From: an uncultured Phycisphaerales bacterium
Lineage (GTDB): Bacteria > Planctomycetota > Phycisphaerae > UBA1845
Direction of reading: 5' to 3'
NCBI GenBank assembly: GCA_965371725.1
Contig: CBDUZO010000027.1
Coordinates: 1-43,175 of the forward strand
Length of the DNA: 43,175 nt
In this document: positions 1 to 43,175 of the stretch, piece after piece
Layout: every line of letters begins with the position of its first letter
Position numbering within the stretch: position 1 is the stretch's first letter
Notes under the pieces: generated by a model
Databases searched by the model: none
Told to the model about the DNA's origin: nothing
Seen by the model: the letters and a program-made list of their open reading frames with translations, nothing else
Translations under genes and position numbers: made by a program

Positions 1-12
1 TGTAGGTCAGCC

Positions 13-62
13 CTTCAGGCTGTATCAGCGTACGACGCTTTCAGGCTGTATCAGCATACGGC
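13..62. repeat. Two tandem copies of a 25-bp direct repeat (TTCAGGCTGTATCAGCRTACGRCGC) at the window start
   Basis: Read directly from the sequence: 17/18 core identity and 25-bp period. More copies may lie upstream of the window. Confidence 0.5.
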
Positions 63-185
63 GATGAAGCCGCCTAAACTGTCACGGACCCGTGCCGTTG
101 TCCCTCTTTCCGTTACTTGCGCCACCGCCGATCACCTGTTATCCTGAACCATTTCCGGGAATCAAAGGACCCATCCGCCACCGCC

Positions 186-794
186 ATGACGGAACCACGG
201 GACATGTTTGCTGACAGACGTCTGATCCTCGCTTCCGGAAGCCCGCGGCGGCGGCAGCTCATGCGCGAGCACGGCTTTGACGTCGAGATCATCCCGCCGC
301 CGGTTGACGAGCCCGATGACCTCGGGCGCAAGCTTTCCCCCATCGAGCTGGCCAGGGAGCTGAGCCTCTTCAAGGCCCGCAGTGTTCGCAGCCTCATCGA
401 CGAGGGAACCATCATCGCGGGTGACACTATTGTGGCACTTGGTGACCGCATCTTCGGCAAGCCGGCGGACCGCGAAGACGCCCGCACGATCATCAAGTCC
501 ATCGCCGGCACGACCCACCACGTCATCACCGGAGTCACCCTGCTCGATGCGCCAAGCGACAGGTACCTGACACGACACGACACGACCGCGGTCACGATGA
601 GACCGCTTCGCGATGAGGAGGTCCAAGCCTATCTCGACACCGGCGCCTGGGAGGGCAAAGCCGGTGCCTACGGCATCCAGGATCGCGGAGACGCTTTCGT
701 CACGAGAACCGACGGAAGCTTCACCAATGTTGTGGGTTTTCCCATGGAACTCGTCACGCAGATGCTCGAGGAATGGGGCATCACGCCCGGCTGA
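186..794 (+). CDS. maf: Maf-like septum formation / nucleoside triphosphate pyrophosphatase
   Basis: Translation has the Maf hallmark LILASGSPRRRQLM near the N-terminus and is Maf-sized. The start was taken at ATG 186 inside the longer ORF 117..794. Confidence 0.8.
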   Translation: MTEPRDMFADRRLILASGSPRRRQLMREHGFDVEIIPPPVDEPDDLGRKLSPIELARELSLFKARSVRSLIDEGTIIAGDTIVALGDRIFGKPADREDARTIIKSIAGTTHHVITGVTLLDAPSDRYLTRHDTTAVTMRPLRDEEVQAYLDTGAWEGKAGAYGIQDRGDAFVTRTDGSFTNVVGFPMELVTQMLEEWGITPG

Positions 795-826
795 TAGCGC
801 CGAACTCTCGCATCCCGACAGGCCCG

Positions 827-1924
827 TTACGGAAGGAGTGATTCGTAGGCCTCGCGGACAAGCTCCTGTGGCACATCACTTCGCACGACAGGCCGGCCAA
901 CCCCCTCCAACAACACGAACCTGGTCGCGCGATCACGGACCTTCTTGTCCACCCGAAGCGTCTCCATGACACGCTCCGTCTCGACGGGCTGTTCCACGCG
1001 AGTCGGGAGGCCAAAGCGGCCCAAGAGGGTTGCGACCCGTTCGACGAGGGTCTCCTCGATCAGGCCCAGACCGCGTGACAGGCGGCACGCCGCGAGCATG
1101 CCCAGGGCAACGCACTCCCCATGACGCAAGGCAAACCCGGTGCACGCCTCGATACCGTGGCCGATCGTGTGCCCGAAGTTCAGAACCATGCGTCGTCCGG
1201 TTCGCTCCAACGGATCTTCCCGCACCACAGCTGCCTTGACCTCCACGTTCCGGCGGATCAACTCCGTGATGACACCCTCATCGAGCGCCAAGATCCGGTC
1301 CACATTCGCCTCATGCCAACGAAGGAACTCCTCGGAGGAGATCAGCGCGTGCTTCACGGACTCAGCCAGCCCCGCCCGGACGTCTCGCCGATCGAGCGTC
1401 TGGAGACAGTCCGGATCGATCGTCACCAGGACCGGTTGATGGAATGCGCCGACGAGATTCTTCGCGCCCGAAATGTTGACGGCCGTCTTGCCACCGATGG
1501 ACGCGTCAATGTCCGCTTCCAGTGTCGTGGGACAGATGGCGAAGCGGACCCCGCGCATCCAGGTGGCTGCAGCCAGCCCCGCCAGATCACTGATGACCCC
1601 ACCGCCGAAGGCCAGAATCACGCCTTCACGGTCCAACTCGAACCGCGCCAGAGCCGCGTAGACCTCGCCGAGCCGTTCCAGGCTCTTTGACCCCTCGCCA
1701 GGTGGAATCACCACCTCGTCATGGTCCAGCCCGGCCGCCCTCAGTGACGCCGACAGCCGCTCGCCGTGGAGCCGCCAAACGTTGCGGTCTGTCACGACGA
1801 ATACGCGCCCGACAGGCTCGGGCGCGAGCGCGTCGTGGAGCATCGGCCCAACCTCCGCCAGGCTTCCGACCCTGACCGCAATGTGCGTGGTCTGAGATTC
1901 GAACTCGATCCGTTGATCGAACAT
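827..1924 (-). CDS. aroB: 3-dehydroquinate synthase
   Basis: Translation matches AroB along its full length, including a glycine-rich GGGVISDLAG NAD-binding segment and metal-binding His residues (HTIGHGIE). The start was taken at the internal Met of MFDQRIEFE, so the ORF track's 827..1978 is likely over-extended. Confidence 0.85.
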   Translation of the reverse strand: MFDQRIEFESQTTHIAVRVGSLAEVGPMLHDALAPEPVGRVFVVTDRNVWRLHGERLSASLRAAGLDHDEVVIPPGEGSKSLERLGEVYAALARFELDREGVILAFGGGVISDLAGLAAATWMRGVRFAICPTTLEADIDASIGGKTAVNISGAKNLVGAFHQPVLVTIDPDCLQTLDRRDVRAGLAESVKHALISSEEFLRWHEANVDRILALDEGVITELIRRNVEVKAAVVREDPLERTGRRMVLNFGHTIGHGIEACTGFALRHGECVALGMLAACRLSRGLGLIEETLVERVATLLGRFGLPTRVEQPVETERVMETLRVDKKVRDRATRFVLLEGVGRPVVRSDVPQELVREAYESLLP

Positions 1925-2250
1925 GGCGTTGATCCAGCCGCGCGAGCCGCATAACCCACGCGACCCGCACTTTATCACTTAAACTCCACCATTGCACCTT
2001 GCGTTTTGTACTCAAGTCCTATAAACTGTCACCGAACGGTCACGATTCAGATATCGGCCCGCGGCCCCTGCACCCGAACTCGCTTCCGGCCGTACAATAC
2101 ATAGGCCTCCGATAACGGCGTCTAGCGGCGAGACGCCTTACCTGCAGGCCCGCCAAGACAGATGTAAAAACTTATCTCTTAAGGACTTACAGCAGCTCAC
2201 CGGCACGGGCCACAGTTGTGGGTCATACGGCCTGTACCGGTTATTCCGCG

Positions 2251-2279
2251 TTGACGTTTTCACGAAAGGCAGGTACAAT
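2251..2279 (+). promoter_or_regulatory. Sigma70-like promoter (TTGACG -N17- TACAAT) 7 nt upstream of the folC ATG; implies a leaderless or near-leaderless mRNA
   Basis: Near-consensus -35 and -10 hexamers with a 17-nt spacer in an otherwise GC-rich context, read directly from the sequence. Confidence 0.35.
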
Positions 2280-2286
2280 TCCGCCT

Positions 2287-3699
2287 ATGCCAAAAGCCAC
2301 CCTCGACAAACCGAGTCGGGCGCCGAAGGCGAAACCTGCGGGCCAGAGCATCCGCACTTTTCGCTCTGCGGTTAACTATTTAGATTCTCTCACGAATTAC
2401 GAGCGCGTTACGCGAGCCCAGTACACGCCGAGCAACTTCGGCCTCGCGCGGATGAACCGCTTGCTGGCAGCGCTCGGTAAGCCACACAAGGCGTTCAAAT
2501 GCGCGCACATCGCAGGAACCAAGGGCAAGGGCAGCACGGCAACGATGCTCGCCACGATGCTGCAAGCCTGCGATATGAAAGTGGGGCTGTATACTTCACC
2601 TCACTTGCTGAACATTCGAGAACGCATCGCCATCAACGGGGTGATGATCAGCGAGAGCGCCTTCGCGAGGGCGGTGGCGGCTGTGGCTGCAATCACAGCC
2701 AAGGCTCGCGTACTGAAACCGACCTACTTCGAGGTGCTGACTGCCGCGGCGTTCCACCACTTCGCGGCCGAGGGCGTGGACATCGCCGTCGTCGAGACGG
2801 GTCTCGGCGGGCGTCTGGACGCCACTAACGCCATCACGCCGGAGGTGGTCGGGATCACGAGCATCAGCTATGACCACGTCGCGCAACTCGGTACGGACTT
2901 GGTGTCGATTGCCAGGGAGAAGGCCGGGATTATCAAGAAGGGCGTCCCGGTCGTGTGCGCGCCGCAGCCCCAGTCCGTCAAGGAGGCGCTTAAAAGCGTT
3001 GCGGACGAGGTGGAGGCGCCGTTGCGTTTCGCCAACGAGGACGTCCATTTCACCTACCGGTTCGAGTTCTCCCGCTCGGTCGGTCGTCACGCGCGCATCT
3101 GCCTGACAACGCCGACGAGCCGGTTCGAGCACCTGCACGTCCCACTCTTGGGGGTCCACCAGGCCGTAAACTGCGGCGTGGCGCTAACGATGCTCGACGT
3201 GCTCAAGTCGCGTGGTTTCCCCATCGACGATCAGCGGGCGATGGCAGGGCTGGCCAACATCAAGCTCCGCGGTCGGATGGACATGATCTGCGAGCAACCG
3301 CGCATTCTCGTCGACGCTGCCCACAACGCCGCCAGCATCGACGCCTTGATGCGCGCGGTCGGGCAGAACATCAGCTACGACTCCATGATCGTCATCTTCG
3401 GCTGCCATAAGGACAAGGACATCAACGGAATGATCCGCCGGATCCAGCTCGGCGCCGATAAGATGATCTTCGTCTCCACCGGTACGCCACGGTCAGCCGA
3501 TCCCCATGAGCTGGCGGCGCTCTACACCGAGCACTCGGGAAAGATGGCCCAGGTCGCCGACTCGCTCGAAGGAGCCATGCGCATCGCGCAGGGGGCGATC
3601 ACGCGGGAAGACGTGATCTGCATCACCGGGTCGTTCTACCTGATCGCCGAAGCCATGCGCAAGTTCGGCAACAACCGGTCCGGGAAGAGCCGCGCTTAG
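2287..3699 (+). CDS. folC: Folylpolyglutamate synthase / dihydrofolate synthase (Mur ligase family)
   Basis: Mur-ligase ATP-binding motif HIAGTKGKGST, the FolC-typical TSPHL, and overall FolC architecture. ATG 2287 sits immediately after a TTGACG-N17-TACAAT promoter-like element. Confidence 0.85.
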   Translation: MPKATLDKPSRAPKAKPAGQSIRTFRSAVNYLDSLTNYERVTRAQYTPSNFGLARMNRLLAALGKPHKAFKCAHIAGTKGKGSTATMLATMLQACDMKVGLYTSPHLLNIRERIAINGVMISESAFARAVAAVAAITAKARVLKPTYFEVLTAAAFHHFAAEGVDIAVVETGLGGRLDATNAITPEVVGITSISYDHVAQLGTDLVSIAREKAGIIKKGVPVVCAPQPQSVKEALKSVADEVEAPLRFANEDVHFTYRFEFSRSVGRHARICLTTPTSRFEHLHVPLLGVHQAVNCGVALTMLDVLKSRGFPIDDQRAMAGLANIKLRGRMDMICEQPRILVDAAHNAASIDALMRAVGQNISYDSMIVIFGCHKDKDINGMIRRIQLGADKMIFVSTGTPRSADPHELAALYTEHSGKMAQVADSLEGAMRIAQGAITREDVICITGSFYLIAEAMRKFGNNRSGKSRA

Positions 3700-3829
3700 C
3701 GCAAGACCCTCCATCGTACCGGCTGCGTTCCCCGTCCATCCACACGGGCGGTTCTTGCCTCGTGGCCGGTGGAGCGGCGGCCGATGATAGGGGAGAAGGC
3801 TCGAACTGTCTGACGTCGCGACACAAACA

Positions 3830-4390
3830 ATGACTGAGCAAGCCAGAAGCGCAACCTTCCGCAACGGACGCATCGAGCTGGATGAACCCGCAGACTGGCC
3901 CGAGGGCGCGAGGCTGACGGTCGTACCGGTCGAGCAAACCGATGAGAGCATACGGATCGAGGGCCACGTCATCATCGTCGGTTTCGGGTTGGCCGGTCGC
4001 TACGTGGCGGACCTGCTCGACAGCGCGAACGTATCCTACGTCGTCGTCGAGAAGAACCCGGCAACCGTCGAGACCCAACGCGCTTTGGGGCGGACCGTCG
4101 TGGAAGGCGATGCCACCAGCGGCGACACGCTCACGGCAGCCGGTCTGCACAATGCAGCCATCATCGCATTGACCATTCCCGATGAAGATGCGGTCCTGAA
4201 AGCCACGTCGCTCGCCCGCCGCTTGCGCCCGGATGTTTACATCGTCGCGCGGACGAATTACTCATCGAAGGGTATGCGGGCTTCGCAACTCGGCGCCGAC
4301 GAAGTGATCAAGGCCGAACAGGCCGTCGCGCTCCAGTTCTATGAAAAGCTCAGCCGCAGGATCGGGACGGCGCCTACAGCGAAACCGTGA
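3830..4390 (+). CDS. TrkA-N (RCK N-terminal, NAD-binding) domain protein with an N-terminal AbrB/SpoVT-like segment
   Basis: GHVIIVGFGLAGRYVA Rossmann GxGxxG motif of TrkA-N. The first ~40 aa (TFRNGRIELDEPADWPEGARLTVVP) resemble a swapped-hairpin AbrB/MazE-like module. Confidence 0.6.
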   Translation: MTEQARSATFRNGRIELDEPADWPEGARLTVVPVEQTDESIRIEGHVIIVGFGLAGRYVADLLDSANVSYVVVEKNPATVETQRALGRTVVEGDATSGDTLTAAGLHNAAIIALTIPDEDAVLKATSLARRLRPDVYIVARTNYSSKGMRASQLGADEVIKAEQAVALQFYEKLSRRIGTAPTAKP

Positions 4391-4437
4391 CCGCGCCACG
4401 ATCTCCGCTTCCACGCACGAGGCGCGTCGAGGTTGGC

Positions 4438-5511
4438 TCAGCCGGCGCTCATAACCAGCAGGATCATGCCACCGATGTAGGTCACGGCGATCAGGATCGA
4501 GTCGAAACCGAAGCGGCGGAACATCTTGACCGAACTCTGATAGGTCAGCCCGCCCAGCGTGATCGCGGTTAGCAGTATCGCTGTCAGCCCCGCAATCACG
4601 TTCTGCGTCGGGTCGAAACCGCCCGCGCCCATCAGCAGAGGCTCCCCCTTGGCAAGCGAGGTTACCTTCAGCATCGGGATGACGAACATGTTGAACATGT
4701 TCGAGCCGAAAATGTTGCCGAGCGCGAGGTTGAGGTTGCCGAGCCTGACGGCTGCGATACTCGTGGTGATCTCCGGTAGCGAGGTGGCCAGCGCGAGCAG
4801 GCCGGCCCCAACGAAGCTGGCCCCGAGCGGACGCCCGAGCCACCCGATTTCATGCGTGCTGAGCACGTCGCAAATCCGGGCCAACCACCAGGAGGCCATC
4901 ACGATCACGACCGCCATGATCACGAGCTGCCCATACCGCCACCTCCCGAAGGGCTGCCGGCGGCGCGACTCATCCCGCGGGTTGCACCGGCGATCGAAGC
5001 GGTAGGTCAGCCTCATGCAGCCGAGGTAACCGATGAGAATCGTCGCGGCCCAGGCATATTCGCACACCTGGGCCACTGCGGGCCTGGCGACGAACTTGTG
5101 CCCCAGAACGACCCCGAGCAAAGCCACACCGATCAACAGGAGCCCGAACGAACTGGTCAGAACGTGTGACCGATCGACGTCACGCAGGACCGACCCGCCG
5201 CCGATCAGGACGTTGAGCCAGACGATCAGCGTGAGGTTGAAGGAGCAGCTCCCGAAGAGGGCCGCCAGGGCCATCCCGGGGTTCCCGATGGCTGTGGCTG
5301 TGCAACCGGAAACGACCTCCGGCAGGCTCGTCACCGTCGCCAGCAGGATCAACCCCACCCACCCGCTGCCAAGATTGAGCCGATTGGCCAGCAGATCAGC
5401 CAGGCGGGTGAGGCGTGCGCCGGCGAGGATCACCACCAGGGCCACCAGGATGAACTCTCCCGCCAGGGCCCAAGTGGACAGCGAATCACCGAAATACCAC
5501 GCGGTCAGCAA
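4438..5511 (-). CDS. CaCA-family Na+/Ca2+ exchanger (YrbG-like) membrane protein
   Basis: Multi-TM protein with two alpha-repeat signatures (GNPGMALAALFGSCSFNL and GNIFGSNMFNMF) typical of sodium/calcium exchanger family. Confidence 0.75.
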   Translation of the reverse strand: MLTAWYFGDSLSTWALAGEFILVALVVILAGARLTRLADLLANRLNLGSGWVGLILLATVTSLPEVVSGCTATAIGNPGMALAALFGSCSFNLTLIVWLNVLIGGGSVLRDVDRSHVLTSSFGLLLIGVALLGVVLGHKFVARPAVAQVCEYAWAATILIGYLGCMRLTYRFDRRCNPRDESRRRQPFGRWRYGQLVIMAVVIVMASWWLARICDVLSTHEIGWLGRPLGASFVGAGLLALATSLPEITTSIAAVRLGNLNLALGNIFGSNMFNMFVIPMLKVTSLAKGEPLLMGAGGFDPTQNVIAGLTAILLTAITLGGLTYQSSVKMFRRFGFDSILIAVTYIGGMILLVMSAG

Positions 5512-5785
5512 GCCGGAGCCGTCCTTTCACCAATGGCCGTCAATCGTTCCGGGGCAGGGCGAGGATTATATCGGTGCGCGGGCAGGCCAACCAATTCCAA
5601 ATCCGGTGCGCATTTGGAACCGCAAGCGCCGTAGCGACCGGGGTAGCAGCGTGGCGGTGCTGCAACCACGAATCGAACACATTGACGATACCGGCCCGCC
5701 GGGTACACTCCGTTCCATCGAGCCGGCTCGGCGCGGTAGGCGTGTCCGGGCTGCCGGCTCCCCTGACAAGAGCTGGAGTTACCCG

Positions 5786-5947
5786 ATGAAAAACGGTCGT
5801 CACCTTCGTCTCACGATGATACTGGGCAGCGGGCTCGTATTGCTGCAGGGTGCAGGTTGTACTTTCGAGGAGGTCCTCAATATCCTCCAAACGGGCCTGT
5901 TAGGGGTCACAGCTGCTGGGGCCGTCGCAATCATCCAGAATATCTGA
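5786..5947 (+). CDS. Small putative lipoprotein (53 aa)
   Basis: GGAG Shine-Dalgarno 7 nt upstream of ATG. N-terminus MKNGRHLRLTMILGSGLVLLQGAGC has a positively charged n-region, a hydrophobic core and a lipobox-like LQGAGC. It lies in the intergenic region between the antiporter and the HEAT-repeat gene. Confidence 0.3.
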   Translation: MKNGRHLRLTMILGSGLVLLQGAGCTFEEVLNILQTGLLGVTAAGAVAIIQNI

Positions 5948-6380
5948 CGGGCCCGCGGCGTGAGCGGTTGGACTCCCGGTCACAGGGCGTCCCCGGCCCG
6001 CCCCGCACGGGAAGCCGACGGCGTTGGGCGTCCCGGGCTCAGCGGATTGGGCCACGGTCCAGGGCGCGATCCTTTGGCCCGGCGGCGGTCGGATGCGGCC
6101 CGAAATACAGGTACGGTCCGCGATGCTGGTGCTCCGGCGAGTCGCTACGTTGACGCCGCGCCACCCTTCCCTATACTGATTTCGACTGACAAACGGCTGC
6201 GACACGGATGCTCGCACCGGCCGATACGGGTTGAGCCGGGCGTGATGCGCCCAATGCGGGGCCTCTACCGCCGGCGGTTGAACCTTCGACTATGGAATCC
6301 CGACCCACGGAGCGGGCGACGGGTGGTGCCCGCGCCGCTCGAACGTGGGTTTTCCCTGTTTCTACGCGCGGGAGGAATCG

Positions 6381-8642
6381 ATGCAAACAAGTGGATCCTA
6401 TTCACGCGTGCGATGCGTGATGATCGCCCTGGTTCTGATCGGCCTGCTCGGTTGGTGGCCCACACCGGCCGCGAAGGCTCAGGATGATTCCGCCTCCGGT
6501 ACGACGATCGCCGACAACGCGACCGTCGAATCGCTGTTCGTCGACTTCTTGCACTACGCCCGGTTGGGGCGGTTTGCGATGGCCGACGCGTACGCCCGCG
6601 CCCTGCTGACGCATCCCGACCTGGACCCCGTCGAGGTGCTCGATCTGGCAAGCCGGGACGCCAAGGCCGTCCAGACGCTCATGATCATCATCGAGAACTC
6701 GTCAATCGGGGAGAACGCCGCGCGGGTACTCGAGCTGATCGAGCAAGGTGAGATCGAGAAGCGCAAATCGCCGGACCGGATTCAGGCCAATATCAAGATG
6801 CTGGCGGGTGACCCGCAGCAGGAGTACCGTGCGATCCGGCACTTGGCTGAGTCCGGCGAGTATGCCATTCCACCGATCATCGCAACACTGCTGGATCCTG
6901 AGCGTCGGGACATCACGCCGCGTGTGATCACCGCCCTTCCAAAAATCGGCAAGGCGGCTGTCACGCCCCTGGCCACGGCGCTTTCCGTGCGGGACGATGA
7001 TGTCCGATTAAACCTGATCCACGCCCTCGGCGGGCTCGGCTACCCTCAGGCGATTCCGCACCTGCGAAAAGCCATCGCCAACGCGGACGCGCCCACCGAG
7101 ACGAAGGCCGCGGCGACTCAGGCCATTCAGCGGATCGAAGCATTCAACGGTCGGACATTCCCCGGTTCGCCCGACGAGCTGTTCTTCCGCCTCGCCGAGA
7201 AGTACTACAACGAAGACGCCTCGGTCCGGGCTGACCCCCGTCTCGACAAGGCAAACGTGTGGTATTGGGATGACACGGCGCAGGCACTGACGGCGACGGT
7301 CGTGGCCCGGCCCATCTTCGGGCCGGTGATGGCCATGCGTTGCTGTGAGGAGGCGTTGCTGCTTCGGGATGATAACGCCCAGGCGATTGCGTTATGGCTT
7401 GCAGCCAACATCCGACGTGAAGGCCGCCTCGGCATGAACGTCGAGAGCGGTGACCCGGATGAGACCGGCGATCCCGACGCCACCAGGCCGTCCGTTTTTC
7501 CAAGATCACTTTACTTCACGCTCGCCGCCGGGCCGCGCTATGCTCACCTGGTGCTCGAACGGGCCGTGGCCGGACGCGACGCGGCGGTTGCGCTCGGCGC
7601 GATCGAGGCGTTGCGGATCACGGCCGGCGAATCGTCACTTGTCGGTACTGAGGATTACAAGCAACCCCTGGTTGAGGCGCTGAGCTTCCCTGATTTACTC
7701 GTGCGGATTCGTGCGGCGCTTGCCCTTGGGGCGGCGCTTCCGAAAACGGACTTCGCCGATTCGCAGTTCGTCACGCCGGTGCTTGCCAAGGCCGTAACAC
7801 TTACCGGCCGCGAGCAAGTGCTCGTGGTCGACGGCGACAAGAGCAATCTCAACCGCGTGATGAATGTGATGCGCGAGGGCGGGCGAGATGTGATCGGTGA
7901 CGCCAACTTCTATCGTGCGCTGGAGCGGGCGCGGACCGAGTTTCACGGGCTGACCGCGCTCTTCGTGTCCGCCGGCATCAGCGAACCGGCGATTGCCCAG
8001 GCCTTGTCACAGTTCCGCGGCGAATTCACGTATGCCCGCACACCGGTCGTGCTTCTGGTCGGGCCGCAGCACGAGTTGCTTGCCGACCAACTTGCATCCG
8101 GCGACGAGTGTGTCGAGCCGGTCAACGCGAGTGCCGACGGTGCGGCGCTCGAAGCGGCGCTCGAGCGGGTTCGCGGGCAGAGCGGTCAGGCGCCGCTCGA
8201 CACGCGTCTGGCTTCGTCGCTGGCCCTGCAAGCGACAAGGACGCTACGGAATATCGCGGTGGACGGTCGAACCGTCTACGACCTGAGCGTCGCGGAGCCT
8301 GCCCTGATCGCCGCGATGTCGTCCGATGACGAGGAGCTCCAGATCGCCGCCGCCTCGGTCCTCGCGCTAGGGCGAACCGCAGGGGCTCAGCAGAGCATTG
8401 CGAGGATCATGCTCGATGCAGGTCAGTCGAAGTCACTCCGTGTGGCTTTGTTCAATTCGCTGGCGGAGTCCGCCAAGCGTAATGGAAACTTGCTGGAGGA
8501 GCGGGCACTGGCGGAACTGGTCGACATTGCGCACAACGAACCCGATCTGACCATTCGCACCGCCGCCGGCGAGGCGTTGGGCGCGCTGAACCTCGCAACC
8601 AGCAAGGCCAGTGAGATCATCCGCAGCTACTACGGCGGGTAG
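6381..8642 (+). CDS. Secreted HEAT/PBS-lyase-like repeat protein (hypothetical)
   Basis: GGGAGG SD before ATG 6381. N-terminal signal-peptide-like hydrophobic stretch (VMIALVLIGLLGWWPTPAAKAQ). Multiple HEAT-like repeats (IPPIIATLLDPERRDITPRVITALPKIGKAAVTPLATALS...). Confidence 0.65.
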   Translation: MQTSGSYSRVRCVMIALVLIGLLGWWPTPAAKAQDDSASGTTIADNATVESLFVDFLHYARLGRFAMADAYARALLTHPDLDPVEVLDLASRDAKAVQTLMIIIENSSIGENAARVLELIEQGEIEKRKSPDRIQANIKMLAGDPQQEYRAIRHLAESGEYAIPPIIATLLDPERRDITPRVITALPKIGKAAVTPLATALSVRDDDVRLNLIHALGGLGYPQAIPHLRKAIANADAPTETKAAATQAIQRIEAFNGRTFPGSPDELFFRLAEKYYNEDASVRADPRLDKANVWYWDDTAQALTATVVARPIFGPVMAMRCCEEALLLRDDNAQAIALWLAANIRREGRLGMNVESGDPDETGDPDATRPSVFPRSLYFTLAAGPRYAHLVLERAVAGRDAAVALGAIEALRITAGESSLVGTEDYKQPLVEALSFPDLLVRIRAALALGAALPKTDFADSQFVTPVLAKAVTLTGREQVLVVDGDKSNLNRVMNVMREGGRDVIGDANFYRALERARTEFHGLTALFVSAGISEPAIAQALSQFRGEFTYARTPVVLLVGPQHELLADQLASGDECVEPVNASADGAALEAALERVRGQSGQAPLDTRLASSLALQATRTLRNIAVDGRTVYDLSVAEPALIAAMSSDDEELQIAAASVLALGRTAGAQQSIARIMLDAGQSKSLRVALFNSLAESAKRNGNLLEERALAELVDIAHNEPDLTIRTAAGEALGALNLATSKASEIIRSYYGG

Positions 8643-8734
8643 GCGCTATCATCCGGGCAAGGCGGGACCGCGCGGAACGGCCGTAAGGGGATGTGGCTGC
8701 GTGGTGGCAAGCCCGCGCTGCTCAGTGAATTCCG

Positions 8735-9397
8735 ATGAGCGACGACGCTAGGCATGCATCGGCCACGCTTTGGGCTCGCGGCGGCAAGCGCGTCTTTGAT
8801 GTGATCGCAGCCGTGGTTCTTCTTGTCCTCCTTTCGCCGCTGCTGTTGTGCGCGGCCATCCTGGTGAAACTCACAAGTCCGGGGCCGCTTCTTTTCTCGC
8901 AACGGCGCGCCGGTGGAGGCGGTCTGCCCTTCACATTGCACAAGTTCAGAACCATGCGCGCCGATCGCACGCCGGACCCGAAGGAGCTCGTACCACTCGA
9001 CCACGCCGACATCACGCGCGTCGGACGGTTCTTGCGGCGGTTCAAAGTCGACGAACTGCCACAGCTTCTGAACGTTCTGCAGGGCGAGATGTCGCTGGTC
9101 GGCCCGCGTCCGACGCTGCCGGACCAAGTGGAGGCTTACGACGAGTTCCGACGCCAACGACTTCTCGCCCGACCGGGCATTACGGGTCTGGCACAAACAC
9201 ACGGGAACACCGCCATCTCCTGGGACCAGCGCATCCTCTTCGACATCGCCTACGTGCGCCGCTGCAGCTTCGTTATGGACATGGGCATCTTGATCAGAAC
9301 CTGCCGGTCGATTTCCGCGGGCGAGCCGGCCAACCCGGTACCGTTCAGCCAAACACGCTACGCCCGCTACCTTACGCCGCCGGGTGGGTATGAGTGA
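8735..9397 (+). CDS. Polyprenyl-phosphate sugar-phosphotransferase (bacterial sugar transferase family, WbaP/PglC-like)
   Basis: N-terminal TM helix followed by conserved KFRTM, DELPQL and MSLVGPRP motifs of the bacterial sugar transferase family. Confidence 0.8.
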   Translation: MSDDARHASATLWARGGKRVFDVIAAVVLLVLLSPLLLCAAILVKLTSPGPLLFSQRRAGGGGLPFTLHKFRTMRADRTPDPKELVPLDHADITRVGRFLRRFKVDELPQLLNVLQGEMSLVGPRPTLPDQVEAYDEFRRQRLLARPGITGLAQTHGNTAISWDQRILFDIAYVRRCSFVMDMGILIRTCRSISAGEPANPVPFSQTRYARYLTPPGGYE

Positions 9398-9667
9398 CGT
9401 CGCTCATCGGATGAGTTTGACCGGGAAGACACGCGCCCTCCTGTAAAATGGGGAACGCAGGTGGGTAATGCGATACACAATAGTGGAGACTGCTCCAATG
9501 CTAGCATGCTCGCATGGTTCACGGCCCGATACCCGGCGCGTGCCGATCAGTTCCGCCTCTGCGCGCGGCGCGGCTTTGCCATTACCGGCAACAGATCCGG
9601 CGAATACCCGTAGTGTGGATGTCTGGTGTGAGCGGGTCGAGTGAGCTGGACAGCCAAGACCGCCGGG

Positions 9668-10111
9668 TTACATGACCCATCGGTCCGGCCTTGCCTGCTC
9701 GGCTTTCCGGCCGGATCGGATCTCAGCGAACGAGCAGAACTCCACGCCGATCTCGTGGGTCATCCCCTCCAGGTGCCGGCAACGCCGCACGATGCACTCT
9801 TTGACGACTGGGTCACCCGTCGGGGTGCGTACCGGTAGCTCGATCGTCACGAGCGTGCCCACCGGGATCACGTAATTATGCAGGAAAGCCATGCCATGCT
9901 GTGAGACGTTCCTGGTCCAGACGCGATGCGTGGTGGCCCTGCTGCCAGCTATTAGCGGTGCGACAATGATCGCAAGCCCACGCGACGCGCGACGCTCGGA
10001 GCGCCGCCTGCAATCAGGCGCCTCCTGCACTCCGGCATCCAACGCGTTGAGGAGCTGCTCCATTTGCTCCTTGGTCAACCTGGTTCGGGTGTCTGCGTTT
10101 GCCCCCGACAT
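9668..10111 (-). CDS. PilZ domain protein (c-di-GMP binding)
   Basis: RRSERRASR (RxxxR) and NVSQHGMAF (D/NxSxxG) PilZ signatures. Start taken at internal Met MSGANADT; the ORF extends to 10249. Confidence 0.55.
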   Translation of the reverse strand: MSGANADTRTRLTKEQMEQLLNALDAGVQEAPDCRRRSERRASRGLAIIVAPLIAGSRATTHRVWTRNVSQHGMAFLHNYVIPVGTLVTIELPVRTPTGDPVVKECIVRRCRHLEGMTHEIGVEFCSFAEIRSGRKAEQARPDRWVM

Positions 10112-10532
10112 GCAAACGACTCCGATCTCTTGGTATGGGCGGGGGGCGACGAAGCACACAGCCCCACTGCCCCCGCTGCCGCGGTTAAAGTCACACCGGC
10201 TCGCCACGTTTGGCAGGACTCGGCGGAGTACTTCAGCTTCGTGTGTCATCGGATTCGACCGGGAATCGGATAAACTTGAAACTCCAACTGGATGGATAAA
10301 AATGTGGCGTACTCGTTACATCCGCCCCCATCGCGCGAAAGCCTCGCTTGCTATGGGCGGACCACTCCCGATCACAGTTCGCTTATCGGGCCATTAGCTC
10401 GCCTCAGCCAGGGCACCGGAACATGCCCGCGTCCCGCGTTATGGGGCGATATATCTCGATTGCCTCTCGTGCGAGCAACCCGCGCGACGGCACAAGACAC
10501 TGGAGCAAACTCTGCTTTTGTGTAGCGACCGA

Positions 10533-10574
10533 CCCCCCTCTTTCCCCCCTTGTCAAGGGGGGATGAAAGGGGGG
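10533..10574. terminator. Long imperfect C6/G6-run hairpin 28 nt downstream of the top6A stop
   Basis: CCCCCCTCTTTCCCCCC-TTGTCAA-GGGGGGATGAAAGGGGGG. Inner C6/G6 arms pair perfectly; outer arms pair with an internal loop. No U-tract follows. Confidence 0.3.
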
Positions 10575-10601
10575 TTCCGCTACACGATTCCCGAAAACGC
10601 T

Positions 10602-11777
10602 CTAATCCAACCACTGTTTCTTGTCGCGCAGCTTCATGGGGGCGTATTGTTCGGTGAGGTAGCTGAGGTCCTTGCTGATCATGGCCTCGACTTCCATCTT
10701 AAAGCCGTTCGAGAGCATCTTCTTGATCTCTCGTTGCCACGGTCGCTTGGCTGCAAACCAGGGATAGTTGGCGATCTGCTTGGCGCGTTTGACATCGTTC
10801 GCATCGAGCGCGATCTTGACATCATCGCTCATGTCGCACCGATCGTAGTCGAAGCTCGAGACGCCGATGAACTTGGCATCGGGGACAGCCATCCGCCTGG
10901 ATTCATAGGCCAGGTTGATCGAGCCATGCTTGATGACGGAGTAGATGTAATATCCCCACGGGTCGTTATCGAGCAGGACGAAGACGGGCAGCTTCAATTC
11001 CTCGTGCATCCGCCTCAGCAATCGCCGCATCCCGCGAGCCGGCTGCCCGCCGCCGTGCGAGATGATGCAGTTGTGTGTCTGCCAGAAGCGATCCTCATGA
11101 AAGCGCCGCCAGACGGTGTCTTTTTCGACGTGCAGGATGAACTTGGCCGAGCACTTCTTGAATTGAATCACATCGGCTTCGACGATACTCGGCACGGCGT
11201 ATCCGGCGCTGCCCATCGCCGAGCAATCGAGCGTGCTCCCGTCGTCGACGAGCGTGATCGGCCCGACCATGTTCCCGCGGTTGCTGGCGAAGACGTGAAG
11301 CTGCTCACGGAGCGAGTCAATAGCGACTTCCAGGTCCTCGATGATCGGGTCGGACTCGCTCTGGTCGTCGAAGGTTTTCTCGTTGGTTCCCTTGATCGTA
11401 TGCTTGGCGAGATAGTAGATCTGACGGATGCTCGCGGTCTTGCCCATCTCGATGAGTTCTTTGCACTTCGACGCGACGAGCATCGTCTGCATGAACCGCT
11501 TGGCCTGACCGTAGTTGAAGAAGTTGCGCGTCTGCTTGCCGTCTCCCATTTCGACGTGGCGCGTGTGTTCGTTGTAGGAAACATTACTCAGCGAGCGAGT
11601 GGGGATGAGCACAGCCGGGTCCTGCTTTCGGTCGGCCATCGTCACGATGGACCTGGCCAACTCCTCCAGCCTCGGCCCGGCAGCGCCGTGACCGTCTCTC
11701 GGCGATCGGCGGGGTTTGGATCGTGCTGTTTTCTTCCCCGTAGCTTTCTTTTGGGTCGCTTTGATCTTCTTAGCCAT
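10602..11777 (-). CDS. top6A: DNA topoisomerase VI subunit A (Spo11/Top6A family)
   Basis: Catalytic-tyrosine motif RQIYY in the CAP/winged-helix domain. Toprim domain with HVEKDTVW and acidic DNDPWG motif. Length (391 aa) and domain order match archaeal Top6A. Has a lysine-rich N-terminal extension (MAKKIKATQKKATGKKTARSKPRR). Confidence 0.85.
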   Translation of the reverse strand: MAKKIKATQKKATGKKTARSKPRRSPRDGHGAAGPRLEELARSIVTMADRKQDPAVLIPTRSLSNVSYNEHTRHVEMGDGKQTRNFFNYGQAKRFMQTMLVASKCKELIEMGKTASIRQIYYLAKHTIKGTNEKTFDDQSESDPIIEDLEVAIDSLREQLHVFASNRGNMVGPITLVDDGSTLDCSAMGSAGYAVPSIVEADVIQFKKCSAKFILHVEKDTVWRRFHEDRFWQTHNCIISHGGGQPARGMRRLLRRMHEELKLPVFVLLDNDPWGYYIYSVIKHGSINLAYESRRMAVPDAKFIGVSSFDYDRCDMSDDVKIALDANDVKRAKQIANYPWFAAKRPWQREIKKMLSNGFKMEVEAMISKDLSYLTEQYAPMKLRDKKQWLD

Positions 11778-11855
11778 TGCGCCGCCTTCTTCCCTTCTGA
11801 GCCTTCCTAACGAGCCGCGGACATAAACCCGCGCGGACTGAAGTCCGCGGCCCTC

Positions 11856-13619
11856 TTACTTCCTGCGTTTCTTCCTACCCTTCCTGGTCTTCACTTTGGC
11901 GCGTTTGGGTTTTCTCCTGGTAGCCTGGGGTTCCGGGTCGGTGAAGAGGGCTTGCGGGCTTGGACGGGGTTCATCCTGCTCGACCACGATCGTGTCCGCC
12001 AGACCCAGGTCGTTGCCCGGGCGCCCTTTCTTGATTACCTTGCCGTGCTCGTCGAACTCGACGTCGGCTTGCGCGGTGTAGACCTTCGACAGGTCAATCA
12101 ATGATCTGCGGAAGTCATCCTTGTTGATCCGCGTGATGGCGTGCGTCGCGTTGACCACCTCGTCGATATAGCGCGTGAAGACATCGCGCCGCTTGCTGTG
12201 CGCCACCTTCTTGCGTTTGCGCCGAAGCAACATGCCCAACCGCCGGCTGCACTCGGCGATCCCAAGCCTGACTTCCTTGCGTATCTCGTCGTAATCGGCG
12301 ACGGCCTCCTTGCCCTCCGAGATGAACGGGACCCACACACTGGCCATGTGGATGAAGATGACCATCGGAGCCGTCGGCAAGGAGCCGCCCGACTGCGAGA
12401 TGCCATAATTGTTCCACTTCGTATCCACGACCGCCTTGAACATAGCGCAGGAACTCTGTTGATAGAGCAGCGGCACACGGTTGGCAAAGCGGATGACCCG
12501 GGCCTGCCGATGGCCCTTGCCGTTTTCATCACCGTCGCGATGATCCGAACCAAGCTCACCGCCGTAGGCCAACCCGACCTCGATTTGGAAGGGATTTCCA
12601 CGATAGACACTCGGCGGGCGCGTGCTGGCGGTGTAGAACTCCGCTTTGATGCCCTTGAGCAACCCGGTCAGGATTGCCTCCGCGCCCATCGGGGCGAGGC
12701 AGTTGGTCGACGGCGCCTTGAGCTTCGTCGCCTGAAGGACGTTGTACAGTCGCTCCGCCACCTGCGGCGTTACGGAGCTGACCCACGTGACCGCCGTAAT
12801 GCCAACCTCTTGGCACACTCTCTTCGCCACCGTGCCGCTGACGCGCGAGAACTCACCACTGAGAAACGCCCCGACTTTCTTGGCTTTGGTCTCCTTGAGC
12901 ATCTTCATCAGCGTACCCAGCTCGATGCCGTAGGGGTGCGGTTTGATCTCCGTCGTTTCCTTGGGCAACGTCTCCGTACCTCGTGGATGCTCGACGGTCT
13001 CGGCACCGGGCGGGTGATAGAGGAAGCGGGCATGCGGGTTGGCGATCGCCGTCAGTTCGAGATACTCGTCGACACTCTGGCGGCCCTTGTTGTGGCTGGC
13101 TTCCAACTCGATCGTCACTTCCGTACCGTGAGGCCAGTCAACCTCGACCACCTCCTCCGCGATGATGTCGGGGCGATTTTTCCTGGTATCGATGGCCAGC
13201 TTGTACATGTGTGCCTGTGAGCGGCTGGAGGTTCGACTGATGATGCGGATTGGTTTGCCCGTGGTGATCAGCCCATACATGCCGGCTGCACTGATTCCGA
13301 TTCCCTGCTGGCCACGGGACATCTTGAGGCGGTGGAACTTGGACCCGTAAAGCAGCTTGCCGAAGACGGGGGGTATCTGGCTCTTGACGATTCCCGGCCC
13401 GTTGTCATGGACGGACACGCTGAACCGGTCCTGGCCAGTCTGTCGGACTGTGATCTCGAGGTCGGGGAGGATGCCGGCTTCCTCGCAAGCGTCAAGACTG
13501 TTGTCGACCGCCTCCTTGACCGTGGTGAGCAGAGCCTTTCGCTTGTTGTCAAAGCCGAGAAGATGGCGATTCTTGGCAAAAAATTCCGAAACGGATATCT
13601 CGCGTTGCTGCTTGGCCAT
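11856..13619 (-). CDS. top6B: DNA topoisomerase VI subunit B (GHKL ATPase, Top6B)
   Basis: Bergerat-fold N-box EAVDNSLDA and G1-box DNGPGI. N-terminal SVSEFFAKNRHLLGF matches the canonical Top6B start. Transducer domain present, with a basic C-terminal tail RRKPKRAKVKTRKGRKKRRK. The ORF stays open upstream to 13817, so the true start may be 13619 (MAKQQ), 13760 or 13817. Confidence 0.85.
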   Translation of the reverse strand: MAKQQREISVSEFFAKNRHLLGFDNKRKALLTTVKEAVDNSLDACEEAGILPDLEITVRQTGQDRFSVSVHDNGPGIVKSQIPPVFGKLLYGSKFHRLKMSRGQQGIGISAAGMYGLITTGKPIRIISRTSSRSQAHMYKLAIDTRKNRPDIIAEEVVEVDWPHGTEVTIELEASHNKGRQSVDEYLELTAIANPHARFLYHPPGAETVEHPRGTETLPKETTEIKPHPYGIELGTLMKMLKETKAKKVGAFLSGEFSRVSGTVAKRVCQEVGITAVTWVSSVTPQVAERLYNVLQATKLKAPSTNCLAPMGAEAILTGLLKGIKAEFYTASTRPPSVYRGNPFQIEVGLAYGGELGSDHRDGDENGKGHRQARVIRFANRVPLLYQQSSCAMFKAVVDTKWNNYGISQSGGSLPTAPMVIFIHMASVWVPFISEGKEAVADYDEIRKEVRLGIAECSRRLGMLLRRKRKKVAHSKRRDVFTRYIDEVVNATHAITRINKDDFRRSLIDLSKVYTAQADVEFDEHGKVIKKGRPGNDLGLADTIVVEQDEPRPSPQALFTDPEPQATRRKPKRAKVKTRKGRKKRRK

Positions 13620-13849
13620 CGACTCAGCCGTGGTCCGGCCGCGCGCGGGAGTGGCGCGCGTGGCTCCCGGAATGGGAGGCGACGGCTTCCGGGTCGCTAA
13701 TCGACGGCTTGATGGCTTCTTTTCCGGCACGTCTGTGTCCAACTCCGGCGGGGGGAACATGAGGGCCAATTGGCCCTCCGGTGATGACGCTACTGTGGCG
13801 GGGGGTTCGGTTGCCATCCGTGGCTCTCCGGCAATACCCGGGTGCTCCC

Positions 13850-13940
13850 TGGAACAAGTTCTTTTTTGATGTAGCGTCCGAATCCCGAAGTCTCCCGAAG
13901 ATTCCTGGCCGCCGGACGCTACGAGACCACTGAAAGCGCT
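13850..13940 (+). repeat. Copy A of a ~90-bp intergenic hairpin repeat family
   Basis: Nearly identical to 21490..21580 and to the reverse complement of 29352..29441. Contains a 10-bp inverted repeat, GTAGCGTCCG...CGGACGCTAC, flanking a conserved core. Confidence 0.8.
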
Positions 13941-14123
13941 TCAGAACGAGCCCATCTTAGCAACGCTGCAACGTCCTTCAACAGTGACATCGCGGGACTT
14001 CGTCCGGACGCGTGTCGGCGGGCGGGCTTTGGCGCGATCAGGGCACACAGTCCACCCAGGCGACCGCCGAACACATCGCCCCAACGCGCTCGGGACACGG
14101 CCCGACAAAACACTCCCGCAGGA

Positions 14124-14152
14124 CTGGCGGTCGAGTAGTTTCCTGGTATAAT
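14124..14152 (+). promoter_or_regulatory. Putative dnaA promoter with an extended -10 (TGGTATAAT)
   Basis: Perfect TATAAT preceded by TGn, 130 nt upstream of the dnaA ATG in an otherwise GC-rich region. The -35 element (CTGGCG) is weak. Confidence 0.4.
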
Positions 14153-14284
14153 CAACCCCTGCGCCACCCAGCATGGATGGCGCTCATAACCCCTTGTGTC
14201 GCATGAGTTTATGGCTCTTGCTGGCGGACCTTTCACGATTCAAGGTTCGCGATGCTACGCGACTCCTGTAGTCCGGCACTGAGC

Positions 14285-15601
14285 ATGGCAACCAACCTTC
14301 AAACGCGCTGGGATGATATTCTCGCTCAGGTCCGCCTGAACCAACCGCACCTTGTCCGAGGCTGGTTCACCGACATCGAGTTGATGGGCGTGGACGGGGG
14401 CGTACTGGTAATTCGAGCGCGCAACGGCGCCCAGAAGCGGTACCTCCAGCAGCACTGCCGTTCGGCGTTCGTGGAGGCTTCCCAGGCTGCCACCGGCCGT
14501 CTGATCACTGTCGAGTTCGAGGCGGTGGACGATCAGGATGATGCGCCCGCGCCCGACCCTTCGTTTCCCGCGGCCTGGGAGGAGCTGTCCGTCAACCCGG
14601 ATTATACCTTCGACAACTTCGTAACCGGCCCCTGCAACCGCCTCGCTCACGCCGCGGCGCTCGCCATCGCAGACGAACCGGGTCGAGCCTACAATCCCTT
14701 CTTTGTCTATGGTACGGTGGGTTTAGGGAAGACCCACCTGCTTCAAGCGATCTACCACGCGATCCGCGAGCGGAAGCCGGGGGTAAAGTGTCTTTACCTT
14801 TCGTGTGAGACCTTCATCAACCACTTCATCGAGGCCGTCGAGAGCGGGGCGCTGCACCAGTTCCGCTATCGCTACCGCCATGTTGACCTGCTGGTCATCG
14901 ATGATATCCAGTTCCTCGCCGAGCGCGAGCGAAGCCAGGAGGAGTTCTTTCACACGTTCAACACGCTTCACCAATCGCAGCGGCAGATCATCCTATCGGC
15001 TGACTGTTCGCCATCGGAGATTCCAAGCCTGGAAGAGCGCCTGGTCAGCCGCTTCGGCTCCGGCCTGGTGGCCCTGCTGGATCGCCCGTGCTACGAGACC
15101 CGTATGGCCATCCTTCGCAAGAAGGCAAAGCTGCGCTGTATCGAGGTTCCGGAGGACGTGATTGCCTTCGCGGCGAACCGGGTTAATGCGAACAACCGTG
15201 AGCTGGAAGGCGCCTTGATCAAGATTGACGCACTAAGCCAGACGCAATCGGGCGTCATCACGCTCGATCTGGCCCGCGAAGCGCTGGGCACGCCGACCAG
15301 CCAGCCGGTCAAGATCCCCGTAATCCTGGAGGTGGTCGCGCGACGGTTTGACCTGAAGGTATCCGATCTCCAGGGCAAGCGGCGCTCGAAGTCCATCACA
15401 CACCCGCGTCACGTGTGCATGTACCTAGCCCGAAAGCTCACCGCACAGAGCCTCGAGGAGATCGGGGGCTACTTCGGTGGGCGCGATCACACGACGGTGC
15501 TGCACGCGAGCCGGGCGGTCACACTGGCTGCGGAGCAGGACTCGATGCTGGCGGCCACGCTTGACGAGATCACCTCGGAGGTCAAGAATGTGCGGTATTA
15601 G
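14285..15601 (+). CDS. dnaA: Chromosomal replication initiator protein DnaA
   Basis: AAA+ Walker A GTVGLGKTHLL, sensor and box motifs (RELEGALIKI), and a C-terminal DNA-binding domain (KSITHPRHVCMYLARKLT). Confidence 0.95.
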   Translation: MATNLQTRWDDILAQVRLNQPHLVRGWFTDIELMGVDGGVLVIRARNGAQKRYLQQHCRSAFVEASQAATGRLITVEFEAVDDQDDAPAPDPSFPAAWEELSVNPDYTFDNFVTGPCNRLAHAAALAIADEPGRAYNPFFVYGTVGLGKTHLLQAIYHAIRERKPGVKCLYLSCETFINHFIEAVESGALHQFRYRYRHVDLLVIDDIQFLAERERSQEEFFHTFNTLHQSQRQIILSADCSPSEIPSLEERLVSRFGSGLVALLDRPCYETRMAILRKKAKLRCIEVPEDVIAFAANRVNANNRELEGALIKIDALSQTQSGVITLDLAREALGTPTSQPVKIPVILEVVARRFDLKVSDLQGKRRSKSITHPRHVCMYLARKLTAQSLEEIGGYFGGRDHTTVLHASRAVTLAAEQDSMLAATLDEITSEVKNVRY

Positions 15602-15779
15602 CCACGTAAGTAGTAGTGGCGTTCTTGTCGGTTCACCGGCTTTAAGCAACCGGTCCCCGGCGGGCCTGCGCGGCGGTGTGCGATTCCCTGCCGGTTCTCA
15701 CGGCATTGGCCACAACCTTCGCACAGCCGGTTGGGCTTCGACGGCGAGGCAGGATCCGCTATTACAGGTGCTTACGTGT

Positions 15780-15896
15780 TTCGCTGTCCGTTATCACACG
15801 GTTGTAACGTCACCTATGATGACTATGAGACTTATATATTAGGTACCTAATAGAGGGCGCGTAACTGTTTAAACTTCAAAGAGGCATCGAGTTCGC
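15780..15896. other. Candidate oriC unwinding region in the dnaA-dnaN intergenic spacer
   Basis: Sharp local AT enrichment (CTTATATATTAGGTACCTAATAGAG, including the palindrome TTAGGTACCTAA and GTTTAAAC). A degenerate DnaA-box-like GTTATCACA. Positioned where many bacteria place oriC. Confidence 0.3.
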
Positions 15897-17003
15897 ATGA
15901 AACTTCGATTCAACCGACAAGAGATGGCGGATGCTCTCTCGGCTTTATGTCTGGTGGCAGCTGCACGTACCACGAAGGAAATCCTGAAGTGTGTTCGGGT
16001 GGAAGCCCAAGCCGACGTGCTGTTGTTGGCGGCCACGGATCTGGAGTTGAGCTTGCGCTGCGCGATCGCGCAGGTCGAGGTTGATGATCCCGGCGAAACG
16101 CTGGTGGTGGCTGATACGCTGGCGAAGATCGTGCGGGAGTGCACGGATGAAGTGCTCACCCTGGACACCGACGAGAGCATGCTGCACATTCGTGGCGCTG
16201 GAAGTCACTTTCAAATCGTCACGCAGGACGCGGCCGAGTTCCCACCGGTGCCCGTGATGGAGGGCGACCCCGGTTTCACGATCGAGGACGGCCAGCTTAC
16301 CCGGTTGATTGAGTGGACCGCGTTCGCGGCTGCAAGAGAGAGTACGCGCTATGCGATCAACGGTGTGCTGTGGGAGCTTGAGGGTGAGAAGCTGACAATG
16401 AGCGCAACCGATGGGCGCCGCTTGTCCGTCGGCAGGGCGCAGGTCCAAATCGGGGATTCGAACTCCGCCACCAGCGCGATCGTTCCGGGCAAGGCCCTTT
16501 CCGTTATCAGTCGGCTTTCCGTCGCGGATGACGCGATGGTCGGCGTGAAGATCACGGGCAATCAGTTGCTGCTTACCGTTGGCGGATCGCTGGTGGGGAC
16601 ATCGCTCCTGGAAGGTCGGTTCCCGAAGTACCAGGACGTGATTCCGACGGATTGTGACCGGAAGGCTCGCTTGAACTCTCTGGAGTTTCTTGGGGCGCTG
16701 AAACAGGCGGCGTTGTTGACCAACGAGGAGTCCAAGGGTGTCCGTCTGGCGTTTACCGAGGGGGTGCTCACCCTGTCAAGCCGCGCACCCGAGCAGGGAG
16801 AGGCTACGATCTCGATCCCCGCTGAGTACTCGGGTGAGCCCGTGGAGATCGGGTTTAATCCGGTCTTTCTGTTGGATATGTTACGTGTGGTCCGCACGGA
16901 TGAGGTCACAATCGAGCTCAAGGACGCGAACCGCCCCGGTGTGGTCCGGGTGGACGGTGATTTTGTCTATGTCGTGATGCCGGTCAGTCTTTCGTCGGCA
17001 TAG
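15897..17003 (+). CDS. dnaN: DNA polymerase III beta sliding clamp
   Basis: Three-domain beta-clamp. N-terminus MKLRFNRQEMADALSALCLVAAART is typical for DnaN, and it directly follows dnaA. Confidence 0.95.
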   Translation: MKLRFNRQEMADALSALCLVAAARTTKEILKCVRVEAQADVLLLAATDLELSLRCAIAQVEVDDPGETLVVADTLAKIVRECTDEVLTLDTDESMLHIRGAGSHFQIVTQDAAEFPPVPVMEGDPGFTIEDGQLTRLIEWTAFAAARESTRYAINGVLWELEGEKLTMSATDGRRLSVGRAQVQIGDSNSATSAIVPGKALSVISRLSVADDAMVGVKITGNQLLLTVGGSLVGTSLLEGRFPKYQDVIPTDCDRKARLNSLEFLGALKQAALLTNEESKGVRLAFTEGVLTLSSRAPEQGEATISIPAEYSGEPVEIGFNPVFLLDMLRVVRTDEVTIELKDANRPGVVRVDGDFVYVVMPVSLSSA

Positions 17004-17018
17004 AACCGGTGGGTTGTA

Positions 17019-17402
17019 GTGGCTGATGATGACCGCTTGAAGTGGGTTCAGAGGAATCGAACCCGGCGTGATCGGGTACAGCAAGCCGGGACGCTCTTGG
17101 CGCGGTTGGTGAAGCGCGTAGCGGTTGATGGTGCGTCGTCGGGAATCGCAGCCGCCCTGGCAGGCGTGGTTGACGAGGAGTTTCGGAAGCATTGTCGGAT
17201 CGGCGGCGTGCGCTCGGGGACGCTCATGATCAGCGTGGACGAAGCTTCCTTGGCCTACACGATGCGCATGCAATGGCTGGCTCCTCTGTCCAAGGCACTG
17301 TCGGCCCGTGCGGGGATCGGGCCGATCGACCGGATCGCGTTCGAGTTCGGGCATGCCGGGGTGCGTGTGCCGGCGCGCGAAGATCAACCGGTGCGGGATT
17401 GA
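17019..17402 (+). CDS. DUF721 family protein (DciA-like helicase-loader candidate)
   Basis: Small basic protein in the conserved dnaN-X-gyrB position that DUF721/DciA genes occupy. Weak similarity to the DUF721 consensus (RIGGVRSGTLMISVDEASLAYTMRMQ). Confidence 0.5.
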   Translation: MADDDRLKWVQRNRTRRDRVQQAGTLLARLVKRVAVDGASSGIAAALAGVVDEEFRKHCRIGGVRSGTLMISVDEASLAYTMRMQWLAPLSKALSARAGIGPIDRIAFEFGHAGVRVPAREDQPVRD

Positions 17403-17448
17403 CAACGGTTTACGTGTTTGTTTGCCTTTTTTTGGGCCGCTCGAATGA

Positions 17449-20037
<2,589 letters not shown>

Positions 20038-20045
20038 CGCGCCGC

Positions 20046-20060
20046 GCCCGGGCACCGGGC
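20046..20060. terminator. Short GC hairpin (GCCCGG-GCA-CCGGGC) between convergent gyrB and DUF1015 genes
   Basis: Perfect 6-bp palindrome read from the sequence. No U-tract follows. Confidence 0.2.
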
Positions 20061-20134
20061 AAGCTCCACATCGACACAACGATGGTCATTCTCGCGGGCA
20101 GCCTGCAGCGCCCGCGCTCGTGGACCCTTGCGCC

Positions 20135-21379
20135 TCACGCCAGCGGGTTGAGGGTCATGCCTGTGGCGAGTTTGGGGTAGAAGTAGGTGCTTTTTTGGGG
20201 CATCAGGCCGCCGGCTTCGCTGACCGCGCGGAGGTGCGCCATGGGCGTGGCTTTCACCAGCAGCGCGACGCCCGACTCATCCCGTGCCGCCCTCTTGGCA
20301 TCGTCGGCCGACTTGACCCATCGGACTGTCGGAGTCTTGCCGCCGAGCTTCCGCGTGAGCAGTTCGTCGATCAGATACCGATGCAGGTAGGCGTAGTCGA
20401 GGTCGTACCAGGGTTCGCACTGATCCGGCTCAAGTGTCTTGAGCTTGGCACGATCCGTGAACCGCAGGGCGGCCTCCTTCCCGGTCGAGCCCTCGTGCAG
20501 AACGATGTCGGCTTCCTCGCCCGAGGCCGGAGCCGTCCCGGCAGACAGAGCGTCCGTCAGCGTCGCGAGGTCGATGTCGGTGATCGTCCGGTTGTACGGG
20601 AGGATCAGGCAACCCGGATCATCCATGCTCGCCAGGACGAACATCACATAATTGGCGGGGTGGTCCGCCGGCAGGGAGCCGCCTTGCCGTGACGTGAGCC
20701 AATCGCGGTAGAGCAGGGCCGTGCCGTAGCGGTGGTGGCCGTCGGCAATGTAGATTTTCTTGTCGGCCATCTCCCGCGCGACGCCGGCGATGACATCCGT
20801 GTCGGAGACGACCCAAAGCTGGTTTGCGACGCCGTCGATATCCGCCGTCACGGTTGGTGCGGTAGAGGCCGTGGCTGCAAAAGCCTTGCCGATTCGATCC
20901 TCCGGGTCGGCGTACAGGCCGAAGATGGGAGAGAGTTGACACTTCGTGGCCTTCATCAGTGCGAGCCGATCTTCCTTCGGCCCGCCGAAAGTCTTCTCAT
21001 GCGGGAGGACCGTGCCTTCCGAGAAAGGTGCGAGCCGCACGCGGGCGATGTATTTCCTGCGCGTGTAGGACTTGCCCTCACACGTGAAGCGCTGGTGATA
21101 GAGGTAGAGTGCGGGTCTTTCCTCGCGGATGAGCGTGCCCTCGTCGAGCCAGGCGGCGAGCGTCCTGGCGGCGTTGTCATAGACCTCCGCCGGTCCCGCG
21201 GACTTGGGGGGGATGTGTGGCAGGTCGATGGCCACGATGTTGTGATCGCTCCTTCCGAGCAGGGAGTCCTTGTCGGTCTGGTCGAGCACGTCGTACGGCG
21301 GGGCGATCAGCTTGGACACATCGCCAAGGGTGTTCGTCTGGTCGAAACGGATGGCGCTGAACGGTGTAATCTCCGGCAT
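20135..21379 (-). CDS. DUF1015 family protein
   Basis: Hallmark YIADGHHRY motif and length typical of DUF1015. Start taken at MPEITPF; the ORF extends to 21451. Confidence 0.7.
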   Translation of the reverse strand: MPEITPFSAIRFDQTNTLGDVSKLIAPPYDVLDQTDKDSLLGRSDHNIVAIDLPHIPPKSAGPAEVYDNAARTLAAWLDEGTLIREERPALYLYHQRFTCEGKSYTRRKYIARVRLAPFSEGTVLPHEKTFGGPKEDRLALMKATKCQLSPIFGLYADPEDRIGKAFAATASTAPTVTADIDGVANQLWVVSDTDVIAGVAREMADKKIYIADGHHRYGTALLYRDWLTSRQGGSLPADHPANYVMFVLASMDDPGCLILPYNRTITDIDLATLTDALSAGTAPASGEEADIVLHEGSTGKEAALRFTDRAKLKTLEPDQCEPWYDLDYAYLHRYLIDELLTRKLGGKTPTVRWVKSADDAKRAARDESGVALLVKATPMAHLRAVSEAGGLMPQKSTYFYPKLATGMTLNPLA

Positions 21380-21489
21380 CTTGGGCTCCTTTGGGCTTGC
21401 TCCACGCTCCCGTAGGGGAAGCAGGGTAACAACGGCGCGAAGGTGGTGCAAGTGCTCTTCAAAGGGCCCCGGCAGCGACGTCGTAGGCT

Positions 21490-21580
21490 AGAACAAGTTC
21501 TATTTTGATGTAGCGTCCGAATCCCGAAGTCTCCCGGAGATTCTTCGCCGTCGGACGCTTGCGAGATCACTGAAAGCGTT
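21490..21580 (+). repeat. Copy B of the ~90-bp intergenic hairpin repeat family
   Basis: About 90% identical to 13850..13940. Lies in the divergent promoter region between the DUF1015 gene and the QueC-like gene. Confidence 0.8.
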
Positions 21581-21671
21581 CTGGTTTCGATCGCCCCTGC
21601 GCGGTGAACGTGCCGATAAAGCCAGAGCGAACTTATGGACAACCGCGCCGCAGTCGCAGGGAGATTAAGCC

Positions 21672-22382
21672 TTGGGTCGTGTCGTGGTCATGACGGGTGG
21701 GGGGATCAAGGGGGCGGTGGCGGCAGCCTGCTGCGGTCGCGGCGAGGAGTTCGTCTTCTTTCACGTCAATTACGGTCAGCCGTCCGCCAACGCCGAGCGG
21801 AACGCGATCCAGGCTTTGTGTGCCTCCCTGCCGGTAGCCCACCTGGTCGGCGTCGATATGCCCCACGTCGGGCAGATCAGCAAGCGGCTGGAAGAGCAGC
21901 GAGAACCCGTAGCTCCCGCCGGTGAGCGGGATCGGTCCGAGGCGCATGCGTCGACGCCGGCGCTCCAGGGGTTGATGCCGGTGTTCATCCTGGCGGCGGG
22001 TCAATGTGCGATGCAGGTTGGGGCGTTAAGGGTTGTGGTCGGTTTGTCGCAGCACGTCAGCGCAGAGCACCTCGGCCTGCCGACGGCGGACGGTCGACCG
22101 GACAGACCACGGGAGCTTCTCCACGCTCTTTCGTTCGTATTTGAGATCATCGCACCGCAAGGACCGGGCGCCCTGATCGAGTATCCGCTGATCGACCGCA
22201 CCTACGAGGAAATAATCAAGCTGGCGGACCACTTTACCGTCCCGCTCGAGCATACATGGAGCTGTGGGCGGTCGGGGCCAAGGCCGTGCGGGCGGTGTGC
22301 CAGGTGTGCAGCCAGGGCGGAGGCGTTTGCCGCAGCCCGGCTTGGTGACCCCCTATCAAGCACCGTGCCCAACAGTGTGTGA
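21672..22382 (+). CDS. QueC-like protein (7-cyano-7-deazaguanine synthase family) with non-canonical PP-loop
   Basis: Collinear with QueC. VVVMTGGG aligns to the QueC VVLLSGGxDS region, HVNYGQ to FNYGQRH, GVDMPHV to VLDMSLL, and the C-terminal Cys cluster CGRSGPRPCGRCARC to the QueC zinc site. The SGGxDS PP-loop is replaced by TGGGIKG. The start is TTG 21672 (alternative ATG 21690). Confidence 0.65.
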   Translation: MGRVVVMTGGGIKGAVAAACCGRGEEFVFFHVNYGQPSANAERNAIQALCASLPVAHLVGVDMPHVGQISKRLEEQREPVAPAGERDRSEAHASTPALQGLMPVFILAAGQCAMQVGALRVVVGLSQHVSAEHLGLPTADGRPDRPRELLHALSFVFEIIAPQGPGALIEYPLIDRTYEEIIKLADHFTVPLEHTWSCGRSGPRPCGRCARCAARAEAFAAARLGDPLSSTVPNSV

Positions 22383-22456
22383 TCCACTGCGCGCGGACGC
22401 GGGGCCACAGAGGAGGGGTGGATGATCCTCGAGGGCGCGTGCAGTGCCGAGTCGTG

Positions 22457-24016
22457 TCACTCCCGGCCGTCGGCCCCCCGTCGAACCCACAGGTTGTAGT
22501 TTTCCACGGCGCCGCGCGGTTCGTACGCGCCGAGGGTATCGAGAAGCTCCCCGTAGCACGCTTCTTTGCACCACGGGTCGAAGTAGGGTGATGGGCCGTC
22601 GGGGATGAGGATCGTATGAGCCTTTCCGGCGTTGAGGCCGGCGAGGATCTCCTGCATCTGGTCCTGCGATCGTGGAAACGCGAACCGGCAAGCGGATCGC
22701 CGTGAGGCGTGGACGTAGATGCCTGCATCGTAGGACCAGGCGTAGATTCGATCATCCTTGGGGACCATCTGGTCGAGTCGTTGTCCGATCTTCCGGAGGC
22801 GGGTGCGCTGGGCGTCCCCCGTCACGAGCGTGTCGTATGAGGTGGCCAGGCCGTACGCGTAGTGGCTCACAAGCGGTCCGCCCAGCAGCAGCAACAGAGC
22901 GAGTGACATGATCGCCACCGCGGCACGATGGCCGCGCCGAAGCCGCAGGAAAACCTCCTCGATGTGCAGGAACCCAAGGGCGGCCAGCCACAGCATGGGC
23001 GGAAACGCCGCCTGCCAGTAACGCATCGATCGGCTCGGGCCCAGTAAGGCGAGCAAGACCTGCCCCACCCACCAAAGCAACAGTACGAACACCGCGGCGC
23101 GTGACACCTGGTTGACACGACCACCTCGGAATGTGGCGACGGTTCCGACAAGGGCCAGGAATAGGCCGAGTTGAAGGGGCTCGAGCCCGTCGCGCTGCCG
23201 AATCCATGATGTGGCGGCATCGAGCAGGGCGGACCCGGTGAAGAGCCCCGTATTGAAGTCGAAGATTGCCTCCCGGGCCGGCGTGAGCGTGCCGCGATGC
23301 GCCAGCACGCCGACCACCACCGCGAGCCCGAGTGCAAAGCCCGTCCACGTCAGCGCGGCCGACATTGCCCAACGGCCTCGATCCGGCCGATGGAACACAG
23401 CCATCGTGAGTGTCACGATCGTGACGCTCAACAATCCGACACACGCCGTCTGCTTCACGGTGAGCGCTGCCGCAAAGAGCACGCCTGCGATCAGACCCGC
23501 CACGGCGCAACCACGAGCCCCGGGGGCGACCAGTGCCACAAGCCACACCGAACCGGCGCAGAGTTCGAGACAGGAAGAGTAGAAGTCCGGGTTGATCGAC
23601 GCGCCATCGTAGAGCCTCAGTGTGAAGACGACCGAACCCAGAAGCACGGTCAAGGCGGATGTGAGCGGGCTGAGGGTGCGGTGCAGGGCCCACCCGGCGA
23701 CGATCAGGGCAAGAACCAGTGTGACCCCGGGCAGCACCCATGCCCCTATCTGTCGCCCGCCCGTCAGCAGGATTCCCAATGCGTTGATCCAGGCGATACC
23801 CGGTGGCTTGTTCTCCCAACAGTCGACGTACATGCGCCCGCCGTCGTGGACGCATTGGCCGAGGTTGATGAGCTGATACTGGTCGTTCCGAAGATCGGCT
23901 GCGTAGCTGCTCCACGTGCCGGCGGCGATGAGCACGAGGCTGGCGATCCACGCCAGGAGGATCAACACCCGTGCGAGGGAGAATGGTTTCTTTGGGCGCT
24001 TCGGGTTCTCTGTCAT
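22457..24016 (-). CDS. Membrane glycosyltransferase, GT39/GT83-like (PMT/ArnT fold)
   Basis: More than 10 predicted TM helices. N-terminal loop has the DGGRMYVDCWENKPPG motif reminiscent of the PMT/ArnT DxD-like loop. Size ~519 aa. Confidence 0.65.
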   Translation of the reverse strand: MTENPKRPKKPFSLARVLILLAWIASLVLIAAGTWSSYAADLRNDQYQLINLGQCVHDGGRMYVDCWENKPPGIAWINALGILLTGGRQIGAWVLPGVTLVLALIVAGWALHRTLSPLTSALTVLLGSVVFTLRLYDGASINPDFYSSCLELCAGSVWLVALVAPGARGCAVAGLIAGVLFAAALTVKQTACVGLLSVTIVTLTMAVFHRPDRGRWAMSAALTWTGFALGLAVVVGVLAHRGTLTPAREAIFDFNTGLFTGSALLDAATSWIRQRDGLEPLQLGLFLALVGTVATFRGGRVNQVSRAAVFVLLLWWVGQVLLALLGPSRSMRYWQAAFPPMLWLAALGFLHIEEVFLRLRRGHRAAVAIMSLALLLLLGGPLVSHYAYGLATSYDTLVTGDAQRTRLRKIGQRLDQMVPKDDRIYAWSYDAGIYVHASRRSACRFAFPRSQDQMQEILAGLNAGKAHTILIPDGPSPYFDPWCKEACYGELLDTLGAYEPRGAVENYNLWVRRGADGRE

Positions 24017-24228
24017 TGTCCAGGTGCCGTCGGTTTACGGTCCCTCCAGTGCACGTGTCGCTATTTTTATCGAGCGGCGGCGAGGGCGACGCGTGTGGGC
24101 CGCTAGAGCGAGAGTATACCACGACTGTGGCGTTGGGTGCGGTAGGGTCCATCGTGTGGCGGGGGTACGGCGAAACCGTGCCGTTGCGGCTTGACATCGT
24201 CCTTGGGTCCGTGGAAAGTGGGCCTATC

Positions 24229-24786
24229 ATGGCCAAGCGGGACTCCGATCGACAGCTCGAGGCGGACCTGATGACGATCCTGCAGCCGTGCTTTGCCGGC
24301 ATTACCGTTTCGGTGGGGCACAGCGAGCGGTGGGATCGCACGAGCGCCACGTTCCGCTGGCCGGGGTTCGCCGATCTGCTGCCCGAAGAGCGGTTTCACC
24401 GGCTGATCCGGGTGATTCCCGAGGATGTCCGCCGGACGCGGATGGGCGGGGTCGTATGGGTGGAGTTGGCCGGCGATGAGACGATCGATCAATACCTGAA
24501 GCTGCCGCGAAGCGAGGACCTGGGCGCGAAGGAGCGAGACATCTTCGCCCGGCTTAATCGTGTCGGTTTCTTTGCGGCATTGGCTGCGCTGCTCGGTCCT
24601 ACGCCGGAGGCGCGCTGCGAGGGTGATTTCTCCAGGTCTGTCACCGTGCTGTCGAGGAAAAACGTCTCCGACGAGCACGTCCGTCAGGCGAAGCTCCTTT
24701 TCATCCGGCACGGCGTGTACTGCGACTGTCAGGTCCTGCCATTGGCGAAGCACGCACCGGCGGACAAGCGCGCGGAGGTCCTGTAG
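24229..24786 (+). CDS. Hypothetical protein
   Basis: ORF with in-genome-like codon usage that does not overlap the neighbouring gene when started at MAKRDSD. No recognisable domain. Confidence 0.4.
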   Translation: MAKRDSDRQLEADLMTILQPCFAGITVSVGHSERWDRTSATFRWPGFADLLPEERFHRLIRVIPEDVRRTRMGGVVWVELAGDETIDQYLKLPRSEDLGAKERDIFARLNRVGFFAALAALLGPTPEARCEGDFSRSVTVLSRKNVSDEHVRQAKLLFIRHGVYCDCQVLPLAKHAPADKRAEVL

Positions 24787-24826
24787 CCGCCGGTCCAATC
24801 GCACCACCGAATCACTGTGACGTCGA

Positions 24827-25960
24827 ATGCTCGAATTCTCCGTAACGTGTCAGGACGGTTCGGCCCGTAGCGGGATGCTCACGACACCGCACGGGCGAGT
24901 GGAAACACCCGTCTTCATGCCGGTCGGGACTGCCGGGTCGATTAAGGGTGTGACACCGACGCAACTTCGTGGGACCGGGACCGAGATGATTCTGGCGAAC
25001 ACCTATCATCTTCAGCTTCGGCCGACGGCTGACATCGTGGCTGAGCTCGGCGGGCTGCACCGCTTCATGGGTTGGGACGGCCCGATTCTCACGGACAGCG
25101 GCGGATACCAGGTGTTCTCCCTGACCGGGATCAACAAGATCACCGATGATGGTGTCGCGTTTCGTTCGCACATCGACGGCGCGCCGATGCGCCTTGATCC
25201 GAAGATCGCGACCGAAGTGCAGAACAAGCTCGGCGCCGATGTGATCATGGTCTTCGATGATTGCCCGCCGCTGCCGTGTGAGCGGGCGCGGCTGGAGACA
25301 GCCGTTGCGCGGACGATCCGTTGGGCTGCGCGGTGCAGGCAGGTCCATGCACGGTCTGATCAGGCGCTGTTCGGGATCGTTCAGGGCGGACTTGACATCG
25401 AGCTTCGCAAGCGGTGCGCCGAGGCGCTGATCGAGATCGGGTTCGACGGGTATGCCGTCGGCGGCCTGTCCGTTGGTGAGACGCATGAGCAGATGACGTC
25501 CGTGCTCGGCCCGATCACAGACGCCCTGCCGTCCGACCGTCCCAGGTATCTGATGGGCGTCGGAACGCCGCGTGACATTCTGGCTGCGGTGCGGACGGGG
25601 GTGGACATGTTCGATTGCGTGCTTCCGACACGGAACGGCCGCAACAGTTGGGCGTTTACAGCCGCCGGACCGCTGAAGATGCGGAATGAGAGGTACCGCG
25701 GCGACGATCAGCCGCTGGAGGCGGGGTGCGATTGCGAGACTTGCAAAAGGTTTTCCCGAGGTTACATTCGTCACCTCTTTAACGCCGGTGAGATGCTGGG
25801 TCCGACGCTGACGTCGATCCACAACCTCCGGTTTTATCAGAGATTCATGTCGCGGATTCGTGATTTGATCCGCGACGGCCGGCTCGGCGGGATCGTGCAC
25901 GAGTATCCGATTACGGCCGTAGACGCGCCGATGTCCGATCAGATTGAGGAAGACCTATGA
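24827..25960 (+). CDS. tgt: Queuine tRNA-ribosyltransferase (tRNA-guanine transglycosylase)
   Basis: Matches the TGT family end to end (HGRVETPVFMPVGT, ILANTYHL, zinc site CDCETCKRFSRGYIRHL). Followed by yajC as in many bacteria. Confidence 0.9.
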   Translation: MLEFSVTCQDGSARSGMLTTPHGRVETPVFMPVGTAGSIKGVTPTQLRGTGTEMILANTYHLQLRPTADIVAELGGLHRFMGWDGPILTDSGGYQVFSLTGINKITDDGVAFRSHIDGAPMRLDPKIATEVQNKLGADVIMVFDDCPPLPCERARLETAVARTIRWAARCRQVHARSDQALFGIVQGGLDIELRKRCAEALIEIGFDGYAVGGLSVGETHEQMTSVLGPITDALPSDRPRYLMGVGTPRDILAAVRTGVDMFDCVLPTRNGRNSWAFTAAGPLKMRNERYRGDDQPLEAGCDCETCKRFSRGYIRHLFNAGEMLGPTLTSIHNLRFYQRFMSRIRDLIRDGRLGGIVHEYPITAVDAPMSDQIEEDL

Positions 25961-26322
25961 ACCTTCTTATGGCAGTTCTCGCCCAGACGCAGCAGGCGCC
26001 GTCGACGCCGCCGACGGGTCAACCGTCAGCCGGTCCGTCGTTCTTCATCCTTGCCTTGATGTTTGCGATGGTGGCGTTCATCTTTCTCAGCTCGCGAACT
26101 CAGAAGAAGCGCGAGAAGCGCGAGCGCAATGAGTTGCACGCCACGCTGGCCAAGAACCACCGCGTCCTGACCGTTGGCGGCGTGATCGGTACCGTCGTCT
26201 CCGTCAAGGATAGCGAGGTCGTGCTCAAGGTCGATGAGTCCACCAACACGAAGATGACCTTTCTCAAGACGGCCATCCAGCGCATCGTCGAAGACGAGCC
26301 CACAACACTCGGGAAGCCGTAG
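25957..26322 (+). CDS. yajC: Preprotein translocase subunit YajC
   Basis: Single TM helix followed by the conserved YajC core (LHATLAKNHRVLTVGGVIGTVVSV). Its start overlaps the tgt stop by 4 nt. Confidence 0.85.
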   Translation: MNLLMAVLAQTQQAPSTPPTGQPSAGPSFFILALMFAMVAFIFLSSRTQKKREKRERNELHATLAKNHRVLTVGGVIGTVVSVKDSEVVLKVDESTNTKMTFLKTAIQRIVEDEPTTLGKP

Positions 26323-26355
26323 ACAACACGAAGCGATCCTAAGACTGCGGGATAG

Positions 26356-26667
26356 GTGGGACCGACTTTCCGGTCGGTGGGCGCCCCATCCTTTTCGTTG
26401 GGAAAGGGTGGCGGACAGGCCCGTTCGATCGGTTTGCTCTCCTGTTTGCCTCCCACCGCAGATGGCGAGGTCAACATCGATGACATCCTCGCGGGGATCG
26501 CGGCGTTTCAATCGAACAACAACGACCCGTTGACCTGGTTCGACATTGCCCCCGCGTTTGGAGACGGTGTTCCGAACCAGATGGTCGACATCGACGACAT
26601 CCTCGCGAATATCCAGGGCTTCCAGTCCAAAGCGTATCCCGGCCTTGGGCCGTTGGATTGCCCGTAG
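26356..26667 (+). CDS. Orphan dockerin-like double-repeat ORF (possible small protein or gene remnant)
   Basis: Two tandem segments, DGEVNIDDILAGIAAFQS and NQMVDIDDILANIQGFQS, with dockerin/EF-hand-like spacing. No signal peptide and a non-ATG start. Confidence 0.25.
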   Translation: MGPTFRSVGAPSFSLGKGGGQARSIGLLSCLPPTADGEVNIDDILAGIAAFQSNNNDPLTWFDIAPAFGDGVPNQMVDIDDILANIQGFQSKAYPGLGPLDCP

Positions 26668-26697
26668 CGGCGCGTGTTTCTGTTCAAACGAAGAGTA

Positions 26698-26724
26698 CCC
26701 CGGGCCGTCCTTCGGGGCGGCCCG
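26698..26724 (+). terminator. GC-rich hairpin with a TTCG loop downstream of yajC and the dockerin-like ORF
   Basis: CGGGCCGTCC-TTCG-GGGCGGCCCG followed by GTTCTAA. Confidence 0.3.
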
Positions 26725-27081
26725 TTCTAACGGCCGAGCGGGTCACACAGGAACGCCACGAGAACCTCAAGGGCATCGTGGCCGACGCGGACTTGGATGC
26801 GACGCTCGTCCGGGTATCAGGCTTATGTTGCACTGGGATTCGACCGGTGCGGCGGGCTTCCTCGTCCGAGCTTCGGGGATTCTGTTGGATCGGAAATCTC
26901 GTCAGCTCCACCCAGATACATCAAGCGTGCCAGTCCGGTGTTGGGGGGCACGCTGGCAGGTGTAGGATCAGCTCGCCGGAGCACTTGTAGTCCGCGGCTA
27001 ACACGGTACATTATGGTGCCTTTGTGTCACCGCTTGAGTAGCCCGGAGATCCAAAGACGCGTCTTGAAAGGAGCAGGGAAG

Positions 27082-29274
27082 ATGGCCACTGGGAATCTCA
27101 CAACTCTCGCTGTTCTCGCGCTGAGTCTTGCCTTCGTTTCTGGAGCCAGCGCCAACACAATTCACGTGGACGACGATGCGCTAAACGACCCAGGACCCGG
27201 TGATCCAGCCGTGAGCGATCCATTGGAGGACGGTTCGGCCGAACATCCGTTCGACGCCATCCAGGAGGGGATCGACCAGGCTGTCGACGGTGACGAGGTA
27301 GTCGTCGCGGATGGGCTCTACACGGGCGATGGCAACTTTTACGTCGTCGACTTCGATGGTAAGGCGATCACACTTCGTTCTGCGAACGGCCCCGAGACTT
27401 GCGTGGTCGATTGCGAGGGCCACGAGCACGGCCTCTTGTTCTGGAACGGCGAGACCACGTCCTCCGTTTTGGACGGGTTCACGATCCGGAATTGCCATGG
27501 GGGTAACGGGGGGGCGGTGAGCTGCTGGAACAGCAGCCCAACGATCACCAACTGCTCCATTACCGGAAACTCGGCAGGTGAGGGTGGTGCCGGCATCGAC
27601 TGCTACGACAACAGCAGCCCGATGATCGCCAACTGCGTTATTACCGGAAACACGGGGGGGTGGGGGGGCGGTGGCATTGCTTGTGGGTCCAGCACGACGA
27701 TCACCAACTGCACGATTACGAGAAACACGGTGATAGAAGGAGGCAGTGGCATTGCTTGTGGGCCCAGCACGACGATCACCAACTGCATTGTGTGGGGCAA
27801 CGCGCCGAACCAAATTGCCGGCAGCCCTACGGTAAGGTACTGCGACGTGCAAGGCGGCTGGGCAGGCGACGGGAACATCAACGCTGATCCGCTGTTCGTG
27901 CCCGGACCGGCTGGCTGCTTCTATCTGAGTCAGACGGGTGCGGGACAGGCTGTCGATAGCCCATGTGTCGACACGGGGAGCGACACGGCTGTGAATCTCG
28001 GGCTTGATACGTTGACCACGCGGTCTGACGAAGTGACCGACACCGGCATCGTCGATATGGGCTATCACTACCCGGTAACGGGGCTGCCGCTTCTCATGGG
28101 TGACTACGATCGAGACCTCGATGTTGACTTGGCTGATTTCGCGGAGCTTCAGAACTGTTTCACCGGTGAGGGTCCGAGCGAAGTAAGCCCCTGCTGTCGC
28201 ATCTTCGACTTTGAGCCGGACGACGATGTGGATCTCGACGACTACGCATTGTTCCAAGGTGCGTTTGCCGAGACGTGCGGCAATGGCGTGATCGAACAGG
28301 GCGAACAGTGCGAACCGCCGAACACCGACACCTGCGATGAGTACTGCCAGACGATCGGTGGAAGCGTCGCCAACGACTCGTGCAGCAGTCCGACGATGGT
28401 TGTGGACGGCACCACGATCAGTATCACCAACCAAGGCGCGACGACGGACGGACCGGACGAGCCGACAGCCTGCGACTTCTTTGGATACACGCACGTCGAA
28501 TCCGACGTCTGGTACTGCTATACAGCCACCTGCACCGACCTCGTGACCGTGAGCCTTTGCGGTAGCAGTTATGACACCAAGGTGGCTGTCTACCATGCGT
28601 GCGAGTGTCCCACGCAGGCCGCCTTTGCTTGCAGCGATGACAACTGTGGGATCGGCTCTGGTTCCCGCGTGCAGTTCATGGGGATTGCAGGGGAGGATTA
28701 TCTGATTCGCGTTGGCGGGTTCGACGGGGCGCAGGGAGACGGGTTTATGACAATTCTCTGCGGGACGCCGCCCTCTTGCACCGACGGGGAAGGTGATTGC
28801 TTCGCAGACAATGGGTCTCCTGCGTGCGATGATGAGGAGTGCTGTGAAGCCGTCTGTGCCGTCGATCAATACTGCTGCGACGTGACGTGGGATGACTGGT
28901 GCGCCGGCGAGGCGGAGGGTCTCTGCGGCGGCATCTATCCTGCCTGCGTCGATGGGACCGGCGACTGCTTCACGGCCCACGGCACCGCCGGCTGTGATGA
29001 TGAGACCTGCTGCCAGAGTGTGTGCCTCTTCGATCCCTACTGCTGCCTGATGGAGTGGGACGACACGTGCGTGGCCGAGGCGAATGAGCGATGTGGCGAT
29101 TTCCTGATCTGCGGGTTGTCCACCGAAAGCTGCCTCGTGCCGCATCGCGATCCCGGCTGTAGCGATGGGGACTGCTGCCGGGAAGTCTGCTCACAGATTC
29201 CGGATTGCTGTCTGGTCGAGTGGACGCCCGAGTGCGTGGACGCGGCCAACGCCGCGCCGGACGTCTGTCGCTGA
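27082..29274 (+). CDS. Large secreted right-handed beta-helix protein with a dockerin-like segment and three C-terminal Cys-rich repeats
   Basis: AAAGGAG SD before ATG 27082. Signal peptide MATGNLTTLAVLALSLAFVSGASA. Parallel beta-helix repeats (NCSITGNSAGEGGAGIDC, NCVITGNTGGWGGGGIAC, NCTITRNTVIEGGSGIAC). Dockerin-like DYDRDLDVDLADFAELQNCF...DDDVDLDDYALFQGAF. Three ~50-aa repeats, each with about 8-10 Cys in the pattern C..CC...C.....CC...W....C. Confidence 0.75.
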   Translation: MATGNLTTLAVLALSLAFVSGASANTIHVDDDALNDPGPGDPAVSDPLEDGSAEHPFDAIQEGIDQAVDGDEVVVADGLYTGDGNFYVVDFDGKAITLRSANGPETCVVDCEGHEHGLLFWNGETTSSVLDGFTIRNCHGGNGGAVSCWNSSPTITNCSITGNSAGEGGAGIDCYDNSSPMIANCVITGNTGGWGGGGIACGSSTTITNCTITRNTVIEGGSGIACGPSTTITNCIVWGNAPNQIAGSPTVRYCDVQGGWAGDGNINADPLFVPGPAGCFYLSQTGAGQAVDSPCVDTGSDTAVNLGLDTLTTRSDEVTDTGIVDMGYHYPVTGLPLLMGDYDRDLDVDLADFAELQNCFTGEGPSEVSPCCRIFDFEPDDDVDLDDYALFQGAFAETCGNGVIEQGEQCEPPNTDTCDEYCQTIGGSVANDSCSSPTMVVDGTTISITNQGATTDGPDEPTACDFFGYTHVESDVWYCYTATCTDLVTVSLCGSSYDTKVAVYHACECPTQAAFACSDDNCGIGSGSRVQFMGIAGEDYLIRVGGFDGAQGDGFMTILCGTPPSCTDGEGDCFADNGSPACDDEECCEAVCAVDQYCCDVTWDDWCAGEAEGLCGGIYPACVDGTGDCFTAHGTAGCDDETCCQSVCLFDPYCCLMEWDDTCVAEANERCGDFLICGLSTESCLVPHRDPGCSDGDCCREVCSQIPDCCLVEWTPECVDAANAAPDVCR

Positions 29275-31055
29275 CGGCGGAGGTGATAACGCATCAACCG
29301 TGGGCGGAACGAGCCTGCGCGGATGTAGGACCTGGTCTCCAGCCGGTCTATAGCGATTTCAGTGGTCTCGTAGCGTCCGACAGCCAAGAATCTCCGGGAA
29401 ACTTCGGGATTCGGGCACTACATCAGAATAGAACTTGTTCCAGCCGCGCCGAGCCTGACGAGTGGACGTACGTGCTTGCCCACTGCCTGCTCCATCTTGG
29501 TTTCGAGCACTTCCGCGAGCGAGGCGACCCGCGTGCCTGGAACGCCGCGTGCGATTACTTTGTAGCCCGCTTCCTTGCCGATCTCAAGTTGGGTCGCCCG
29601 CCCGCGACCCTCCCGGTTTTCGGTCAAGCCCCCGCTCGCGACGAGGAGAGCCTGTACGAGCAGTTCCGCGAGGCCGGCATACCAGATCATCTGGTTGGCT
29701 ACGGAACCGCGGGGCCAAAGGCGAGCGATATGATCTATCAGCCTCCCAGACCGGTATCCCAGCTTCGGGTCCGCAAGAAGCTCTGGGCTGAGTGGTTCAG
29801 CGAAGGGATTGCCATGGCCGTCAGCCAGGCGGTCGAGGTGGCCGCTGGGAATCTGGCGAGACTCAGCGGCGGATGGCAGCTCAGGACCAACGTACAGAGG
29901 GCGAGGTCGTGGTTCATCAGCAGCTACCCTCTGCTGGGAGCGTTGGCGGGCGCTTTCGAGTTGGTCGAGGATGCACAAGTCTGTATCCGCCTCGGCATTT
30001 CGGTTGCCGCCGTGGACGCCGAGTCCAAGGAGGTCTACGTAAATCCGGCGGCCGGGCTGACCTTGGACGAAGCCCGTTTCGTCATTGCCCACGAGCTTCT
30101 GCATGTTGGATTGCGTCATGACGCGCGCCGCCGAGGCCGTGACCGGTTCCTGTGGAATGTGGCCTGCGACTATGTGATCAACGGCTGGCTCGCCGAAATG
30201 CAGGTCGGAGACATTCCTCGCTTTGGCGGATTGCACGACGAGGACCTGAAGGGTTTGTCGGCCGAGGCGGTCTACGATCTCGTCGTGACTGATCTACGCC
30301 GCGGCCGAAAACTCGCGACCTTGGCAGGATACGGTCGCTGCGACATTCTCGAACCACGTACACCCGATTGGTGGGCGGCTTGCGCCGGGATCTCGCTCGA
30401 CGACTTCTATCGCAGCTGTCTGATGCGCGGTCTGTCCTACCATGAGAAAGAGGGACGCGGATTCCTGCCAGCCGGGCTTGTCGAGGAGATACGGGCGCTG
30501 AATCAACCGGCGATTCCATGGGAAGTGGAGCTCTCCCAGTGGTTCGACGGGTATTTCTCGCCGCTGGAAAAACGCCGTACCTATGCCCGCCCAAGCAGGC
30601 GGCAGTCGGCAACACCCGACATTCCGCGGCCGCGCTGGGTACCGATCGAGGGCGCGGAAGACGGGCGCACGTTCGGTGTCGTCCTCGACACTTCCGGTTC
30701 CATGGATCGGACGCTGCTCGCCAAGGCACTCGGGGCGGTGGCCAGCTATGCGATCAGCCGAGACGTGCCCGCGGTCCGCGTCGTCTTCTGCGACGCCGCT
30801 GCGTACGACCAGGGATACATGCCGCCTGACGCCATTGCCCAACGTGTCAAAGTCCGCGGCCGCGGCGGGACGATTCTCCAGCCCGGTGTGAACCTACTGG
30901 AGAAGGCCGAGGACTTTCCCAAGAAAGGCCCGATCCTCATCATCACCGATGGCTGGTGCGATCGTGTGCGCGTTCGCCACGACCATGCGTTCCTCTTGCC
31001 TCAGAGCAGCAGTTTGCCGTTCGTGCCGAAAGGAAGGGTGTTTCGGTTCAAGTGA
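29205..31055 (+). CDS. DUF2201-type protein with a putative metallopeptidase module (HExxH) and C-terminal VWA domain; N-terminal module duplicated and degenerate
   Basis: Intact module VIAHELLHVGLRH...LWNVACDYVING, then VWA MIDAS VVLDTSGSM and ILIITDGW. An upstream degenerate copy VLAHCLLHLGFEH...AWNAACDYFVA is also present. The stop position is firm but the true start is uncertain: the ORF runs through repeat copy C and 70 nt into the upstream gene, and GTG 29469 is a possible start. Confidence 0.7.
   Translation: MLSGRVDARVRGRGQRRAGRLSLTAEVITHQPWAERACADVGPGLQPVYSDFSGLVASDSQESPGNFGIRALHQNRTCSSRAEPDEWTYVLAHCLLHLGFEHFRERGDPRAWNAACDYFVARFLADLKLGRPPATLPVFGQAPARDEESLYEQFREAGIPDHLVGYGTAGPKASDMIYQPPRPVSQLRVRKKLWAEWFSEGIAMAVSQAVEVAAGNLARLSGGWQLRTNVQRARSWFISSYPLLGALAGAFELVEDAQVCIRLGISVAAVDAESKEVYVNPAAGLTLDEARFVIAHELLHVGLRHDARRRGRDRFLWNVACDYVINGWLAEMQVGDIPRFGGLHDEDLKGLSAEAVYDLVVTDLRRGRKLATLAGYGRCDILEPRTPDWWAACAGISLDDFYRSCLMRGLSYHEKEGRGFLPAGLVEEIRALNQPAIPWEVELSQWFDGYFSPLEKRRTYARPSRRQSATPDIPRPRWVPIEGAEDGRTFGVVLDTSGSMDRTLLAKALGAVASYAISRDVPAVRVVFCDAAAYDQGYMPPDAIAQRVKVRGRGGTILQPGVNLLEKAEDFPKKGPILIITDGWCDRVRVRHDHAFLLPQSSSLPFVPKGRVFRFK
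29352..29441 (-). repeat. Copy C (inverted orientation) of the ~90-bp intergenic hairpin repeat family
   Basis: Its reverse complement aligns along the full length with copies A and B. Confidence 0.8.
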
Positions 31056-31509
31056 GTGAGCGGCAATCGGTTGATCGTCAACAGGCGGTACTCCGCGAGG
31101 AAGATCAGAAGCTCCCGGTCGTTCTTGTTCAGCTTGTTCGCCATGACCTACAACGCCGGAGCCGTCACGGGAGGTATGTGTCGGCCAAAAGCCCCCCGGG
31201 CGATCGCGCCCGTCCGACCTGCCGTAAGTATCTATATCTAATACTGTTATGCGATCGAATGCCGAGCCCTCCGCCAATGGAATCGCCGTCGATCTCGTCG
31301 GTGCCACCGTTCTTCCGGGGTCGCTTGACGATGGCAGCAGCGGGTGTGGCGCGGGCGGAGACGCCAGTGGTCGACCGGTGTTGGTTGGACGCGCTGGACG
31401 ATGAATGCTCACATCGGATATGCTCTGTAGCTACAAGCGCCAACGGGCAGCGAATGTGGGAGTGCCCCCAATCTGTTGACGGAGCTTTGCAGGGCTCGGA
31501 GCGACTTCA

Positions 31510-32145
31510 ATGATGCCGCGAATATTGCCTGACGATGACATTTCCTTCTTGCACGAAGAGGAAAACTGGTGCTACGGGCCGACTGTGGACTTGTTGATGT
31601 TCTACGGGACAACGGCCTGTCCCGATTCGGTTCGCACAGCTCTTTTCAGCACACCCAACGTGATCGGGCCGTTTGCGGAGATACGCGATATCCCGGCGCG
31701 CACAGCTTATCGCCCCAGCGACGCACACGTCTCGTGGAGCGCCTATCTAGTTGCGTGTGATTCACAAGGTAGAATAGCGTCATTCGGCGGCTACTCGTAT
31801 GTCCTCGCGCGTGGCGGTGGAGTGGAACTCATGCTCTGCGTGTACCCGAGCCAAGTTGAGAGAGTCTGTGGCGCGTATCCCTGGTGCTACGACCGAACGT
31901 GGGTGACGCCTCCGGTGATCGACTTCCATCGGGTGTTGGTGCGGCTTGCGCGTGACATTCACGAGAGGCAACCATTTCGCCTCGCGACAATCACGGACGA
32001 GGCAAACGCATGGCACCGCGATGATATTGAGGGAATCGCCATTCGAAAGGAGGTCGCCGACAGGGCCGGCTGGAACACCCTGCGAACGATAGACGGGATG
32101 GCAGTTCTCGCGGCCGTGGAAAGCGGGTGTCCACCCGCTGGTTAG
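31510..32145 (+). CDS. Hypothetical protein in a visibly AT-richer segment
   Basis: 211-aa ORF (MMPRILPDDDISFLHEEENWCYGPTVDLLMFYG...) with no recognisable domain. Its composition differs from the surrounding GC-rich genes. Confidence 0.4.
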   Translation: MMPRILPDDDISFLHEEENWCYGPTVDLLMFYGTTACPDSVRTALFSTPNVIGPFAEIRDIPARTAYRPSDAHVSWSAYLVACDSQGRIASFGGYSYVLARGGGVELMLCVYPSQVERVCGAYPWCYDRTWVTPPVIDFHRVLVRLARDIHERQPFRLATITDEANAWHRDDIEGIAIRKEVADRAGWNTLRTIDGMAVLAAVESGCPPAG

Positions 32146-32730
32146 GCGCCCCGCGCACTTCACGATTCCACTTGGCATCATGAGGTGCGACGAACACCGT
32201 TTTCTCGCACTCATACGTCTTTCCATGATCAGATACTGCTTCTAGCCACAAGACTCACTTTATGGCCAGTACACGACCGGCTAATGGCCTCGGTCTTTCT
32301 GGAGTGTGGTGACTTCGTGATCGTGACGAGCAGGACCGCCCGCGTGAAGACGGCGCCGCCGTTTCGAGGGCCCTGATGCTCAGCCGACCCATCCAAACAA
32401 CGCTTCCACAGTGCTTCGATCGGGCGCTCGCCCCAAACCACCGCATGAGTGCCAAGCCCAGATGGGTGCAACTGGTCTTGGGCAGTAGCCCCGTTGCGCC
32501 ATCTGTCGTGCCATCCACAGGTAAGCAGGCCTCCAATTCACGGGAACGCCCCGCCATCTCGCTCGCACACGCCCACGCTGCTGGAGCGATTCCCTAAAGG
32601 CTTCAGACTGTATCGTCCAGAGGATCATTCCTGAACATTGTCCAGCTGTGATCTGTCCTGGCAATAGGACCGGGGCAAGTGCTGCTGCCACTACGCGATG
32701 AACCTCTGTGGTAGAGCCACGACCCCGCAT

Positions 32731-32801
32731 TCCCGACGCCTGGAATCGAACCAGGGTCACCTGGTCCACAGCCAGGTGTTCTGCCGCTAAACTACGTCGG
32801 G
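32731..32801 (-). tRNA. tRNA-His(GTG)
   Basis: Cloverleaf read from the reverse complement. Acceptor CCCGACG/CGTCGGG, anticodon loop CTGTGGA, T-loop GGTTCGATTCC, discriminator A73, no encoded G-1. Confidence 0.8.
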
Positions 32802-32835
32802 GCAGCAAGACGGACAAGGCCCGGTCGTTCAGCAA

Positions 32836-32907
32836 TGTGCGGAGGTGGATTCGAACCACCGGCGCTCGGCTCTTCAGGCCGACGCTCTACCACTGAGCTA
32901 TCCGCAC
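32836..32907 (-). tRNA. tRNA-Phe(GAA)
   Basis: Acceptor GTGCGGA/TCCGCAC, D-arm TAGCTCAGTGGTAGAGC, anticodon loop CTGAAGA, T-loop GGTTCGAATCC. Confidence 0.85.
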
Positions 32908-33008
32908 GCAAACGGAAGACGGTGGACACGATCCACAAGCCCGCGGGCTCCGCCCGCTTTCAAGGCAAGGGCCGCCCCAAACGGCGATTTCATCTTCCAA
33001 GCTCACGA

Positions 33009-33079
33009 TAGGGACGAGGGGAATTGAACCCCTGACTCGAGCTTGAAGGGCTCGCGTGCTACCACTACACCACGCCCCC
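33009..33079 (-). tRNA. tRNA-Glu(TTC)-like with unusual anticodon loop CCTTCAA
   Basis: Canonical D and T arms, and an anticodon stem CGAGC/GCTCG. Position 33 is C instead of U, and the acceptor stem has two G-U pairs. Confidence 0.5.
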
Positions 33080-33146
33080 ACAATGGAAGGATGAAGCATG
33101 AACACAGGTTCATTCGTCCGCGCATCAGCCTGTCCTCCTGGCCAAA

Positions 33147-33216
33147 CGACCCGTGGGGGAGTTGAACCCCGGTACGACCGTGACAGGGTCGCGTGTTTCC
33201 GCTACACCAACGGGCC
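33147..33216 (-). tRNA. tRNA-Asp(GTC)
   Basis: Acceptor GGCCCGT/ACGGGTC, anticodon stem CGACC/GGTCG with loop CTGTCAC. Slightly irregular variable-loop/T-stem junction; 70 nt. Confidence 0.65.
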
Positions 33217-33220
33217 ACAC

Positions 33221-33294
33221 TCAGGGCGGGTGGGCTCGAACCACCGACCTCTCCCGTCCGAGGGGAGCGACCTGCCAGACTGGCCTACGCCCTG
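33221..33294 (-). tRNA. tRNA-Pro(CGG)
   Basis: Acceptor CAGGGCG/CGCCCTG, anticodon stem CTCCC/GGGAG, loop CTCGGAC. Confidence 0.85.
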
Positions 33295-33303
33295 TAATTC
33301 AAC

Positions 33304-33376
33304 TCAGGGTAGGAGGATTCGAACCTCCGGCCTCGCGGTCCCAAGCCGCGCGCTCTGCCTACTGAGCTACACCCTG
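33304..33376 (-). tRNA. tRNA-Pro(TGG)
   Basis: Acceptor CAGGGTG/TACCCTG, anticodon stem CGCGG/CCGCG, loop CTTGGGA, T-loop GGTTCGAATCC. Confidence 0.85.
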
Positions 33377-33426
33377 CCGATTTGATGCCTTCATCCTTCT
33401 GCTTTCATCCTTCATCCTTGTTGATG

Positions 33427-33499
33427 AGACTGGGACCGGATTCGAACCGGCAATCTGCGGAGCTGCGATCCGCCGCCTTACCAGTTTGGCTACCCAGTC
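33427..33499 (-). tRNA. tRNA-Cys(GCA)-like with non-canonical anticodon loop TCGCAGC (possible pseudogene)
   Basis: Perfect acceptor GACTGGG/CCCAGTC and T-arm. Anticodon stem GCGGA/TCCGC, but the loop has C33 and G37. Confidence 0.45.
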
Positions 33500-34051
33500 A
33501 GCGCAACAAAAAAACCGGACAACCCATCGGATCGCCCGGCTTGCTGATGCCTACTTCTCGTGTCAGAACCTACGCACGCAGCCTCCCCGGGCGATCCGTT
33601 GGATCGCTTTCGTGCTCACATGAGCAAAATCGGGTTGGCCAGGTTACGTTCAACATCGTGCTTATAATATACACGCCAACCATGGCTTGGTCAAGTGACT
33701 TTTGTACGACTTTGCCTTTTCCCTGCGCCGCCGACCTGCGTCCGAGGTGATAAAGGTCGCGGAGGTCTCGGCCCCTCTACCGAGTGAGCCGAAGACGCTA
33801 CGTTCAGGCGTGGCAGAGCTTCACGGTTCGGTATCCTACCCGGACCTCGTACTCGACTGTTGCTTCGCTGAGGATTCCCCTGGGGTTTGGCGTGATCACG
33901 TAGTGACCAAGTTTCTTGAACTTTCTCCTTGACTTGGCGTTATAGTGAGGTATGTTTAGTAGTTCAGTTAGTCTCTAGCGACAGAAGGAATCGCAACGTG
34001 CAAAGGTTCGACCGACATTGGCATCCCGCGGTGGCCAACCCCATGACACAT

Positions 34052-34133
34052 GGGGGCGGAACCGCTCTGGGAAGCGGGTCGGTTTCCAAAGCCGATGCCT
34101 TCGCGCTGGGGAGTTCGATTCTCCACGCCCCTG
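34052..34133 (+). pseudogene. tRNA-like element (Trp CCA-like anticodon loop TTCCAAA) with aberrant geometry
   Basis: 7-bp acceptor GGGGGCG/CGCCCCT, D-arm CCGC-TCTGGGAA-GCGG, T-loop GTTCGATTC. An extra nucleotide lies between acceptor and D-stem, the variable region is 11-13 nt, and the T-stem is 4 bp. 82 nt. Confidence 0.3.
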
Positions 34134-34525
34134 TACTACTTTACGCAACGATAGGTCAAGGCAGGATGTGCCTGAACTTGCCGGTCGTCGCCGCCAAGTA
34201 GCCCAGCATCGCTCCGAGTTTTAAAGCGTTTAGGCTGTTTGGCGGCGAATGAGCGCCTGTACTGTGCGTGCACATACGGCGGGTGATACCGCTGCAGTCT
34301 GTGTGCGCGCACGTGTATGGAATGATGGAGAATCAGTCTTCCGGAAGAAAGGCTGACAAGCCTTGCGCCGGAGGTGCGCGCGTGAGCATAACAGTCGGTC
34401 CATTGTAACGTGACCGCTGCAGCTCCTGTATTCGTGTGGAGGTGGGCGGTCGAGGGATCTTCACTGATAAGACGGATCGGTCGCCGCAGGAGATATGTAG
34501 CTTGCCCTATCGCCTATCGAACGAA

Positions 34526-34598
34526 GCGGCGGTAGCCCAACGGCAGAGGCATCGGACTTAAATTCCGAGCAGTGCGGGTTCGAATCCCGCCCGCCGCA
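34526..34598 (+). tRNA. Class-I tRNA with anticodon TAA (leucine UUA-type anticodon on a short-variable-loop body); isotype uncertain
   Basis: GCGGCGG-TA-GCCC-AACGGCA-GAGGC-A-TCGGA-CTTAAAT-TCCGA-GCAGT-GCGGG-TTCGAAT-CCCGC-CCGCCGC-A. 73 nt, 5-nt variable loop, A73. Confidence 0.7.
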
Positions 34599-34604
34599 GC
34601 AAGA

Positions 34605-34677
34605 GGCCAAGTAGCCCAACGGCAGAGGCAGACGGTTCAGAACCGTCTCAGTGTAGGTTCGAATCCTACCTTGGCCA
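34605..34677 (+). tRNA. Class-I tRNA with anticodon CAG (leucine CUG-type anticodon on a short-variable-loop body); isotype uncertain
   Basis: GGCCAAG-TA-GCCC-AACGGCA-GAGGC-A-GACGG-TTCAGAA-CCGTC-TCAGT-GTAGG-TTCGAAT-CCTAC-CTTGGCC-A. The D-arm is identical to the neighbouring TAA tRNA. Confidence 0.7.
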
Positions 34678-34688
34678 TTTGGCGCCAG

Positions 34689-34769
34689 GCGCTCGTGGCG
34701 AAAGGGAAGACGCACCGCCTTGAGTGGGCGGCGGGGAGACCCGTGAAGGTTCGAATCCTTCCGAGCGCA
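34689..34769 (+). tRNA. tRNA-Leu(GAG), class II with long variable arm
   Basis: Acceptor GCGCTCG/CGAGCGC, anticodon stem CCGCC/GGCGG with loop TTGAGTG, 13-nt variable arm CGGGGAGACCCGT, T-loop GGTTCGAATCC. 81 nt. Confidence 0.85.
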
Positions 34770-34888
34770 GTGCGGGATAGAGCGGTTGTGAGCTCGTCGG
34801 TTTCATGATAGCGGATTCCGAATCCGTGTAGCGATCGATGTCACAGAACGCCCGGGCGCGATGACCGATTGACGGCCACGTGAAAAAG

Positions 34889-34934
34889 AGCTTGCTCTAG
34901 CCGGAGGTCGAGGGTTCGAATCCCTCTCCCGCTA
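34889..34934 (+). pseudogene. tRNA 3'-half remnant (T-arm GAGGG-TTCGAAT-CCCTC plus acceptor 3' strand TCCCGCTA) without a matching 5' half
   Basis: Canonical T-arm and acceptor 3' strand are present, but no complementary 5' acceptor strand, D-arm or anticodon arm lies upstream. Confidence 0.3.
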
Positions 34935-34957
34935 TTCGTGGCAACGTGACCAGAGTG

Positions 34958-35028
34958 GTCGTCGTGGTGTAGCGGCAGCACATGACCTTGCCATGGTCAT
35001 AGCGCGGGTTCGAGTCCCGCCGACGACT
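34958..35028 (+). tRNA. tRNA-Gly(GCC)
   Basis: Acceptor GTCGTCG/CGACGAC, anticodon stem TGACC/GGTCA with loop TTGCCAT, T-loop GGTTCGAGTCC. Confidence 0.85.
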
Positions 35029-35122
35029 TGACTGGCGACGTGGAGGTAGGGTTCGCGCTTGACGACCACGGACAGCCGCGCGTGTATAGCAAGCAGGTGC
35101 GCGAGCGAGCACCACACAAGCT

Positions 35123-35195
35123 GCCGGCGTAGTTCAATGGGTAGAACGCCGCTCTTGTATGGCGGAGGCTGTGGGATCGTGGCCCACCGCCGGCT
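35123..35195 (+). tRNA. tRNA-Thr(TGT)
   Basis: Acceptor GCCGGCG/CGCCGGC, anticodon stem CCGCT/GGCGG with loop CTTGTAT. The T-loop is ATCGTGG (A54 instead of T). Confidence 0.75.
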
Positions 35196-35200
35196 GTGAT

Positions 35201-35271
35201 GTCGCTGTGGTGTAGCGGGAACACACCAGGCTTCCAACCTGGGATCGAGGGTTCAATCCCCTCCGGCGACT
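35201..35271 (+). tRNA. tRNA-Gly(TCC)
   Basis: Acceptor GTCGCTG/CGGCGAC, anticodon stem CCAGG/CCTGG with loop CTTCCAA, T-loop GGTTCAATCC. Confidence 0.85.
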
Positions 35272-35276
35272 TGTGT

Positions 35277-35349
35277 GCTGACGTAGCTCAATCGGCAGAG
35301 CGGCTGCCCCGTAAGCAGCAGGTTGCAGGATCGTTGCCTGCCGTCAGCT
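35277..35349 (+). tRNA. tRNA-Thr(CGT) with C33 in the anticodon loop
   Basis: Acceptor GCTGACG/CGTCAGC, anticodon stem GCTGC/GCAGC with loop CCCGTAA, T-arm GCAGG-ATCGTTG-CCTGC. Confidence 0.65.
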
Positions 35350-35361
35350 TTGGACTCGCGT

Positions 35362-35433
35362 GGGCCGTTAGCTCAGCGGTAGAGCGGAACGCTTATAACG
35401 TTCAGGCGGTAGGTTCGACTCCTACACGGCCCA
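35362..35433 (+). tRNA. tRNA with anticodon TAT (would read AUA; tRNA-Ile(UAU)-like)
   Basis: Acceptor GGGCCGT/ACGGCCC, D-arm TAGCTCAGCGGTAGAGC, anticodon stem GAACG/CGTTC with loop CTTATAA, T-loop GGTTCGACTCC. Confidence 0.7.
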
Positions 35434-35455
35434 GACAACAGAAGGAGCAGTGAAG

Positions 35456-35539
35456 ATGAAACGTATCGCCAAATGTAAGCGAACGGATGGTTTGTCTACA
35501 CGGGTCGGTAGCTTAACCGGCAAAGCGCGCGGCTCTTAA
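35456..35539 (+). CDS. 27-aa ORF (MKRIAKCKRTDGLSTRVGSLTGKARGS) with a strong Shine-Dalgarno, inside the tRNA array
   Basis: AAGGAG at 35442..35447, an 8-nt spacer, then ATG. It overlaps the 5' part of tRNA-Lys(CTT). It may be fortuitous or a gene remnant. Confidence 0.15.
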   Translation: MKRIAKCKRTDGLSTRVGSLTGKARGS

Positions 35540-35574
35540 CCGCGGAGCTAAGGGTTCGACTCCCTTCCGACCCA
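35502..35574 (+). tRNA. tRNA-Lys(CTT)
   Basis: Acceptor GGGTCGG/CCGACCC, anticodon stem CGCGG/CCGCG with loop CTCTTAA, T-arm AAGGG-TTCGACT-CCCTT. Confidence 0.85.
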
Positions 35575-35582
35575 TTCGTCGC

Positions 35583-35655
35583 GGGCCGGAAGCTCAATTG
35601 GCCGAGCAGCGGGCTTTTAACCCGCAGGTTGTGGGTTCAACTCCCACCCGGCCTA
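35583..35655 (+). tRNA. tRNA-Lys(TTT)
   Basis: Acceptor GGGCCGG/CCGGCCT, anticodon stem GCGGG/CCCGC with loop CTTTTAA, T-arm GTGGG-TTCAACT-CCCAC. Confidence 0.85.
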
Positions 35656-35669
35656 CTGAAAACCAACGC

Positions 35670-35743
35670 GGGGCCGTAGCCTAATCCGGGAAGGCACCTG
35701 GTTTGCACCCAGGATATTACTGGTTCGAGTCCAGTCGGCTCCA
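35670..35743 (+). tRNA. tRNA-Ala(TGC)
   Basis: Acceptor GGGGCCG/CGGCTCC containing a G3-U70 wobble pair (a G3-U70 pair is the classical alanine identity element, although its presence here rests on a single read of the stem), anticodon stem CCTGG/CCAGG with loop TTTGCAC. Confidence 0.85.
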
Positions 35744-35760
35744 TAGGAGTGACGGTCGAA

Positions 35761-35833
35761 AGGTGCGTAGCTCAGTTGGCCAGAGCAGCTTCTTACAAAG
35801 AGAAGATCGCTGGTTCGATTCCAGCCTCGCCTA
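35761..35833 (+). tRNA. tRNA-like gene with ambiguous anticodon arm (ACA with a weak stem, or CAA with A33)
   Basis: Canonical D-arm TAGCTCAGTTGGCCAGAGC and T-arm GCTGG-TTCGATT-CCAGC. The acceptor has one C-U mismatch. The anticodon region CTTCTTACAAAGAGAAG folds only in non-standard ways. Confidence 0.4.
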
Positions 35834-35840
35834 GTCGGAA

Positions 35841-35913
35841 AGGCTCGAAGCTCAATGGGATGAGCACCTGTCTACGAAACAGGAGGCTGAAGGTTCGAAT
35901 CCTTCCGGGCCTA
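35841..35913 (+). tRNA. tRNA-Arg(ACG)
   Basis: Acceptor AGGCTCG/CGGGCCT, anticodon stem CCTGT/ACAGG with loop CTACGAA, T-loop GGTTCGAATCC. Confidence 0.85.
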
Positions 35914-35919
35914 TGGGAA

Positions 35920-35992
35920 GGGCCGGTGGCGCAACGGACAGCGCGGGAGCCTTCTAAGCTCACGGTTGTAGGTTCGACTCCTACTCGGCCCG
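35920..35992 (+). tRNA. tRNA-Arg(TCT)
   Basis: Acceptor GGGCCGG/TCGGCCC, anticodon loop CTTCTAA, T-arm GTAGG-TTCGACT-CCTAC. Confidence 0.8.
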
Positions 35993-35993
35993 T

Positions 35994-36065
35994 CGCCCCG
36001 TAGCTCAAAGGAAGAGCGCCGGCGTCCGAAGCCGGGGGCTGCAGGTTCGAGTCCTGCCGGGGTGG
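35994..36065 (+). tRNA. tRNA-Arg(CCG)
   Basis: Acceptor CGCCCCG/CGGGGTG, anticodon stem CCGGC/GCCGG with loop GTCCGAA, T-loop GGTTCGAGTCC. Confidence 0.75.
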
Positions 36066-36070
36066 TCGGA

Positions 36071-36143
36071 GCAGCGGTAGCCCAACGGCAGAGGCAGCCG
36101 GCTCAAACCCGGCCAAGTGTAGGTTCGACTCCTACCCGCTGTA
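36071..36143 (+). tRNA. Class-I tRNA with anticodon CAA (leucine UUG-type anticodon on a short-variable-loop body); paralog of the 34526 and 34605 tRNAs
   Basis: GCAGCGG-TA-GCCC-AACGGCA-GAGGC-A-GCCGG-CTCAAAC-CCGGC-CAAGT-GTAGG-TTCGACT-CCTAC-CCGCTGT-A. The same D-arm TAGCCCAACGGCAGAGGCA as the other two. Confidence 0.7.
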
Positions 36144-36161
36144 GTGTGAGGCAGTGGGCAC

Positions 36162-36233
36162 GCGCCTGTAGCTCAGTGGTGGAGCGCACCCCTGATAAGG
36201 GTGAGGCCGATGGTTCAATCCCATCCGGGCGCA
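36162..36233 (+). tRNA. tRNA-Ile(GAT)
   Basis: Acceptor GCGCCTG/CGGGCGC, anticodon stem CACCC/GGGTG with loop CTGATAA, T-loop GGTTCAATCC. Confidence 0.85.
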
Positions 36234-36295
36234 TGAGGCGACGGTGCGATTTGTATGAGGGTCTGCCTGAGGAAGCATTTGCCGGATGAGCAGGA

Positions 36296-36367
36296 AGTCG
36301 GATAGCTCAGTGGCAGAGCAGGCGTTTCATGAGCGCTGTGTCGGTGGTTCGATTCCACCTCCGACTA
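36296..36367 (+). tRNA. tRNA-Met(CAT), elongator type (or tRNA-Ile2 if C34 is lysidinylated)
   Basis: Paired 1-72 (A-T), acceptor AGTCGGA/TCCGACT, anticodon loop TTCATGA, T-loop GGTTCGATTCC. Confidence 0.75.
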
Positions 36368-36372
36368 TGAGC

Positions 36373-36444
36373 GGGGCGGAAGCTCAACGGATGAGCGGCG
36401 GCTTCCTAAGCCGACGGCTGCGGGTTCGAGTCCTGCGCGCCCCA
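36373..36444 (+). tRNA. tRNA-Arg(CCT)
   Basis: Anticodon loop TTCCTAA, T-loop GGTTCGAGTCC. The acceptor GGGGCGG/GCGCCCC has one mismatch at position 7-66. Confidence 0.7.
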
Positions 36445-36482
36445 GATGGAGTGCTCGACAGCTTGCCCCATATGCCCGGTAG

Positions 36483-36554
36483 TGGCAAGTAGCTCAATGG
36501 CGGAGCGCCTCACTGTTAATGAGGAGGCTGTGGGTTCGAGTCCCACCTTGCCAG
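36483..36554 (+). tRNA. tRNA-Asn(GTT)
   Basis: Acceptor TGGCAAG/CTTGCCA, anticodon stem CCTCA/TGAGG with loop CTGTTAA, T-loop GGTTCGAGTCC. Confidence 0.85.
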
Positions 36555-37014
36555 TCGGGGTGGTGCTCCTCACGGCGACCCGTAAAGCCGTTGTCGTAAA
36601 ACAAGTGGGGTGGTCGACGAGTGGTTCGATTCCTCCGCCGCCCAGTGAGAAGAGAGAGTGAATGAGATGGTCACGCAGCGACAAGATAGCATGGTTCGTG
36701 TCGAAGACGCAGTTGACCGCATGCATGCACGCTTGCGCCTGCTGTCAGTATTGGCGACCTGCGCATATGAGGCTCTAAGCTGGTGGTTTGGGGGCCTATG
36801 ATGTTGTTGAGTCTTCAGTATTGGATGGTGACAAGGGCTCCGCGGCCGGCATGCCGGAAGGCTAACGCCACGATTGTGGTTGGACTCCGGCGCGCCGGTT
36901 TCAGGGGTTATTAGATTGGGTTTGGCCGATGTGCCGGTATTGTGCCGGCGGCGCACTTTGCATCCAGTGGATTTCGCAACGTGTGTTCCGTGAACGGCAT
37001 CGGAAGCAATATCG

Positions 37015-37097
37015 GTTCTTGGATGCTCGAGGCACGAGCGCAGACTGAAGAAGTCTGTCACTTGATGGTGACGCAGGTTCGATTCCTGCCCAGACTA
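37015..37097 (+). pseudogene. tRNA-like pseudogene (class-II-like: D-arm, anticodon-like hairpin, hairpin variable arm, T-arm) lacking a pairing acceptor stem
   Basis: GCTCG-AGGCA-CGAGC D-arm-like hairpin, CAGAC-TGAAGAA-GTCTG, variable hairpin GTCAC-TTGATG-GTGAC, T-arm GCAGG-TTCGATT-CCTGC. The terminal segments do not pair. Confidence 0.25.
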
Positions 37098-37170
37098 CGA
37101 CGGATAGCTCAATGGGTAGAGCACGCGTCCAAGAAACGCGATGTCGCGGGTTCGAATCCCGCTCCGAACC
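37098..37170 (+). tRNA. tRNA-like gene with anticodon loop CCAAGAA (AAG) and a poorly paired acceptor stem, possibly a pseudogene
   Basis: Canonical D-arm TAGCTCAATGGGTAGAGC and T-arm GCGGG-TTCGAAT-CCCGC, with anticodon stem CGCGT/ACGCG. Only 4 of 7 acceptor pairs form (CGACGGA vs TCCGAAC). A perfect hairpin GGCAACT-GTGA-AGTTGCC follows. Confidence 0.35.
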
Positions 37171-37571
37171 GGCAACTGTGAAGTTGCCAACAACAAGCAG
37201 GTTGTGGGAGTGATTCAGCGCTTGGCCGGTCGATGAGGGCGCAGCTCCGGACCCAGCATGGATTCCGGAGCGAAGGCATGGGGTCAGAGACGTCATGCAC
37301 CCTCATCGACACCGCGCGCGTGGCTTTGCAGTCGAGTGGATACCGGCGAACCACATTGCCAACACCTTGATCGGTTGTATGCCGGCGGCATCAGCCGGAT
37401 AAGGTCGCGGCGATCACTGGTTCGTCTCAAGCTCGACTCCGCCGCAAACGCGGGGCTGATCGTGGGAATCACCCTTCAACTTGCGGATTCGAGGTTTCTC
37501 GCTCCGTGCGGGGCGATGGTGATAAATCGAGGTCAGATTCGAGACACATACAGAAAGGAGGTGACTCGAAC

Positions 37572-38705
37572 ATGTTGGGACTCACAAGGATTAAGTCTTA
37601 CGAGAGGGGTCTGCGGTTCCGCTACGGCGAATTCGTCAGCCTCCTGGGTCCGGGCAAGTACCGTCTCTGGAGCAGGCTGTGCAGCGCCACGCGCGATCGC
37701 ATTGACGTGGTGAACATGCTTTCGACCAGGTTCGAACACCCGATCCTGGACGTGCTGATCCAGAACCGGGCGTTGCGGGACGCGTTGACGATCGTCGAGC
37801 TTGCGGACAATGAACGTGCGCTGATCTGGAAGGATGGCCGACTGGCCTACATCCTTGGCCCGGGTCGTCACGCCTTCTGGAACGAGCCGTACAAGCTCGA
37901 CGTGGAGGTCTTCGACACGAACACGCTGCGCTTCGAGCACGCCAAGATGGAGGCCATCGTGTCCTTCCCGGGCAGCTCGAAGTGGTTGGTCGGCGTGGAC
38001 GTGGCTGAGTATGAAGACACGCTGTTGATCAAGGACGGCGAGATCGTCGAGAAGCTCGGCAAGGGCCGTCATGTGTTCTGGGCCAACGTCGGTCGTGTGA
38101 CCTGGAAGGTCATTGACCGCCGTGAGCAGGTCGCCGACGTCGCCGGTCAGGAGATCATGACCAACGACAAGGTGACGCTGCGCGTCAACCTGCTGGTGAC
38201 CTACCAGGTGGTTGACTCGATCAAGGCGGTCACCGTCGTCAACGACCATGCTCAGGCGTTGTACCGCGAGGCGCAGCTCGCACTGCGAGCCGCAGTCGGT
38301 ACGCGGCCGCTGGATGCGTTGCTGGCGGACAAGGAATCCGTCGGCGGCGAGGTCAAGAACGCACTCGCATCGCGTGCGAGCGAGTTCGGTGTGGCCGTGC
38401 GCAGCGTCGGCCTGAAGGACATCATCCTGCCGGGTGAGATGAAGGTGATTCTGAACCAGGTCATCGAGGCGGAGAAGCAGGCCGAGGCCAACCTGATCCG
38501 CCGTCGGGAAGAGACGGCCGCAGCGCGAAGCCAGGCCAACACGGCGAAGCTGCTCGCGGAGAACCCGACCCTGGCCCGGATGAAGGAGCTGGAGGTCCTT
38601 GCGGAGATTCTGAGCGGTACGCGGTCAACGTTCGTGTTCGGCAACGGCGACCTGTCCGACCAGATCCGCGGTCTGACAGCCGGCGCGTCTGACAAGGATG
38701 CGTGA
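37572..38705 (+). CDS. SPFH/band-7 (stomatin/prohibitin-like) domain protein with a triplicated N-terminal motif
   Basis: AAGGAGG SD upstream of ATG 37572. The C-terminal half matches the SPFH domain (EIMTNDKVTLRVNLLVTYQVVDSIKAV...GLKDIILPGEMKVILNQVIEAEKQAEANLIRRRE). The N-terminal half holds three ~70-aa repeats each ending in LGPG/LGKG-x-H/Y-x-FW. No TM helix is evident. Confidence 0.8.
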   Translation: MLGLTRIKSYERGLRFRYGEFVSLLGPGKYRLWSRLCSATRDRIDVVNMLSTRFEHPILDVLIQNRALRDALTIVELADNERALIWKDGRLAYILGPGRHAFWNEPYKLDVEVFDTNTLRFEHAKMEAIVSFPGSSKWLVGVDVAEYEDTLLIKDGEIVEKLGKGRHVFWANVGRVTWKVIDRREQVADVAGQEIMTNDKVTLRVNLLVTYQVVDSIKAVTVVNDHAQALYREAQLALRAAVGTRPLDALLADKESVGGEVKNALASRASEFGVAVRSVGLKDIILPGEMKVILNQVIEAEKQAEANLIRRREETAAARSQANTAKLLAENPTLARMKELEVLAEILSGTRSTFVFGNGDLSDQIRGLTAGASDKDA

Positions 38706-38730
38706 TCCTCGTTGTCAATCATGTTGATGT

Positions 38731-38763
38731 GGGGGTGCCCGCCCGCTCGGGTGGGCATCCCCC
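38731..38763 (+). terminator. GC-rich hairpin downstream of the SPFH gene
   Basis: GGGGGTGCCCGCCC-GCTC-GGGTGGGCATCCCCC, a ~14-bp stem with one wobble and one bulge. No U-tract follows. Confidence 0.3.
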
Positions 38764-39263
38764 TGGTGGGCGGAAGGTTGCTCATGTATCATGATGTATG
38801 CTCGGTAGGTCTGGACGCAGATGGATAGGACGTAGGGTCCCCGCTCGCGGACCCCGGACAGACGGGTGGGCGACGGCTTGCTGGAGTCCTGCCATGAAAA
38901 GGAGGCGACCTCGCGGCGAGAGGAACAGATTCCGTGAGGAACCTGGTGGGGGCGCTTGCTGTCGAGGTTCGAATCCACGCACGATGGCGGCAATGGCCTT
39001 AGCGAATGGGAAACATCCGTCAGAAGCGAGCTCTCAATGGTTTGAGAGATCGAGAGTTCCACGAACGGGGGTCTGCCAGTGGCGGCGACTCGAGAACTTG
39101 TGGATGGTGCGTGGCGCCTTGACCCGGGCTCGTCGCGTGAACGGTCGTATGAGATCACGTTTGGCGACAAGTCGAATTCTGTCGGACGCGGCGCCAGCTC
39201 GCTCACGTTTCCCCTCACGAAACCCTGTCTGTCATTCCGGCAACCCTGAAAGGTCTTTCGGCT

Positions 39264-41762
39264 ATGAAGTACTTCACTGAGAGGTGGCAATGCGGGGACA
39301 TGGGGGATTCCGAGTTCCTCGCCACCGAGCGGGCGTATCGCGAACGAGTCGACGCTATCACGTCGAGATTACCGACAGATTTCCTGCGACTGGACCAGGA
39401 GGTCTCGCTCCACGATGCTGTCTTCAGAGGTGCAGTGCTGAACACGACGAGCAAGCGGCTTGAACTTCACGTGCACTGTGTCGGCCTCGGTGGCTACCCT
39501 CCCGTCAACCTGGACTTGCGGTACGACAACGCGGGACTTGCCGATGATGATGTACGGATTCTCTCAGGTCTGATAGAGGATCCTGAAACCGAGCTCCAGT
39601 ATAACGAGCTCGACATGATTGATGAGTCAACATTTGAGCATCGGATCTGTTTCGAGCCGCGGTATCAGCAGCTTGCGATTCGCTTCGCCGGTTTCTCCCT
39701 TTGGAAACAAGAAATGCGCTTTGAAGCGCTGGCAAAGGAATCAGAGTCGTTGGGAGGCCGAGAGGCCGATGAAACCAGCTCCCTGCAGCTGACAGGCCCC
39801 GAGGACGTCCTTACTCGGATCGAGGCACTGAAAGGAGAGGATGTAGAAAGCCGAAGAAGGGCGGTTGTGGTGCTAGGATCACTCGGCGCTGAGGCGAGCG
39901 ATGCGATCCCGGACCTCATCTCGCTGCTGAAGAACGAGCGTGTGGGGCCGACCGCCGCCCACGCGCTCGCAAAAATCGGCACGGAAGCCAAAGAGGTCGT
40001 TCCTGCCTTGATCGAATCGCTCAGGGATTCGAGCTTCGTAGCACGCGACAATGCCATCCAAGCCTTGGCCGAGATCGGCTCCCAGTACATAGACATGCTC
40101 ACGGAAGCGTTGACGCACGCAGACAGATGGATCCGTGAAGGTAGCGCCCGCGCGCTGGGCAGAATCGGGCCGGCGACCACGGTAGCTGAAACTGCACTCG
40201 TCGATGCCCTAAAGGACGCAGACAGCCGCGTCCGCAGTCACGCTGCTTTGGCCATCGCTTGGATTGGCTCGGATCTATCAGCTATTCTACGAGCTTTGGC
40301 CGATGAGCATCCAGGTGTCCGCTGCGATGCTATCGAGGCGCTGTTCCGAATGGGACCAAGAGCTAAGAAGGCGGTCCCCGCACTCGTCCGAGCTCTAAGG
40401 GATGCAGAATCGAACGTTCGCGCGAAGGCTGCCCATGTGCTTCTGTGGGGTGCCGGTCTGGTAACAGCGACAAAGGAGGACGTTCCTTGTCTCATCGAAG
40501 CGTTGAGCGATATGGACTGGCACGTTCGGGCAGCCGCCATCAAGTGCCTGATGAGGGCGGAGTCGAAGACAAAGGAAGCGCTACCTGCTCTCATCGGAGC
40601 TCTGAACGACGAGAATCCGGACGTGCGCTGGCTCGCAGCAGGAGCCCTTGACAGACTCGGTCGCGACGCCAAGGAGGTTGTGCCTGCTCTCATTAGAGCA
40701 CTGGACGATGGAGTTTCATGGGTTCGTTGGCGCGCCGTCTGCTCCCTCGGCTCCATCGGTACAGGGGCCAAGCAGGCGGTCCCTCGTCTCATCACCGCAT
40801 TGAGGGACAACGACTCCACCGTCCGCCTAAACGCGAGTGAGGCCTTGAGTAGAATAGCGCCTGGTGCTGAGGAGACGGTGCCAGCTCTCGTAGAAGGATT
40901 GGTGGACGAGGACGGAGCAGTCCGTGCGGATGCGGCTCGTGCCCTTGGTGAGATCGGGGCAAGGGCCAAGGACACGGTGCCTCGCTTAATCGAGGCGCTG
41001 AACGACGGAGAAAAATGCGTTCGCCTGAATGCCATTTCTGCTCTTGGTGATATCGGCCCGCTGGCCAAGAAGGCCGTCCCTCTCCTCACCACAGGAATGA
41101 AAGCGCAGGACGCGGACACTCGCAGGTATACTGCCGCAACTCTCGGAGAGATTGGAGCAGCGGCTGAAGAGAGCGTCCCCACTCTGGTTGAGGCGTTGCA
41201 CGACGAGCACCCATACGTTCGGTGCTGCGCCGCCGAGGCACTTGGCGAGATCGGATCGGCAGCCAAGGACACTCTTCACGCGCTTGTCGAAGCATTGAAG
41301 GGTGCGAACTGGCACGTTCGGGCGTCTGCTGCCCTCGCGCTTGGGATGATCGGCGCAAAGGACACAGAGGTTGTCCGTGCTCTCATCGAAGCGCTGAAGG
41401 ACAAGGAGGACGCGCTCATTCGTGAGCACGCGGCATTGTCTCTCGGAAAGATCGGACGTCCGGCGAAGGAGGCCATCCGTCCGCTTGTCGATAGGGCACT
41501 CAGTGACACGGACGAGGACGTGCGTGCAACTGCGGCCGATGCCCTTAGGACAATTGCGCCCGAGGACAAAGGGGTTGTGCCCGCCCTAATCGAAGCACTG
41601 AAGGATAAGAGCCCAGAGGTCCGCTGCCACGCTATTGAGGCCCTTGGCGTCATTGGGCCGGCGGCAAAGCAATCAGCGCCCGTGCTCAGCCAAGCACTAA
41701 AAGACAAGGACAAGAATATCAGTTCGGCGGCCGCGGCGGCTCTGAAGACAATCCAAGGTTGA
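39264..41762 (+). CDS. Large HEAT-repeat (PBS-lyase-like) protein with an ~190-aa N-terminal domain of unknown function
   Basis: About 20 tandem ~31-aa HEAT-like repeats of the form V/A-R-x-x-A-x-x-A-L-G-x-I-G-x-x-A-K-x-A-V-P-x-L-I-x-A-L-x-D. No signal peptide. The start could be ATG 39264 or 39303. Confidence 0.7.
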   Translation: MKYFTERWQCGDMGDSEFLATERAYRERVDAITSRLPTDFLRLDQEVSLHDAVFRGAVLNTTSKRLELHVHCVGLGGYPPVNLDLRYDNAGLADDDVRILSGLIEDPETELQYNELDMIDESTFEHRICFEPRYQQLAIRFAGFSLWKQEMRFEALAKESESLGGREADETSSLQLTGPEDVLTRIEALKGEDVESRRRAVVVLGSLGAEASDAIPDLISLLKNERVGPTAAHALAKIGTEAKEVVPALIESLRDSSFVARDNAIQALAEIGSQYIDMLTEALTHADRWIREGSARALGRIGPATTVAETALVDALKDADSRVRSHAALAIAWIGSDLSAILRALADEHPGVRCDAIEALFRMGPRAKKAVPALVRALRDAESNVRAKAAHVLLWGAGLVTATKEDVPCLIEALSDMDWHVRAAAIKCLMRAESKTKEALPALIGALNDENPDVRWLAAGALDRLGRDAKEVVPALIRALDDGVSWVRWRAVCSLGSIGTGAKQAVPRLITALRDNDSTVRLNASEALSRIAPGAEETVPALVEGLVDEDGAVRADAARALGEIGARAKDTVPRLIEALNDGEKCVRLNAISALGDIGPLAKKAVPLLTTGMKAQDADTRRYTAATLGEIGAAAEESVPTLVEALHDEHPYVRCCAAEALGEIGSAAKDTLHALVEALKGANWHVRASAALALGMIGAKDTEVVRALIEALKDKEDALIREHAALSLGKIGRPAKEAIRPLVDRALSDTDEDVRATAADALRTIAPEDKGVVPALIEALKDKSPEVRCHAIEALGVIGPAAKQSAPVLSQALKDKDKNISSAAAAALKTIQG

Positions 41763-41866
41763 CTCACTAATTATGACACTGCCCTTCCTCCGCAACGGGC
41801 GCTCGGATAGAACGACGATAAACTCCTTCTGGCAGAGTCCGGTGCGGATGCCGCAGATCAGGCGGA

Positions 41867-42127
41867 ATGACAATGGACGGAAATTCGAGTACACGCTGGT
41901 CTGCGCGCCATATGATGTTCTGCCGCGCCGGCGCTCCTGAACCGCGTATCCTCGAGATAGGCCCGACCGTGAGCAATGCCAACCCCGACAACCTGAACAT
42001 GATCCCCTCGGTCGGCACACGGATCGTTACCAAGGTCACAACCACGCCACTCGGCGGCGGTCAGAAGTGCCCTGTAGGCATCGTAGGCGTGATCGTGTCC
42101 GCGCCGGCTGACAGCCAGCACGCGTAG
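41867..42127 (+). CDS. Small hypothetical protein (86 aa)
   Basis: ORF with plausible codon usage. It overlaps the 3' end of the convergent membrane-protein ORF by 67 nt, so one of the two is probably mis-delimited. Confidence 0.2.
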   Translation: MTMDGNSSTRWSARHMMFCRAGAPEPRILEIGPTVSNANPDNLNMIPSVGTRIVTKVTTTPLGGGQKCPVGIVGVIVSAPADSQHA

Positions 42128-42870
42128 CTCCTAACAGGATCCACAACGAGCCCGAACAGGATTCCCACGAGGACCGTGACACAAACAACCGGCCATATCA
42201 TTGGGACCGCGTGCGCCAACACTCTGAACACGTGGCTTGGGCGGACCTTGTAACGCCGCATGGTCTGTTGGAAGAGCATGAGCGCGGCAAGGATCAGAGC
42301 CCAGTAGATGAACATGGACGCCATGACAAGGCAGGTGTCCATGTTACCGATACTCGTGAGGAACAACATTGGGGCGTCGGCCAGCTGCAGCGCTCGACCA
42401 CCAACCTGAAAGCCCCACACGTAGTAGCTCACGACATCGAGAATCCCGCTCATGAACGTCATGGCGAGAAACGCGGCGATGACCATCGCGATGAGCGGTT
42501 TGGCTTGCGGTGGGTCGTGGAGATCGAATCTCCTCCACAGCTTGTCGGGCCAGACAGTAAGAAGCCACGTCCGCGCCAACGAGCGAACCGGCTTCGAGCG
42601 CCATCGATACTCAAAGACCTCCTTCTGACGGCGTCGGTAGTCCAGGAGCACCTCCGGCCACGTGAATCCTTCGCCACATTCGGGACAGCGCGTCTTGACC
42701 AAGCCGCAAAGATGGTAACCGCAGTGTAAGCACGTCAGTTCCTCCAGCGGTACAGCCTCAGCCCAGTCGAACTCCAGGCTGCAGGGACTGGTGAAGTTGG
42801 GGCATCGTGCGGGCCTCCTGAAACAGCCAAAACGGTATGTACCGTTTTGCGCTTGGTTCTCGGGCCGCAC
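42061..42870 (-). CDS. Zinc-ribbon plus multi-TM membrane protein (hypothetical)
   Basis: N-terminal CLHCGYHL...CPECGEGF zinc-ribbon, followed by four or more hydrophobic helices. Confidence 0.5.
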   Translation of the reverse strand: MRPENQAQNGTYRFGCFRRPARCPNFTSPCSLEFDWAEAVPLEELTCLHCGYHLCGLVKTRCPECGEGFTWPEVLLDYRRRQKEVFEYRWRSKPVRSLARTWLLTVWPDKLWRRFDLHDPPQAKPLIAMVIAAFLAMTFMSGILDVVSYYVWGFQVGGRALQLADAPMLFLTSIGNMDTCLVMASMFIYWALILAALMLFQQTMRRYKVRPSHVFRVLAHAVPMIWPVVCVTVLVGILFGLVVDPVRSYACWLSAGADTITPTMPTGHF

Positions 42871-42951
42871 TACCCCACACAGGTAGGTAGTCGCCCCTGA
42901 AAAAGCCTGATCGTTCTATAATCGCAGTGTTTTTCGTCGTTGTTGTGGCGT

Positions 42952-43148
42952 GGAAATTGCAGGGTTTCTGGCTGATTGGCACGGAAACCTTGCAATTTCG
43001 GAAGCGGCATGGAGGCCCTATGAAGCCAAAACCACAACCTCGCGATACGTTTGAACTGTTCCAGGCCCACTTCGATCAGATGCTCGATCCGGGGCACGAG
43101 TTGGTGATTCTGGCTAACAAAATGGTTCTCCTCCCAAAAAGTTACTGA
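42952..43148 (+). mobile_element. IS-like element start: 17-bp inverted-repeat hairpin plus N-terminal transposase-like ORF (MKPKPQPRDTFELFQAHFDQMLDPGHELVILANK...), truncated at the window edge
   Basis: GGAAATTGCAGGGTTTC and GAAACCTTGCAATTTCG form a near-perfect inverted repeat at 42952..43000. The ORF from ATG 43020 has the ...LF...FD..LD..HELV.LA motif typical of N-termini of IS5/IS1182-type (DUF772) transposases, then hits a stop at 43146 before the window ends. Confidence 0.3.
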
Positions 43149-43175
43149 CGTAACCCCTTGAAAGACAAGGACATC

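Follow-up and report, generated by a model that had tools for sequence, protein, structure and literature searches.

Why a bacterium should keep a topoisomerase VI (Topo VI) beside its replication genes, and what the added tails of that enzyme might do, is the question raised by this locus. The window (the whole 43,175-nt stretch of DNA analyzed) belongs to a Phycisphaerae (Planctomycetota) MAG, and the gene pair is bacterial, as the initial annotation had proposed. Two neighboring minus-strand genes encode the subunits: top6B (11856..13817; 653 aa; a GHKL ATPase domain, an H2TH module and a transducer, with tails specific to the lineage) and top6A (10602..11777; 391 aa; 5Y-CAP/winged-helix and Toprim domains). 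Both open reading frames and the motifs first quoted for them were recovered with intact catalytic residues, and Pfam and NCBIfam agreed on their identity; profile searches, which might have assigned them to unrelated GHKL or Toprim families, matched Top6B and Top6A profiles instead, with catalytic residues undisrupted. Judged from sequence, the pair is a genuine and complete Topo VI, and gene adjacency together with the intact motifs predicts a functional A2B2 type IIB topoisomerase. A 2024 paper had described Topo VI from Phycisphaerae and Planctomycetia, in genomes that lack Topo IV, which makes the enzyme as such a known one; the tails are the new part.

Top6B matched Pfam HATPase_c and Topo-VIb_trans (E = 5e-53), passed NCBIfam NF003218 (659 bits; cutoff, 274) and TIGR01052 (521 bits; cutoff, 381), and aligned with PDB 2q2e_B of M. 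mazei across aa 63-554 (E = 2e-143) at all catalytic residues. The top 16 Foldseek matches of its AF2 model were all Top6B chains (16/16). Its Bergerat-fold ATP-binding boxes (13296..13514, minus strand) are of GHKL type and invariant in a 67-sequence alignment (A1): the N box EAVDNSLDA (aa 102-110), G1 DNGPGI (aa 138-143) and G2 GQQGIG (aa 169-174). The transducer switch lysine lies in SEGKEA (12303..12320, minus strand; aa 500-505), which aligns with SESKDA of M. mazei and SAGKES of S. shibatae. Alignment is unbroken over M. mazei residues 5-486, H2TH included, and the AF2 model has helices at 300-363, so that both transducer and H2TH domains were recognized. [quoted passage not shown] Top6A matched Pfam TP6A_N (E = 1e-17), Topo_VI_alpha and TOP6A-Spo11_Toprim (E = 1e-57, whole model length) and scored 536 bits with NCBIfam NF003333 (cutoff, 465), the remaining five Top6A subfamily models scoring under their cutoffs; all catalytic residues aligned with PDB 2zbk_A of S. 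shibatae (E = 1e-76). The active-site tyrosine is found in RQIYY (11412..11426, minus strand; aa 118-122), and the longer segment SIRQIYY (aa 116-122) aligns with IRDLYY of S. shibatae and LREAYY of M. jannaschii, giving an Arg-preceded catalytic Tyr. By alignment, the Toprim metal-binding residues are glutamate E218 in HVEKD (11118..11132, minus strand; aa 216-220) and the DxD site of DNDPWG (D270, D272; 10953..10970, minus strand; aa 270-275). The T2BI box KMEVEAM (10680..10700, minus strand; aa 360-366) is of the Topo VI type, (R/K)xExx(A/S), and not of the types described for Topo VIII (RVELNAM) or Mini-A (WELDAL) (PMC7671362).

Across a 434-bp intergenic region (13818..14251), top6B is divergent from an origin-region replication cluster identified with Pfam on the plus strand (14252..20037), composed of dnaA (14252..15601), dnaN (15897..17003), a DciA-family dciA (17019..17402) and gyrB (17470..20037). 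The cumulative GC skew reached its minimum at 14-15 kb. No E. coli-type DnaA box was found in the intergenic region at ≤1 mismatch (the consensus being that of E. coli), and no k-mers were conserved over 18 syntenic spacers. The flanks also include genes for a PilZ protein and a sugar transferase and contain no mobile-element genes, and the GC content of the top6 genes (0.58-0.61) is near that of their surroundings. Placement next to dnaA, to which the initial annotation drew attention, holds in the window, where the pair is divergent from dnaA-dnaN-gyrB, but in the clade it is a recurrent rather than a fixed feature, seen in 17 of 56 informative relatives (the same synteny in 17 other Planctomycetota genomes). 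Among these 56, top6A lay apart from top6B in 20 and the pair lay apart from dnaA in 19, making the genomic link to dnaN a loose one. A position beside dnaA-dnaN-gyrB, although optional, is in keeping with a role linked to replication and with early gene dosage. The 7-bp hairpin noted earlier in the 78-nt top6B-top6A spacer exists as a sequence (CGCGGAC-TTCA-GTCCGCG on the minus strand, 11832..11849), but is neither significant nor conserved: the 96-nt hairpin region folded no better than shuffles (z = 0.00), an 11-bp stem pairing 11853-11843 with 11822-11812 is a rival structure, and the spacer of relatives ranged from 2 to >2000 bp with no conserved hairpin. No T-run follows the hairpin, and no terminator was predicted in the spacer.

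Relatives of the pair were found in at least 165 GTDB species. The best 80 were all Planctomycetota/Phycisphaerae (64-89% identity), as were the closest 120 proteins listed (66-81%), and the best archaeal structure was only about 44% identical. NCBI annotates Topo VI routinely in Planctomycetota. Allen & Maxwell (2024) reported the enzyme in Anaerohalosphaeraceae and Sedimentisphaeraceae (Phycisphaerae) and in Pirellulaceae, Lacipirellulaceae and Thermoguttaceae, and described those families of Planctomycetota that encode Topo VI as possessing gyrase and lacking Topo IV (PMC11302465). The same authors cite unpublished data of their own in which M. mazei Topo VI complements E. coli parE(ts) (PMC11302465). 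Topo VI is considered archaeal in origin, and its bacterial copies have been ascribed to horizontal transfer (PMC2647321, PMC11302465); in Phycisphaerae it appears to have been long resident after an ancient transfer of this kind.

The basic tails of both subunits were found as first quoted and lack counterparts in archaeal enzymes of solved structure: residue 26 of the window Top6A lines up with residue 9 of the M. mazei protein, and residue 63 of the window Top6B with residue 5. The N-terminal tail of Top6A, MAKKIKATQKKATGKKTARSKPRR (11706..11777, minus strand; aa 1-24), belongs to a segment with 11 K/R in 25 residues (aa 1-25), and a K/R-rich “MAKK...” start was found in most of 80 related loci. 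Top6B ends in RRKPKRAKVKTRKGRKKRRK (11859..11918, minus strand; aa 634-653), with 15 K/R in 20 residues, and most of 120 homologues carry 9-17 K/R in their final 30 residues. Top6B also has an N-terminal extension (13632..13817, minus strand; aa 1-62) that is predicted to be disordered and is missing in archaeal Top6B; in the AF2 model, pLDDT was <50 at aa 1-64 and 598-653, and aa 1-64 had no secondary structure. The Top6B stalk of the M. mazei enzyme makes contact, at its C-terminal end, with the winged-helix domain of Top6A and with the DNA arms (PMC13040014). The K/R tails at the Top6A N terminus and the Top6B C terminus would both emerge close to the A-B junction, by the arms of the G-segment, and probably add nonspecific DNA affinity. 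The most informative feature of the tails had been overlooked in the initial annotation, namely a conserved QLxLxF island.

This island reads QLALMF in the window (13755..13772, minus strand; Top6B aa 16-21) and is a candidate β-sliding-clamp-binding motif. Over aa 2-58, the sole conserved positions in the 67-sequence alignment were Q16 (invariant) and L17, L19 and F21 (each ≥90% conserved), with flanks conserved at <50%. Among 106 Top6B homologues, 93 matched a loose and 90 a strict form of QLxLxF (0.02 expected from shuffles), and the 93 matching sequences gave a logo of Q in 93, L in 87, any residue, L in 85, any residue and F in 87; a recognizable N-terminal motif was missing in ∼12% of Phycisphaerae homologues. 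At the level of species, 33 of 39 loci had QLxLxF with synonymously varying codons, and five of the remaining six had QxxFxF, QxxLxF or QxxLxM variants. Known clamp motifs include the N-terminal QLSLPL of Hda, the C-terminal QLVLGL of Pol IV and QLGLF of Pol II. QLALMF fits the published bacterial consensus QL(S/D)LF (PMC9690074) and the form QLxLx[LF], and, as in a clamp client, is a conserved motif among unconserved flanks in a flexible terminal segment (pLDDT <50). Such motifs are short and degenerate, so that a consensus match falls short of proof; nonetheless, the resemblance of a conserved motif to a clamp-docking motif suggests that this Topo VI may be tied to DNA replication. The cognate DnaN shares 34% identity with E. 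coli β and agrees with it at most residues of the peptide pocket (T172, G174, R176, L177, P242, V247, N320, V360, V361, M362, P363 and L366 are kept). An independent clade, Myxococcota-type Top6B, has a clamp-like motif at the opposite terminus: 75 of 120 sequences end in QLxL[IVL] behind a basic tail (0 in 300 shuffles), 0-2 residues from the C terminus in 73 of the 75 and at most 4. Neither terminal motif (N-terminal QLxLxF or C-terminal QLxL[IVL]) was carried by any of 82 archaeal-like Top6B representatives. A second conserved island of window Top6B, PSPQALFTDPEP (11928..11963, minus strand; aa 619-630), lies in a disordered region and has the family pattern PxPxxLF[DE], with L624 ≥90% conserved; 97 of 120 homologues showed a looser tail pattern (P, then [LMF][FL] within four residues), with PxPxxLF[DE] as the form among the matches listed. 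The island resembles the N-terminal “GQASLFADPEP” of P0182.

From its sequence membership, the enzyme would follow the standard Topo VI cycle, in which the GHKL ATPase of Top6B would capture a T-segment, the tyrosine and Toprim site of Top6A would cleave the G-segment, and the T-segment would then pass through the break. Literature on related families makes it likely that it serves the cell by decatenating DNA and relaxing positive supercoils, in a lineage presumably devoid of Topo IV. The N-terminal tail of Top6B may present the conserved QLxLxF peptide for tethering to DnaN, which would concentrate Topo VI on DNA that has just been replicated, the place where precatenanes form; a second, weaker docking site for the clamp may be provided by the PxPxxLF[DE] island. 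Taken jointly, we consider it rather probable that the window encodes a resident Topo VI with basic, DNA-affine tails that is tethered to DnaN through QLxLxF as a replication-coupled decatenase. The broader proposal, to which we would give about an even chance, is that Topo VI, once acquired from archaea, was coupled in bacteria to their own replisome, with terminal motifs of Top6B (N-terminal QLxLxF in Phycisphaerae, C-terminal QLxL[IVL] in Myxococcota) tethering it to DnaN clamps on newly replicated DNA. If true, this would be the first clamp-coupled type II topoisomerase/decatenase described in bacteria, and would directly answer two questions, namely what purpose Topo VI has in bacteria and why transfers of this kind require domain-specific partners. 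Nothing was found in the literature on a replication-coupled, DnaN-tethered Topo VI, and a published list of bacterial clamp partners includes no topoisomerase (PMC9690074).

It is also conceivable, if rather unlikely, that this is an ordinary Topo VI whose tails are nonspecific DNA-binding or solubility appendages and whose QLxLxF serves a role other than clamp binding, for instance as an ATP-dimerization strap on the partner GHKL domain, as a contact for another partner (SMC/condensin) or as a degron. GHKL ATPases are known to dimerize via N-terminal straps, and the tails are Lys/Arg-rich like many DNA-binding tails. In E. coli, it is MukBEF and SeqA, and not the clamp, that recruit Topo IV (PMC11253446), and no experimental link between the clamp and any bacterial type II topoisomerase was found in the literature. 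However, between the motif and the structured strap, whose start is near aa 63, lies a linker that varies in length and is unconserved in sequence, an arrangement typical of a tethered linear motif rather than of a structural element, and the AF2 model leaves the motif undocked on the monomer. An N-terminal strap also cannot explain a QLxL-type motif at the opposite terminus of Myxococcota Top6B, and both the sequence and the terminal position of the motif fit the clamp-binding consensus (PMC9690074).

Two further explanations concern the pair as a whole. That it is a Topo VI-like DNA-breaking module (Spo11-like, a defense-type Toprim nuclease or a mobile-element Topo VIII/Mini-A) is very improbable: type IIB relatives such as Topo VIII and Mini-A do sit on mobile elements (PMC7671362), and Toprim nucleases also occur in defense systems (PMC13040014), but this pair has two subunits, a full 5Y-CAP region at the N terminus of Top6A, an intact G2 box (GxxGxG) and switch lysine, a T2BI box of KMEVEAM instead of RVELNAM, and passing scores with the NCBIfam Topo VI equivalogs, in a setting of core genes (dnaA, dnaN, gyrB, the PilZ protein and the sugar transferase) and with the pair conserved in at least 165 species. 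The chance that the genes are not resident in the bacterium, having come recently from archaea or entered the MAG as contamination through binning, seems close to negligible. The archaeal origin of Topo VI and its horizontal passage into bacteria (PMC2647321, PMC11302465) would allow for it, but the pair shares one contig with, and lies between, bacterial dnaA and the PilZ gene, 17 further genomes of Planctomycetota show the same synteny, the genes and their flanks have similar GC content, the closest 120 proteins listed are all from Planctomycetota/Phycisphaerae at identities well above that of the best archaeal structure, and the tails bear a clamp motif of bacterial and not PIP type.

[quoted passage not shown] Topo VIII is usually a single polypeptide, whereas the window has two full-length subunits; of the four features used to recognize it (a single or transducer-split polypeptide, no N-terminal 5Y-CAP, an RVELNAM box and a mobile-element context), none was seen, the window having two subunits, TP6A_N, a KMEVEAM box and core-gene neighbors. 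Archaeal Topo VI (M. mazei 2Q2E / 9O0G; S. shibatae 2ZBK) has the same A2B2 gene pair and is built from the same domains, its B subunit having GHKL, H2TH and transducer and its A subunit 5Y-CAP and Toprim. In contrast to the M. mazei enzyme, that of the window lacks the Ig-like C-terminal domain, and relative to archaeal Topo VI its Top6B adds a 62-aa disordered N-terminal tail with QLxLxF, a C-terminal LF island and a K/R tail, and its Top6A adds a K/R N terminus. With the set of Allen & Maxwell (2024) it shares phylum, class and enzyme, and presumably a genome with gyrase but without Topo IV, and is a further member; that study is silent on tails, on clamp-binding motifs and on linkage to dnaA (PMC11302465), and the window comes from a Phycisphaerae group that is large (at least 165 species) and for the most part uncultured. 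Topo IV (ParC/ParE), with a nonhomologous A subunit (type IIA as opposed to type IIB), is the presumed equivalent in role, decatenating DNA in the wake of the fork and relaxing positive supercoils (PMC11302465, PMC11253446); in E. coli it is guided by MukBEF/SeqA, while for the window enzyme a clamp-binding-type peptide is the candidate guide. β-Clamp clients (Hda, Pol IV, Pol II and MutS) likewise carry a short Q-L-x-L-x-[LF] or QLxL[FLIV] peptide on a flexible terminus, clamp binding being predicted for the window enzyme, and MutS has both N- and C-terminal clamp sites (PMC9690074, PMC11253446), as might Top6B with its two candidate islands.

On the sequence evidence, the two adjacent minus-strand genes top6B (11856..13817, 653 aa) and top6A (10602..11777, 391 aa), separated by a spacer of 78 nt, are shown to form a complete topoisomerase VI (Topo VI) gene pair with chemistry predicted to be intact. 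The initial annotation had placed both open reading frames at exactly these positions, and its assignment to Topo VI was confirmed by profile searches and alignment of the catalytic residues. Top6B matched Pfam HATPase_c and Topo-VIb_trans and exceeded the NCBIfam cutoffs (NF003218: 659 bits, cutoff 274; TIGR01052: 521 bits, cutoff 381), as did Top6A (Pfam TP6A_N, Topo_VI_alpha and TOP6A-Spo11_Toprim; NF003333: 536 bits, cutoff 465). In alignments against solved structures, Top6B residues 63-554 corresponded to residues 5-486 of M. mazei Top6B (E = 2e-143), and Top6A aligned with S. shibatae Top6A (E = 1e-76). The N box (KEAVDNSLDA), G1 (DNGPGI), G2 (GQQGIG) and switch lysine (in SEGKEA) of Top6B were all intact, as were the RQIYY motif, the Toprim glutamate (in HVEKD), DND (in DNDPWG) and the Topo VI-type T2BI box (KMEVEAM) of Top6A. 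An AF2 model of Top6B, with 67 homologues as input, retrieved only Top6B proteins among its top 16 structure matches. In the PDB comparison the nearest structure to Top6B was that of M. mazei (483 bits, far above S. shibatae at 287 bits), whereas for Top6A the order was reversed (S. shibatae, 262 bits; M. mazei, 174 bits); this discordance could reflect unequal evolutionary rates or separate origins of the two subunits. Five of six NCBIfam Top6A equivalogs (NF003332, NF003333, NF003334, NF003336 and NF003337) are titled “DNA topoisomerase IV subunit A”, a title easily taken for ParC, by which automated surveys could overlook Topo VI or report a spurious Topo IV.

Top6A relatives were identified in 165 species by a scan that took one genome from each, and the best 80 of the 165 all belonged to Planctomycetota, mostly Phycisphaerae MAGs (64-89% identity). 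The best 120 Top6B relatives were 66-81% identical to the window protein, those with names being “DNA topoisomerase VI subunit B” from Phycisphaerae or Planctomycetota. With high-identity relatives in Planctomycetota and a GC content that matches its flanks, the pair is resident and vertically inherited, not recently transferred. Pfam Intein_splicing matched within one Top6B relative (P0124, at L083 6001-8352), and P0126, P0127, P0131 and other Top6B representatives of 1000-1500 aa gave multi-stretch matches; these are apparent examples of inteins, which occur in several relatives. Topo VI has been on record in bacteria since the 2000s (PMC2647321), and the survey of Allen and Maxwell (2024) lists 17 bacterial families with the enzyme, whose planctomycete members (two families of Phycisphaerae and three of Planctomycetia) are all gyrase-positive and without Topo IV (PMC11302465). 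No gyrA, parC or parE was found within the window. As the survey covers Phycisphaerae Topo VI, the window enzyme extends a group that is already in print. The enzyme is thus of a known kind, and the new part is the presence of conserved motifs of the clamp-binding type on bacterial Top6B tails; tails, clamp and dnaA receive no mention in the survey (PMC11302465).

The divergent dnaA-dnaN-gyrB neighborhood reported in the initial annotation was borne out by Pfam matches, with dnaA, dnaN, a DciA-family gene (PF05258; 17019..17402) and gyrB on the plus strand beside top6B; the DciA-family gene lies between dnaN and gyrB, in the usual place of recF. Cumulative GC skew reached its minimum at 14-15 kb of the window, consistent with a nearby replication origin. 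E. coli-type DnaA boxes (TTATCCACA, ≤1 mismatch) were not found near dnaA or top6B, the sole match in the window falling inside top6B, below chance expectation. No k-mers were conserved across 18 syntenic top6B-dnaA spacers and no sigma-70-type promoter was called; an extended −10-like sequence (TGGTATAAT) occurs at 14144..14152, ∼100 nt upstream of the dnaA ATG. Among 56 informative related loci, the window arrangement (top6B-top6A divergent from dnaA-dnaN-(dciA)-gyrB) was found in 17 and a top6B-top6A pair away from the dnaA cluster in 19, with the remaining 20 Phycisphaerae loci (L012, L014, L024 and L027 among them) carrying top6A without top6B, defined as no top6B in the 4 kb or more preceding top6A and none detected anywhere in the fetched locus. 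On these counts, origin-proximal placement of top6 is recurrent and not fixed. One further locus (L006), outside the 56 owing to its short upstream flank, carries dnaN-dciA-gyrB-top6A on one strand, with top6A (3580-4764) directly after gyrB, and MAG CAZZFA01 holds two separate top6B-top6A pairs (L060 and L072).

A 7-bp hairpin highlighted in the top6B-top6A spacer by the initial annotation is present, but its significance did not hold. Folding of the region was no better than chance (z = 0.00 against shuffled sequence), an 11-bp stem competes with it, there is no T-run, and no terminator-like site was called there (three calls in 10300..14400 were all on the plus strand and elsewhere). In relatives the spacer ranges from 2 bp to >2 kb, at times with inserted genes, and the hairpin is not conserved; a regulatory or terminator function was rejected on these grounds. 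Immediately downstream of top6A is a gene with a PilZ domain (9668..10249), and HEAT-repeat proteins are encoded at 6345..8642 (765 aa) and 39264..41762 (832 aa, at least 10 HEAT_2 repeats). Elsewhere in the window, 28 tRNA genes are packed closely together (32731..37166; 7 on the minus and 21 on the plus strand) in an array including tRNA-Ile(UAU) and an 84-nt “Trp” called by ARAGORN only, in which no tRNA-Gln, Ser, Tyr or Val was called. Four 73-nt class-I cloverleafs in it bear Leu anticodons (UAA, 34526-34598; CAG, 34605-34677; CAA, 35761-35833 and 36071-36143), have D-arms of Gln-like appearance and are without a long variable arm, which a bacterial tRNA-Leu would be expected to have.

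Both Topo VI subunits carry basic tails, and the earlier claim that these have no archaeal counterpart agrees with the structure alignments, in which the M. mazei proteins begin at the equivalents of window residues 63 (Top6B) and 26 (Top6A). Top6B residues 1-64 and 598-653 were modeled by AF2 with pLDDT <50 and no secondary structure. The basic character is retained in relatives: the final 30 residues contain 9-17 K/R in most of the best 120 Top6B homologues, and related Top6A genes mostly start with “MAKK...” and continue into a stretch rich in K/R. Structures of M. mazei Topo VI with DNA show the stalk of Top6B reaching, by its C-terminal end, the winged-helix domain of Top6A, which it binds, and the DNA arms, which it contacts (PMC13040014). 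Both basic tails should therefore exit next to each other close to the G-segment, where we infer that they raise DNA affinity. Compared with M. mazei, window Top6B is without the Ig-like C-terminal domain and has one basic residue fewer in each of two motifs (KGRR to KGRQ; WKxY to WNNY), losses for which the tails may compensate.

Within the N-terminal extension of Top6B, an alignment of 67 sequences showed <50% consensus at every column of residues 2-58 except Q16 (invariant), L17, L19 and F21 (each ≥90%), which define a QLxLxF motif (residues 16-21; QLALMF in the window). The pattern Q-[LM]-x-[LF]-x-[FY] occurred in 93 of 106 homologues with an N-terminal extension (median position residue 15), and 90 of the 106 have the strict pattern, for which composition-preserving shuffles gave an expectation of 0.02; about 12% of Phycisphaerae homologues have no recognizable motif. 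At species level the motif was found in 33 of 39 loci, at a distance of 7-19 residues from a plausible initiator Met in frame upstream of it (taken as the nearest Met in the printed upstream sequence), and five of the six motif-negative loci hold QxxFxF, QxxLxF or QxxLxM variants. Motif codons vary synonymously (CAG/CAA; CTN/TTR; TTT/TTC), from which we conclude that the peptide is under selection and that translation truly starts at the ATG at 13817. The hexapeptide form of the clamp-binding motif is QLxLx[LF], as in Hda and Pol IV. As a predicted site, the Top6B island equals the bacterial consensus for binding the beta sliding clamp, QL(S/D)LF (PMC9690074), such motifs being degenerate. A reading of the island as a PIP box was rejected because its aromatic residue stands at +5, not at +6 or +7. 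A second island (PSPQALFTDPEP) lies just before the basic tail on the same minus-strand gene; a loose pattern for it (P, with [LMF][FL] within four residues) matched 97 of 120 homologues, the printed matches being PxPxxLF[DE].

The distribution of the motif across Top6B lineages bears on whether it docks a partner or serves as a structural strap. Full-library search and clustering at 50% gave 150 Top6B representatives (named members from Polyangiaceae, Krumholzibacteriia and Planctomycetota), with tails set by BLAST-defined core limits. A QLxL-type motif in the N tail or last 14 residues was found in 0 of 82 representatives with archaeal-like short N termini and complete ends; among those with long N tails, 5 of 22 fit the pattern and several more carry looser variants (for instance QASLF in P0182). 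Top6B of a Polyangiaceae MAG (one of these five matches) terminates in “...RKRRPSDGQLDLVK”, and a search with this protein listed 120 Myxococcota-type Top6B (named Polyangiaceae, Myxococcaceae, Deltaproteobacteria or Pendulispora), 75 of which have a QLxL[IVL] end that comes after a long basic tail and KK-G-E, lying 0-2 residues from the C terminus in 73 of the 75 and at most 4 in the others. A further five end at “...QLSL”. The terminal motif did not arise in 300 shuffles, and no C-terminal QLxL[IVL]-type motif was found in the Phycisphaerae set. Two bacterial clades thus have the same motif type on basic, disordered tails that are unrelated to each other, at one terminus in the first clade and at the other terminus in the second, which, with its absence from archaeal-like sequences, makes a strap role a poor explanation; the pattern is that expected of a portable docking peptide. 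Some archaeal-like Top6B have PIP-box-like ends (P0247, QNTLDSYFG; P0196, QTDLGEWGDE; P0149, QVGLADFDDEF), and loose PIP matches numbered 8 in all tails against 2.0 expected, a hint of possible PCNA binding by some archaeal Top6B, which would be the archaeal counterpart of the proposed clamp link.

The DnaN encoded in the window (15897..17003) shares 34% identity with E. coli beta and has retained T172, G174, R176, L177, P242, V247, N320, V360, V361, M362, P363 and L366, which we take, after E. coli beta-peptide structures, to be residues of the peptide pocket. In the mechanism we propose, Topo VI would serve as decatenase and as relaxase of positive supercoils for a lineage without Topo IV (PMC11302465). 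The QLxLxF peptide would dock on DnaN and so bring Topo VI to clamps that stay behind on replicated DNA, the site of precatenane formation, while the G-segment would be gripped by the basic tails. Literature searches found no description of Topo VI with a clamp-binding motif and, as far as we found, such conserved motifs on bacterial Top6B tails are undescribed. Bacterial Topo VI is a recognized puzzle, for which the motif suggests a specific partner and a hypothesis that can be tested at low cost; should it fail, the locus would simply add to a group that is already known. An earlier review put forward the speculation that transfers of Topo IV and Topo VI between the domains of life are rare because the enzymes need domain-specific partners (PMC2647321), and docking, if true, would show how an enzyme gained from archaea by horizontal transfer was connected to the replisome of bacteria. 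A topoisomerase would also join the clamp clients; topoisomerases are absent from the list of bacterial clamp partners (PMC9690074). MutS, with one clamp site at its N terminus and another at its C terminus, is a precedent for such a client (PMC11253446). In E. coli, Topo IV is targeted by MukBEF and SeqA (PMC11253446); clamp docking of Topo VI would send decatenation to replicated DNA by a different route.

What the first reader, a model, noticed from the sequence alone, without database searches (positions are those of the whole stretch)
13850..29441. Novel ~90-bp hairpin-containing intergenic repeat family, three copies in 43 kb
Copies at 13850..13940 (+), 21490..21580 (+) and 29352..29441 (inverted) are about 90% identical along their whole length. 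The consensus is GAACAAGTTCTATTTTGATGTAGCGTCCGAATCCCGAAGTCTCCCGGAGATTCTTCGCCGTCGGACGCTACGAGACCACTGAAAGCG. Each carries a 10-bp inverted repeat, GTAGCGTCCG...CGGACGCTAC, enclosing a conserved ~30-nt core. The three sites are all intergenic and all 5' of genes: the top6B/dnaA divergent spacer, the DUF1015/QueC-like divergent spacer, and just upstream of the DUF2201 gene. In that last case the repeat is read through by the extended ORF. The element could be a small structured RNA, a REP/MITE-like mobile repeat, or a shared regulatory module.
Basis: seen in the sequence. Interest (0 to 1): 0.55.

Follow-up and report, generated by a model that had tools for sequence, protein, structure and literature searches.

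The report
Small mobile DNA repeat, new family
The three ~90-base hairpin repeats are real, but they behave like copies of a small parasitic mobile DNA element (a MITE-like repeat) in an uncultured Phycisphaerae bacterium rather than a conserved RNA gene or regulatory switch, which makes them an ordinary kind of feature from a previously unrecorded family.

Summary
Three copies of a 90-91 nt element lie at 13852-13941 (+), 21491-21581 (+) and 29351-29440 (-). They are 87-89% identical, similarity stops sharply at the edges, and shuffled sequence gives no matches. The window is a whole contig of a Phycisphaerae (Planctomycetota) MAG.

The element matches no Rfam family. Its exact 21-nt core was not found in GTDB representative genomes, JGI metagenomes or IMG/VR, and the unit gave only one weak partial hit in PLSDB. 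A fourth copy lies on an ENA metagenome scaffold inside a coding sequence. Removing exactly 92 nt there (element plus one TA) restores a frame that aligns without gaps to an intact homologue.

Copy 3 abuts a DUF2201 gene whose first ~65 codons are missing, with the breakpoint at the element's edge. Three relatives with the same topoVI/dnaA gene order, and one with the DUF1015/QueC spacer, lack the element. All four copies are flanked C|TR...YR|G. Stem changes are never compensatory, and no sigma-70 promoter or terminator was found.

Best reading: a non-autonomous, MITE-like mobile repeat that inserts at CTAG-like sites. It may be moved by an IS630-type enzyme (TA duplication) or a Y1/RAYT-type enzyme (GTAG-tagged palindrome, no clear terminal inverted repeats). 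It is a new member of a known kind and of low interest.

The parts
13852..13941 (+). Copy 1 of the 90-nt element. The conserved unit with flanks C|TG...CA|G is 13849-13944. It lies in the divergent spacer between topo VI subunit B (ATG at 13817, 31 nt away) and dnaA (14252, 307 nt away), where the GC skew changes sign.
13871..13922 (+). Central GTAG-tagged palindrome of copy 1. The arms GTAGCGTCCG (13871-13880) and CGGACGCTAC (13913-13922) enclose a 32-nt core with an inner imperfect hairpin (GAATC..GATTC).
21491..21581 (+). Copy 2 (91 nt). The unit with flanks C|TA...TG|G is 21488-21584. It lies in the divergent spacer between DUF1015 (ATG at 21379, minus strand) and the QueC-like gene (21672).
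29351..29440 (-). Copy 3 (90 nt, inverted). The unit with flanks C|TG...TA|G is 29348-29443 on the minus strand. It lies 73 nt after the stop of the DUF1565-like gene (29274) and directly abuts the truncated DUF2201 gene.
29446..31055 (+). DUF2201 (metallopeptidase-like plus VWA-like) gene lacking its first ~65 codons. Homology to full-length homologues begins at 'RAEPDEW', immediately after copy 3. The first in-frame canonical start after the element is GTG 29472. A longer ORF from TTG 29205 reads through the element.
11856..13817 (-). Topoisomerase VI subunit B gene. Copy 1 replaces the DNA from 31 nt upstream of its start codon, so its transcription must start in, or pass through, the element.
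20135..21379 (-). DUF1015 gene. Copy 2 lies 108 nt upstream of its ATG.

Best explanation
The repeat is a non-autonomous, MITE-like mobile DNA element. It is 90-91 bp long, about 52% G+C in a 61.5% G+C genome, and built around a GTAG-tagged palindrome. It has spread in one Phycisphaerae lineage.

Shown:
- It occurs in unrelated contexts and in both orientations, with sharp boundaries.
- One copy interrupts a coding sequence, and another marks the breakpoint of a truncated gene.
- Relatives with the same gene order lack it.
- Changes in the stem are not compensated, as expected of decaying selfish copies.

Inferred:
- It inserts at CTAG-like sites. Every copy is flanked C|TA(or TG)...TA(or CA, TG)|G.
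- In the one testable case, the inserted DNA equals the element plus one TA.
- It encodes nothing, so it must be moved in trans by a transposase elsewhere in the genome.

The more likely mechanism (about 0.35) is an IS630/Tc1-mariner-type DDE enzyme, which targets CTAG/TA and duplicates the TA. The runner-up (about 0.25) is a Y1 HUH transposase of the IS200/IS605-RAYT type, which recognises the GTAG-tagged hairpin and inserts next to a fixed short target without duplication.

Effects on neighbouring genes are side effects of insertion, not the element's purpose. Examples are the new upstream region of the topo VI operon and the loss of the DUF2201 N-terminus.
For: Repeat reality and sharp boundaries.

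Fourth copy in ENA scaffold L010: it was found by searching the six-frame peptides of the element.
- The sequence before and after it encodes two halves of one protein. The joined halves align to the intact homologue P0272 at 45% identity, E = 4e-20.
- Deleting exactly 92 nt (the 90-nt element plus one TA) gives an ungapped 78-residue alignment.
- Deleting 90, 94 or 96 nt gives a frameshift.

Copy 3 and the DUF2201 gene:
- Most full-length hits among the 150 best DUF2201 homologues match the window's ORF only from residue ~79-84, which corresponds to their own residue ~60-75.
- The alignment shows that homology starts at '(R)RAEPxEW', at the element's edge.
- The missing N-terminal domain is found nowhere else in the window.

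Absence in relatives: an nhmmer profile of the four copies finds nothing in five loci of relatives with GyrB 78-84% identical. These include three topoVI/dnaA spacers and one DUF1015/QueC spacer with conserved gene order.

Flanks: the flanks are C|TG..CA|G, C|TA..TG|G, C|TG..TA|G and C|TA..TA|A. TA makes up only 2.0% of dinucleotides in the window.

No selection on structure: 0 of 26 pairs are compensatory and the covariation term is +0.75.

General bacterial MITE properties (under 200 bp, TA at the termini, target duplication, long stem-loop, intragenic copies) are taken from PMC2229807. That IS630 targets CTAG and duplicates TA is from my own knowledge of the IS literature and was not checked here.
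Against: - No clear terminal inverted repeats. The outer 20 nt are complementary at only about 10 of 20 positions by eye, and the ends do not pair in DNA folds. A DDE transposase would normally need such repeats.
- Only four copies are known.
- The TA duplication is perfect in one copy only. The flanking CTA/TAG could be part of the element rather than of the target.
- No transposase of any kind lies in the window.
- The rest of the genome could not be searched, so copy number and the autonomous partner are unknown.
- L010 is a short and apparently mosaic metagenome scaffold.
- At this divergence the relatives' spacers do not align well enough to show an exact empty site.
- In all four copies the GAACAAGTTCT end faces a downstream reading frame. 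That would also fit an outward-acting regulatory role, although only two of the four cases are informative.
Confidence: 0.65

Rival explanations
1. It is a REP/REPIN-type element mobilised by a Y1 HUH transposase (RAYT or an IS200/IS605 relative). The enzyme recognises the GTAG-tagged hairpin in single-stranded DNA, cuts at fixed short sequences about 19 nt either side of the hairpin foot, and inserts next to a CTR target without duplication. This is still a mobile repeat, but with a different mechanism from the TA-duplicating one.
For: - The palindrome has the REP format: (T)GTAG followed by the stem CGTCCGA...TCGGACG. Compare the REP tables in PMC2817692 and the GTAG families in PMC3733652.
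- That paper reports GTAG REPs and many tyrosine transposases in the planctomycete R. baltica, and loops with self-complementary interiors of up to 27 bp.
- There are no clear terminal inverted repeats and the ends are asymmetric. IS200/IS605 elements also lack them (PMC2817692).
- The left flank CTR is conserved in all four copies.
- A 92-nt insertion in L010 fits 'element including a 3' TA, no duplication' equally well.
Against: - The conserved unit is 90-96 nt, not the 20-40 nt of a REP.
- GTAG is base-paired with CTAC here, whereas in classical REPs it is an unpaired tag.
- The right flank G (three of four copies) and the symmetric C-TA...TA-G pattern are better explained by a palindromic CTAG target.
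- Copies 2 and 3 lie on the same side of the GC-skew switch in opposite orientations. That does not show the strand bias typical of IS200/IS605 elements, though the sample is only two copies.
- No RAYT or Y1 gene lies in the window.
Confidence: 0.25
2. It is a shared cis-regulatory module (promoter and/or operator) placed upstream of several genes. The nearly palindromic AGAACAAGTTCT at one end would serve as a repressor-binding site, and the hairpin as an RNA leader. The repeats would then be kept by selection for co-regulation.
For: - GAACAAGTTCT is invariant in all four copies, and the 14-nt stretch CCGAATCCCGAAGT is also invariant.
- In every copy that end faces the start or continuation of a reading frame: topo VI B 31 nt away, DUF1015 108 nt away, and the GTG of DUF2201 28 nt away.
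- Copy 1 leaves only 31 nt between itself and the topo VI B start codon, so transcription of that gene must involve the element.
Against: - No sigma-70-like promoter or terminator lies in or next to any copy.
- Relatives with the same genes lack the element, so it is not an ancestral control region.
- Two of four copies interrupt or truncate coding sequences.
- The neighbouring genes have no evident functional link.
- Orientation is informative for only two copies, which gives p of about 0.5.
- The promoter scan covers only the sigma-70 consensus, which may not apply to Planctomycetota.
Confidence: 0.1
3. It is a small structured non-coding RNA gene present in several copies and transcribed as a discrete ~90-nt RNA.
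For: A nested hairpin is predicted in all copies, with RNA z-scores down to -3.3 for copy 2. The core is highly conserved.
Against: - There is no Rfam family at the gathering threshold or at E up to 10.
- None of 26 pairs is compensatory, seven copy-by-pair cells are broken, and the covariation term is unfavourable.
- z-scores for copy 3 are only -0.8 (RNA) and -0.15 (DNA).
- There is no promoter or terminator.
- Copies lie inside reading frames.
- The family is absent from relatives.
Confidence: 0.04

Closest known systems
RUP (repeat unit of pneumococcus), a 107-bp MITE of Streptococcus pneumoniae thought to be moved by IS630-Spn1
   Same: It is a small non-coding dispersed repeat of about 100 bp. 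It inserts at TA-containing targets and has TA at its termini. It is presumed to be mobilised in trans and is sometimes found inside other genes (PMC2229807).
   Different: - There is no sequence similarity.
- RUP has recognisable terminal inverted repeats that match its IS. Here the ends are only about 50% complementary, and no partner IS is known.
- The host phylum (Planctomycetota) and the G+C content differ.
- This element has a strong internal GTAG-tagged palindrome.
Correia / NEMIS elements of Neisseria
   Same: They are about 100-155 bp, have a TA target duplication, form long hairpins when transcribed, often sit just upstream of genes and can alter their expression (PMC2229807).
   Different: - Correia elements have 24-26 bp terminal inverted repeats and an IHF site.
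- They are A+T-rich and restricted to Neisseria.
- None of these features is seen here.
REP / REPIN elements with GTAG tag, mobilised by RAYT tyrosine transposases
   Same: The palindrome starts with (T)GTAG followed by a G+C-rich stem. Such repeats and their transposases are reported in a planctomycete (PMC3733652; PMC2817692). Neither has terminal inverted repeats.
   Different: - REPs are 20-40 bp, whereas this unit is 90-96 bp with 19 conserved nt on each side of the palindrome.
- GTAG is paired here.
- The TA/CTAG-like flanks are not a REP feature.
- RAYT association and high copy number could not be tested.
YPAL / RU-2 of Yersinia
   Same: It is a bacterial mobile repeat whose inverted repeats are internal rather than terminal and which is not A+T-rich (PMC2229807).
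   Different: YPAL is 168 bp, lacks TA at its termini, and makes variable duplications of 3-26 bp. There is no sequence similarity.

Membership tests
Bacterial MITE (as summarised in PMC2229807) | Short (under 200 bp), non-coding, dispersed in several copies with sharp boundaries | tested here: met
   The unit is 90-91 nt, with three copies in the window and one on L010. Similarity ends at the unit's edges.
Bacterial MITE (as summarised in PMC2229807) | Terminal inverted repeats | tested here: not met
   The outer 20 nt are complementary at about 10 of 20 positions by eye, and the termini stay unpaired in DNA folds. The strong inverted repeat is internal (13871-13880 and 13913-13922).
Bacterial MITE (as summarised in PMC2229807) | Target-site duplication / TA at termini | tested here: inconclusive
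   L010 has TA on both sides, and only removal of the element plus one TA (92 nt) restores the host reading frame. The window copies have TG/CA, TA/TG and TG/TA. This is one clean case only, and the TA could belong to the element.
Bacterial MITE (as summarised in PMC2229807) | Evidence of mobility (filled versus empty sites) | tested here: met
   There is an insertion inside a coding sequence relative to an intact homologue. The breakpoint of the truncated DUF2201 gene lies at the element's edge. The element is absent from the syntenic spacers of relatives. No exact empty site at the DNA level was obtained.
IS630/Tc1-mariner-derived MITE | Ends matching the inverted repeats of an IS630-family element in the same genome | not testable with these tools
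   Only one contig of the genome is available, and the window holds no transposase.
IS630/Tc1-mariner-derived MITE | Insertion at NTAN/CTAG with TA duplication | tested here: inconclusive
   All four 5' flanks are C-T-R and three of four 3' flanks are Y-R-G. The L010 excision test fits a TA duplication. The sample is four copies.
REP / REPIN (RAYT-mobilised) | Conserved GTAG (or CGTC) tetranucleotide at the 5' foot of an imperfect palindrome | tested here: met
   All four copies have TGTAG followed by a stem: CGTCCGA in copies 1 and 2, TGCCCGA in copy 3 and CTTCCGA in L010. GTAG is, however, paired with a 3' CTAC.
REP / REPIN (RAYT-mobilised) | Unit size 20-40 bp (REP), or two inverted REPs forming the unit (REPIN) | tested here: not met
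   The palindrome is 52 nt with a 32-nt interior, and the conserved unit extends a further 19 nt on each side.
REP / REPIN (RAYT-mobilised) | High copy number and a RAYT gene flanked by the repeat | not testable with these tools
Any Rfam RNA family | Score at or above the family's gathering threshold | tested here: not met
   Only tRNAs reach threshold in the window. Nothing relevant appears at E up to 10 around copy 1 or at E up to 1 on L010.

The most novel reading that the evidence does not exclude
The element may be a hybrid type not yet described. It would be a ~90-bp unit with a REP-like GTAG-tagged palindrome at its centre and no terminal inverted repeats, moved by a planctomycete Y1/RAYT-like transposase into CTAG-like sites. 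It would also be domesticated as an outward-acting control element, because its invariant AGAACAAGTTCT end sits directly upstream of the topo VI operon beside the replication origin and faces a reading frame in all four copies.
Probability: 0.12. Interest if true: 0.45.

Novelty: new member of a known kind. Interest (0 to 1): 0.2.

Why it matters
The practical value is for annotation. The element explains a truncated DUF2201 gene and a spurious read-through ORF (29205-31055). It also shows that the upstream region of the topo VI operon, next to dnaA and the likely origin, has been remodelled by an insertion. It adds a mobile-repeat family for Phycisphaerae, a group for which few such elements are described. 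If the whole genome were available, it could serve as a marker for strain typing and rearrangements. It does not open a new biological question unless the GTAG palindrome proves to be the handle of a new Y1-transposase system.

Tried and rejected
- **Rfam.** At the gathering threshold on the whole window, and at permissive E-values around copy 1 and on L010, only tRNAs or noise appeared.
- **Collection scans.** The exact-pattern scan with the 21-nt core (19 specified bases) over GTDB genomes gave two hits, both chance matches in unrelated sequence. The same scan of JGI metagenomes gave seven contigs and none carries the element. Four peat contigs share one unrelated conserved locus containing GGATCCCGAAGTCTCCCGGAGATCC. 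I judged this a chance match of the expected frequency, and it has no Rfam hit. IMG/VR gave nothing. PLSDB gave one weak 30-nt hit.
- **Source genome.** Exact-protein look-ups of DnaA, TGT, Top6B and GyrB from the window found no record, so other contigs of the source genome could not be reached. The cluster look-up gave no accession.
- **Closer relatives.** The contigs of the relatives with GyrB 84% and 81% identical were too short or had no DNA available.
- **Empty sites.** Aligning the topoVI/dnaA spacers of relatives did not define an exact empty site, because they are too diverged beyond the ribosome-binding region.
- **L010 host gene.** Pfam and PDB searches of the joined L010 peptide gave nothing useful. 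My recollection that it is an aminotransferase is unverified. Only collinearity with homologue P0272 is shown.
- **Copy 3 as a simple insertion.** The upstream 73 nt do not encode the missing N-terminus in any frame, and excision does not restore the gene, so a deletion or recombination must also have occurred.
- **Inversion between copies.** The missing DUF2201 N-terminus is not next to copies 1 or 2, and the dnaA-gyrB gene order matches that of relatives.
- **Other ideas.**
  - An integron attC site, a LexA-type box and a terminator were considered from the sequence.
  - They were dropped for lack of matching consensus or context. The terminator scan was negative.
Full report
**1. The observation.**
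- A 25-nt core, GAATCCCGAAGTNTCCCGNAGATTC, occurs exactly three times in the window even with three mismatches allowed. None is expected in 100 dinucleotide-preserving shuffles.
- The terminal GAACAAGTTCT also occurs three times.
- Aligning the copies with 50-nt flanks shows that similarity starts and stops abruptly, so this is not part of a larger duplication.
- The element proper is 13852-13941 (+), 21491-21581 (+) and 29351-29440 (-). It is 90-91 nt long and the copies are 86.8-89.0% identical. Its G+C content is 50-53% in a window of 61.5%.
- The 10-bp arms GTAGCGTCCG / CGGACGCTAC are intact only in copy 1. Copy 2 has an extra base in the 3' arm, and copy 3 has two substitutions in the 5' arm.

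**2. Where the window comes from.** GyrB of the window is identical to a database protein whose longest contig is 43,175 bp, so the window is a whole contig.
- The nearest GyrB sequences (85% identity and below) include hits that their sources name as Phycisphaerae or Planctomycetota MAGs.
- Gene content:
  - topo VI A and B, on the minus strand;
  - dnaA, dnaN, dciA and gyrB;
  - DUF1015 on the minus strand and a QueC-like gene;
  - tgt and yajC, and a DUF1565-like protein;
  - DUF2201;
  - an array of 28 tRNA genes.
- The GC skew changes sign near 14 kb, which places the origin close to copy 1.

**3. Is it a known RNA or a structured RNA?**
- No Rfam family matches.
- A nested hairpin is predicted in each copy. 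Its stability is unremarkable: RNA z-scores run from -0.3 to -3.3 and DNA z-scores from -0.15 to -2.0.
- Across the four copies, none of the 26 consensus pairs shows a compensatory change. Seven copy-by-pair cells are simply broken, and the covariation term is unfavourable.
- No sigma-70-like promoter or intrinsic terminator is detected in or beside any copy.
- These results give no support to an RNA gene, and none to a promoter or terminator module.

**4. Copies elsewhere.**
- Exact scans with a 21-nt core pattern (19 specified bases) returned only chance-level matches in one genome per GTDB species, only chance-level matches in JGI metagenomes, and none in IMG/VR.
- BLASTN against PLSDB plasmids gave one weak 30-nt hit.
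- The DNA scans were then exhausted, so I searched the six reading frames of the element as a peptide against the protein collection.
- That search gave one protein, P0121, on the 1,477-bp ENA scaffold L010. L010 carries a fourth copy at 835-924 in inverted orientation, 86-90% identical to the others.

**5. Evidence that it moves.**
- (a) *Insertion in a coding sequence.* In L010 the DNA before and after the element encodes two halves of one protein.
  - The joined peptide aligns collinearly with an intact homologue, P0272, at 45% identity and E = 4e-20.
  - Deleting exactly 92 nt, which is the element plus one TA, restores a frame that aligns to P0272 over 78 residues without a gap.
  - Deleting 90, 94 or 96 nt gives a frameshift.
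- (b) *A truncated gene.* Most full-length DUF2201 homologues (about 600 aa) match the window's ORF only from residue ~79-84, which corresponds to their own residue ~60-75.
  - In the alignment, homology begins at '(R)RAEPxEW', and that motif is encoded immediately after copy 3.
  - The ~65-residue N-terminal domain is found nowhere else in the window.
  - Only 73 nt separate the element from the stop codon of the upstream gene.
  - The gene is therefore truncated exactly at the element's edge. An insertion followed by an adjacent deletion, or recombination between two copies, would produce this.
- (c) *Absence in relatives.* Five loci from relatives (GyrB 78-84% identical) were searched with an nhmmer profile of the four copies and gave nothing. 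Three of them keep the topoVI/dnaA arrangement and one keeps the DUF1015/QueC spacer. Their spacers are too diverged to show an exact empty site.
- (d) *Uniform flanks.* The four copies are flanked C|TG..CA|G, C|TA..TG|G, C|TG..TA|G and C|TA..TA|A. Each flank is TA or one transition away from it, and TA makes up only 2.0% of dinucleotides in the window.

**6. Mechanism.** The element encodes nothing and the window holds no transposase, so mobilisation must occur in trans. Two mechanisms fit the data.
- *IS630/Tc1-mariner-type DDE enzyme.* Such enzymes insert at CTAG/NTAN and duplicate the TA (my own knowledge; the RUP precedent is in PMC2229807). This explains the symmetric C-TA...TA-G flanks and the 92-nt excision. 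It sits badly with the lack of clear terminal inverted repeats: the outer 20 nt are about 50% complementary, and the ends stay unpaired in the folds.
- *Y1 HUH transposase of the IS200/IS605-RAYT type.* The palindrome has the REP format, (T)GTAG followed by a G+C-rich stem (PMC2817692; PMC3733652). GTAG repeats and many tyrosine transposases are reported in the planctomycete R. baltica. Such elements lack terminal inverted repeats and insert beside a fixed short target without duplication, which fits L010 equally well. Against this reading:
  - the unit is 90-96 nt rather than 20-40 nt;
  - GTAG is base-paired;
  - the right-hand G is unexplained;
  - copies 2 and 3 lie on the same replichore in opposite orientations, though that is a sample of two.
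- I rate 'mobile repeat' at about 0.65-0.7 overall. Within that, the IS630-like route is about 0.35 and the Y1 route about 0.25.

**7. Effects on neighbours.** These are inferred.
- Copy 1 begins 31 nt upstream of the topo VI B start codon. In relatives only the ribosome-binding region is conserved there, so transcription of the topo VI operon must start in or cross the element.
- Copy 3 leaves DUF2201 with either a GTG start at 29472 or a read-through ORF from TTG 29205 that includes 30 element-encoded codons.
- In all four copies the invariant GAACAAGTTCT end faces a reading frame. Only two of those cases are informative, so this is not significant.

**8. Comparison and novelty.** By sequence the family is unrecorded in every collection searched. 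By kind it is a small non-autonomous mobile repeat. Its closest analogues are RUP and Correia elements (TA targets, ~100 bp, hairpins), GTAG-tagged REPs and REPINs (palindrome format), and YPAL (internal inverted repeat). It fails the strict MITE criterion of terminal inverted repeats and the REP size criterion, so I file it only as a 'MITE-like mobile repeat' and a new member of a known kind.

**9. Verdict.** Of its three interpretations, the mobile-repeat one is supported and the other two are not. Interest is low (0.2). The only route to something more unusual is if the GTAG palindrome proves to be the substrate of a new planctomycete Y1-transposase system, or if the element has been co-opted to drive the topo VI operon next to the origin.

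Noticed in passing
window 32731-37166: There is an array of 28 tRNA genes: 7 on the minus strand (32731-33499) and 21 on the plus strand (34051-36554), with one more Rfam tRNA hit at 37101-37166. Several genes called tRNA-Leu (taa, cag, caa) are only 73 nt, so they lack the long variable arm expected of bacterial tRNA-Leu. A tRNA-Ile(tat) is also present. It looks like a tRNA gene array of possibly foreign origin.
   Followed up: no
window 10602-13817 (minus strand), next to dnaA at 14252: Genes for both subunits of topoisomerase VI (A and B), a mainly archaeal and eukaryotic enzyme, sit divergently beside dnaA-dnaN-dciA-gyrB. The GC skew changes sign at about 14 kb. The topo VI B / dnaA arrangement is conserved in relatives L011, L012 and L014.
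   Followed up: partly
window 14150-14250; L011, L012 and L014 upstream of dnaA: A conserved block lies upstream of dnaA across relatives: CTGG..GTAYAAT..TGGAGGGCGCG..CATAACCCTTT. It is probably the dnaA promoter or origin-proximal control region.
   Followed up: no
window 29446-30300: The DUF2201 protein carries an internal duplication. A degenerate first copy of the metallopeptidase-like motif (WTYVLAHCLLHLGFEHF...WNAACDY) precedes the canonical one (RFVIAHELLHVGLRH...WNVACDY). Both copies are conserved in homologues.
   Followed up: partly
L010 1-1477 (ENA ERZ23498525 scaffold_286687): The scaffold looks mosaic. It holds an A+T-rich segment with a DUF3683/HTH gene (1-508, minus strand), then the coding sequence interrupted by the element. 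From about 1075 the reading frame continues into sequence that looked to me like the N-terminus of an IS4/IS1634-type transposase, but Pfam found nothing there. It may be a chimeric assembly or a hotspot for insertions.
   Followed up: partly
L003 14034-14100; also L004, L008 and L009 (JGI peat metagenome contigs): Four contigs share one conserved locus containing the same 21-mer as the element's inner hairpin, but with GGATC..GATCC instead of GAATC..GATTC around it. There is no Rfam match. I judged it a chance hit of the pattern, though the hairpin is conserved among the four contigs.
   Followed up: partly
window 27534-27764 and 39801-41611: There are periodic in-frame DNA repeats inside two large genes. 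Units of 75-81 nt lie in the DUF1565-like gene. Units of 99 nt lie in the 832-aa HEAT-repeat gene.
   Followed up: no

Follow-up and report, generated by a model that had tools for sequence, protein, structure and literature searches.

The locus examined here raises the question why a stretch of planctomycete DNA carries tRNA genes densely packed on both strands, and whether these genes belong to the housekeeping complement of the cell or form an additional set. The window, meaning the whole stretch of DNA analysed, is a 43,175-base contig from a Phycisphaerae MAG, which was the entire data set for this locus. The array consists of 27 structurally intact and three degenerate tRNA genes around a control region of 0.5 kb. 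The region is probably an accessory tRNA array of the L-array kind, organized in two divergent units and running into the b7a-tRNA-containing leader of a slipin gene, which would provide a second tRNA set expressed under stress. L-arrays are long tRNA gene arrays, with the trn operon on plasmid delta of Anabaena/Nostoc sp. PCC 7120 as the prototype (Santamaria-Gomez et al. 2021, PMC8421152).

Over all 43,175 bases, ARAGORN identified 7 minus-strand and 21 plus-strand tRNA genes, 28 in total and all located in 32731-36554, and Rfam RF00005 at its gathering score gave 28 matches of 45-73 bits, all located in 32731-37166; no tRNA gene was found by either program outside 32731-37166. An 84-nt 'Trp(cca)' at 34051-34134 was called only by ARAGORN and fails RF00005, and a match at 37101-37166 was missed by ARAGORN. 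Of the 27 cloverleaf tRNA genes, 7 make up a minus-strand arm and 20 a divergent plus-strand arm; together they cover 16 amino acids and about 26 anticodons, with spacers of 0-187 nt. The dense two-strand array described in an earlier, sequence-only reading of this DNA is real, as are its seven minus-strand and at least 17 plus-strand tRNAs, with spacers that had been given as 2-70 nt. Its isotypes were essentially right (His, Phe, Glu, Asp, two Pro, Cys, two Gly, two Thr, Ile(UAU), Ile(GAU), two Lys, Ala, four Arg, Met, Asn and the class-II Leu(GAG)), and, as it had stated, no Ser, Tyr, Val or Gln gene was called in the array. The members are at most 79% identical to each other, which rules out both an assembly artefact and a tandem amplification.

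The minus arm (32731-33499) contains, in the order of transcription, Cys(GCA), Pro(UGG), Pro(CGG), Asp(GUC), Glu(UUC), Phe(GAA) and His(GUG), identified by ARAGORN and with 45-73 bits on RF00005. Its leader (33500-33694, minus strand) was recognised from a consensus scan, the inverted repeat I2 and a fold z of -3.67. It includes a candidate sigma-70-like promoter (33694-33666, TTGACC-17-TATATT), a terminator-like hairpin with a U-tract just before tRNA-Cys (33542-33512, a pattern match), and an upstream segment, 33587-33602, that is complementary to one of the terminator arms. For the plus arm, the consensus scan gave a weak sigma-70-like promoter candidate at 33929-33956 on the plus strand (TTGACT-16-TATGTT). 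Pattern matches suggest a promoter and terminator function for the minus-arm leader, and such consensus matches occur at about chance frequency.

The first gene of the plus arm (34052-34132) is a tRNA-Sec-like gene with the anticodon CCA and a long variable arm, which aligned over its full length to RF01852 (tRNA-Sec) with 42.2 bits versus a gathering score of 47. The main plus arm (34526-36554; ARAGORN, RF00005) comprises 20 genes: Leu(UAA), Leu(CAG), the class-II Leu(GAG), Gly(GCC), Thr(UGU), Gly(UCC), Thr(CGU), Ile(UAU), Lys(CUU), Lys(UUU), Ala(UGC), a Val-like 'Leu(CAA)' with A33, Arg(ACG), Arg(UCU), Arg(CCG), Leu(CAA), Ile(GAU), Met(CAU), Arg(CCU) and Asn(GUU). With the intron option, ARAGORN also identified an interrupted tRNA-Met(CAU) at 34771-34934 on the plus strand, with a 91-nt insert at position 38, the canonical intron site. 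Its 3' half is 93% identical to a Met(CAU) gene of L079, one of the fetched slipin loci (labelled L001 onward) that served as the comparison set; the gene of the window either is a pseudogene or carries an intron. After tRNA-Asn, a decayed pseudo-tRNA (36557-36650, plus strand) was read from the sequence; it was called by neither ARAGORN nor Rfam, and acceptor-like pairing is left with a poor T-stem. Both the pseudo-tRNA and tRNA-Asn are kept in locus L083 with 85% conservation. In tRNA-Asn, a compensatory T-stem change from U-A to C-G relative to the L083 orthologue indicates selection for structure. L083 itself apparently retains only remnants of the same array end.

The plus arm continues into the slipin leader without a recognisable terminator. 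In the window's clade, this leader starts with a conserved hairpin, E0 (36934-37010, plus strand), which was identified from the relatives with an identity of 79-86% in L001, L003-L006, L081-L083 and L140 and 71% in L002; RNAalifold predicted 26 pairs, four of them with compensatory changes. It is followed by TL1 (37015-37096, plus strand), a class-II-like tRNA mimic. Its variable arm is long, its anticodon loop UGAAGAA lacks U33 and its acceptor stem has only about 4 bp. TL1 orthologues with covarying anticodon and variable-arm stems were found in L002, L004-L006, L081-L083 and L140, to which ARAGORN assigned random labels (Stop, Leu or Phe). TL2 (37099-37171, plus strand) is the b7a-tRNA ('band-7-associated tRNA'), which was predicted by Burroughs and Aravind in 2016 (NAR 44:8525), as quoted in the preprint that names and cites it (bioRxiv 10.1101/312249). 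It was identified by its Rfam tRNA match (37101-37166, 51.4 bits, model positions 4-67) and a 60-sequence alignment as a cloverleaf whose D- and T-arms are conserved and whose anticodon loop (CCAAGAA in the window) is unconstrained. Its acceptor stem has 4 bp in the window versus 6 bp in most orthologues, and its tail is CCG instead of CCA. In the alignment, 95.1% of the cells were paired versus 67.5% in shuffles, with compensatory changes at 17 of the 20 pairs; as judged from these sequences, the b7a-tRNA is a genuine conserved structure. At 99 of the fetched slipin loci, an ARAGORN tRNA-like call lies 250-660 nt upstream of slipin.

Downstream of the b7a-tRNA, a structured leader of about 400 nt (37172-37571, plus strand) ends in the Shine-Dalgarno sequence GAAAGGAGG. 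The ORF list gave no conserved ORF in it, and RNAalifold on six orthologues predicted a large structure closed by a long-range helix (-114 kcal/mol, 94 pairs, 31 with compensatory changes). The slipin (SPFH/Band-7) gene at 37572-38705 on the plus strand (Pfam Band_7, E = 1e-29) encodes 377 aa and is intact, with 76-85% identity to its relatives; the protein is 100% identical to P0001, and no membrane segment was predicted in it, the highest 19-residue hydropathy being 1.34, as for a soluble slipin. The orthologues indicate that TL1 and the b7a-tRNA are leader elements of the slipin gene and not array members. Of the aberrant members noted in the sequence-only reading, the last two, TL1 and the b7a-tRNA, are reassigned to slipin; the Sec-like CCA gene, the interrupted tRNA-Met and the pseudo-tRNA belong to the array.

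The window slipin clusters with those of L081 (85%), L001 (83%), L082 (82%) and L002 (79%). In the closest relatives with enough upstream sequence, rtcR/rtcB/rtcA lie immediately before E0, TL1, b7a and slipin, with leader and slipin following them under a sigma-54 promoter and rtcR being divergent. Leader and slipin are the Band-7/b7a-tRNA module of RtcB-type RNA-repair systems, and in the nearest relatives they occupy the distal end of an operon of rtcB and rtcA that RtcR and sigma-54 drive. The preprint's account of such modules, in which a tRNA-like gene closely resembling a real tRNA precedes the Band-7 gene, agrees with the window; the module of the closest relatives adjoins RtcB, RtcA and RtcR, whereas the window has a tRNA array instead of RtcB. 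The window's clade additionally has a second mimic, which is class-II-like, the E0 hairpin and the 400-nt structured leader, and these may set it apart. No tRNA array was identified at the slipin locus of the closest relatives. In the window's lineage the array occupies the rtcBA slot, and what the window has in common with the fetched slipin loci is limited to slipin and the leader before it. On the 43-kb contig neither rtcR, rtcB, rtcA nor an HNH gene was found, and no TGGCAC-N5-TGC sigma-54 site, including in the intergenic parts of the array; it is therefore the slipin leader only that ties the window to RNA repair. In type A and B relatives, some operons that start from a perfect TGGCAC-N5-TGC promoter include tRNA genes. 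In L003-L005 these are Arg-Pro-Gln-Leu-Leu tRNAs ahead of rtcB; in L060 and L067, tRNAs for Pro, short-Leu, Arg and His lie between slipin and rtcB.

The three degenerate members and the weakened b7a acceptor stem imply that part of the locus may be eroding. An unlikely explanation is that the locus is what remains of a mobile or phage-borne array that lost HNH and RtcB, the companions of such arrays elsewhere, and that it is now silent, decaying and without present function. The single A33 anticodon loop and the apparent remnants in L083 would fit this, as would the fact that L-arrays were for a long time regarded as cryptic (PMC8421152). However, 23 of the 27 array genes reach at least 54 bits on RF00005 with intact stems, and the selection seen in tRNA-Asn and the intact slipin ORF also speak against a relic.

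Four genes of the array with Leu anticodons have 73 nt (34526 UAA, 34605 CAG, 36071 CAA and 35761 'CAA'), where three oddities had been reported earlier. Of these, the 35761 gene carries A33 in the loop and is most closely related to Val(UAC) genes from other arrays. The three class-I Leu tRNAs share the D-arm GTAGCCCAACGGCAGAGGC and A73; this type (D-arm GTAGCCCAAnnGGCAGAGGC, A73) was also found in Phycisphaeraceae arrays, in small Rtc-linked clusters and on the phage contig L144, and the D-arm signature and A73 are common to the window and the Anabaena trn Leu(CAA). The short Leu tRNAs are a family hallmark and not the result of local decay. A long variable arm is an established feature of all bacterial housekeeping tRNA-Leu, and it is missing in four of the five Leu-anticodon genes here.

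This bears on a further explanation, quite unlikely, by which the array would be a core housekeeping cluster, the main chromosomal tRNA source, which would have grown by accretion and would owe a high gene dosage to its position about 18 kb from dnaA. The array lies in a chromosome next to the origin, with dnaA, dnaN and gyrB at 14-20 kb and the lowest cumulative GC skew at 14-15 kb. On both sides lie unremarkable genes of the chromosome (tgt-yajC, queC, topoisomerase VI and HEAT-repeat proteins), and their G+C of 0.59-0.64 is just above the 0.57-0.60 of the array; most genes have strong cloverleaf scores, and in a separate Phycisphaeraceae clade arrays of 25-38 tRNAs persist in conserved order across several species. 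Against a core cluster stand the absence of an array at this locus in the closest relatives and the divergence of its tRNAs: Pro(UGG), His and Lys(UUU) of the window are 64-70% identical to the same-anticodon genes of the closest relatives, whose own copies are 85-100% identical among themselves. The short Leu genes and the codon coverage are also contrary to it, since Ser, Val, Tyr and Gln codons and the frequent GCC, ACC and CCC codons have no reader in the array, while ATA, TTA and AGA, each 2-4% of its own family, are served.

Support for an accessory array, of the type that bacteria and phages are known to spread horizontally, comes from its absence in the closest relatives, the 64-70% tRNA identity, the shared class-I 'Leu' type and the phage analogue. 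The core of the earlier proposal of an accessory origin is thereby retained; its arguments from the flanks are not, as the flanking ORFs tested gave no match to a transposase or IS domain, which leaves the IS-like fragment unconfirmed, and the flanks are not foreign in composition. No mobility gene, direct-repeat boundary or compositional break was found to delimit the array.

Arrays of 25-38 tRNAs that have slipin together with HNH and/or a divergent RtcB were identified in L016, L020, L024, L027, L028, L033, L040 and L059. Taken together, the arrays of this size in the separate Phycisphaeraceae clade and on one phage contig have HNH, RtcB, b7a-tRNA and slipin beside them. It is very improbable that the array belongs to an integrated prophage or other integrative element and that its tRNAs work for this element, for example in counter-defence against host tRNA cleavage, and not for the host. 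L144, a bona fide phage contig with terminase, portal and phage topoisomerase, joins 36 tRNAs, HNH, b7a-tRNA and slipin without RtcB, and homing endonucleases such as T4 SegB adjoin phage tRNA arrays (cited in PMC8421152). However, domains of phage proteins, integrases or transposases were not found in the window ORFs tested, the genes on either side are typical of planctomycete chromosomes, INPHARED gave neither a near DNA match nor a slipin match, and plasmid matches are distant (36-43%). Phage arrays of the T4 segB region type likewise pack many tRNA genes with an HNH or homing endonuclease, and the module of L144 is the same as at the bacterial loci.

For the preferred reading, an accessory L-array, one of the closest known systems is that of Anabaena. 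There, translational stress induces trn, whose 26 tRNAs include 23 that are aminoacylated in vivo (PMC8421152), and the TrcR regulon includes trn, the HNH gene all8564, rtcB and alr0739-alr0740 (slipin) (PMC10272220). Both arrays are dense and non-periodic, with more than 20 tRNA genes, a patchy distribution, some pseudogenes and class-I-length Leu tRNAs. The association with HNH, RtcB and slipin is one of co-regulation in Anabaena and of physical linkage in the window's relatives. In contrast to the single plasmid-borne operon of Anabaena, the window array is chromosomal, has two divergent arms and joins the b7a-tRNA/slipin leader directly; its contig has no HNH or RtcB gene, and no RHH TrcR-type regulator was found. 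Ile(UAU) is present in the window array, and Ser, Tyr, Val and Gln tRNAs only in that of Anabaena. Long arrays have already been reported in Planctomycetes (PMC8421152), and the earlier view of such an array as notable in this lineage does not hold.

In the working proposed here, translational stress or tRNA damage, caused by ribotoxins, anticodon nucleases or ribosome-targeting antibiotics, would trigger expression of a second, presumably redundant tRNA set with sequences unlike the housekeeping set, including the class-I Leu tRNAs and the Ile(UAU) tRNA. The plus arm would be cotranscribed with slipin, so that array tRNAs and the slipin/b7a-tRNA module would be expressed together. The tRNAs, which are presumably aminoacylated, may replenish the tRNA pool or act as a decoy.

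A related organization is the Salmonella rsr-yrlBA-rtcBA locus, an RtcR/sigma-54-controlled rtcBA operon with the tRNA-like YrlA RNA (PMC7790460). As in Salmonella, the sigma-54 promoter of the window's relatives, with rtcR divergent, drives rtcB, rtcA, a tRNA-like RNA and a putative scaffold protein; in contrast, the window contains neither rtc genes nor a sigma-54 site, no Ro/Rsr gene is present and slipin occupies the position of Ro. In form, the RNA is a full cloverleaf and not a Y RNA, and a weak YrlA match of 31.8 bits extends across the TL1/TL2 junction.

Twenty-eight tRNA genes were identified in the window by ARAGORN, all of them at 32731-36554. Seven of these genes are on the minus and 21 on the plus strand, and the remaining 38.7 kb contain no further one. 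The Rfam tRNA model RF00005 likewise yielded 28 matches at its gathering score (45-73 bits), all inside 32731-37166. The dense tRNA array claimed by the sequence-only reading was borne out by both methods, and its list of isotypes, with no genes for Ser, Tyr, Val or Gln, was correct. The two gene lists differ at two sites, 34051-34134 and 37101-37166. At the first, on the plus strand, ARAGORN reports an 84-nt 'Trp(cca)' gene which is rejected by RF00005, and the Rfam tRNA-Sec model RF01852 aligns over its full length to 34052-34132 with 42.2 bits, short of the 47 required by that model. The anticodon of this Sec-like gene is CCA, not UCA, and it is the first gene past the promoter candidate of the plus arm. 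At the second site, Rfam lists a truncated tRNA match which is absent from the ARAGORN list.

[quoted passage not shown] The plus arm of the window (34052-36554) consists of 20 canonical tRNA genes and the Sec-like gene with spacers of 0-187 nt, the sole larger gap of 391 nt being located 3' of the Sec-like gene. Like an L-array, it contains at least about 20 close and co-oriented tRNA genes for which a single operon is possible. In contrast to the single operon of the prototype, the trn array of Anabaena 7120, seven further genes are located on the opposite strand, resulting in two divergent arms with 27 intact cloverleaf genes. The array is non-periodic, the order of isotypes being without repetition and the best identity between members being 64-79%. 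Since its members are at most 79% identical, it represents neither a collapsed repeat nor a recent tandem amplification.

Directly 3' of the array, a gene was identified that codes for a 377-aa SPFH/Band-7 protein, or slipin (37572-38705, plus strand; Pfam Band_7, E = 1e-29). Of the slipin-orthologue loci fetched, 80 came from species-representative genomes, 61 from metagenomes and 2 from IMG/VR. In 99 of the slipin loci ARAGORN placed a tRNA-like gene upstream of slipin at a distance of 250-660 nt, also in soil-metagenome orthologues with only 44-46% protein identity. The 'anticodons' assigned to these genes are of nearly every kind, and even impossible loops of 2 or 4 nt were reported. In an alignment of 60 sequences the D- and T-arms are invariant, the anticodon stem and the 6-bp acceptor stem covary, the anticodon loop is free and an A-CCA tail is often encoded. 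In the cloverleaf, 95.1% of the cells are paired, compared to 67.5% after shuffling and 32-44% with the partners slid, and compensatory changes were found at 17 of the 20 pairs. The element at 37099-37171 in the window, immediately 5' of the Band-7 gene, is orthologous to those of the 99 loci, with the acceptor stem reduced to 4 bp and a CCG tail. [quoted passage not shown] For annotation, this implies that slipin-adjacent tRNA-like calls with a different 'anticodon' in each genome are not decoding tRNAs.

The b7a-tRNA is embedded in a longer leader on the plus strand. In the clade of the window, two elements are located 5' of it: the conserved hairpin E0 (36934-37010) and TL1 (about 37015-37096), a class-II-like mimic of a tRNA in which the variable arm is long. 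The anticodon and variable-arm stems of TL1 covary, and its orthologues are labelled Stop, Leu or Phe at random by ARAGORN. The last two of the aberrant tRNAs noted by the sequence-only reading are therefore orthologous elements of the slipin leader and not members of the array. Downstream of the b7a-tRNA, a stretch of about 400 nt (37172-37571) was predicted from 6 orthologues to form 94 pairs, 31 of them with compensatory changes, and the consensus fold, which has strong support, is closed by a long-range helix of about 37197-37220 with about 37463-37490; the soil-clade sequences are too alike for an informative fold. The leader motif CACCCTNCAAC is confined to the closest clade. No conserved ORF was found within 37172-37571, and this stretch possibly represents a large structured RNA joined to the b7a-tRNA. 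A small ORF between b7a-tRNA and slipin, like alr0739 of Anabaena, was rejected as a candidate, the overlapping 151-aa ORF being out of frame with slipin. Classical stomatin/slipin proteins contain a hydrophobic membrane anchor. None was identified in the slipin of the window (maximal 19-residue hydropathy 1.34), which is consistent with a predicted role as a cytoplasmic scaffold. Neither slipin nor RtcB was assigned to a defence system by PADLOC.

Using tblastn over all loci, three locus architectures were distinguished. In type A (L001-L005, L081), rtcR is divergent from an operon of the order (tRNAs)-rtcB-rtcA-leader-slipin, followed by tRNA-His in L003-L005. The closest long relative of the window, L081, with an 85% identical slipin, contains a divergent rtcR and then rtcB, rtcA, E0, TL1, b7a-tRNA and slipin. 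In type B (L044, L047, L057, L060, L067, L075, L094), rtcR is divergent from b7a-slipin-tRNAs-rtcB-rtcA. In type C (L016, L020, L024, L027, L028, L033, L040, L059), arrays of 25-38 tRNA genes extend to both sides of slipin; an HNH endonuclease together with a divergent paralogue of RtcB is present in six of these loci, RtcB only in L027 and HNH only in L033. No conservation of flank synteny was found among the type C arrays. The array-embedded RtcB (L020 7554-8786; L027 5704-7095) shares no more than about 25% identity with the type A RtcB, encoded in RtcR-controlled operons of the same class. A protein of about 360 aa, uncharacterised and without a Pfam match, adjoins slipin or is located between rtcB and rtcA in several loci (L027 11165-12247; L004 6764-7579; L005 6007-6834; L033 10690-11466; L038 3597-4529; L057 13052-14032), and may be an additional component of the system.

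Of the 12 type A and B loci scanned, 10 contain a perfect TGGCAC-N5-TGC -24/-12 site in the interval separating rtcR from the operon; in L081 and L094 none was found. In L003-L005 the sigma-54 site is located upstream of an Arg-Pro-Gln-Leu-Leu tRNA block, itself 5' of rtcB, and in six type B loci it is located about 230 nt upstream of the b7a-tRNA. In L060, where b7a-tRNA and slipin are followed by five tRNAs and rtcB, neither a sigma-70-like site nor a credible plus-strand terminator was found in this stretch. The tRNA genes inside RtcR/sigma-54 operons are at L003 4747-5493, L004 2385-3355, L005 1247-2667, L060 11161-11606 and L067 11171-11666, and those between slipin and rtcB are of the Pro, short-Leu, Arg, Gln and His types.

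In the window, neither a TGGCAC-N5-TTGC type -24/-12 promoter with a divergent rtcR nor any rtc gene was identified; a sigma-54 promoter was rejected because the only strong match falls within tRNA-Ala and none is intergenic. By tblastn, no HNH gene and no RtcB gene of either type was found, so that the linked HNH or RtcB of other L-arrays (L016, L020, L024, L027, L028, L033, L040, L059, the phage contig L144 and Anabaena) is missing here. On this contig the Band-7/b7a-tRNA module also has no adjacent RtcB gene, which is present in the type A relatives L002-L005 and L081, in type B and in the RtcB-bearing type C arrays. The missing HNH and RtcB genes and the degenerate members of the array would suit a functionless relic. 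Against a relic, the cloverleaf scores are strong, and tRNA-Asn differs by a compensatory change in the T-stem from its counterpart in L083, a further locus of the same clade; a relic is regarded as unlikely.

A core cluster of housekeeping tRNA genes would be favoured by the chromosomal setting near the origin. The window is one entire contig of 43,175 bp. It encodes aroB, a Mur ligase, topoisomerase VI A and B, dnaA, dnaN, gyrB, queC, tgt-yajC, a DUF2201 metallopeptidase and HEAT-repeat proteins, and the minimum of the cumulative GC skew is located at dnaA (14-15 kb); it is chromosomal and adjoins the replication origin. Against a core cluster stands, at first, the distribution of the array. 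Slipin-identity clustering places the window within the type A clade (L081 0.85, L001 0.83, L082 0.82, L002 0.79, L003-L005 0.76-0.77), the large arrays all belong to one other clade and type B to a third, and the near relatives are all Planctomycetota/Phycisphaerae MAGs. The nearest slipin relatives (L081, L001, L002, L003-L005) contain rtc genes at the orthologous position and no array, a sprinkled distribution with array-free close relatives as described for L-arrays. Directly upstream of E0, rtcA is present in six members of the clade, and tRNA genes only in the window and L083. These two loci have in common tRNA-Asn with the decayed pseudo-tRNA directly 3' of it (36557-36650, plus strand), at 85% identity along 165 nt, and also a Met-like copy in decay. 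Compared to the first 80 loci, no synteny of the window was found besides slipin and leader, even at 79-83% slipin identity.

Divergence and codon coverage of the array tRNAs likewise speak against a core cluster. Between Pro(UGG), His and Lys(UUU) of the window and the genes with the same anticodon in L003-L005, L083 and L081, the identity is 64-70%; among L003-L005, these genes are 85-100% identical to each other. Compared to any other array, the best same-anticodon identity of the window tRNAs is 70-89%. The anticodons of the array read about 71% of the codons in 15 window genes; those left without an array tRNA are the codons for Ser, Val, Tyr and Gln as well as GCC, ACC and CCC, which are frequent, and dedicated tRNAs are present for the rare codons ATA, TTA and AGA. 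Since the array reads only this share, other tRNA genes must exist in the genome. Together with the class-I Leu genes described below, these observations make a core cluster quite improbable. Distribution, divergence and codon coverage fit an acquired, divergent set of extra tRNAs, and the array is likely to be an accessory array of the L-array type.

A prophage fragment is highly improbable, as no supporting genes were found: phage, integrase and transposase domains were absent from the window ORFs tested, when 30-40 kb of the window were searched for nearly identical DNA in phage and plasmid collections, the matches were chance tRNA matches only, and no slipin of the type in the window was found in the annotated phage collection, the plasmid matches being distant. 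The IS-like fragment suspected near the array was not confirmed in these ORFs either.

The link to the L-arrays is illustrated by the leucine tRNAs. The three short Leu genes of the window (34526, 34605 and 36071) contain the D-arm GTAGCCCAA..GGCAGAGGC together with A73, features common to the Leu(CAA) gene of the Anabaena trn array (L147:1513), which carries the same D-arm, GTAGCCCAATTGGCAGAGGC, and A73. Four Leu-anticodon genes of 75-78 nt are present in the Anabaena plasmid array, and the same features were found in short Leu genes of type B and type C loci and of L144. No bacterial housekeeping tRNA-Leu is known to be class I. The window thus has derived tRNA types in common with the L-array prototype, and the class-I Leu signature, as a shared derived character, argues for a common origin of the arrays that carry it. 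The Leu-anticodon 'oddities' are a family hallmark and not the result of local decay. An origin from tRNA-Gln or a call on the wrong strand was rejected, since the T-loops are plus-oriented and the nearest relatives are other short Leu genes. No discussion of this signature was found in the literature searched. L144 (IMGVR_UViG_3300007072_000340) contains 36 tRNAs, HNH, b7a-tRNA and slipin at 4905-11101 and 16648-20142. It is a genuine phage contig, with a terminase large subunit (300 bits), a portal protein and a phage topoisomerase, which shows that the module also travels in phages.

In Anabaena 7120, the trn operon is expressed only once translation is impaired, 23 of its 26 tRNAs are aminoacylated, and it is preceded by an HNH gene and co-regulated with rtcB (PMC8421152). 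The TrcR regulon shared with trn also includes alr0739-alr0740, with alr0740 coding for a slipin (PMC10272220). By analogy, the array of the window would supply a sequence-divergent tRNA pool under translational stress or tRNA cleavage, its tRNAs serving as replacements or as nuclease decoys, and the slipin/b7a-tRNA module would be active in the same response. The plus arm might be transcribed from the control region at 33.9 kb, where a weak match to a sigma-70-like promoter is located (33929-33956, plus strand). Since no plus-strand terminator was found, read-through from the plus arm into leader and slipin would be expected. The minus arm is preceded by a leader (33500-33694, minus strand) with a promoter-like site and, just before tRNA-Cys, a U-tract hairpin resembling a terminator. 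One arm of this terminator could pair with a complementary segment further upstream, and the fold of the 163-nt leader gave z = -3.67. In the model, this leader looks like an attenuator, in which the terminator hairpin and a longer competing helix would be alternative folds suited to conditional expression; it was conserved in none of the fetched loci.

The position of the array at the rtcBA cassette of the relatives suggests that replacement and repair of tRNAs are alternative cassettes. The composite reading, in which an accessory L-array provides a stress tRNA pool and is joined in the rtcBA slot to the slipin/b7a-tRNA module, is considered fairly probable. For a functional coupling of array and Band-7 module in this genome, the chances are about even. 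A wider proposal is put forward only tentatively and is rather doubtful: L-array tRNAs, HNH, RtcB/RtcA, b7a-tRNA with its structured leader and a soluble Band-7 protein might together constitute a single 'translation rescue' system, modular and laterally moving, with tRNA replacement and repair as interchangeable cassettes at one locus. Here, the array would have displaced rtcBA upstream of the b7a-tRNA/slipin core, and the relatives with few L-array-type tRNAs in RtcR/sigma-54 operons would be intermediate.

Both building blocks, the L-array and the Band-7/b7a-tRNA RNA-repair module, have already been described, and co-regulation of an L-array with slipin and rtcB is known in one cyanobacterium (PMC8421152, PMC10272220), in which the experiments on the physiology of long tRNA arrays have mainly been performed. 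Seemingly under-described are arrays that are directly fused to the b7a-tRNA/slipin unit, RtcR/sigma-54 operons that contain array-type tRNAs, a class-I Leu signature common to several phyla and the extra leader RNAs beside the b7a-tRNA. The fetched loci bring L-arrays and b7a-tRNA/Band-7 into one genomic frame in Phycisphaerae, soil bacteria and a phage, in three forms: arrays fused to b7a-tRNA/slipin, arrays with embedded RtcB and HNH, and few array-type tRNAs in sigma-54/RtcR operons. It is predicted that tRNA damage induces the array tRNAs and slipin, that LeuRS charges the class-I Leu tRNAs, and that array tRNAs resist or titrate anticodon nucleases.

Several genes show individual peculiarities. 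With the intron option of ARAGORN, an interrupted tRNA-Met(CAU) was identified at 34771-34934 (plus strand), with a 91-nt insert at position 38, exactly at the canonical 37/38 intron position and below the typical size of a group I intron; this is of note given the RtcB ligase in the arrays of relatives. Both tRNA-Thr genes (35123-35195 and 35277-35349) contain A54...U58 in the T-loop (ATCGTGG and ATCGTTG) and not T54...A58, corresponding to a swapped reverse-Hoogsteen pair. In bacterial tRNA-His a G-1:C73 identity pair is usual; in the tRNA-His gene at 32731-32802, residue 73 is A and residue -1 is C, and thus no pair of this kind is genome-encoded. Outside the array, the genes for both subunits (A and B) of topoisomerase VI, an archaeal/eukaryotic-type enzyme which is uncommon in bacteria, are located at 10602-13817 (minus strand), directly upstream of dnaA.
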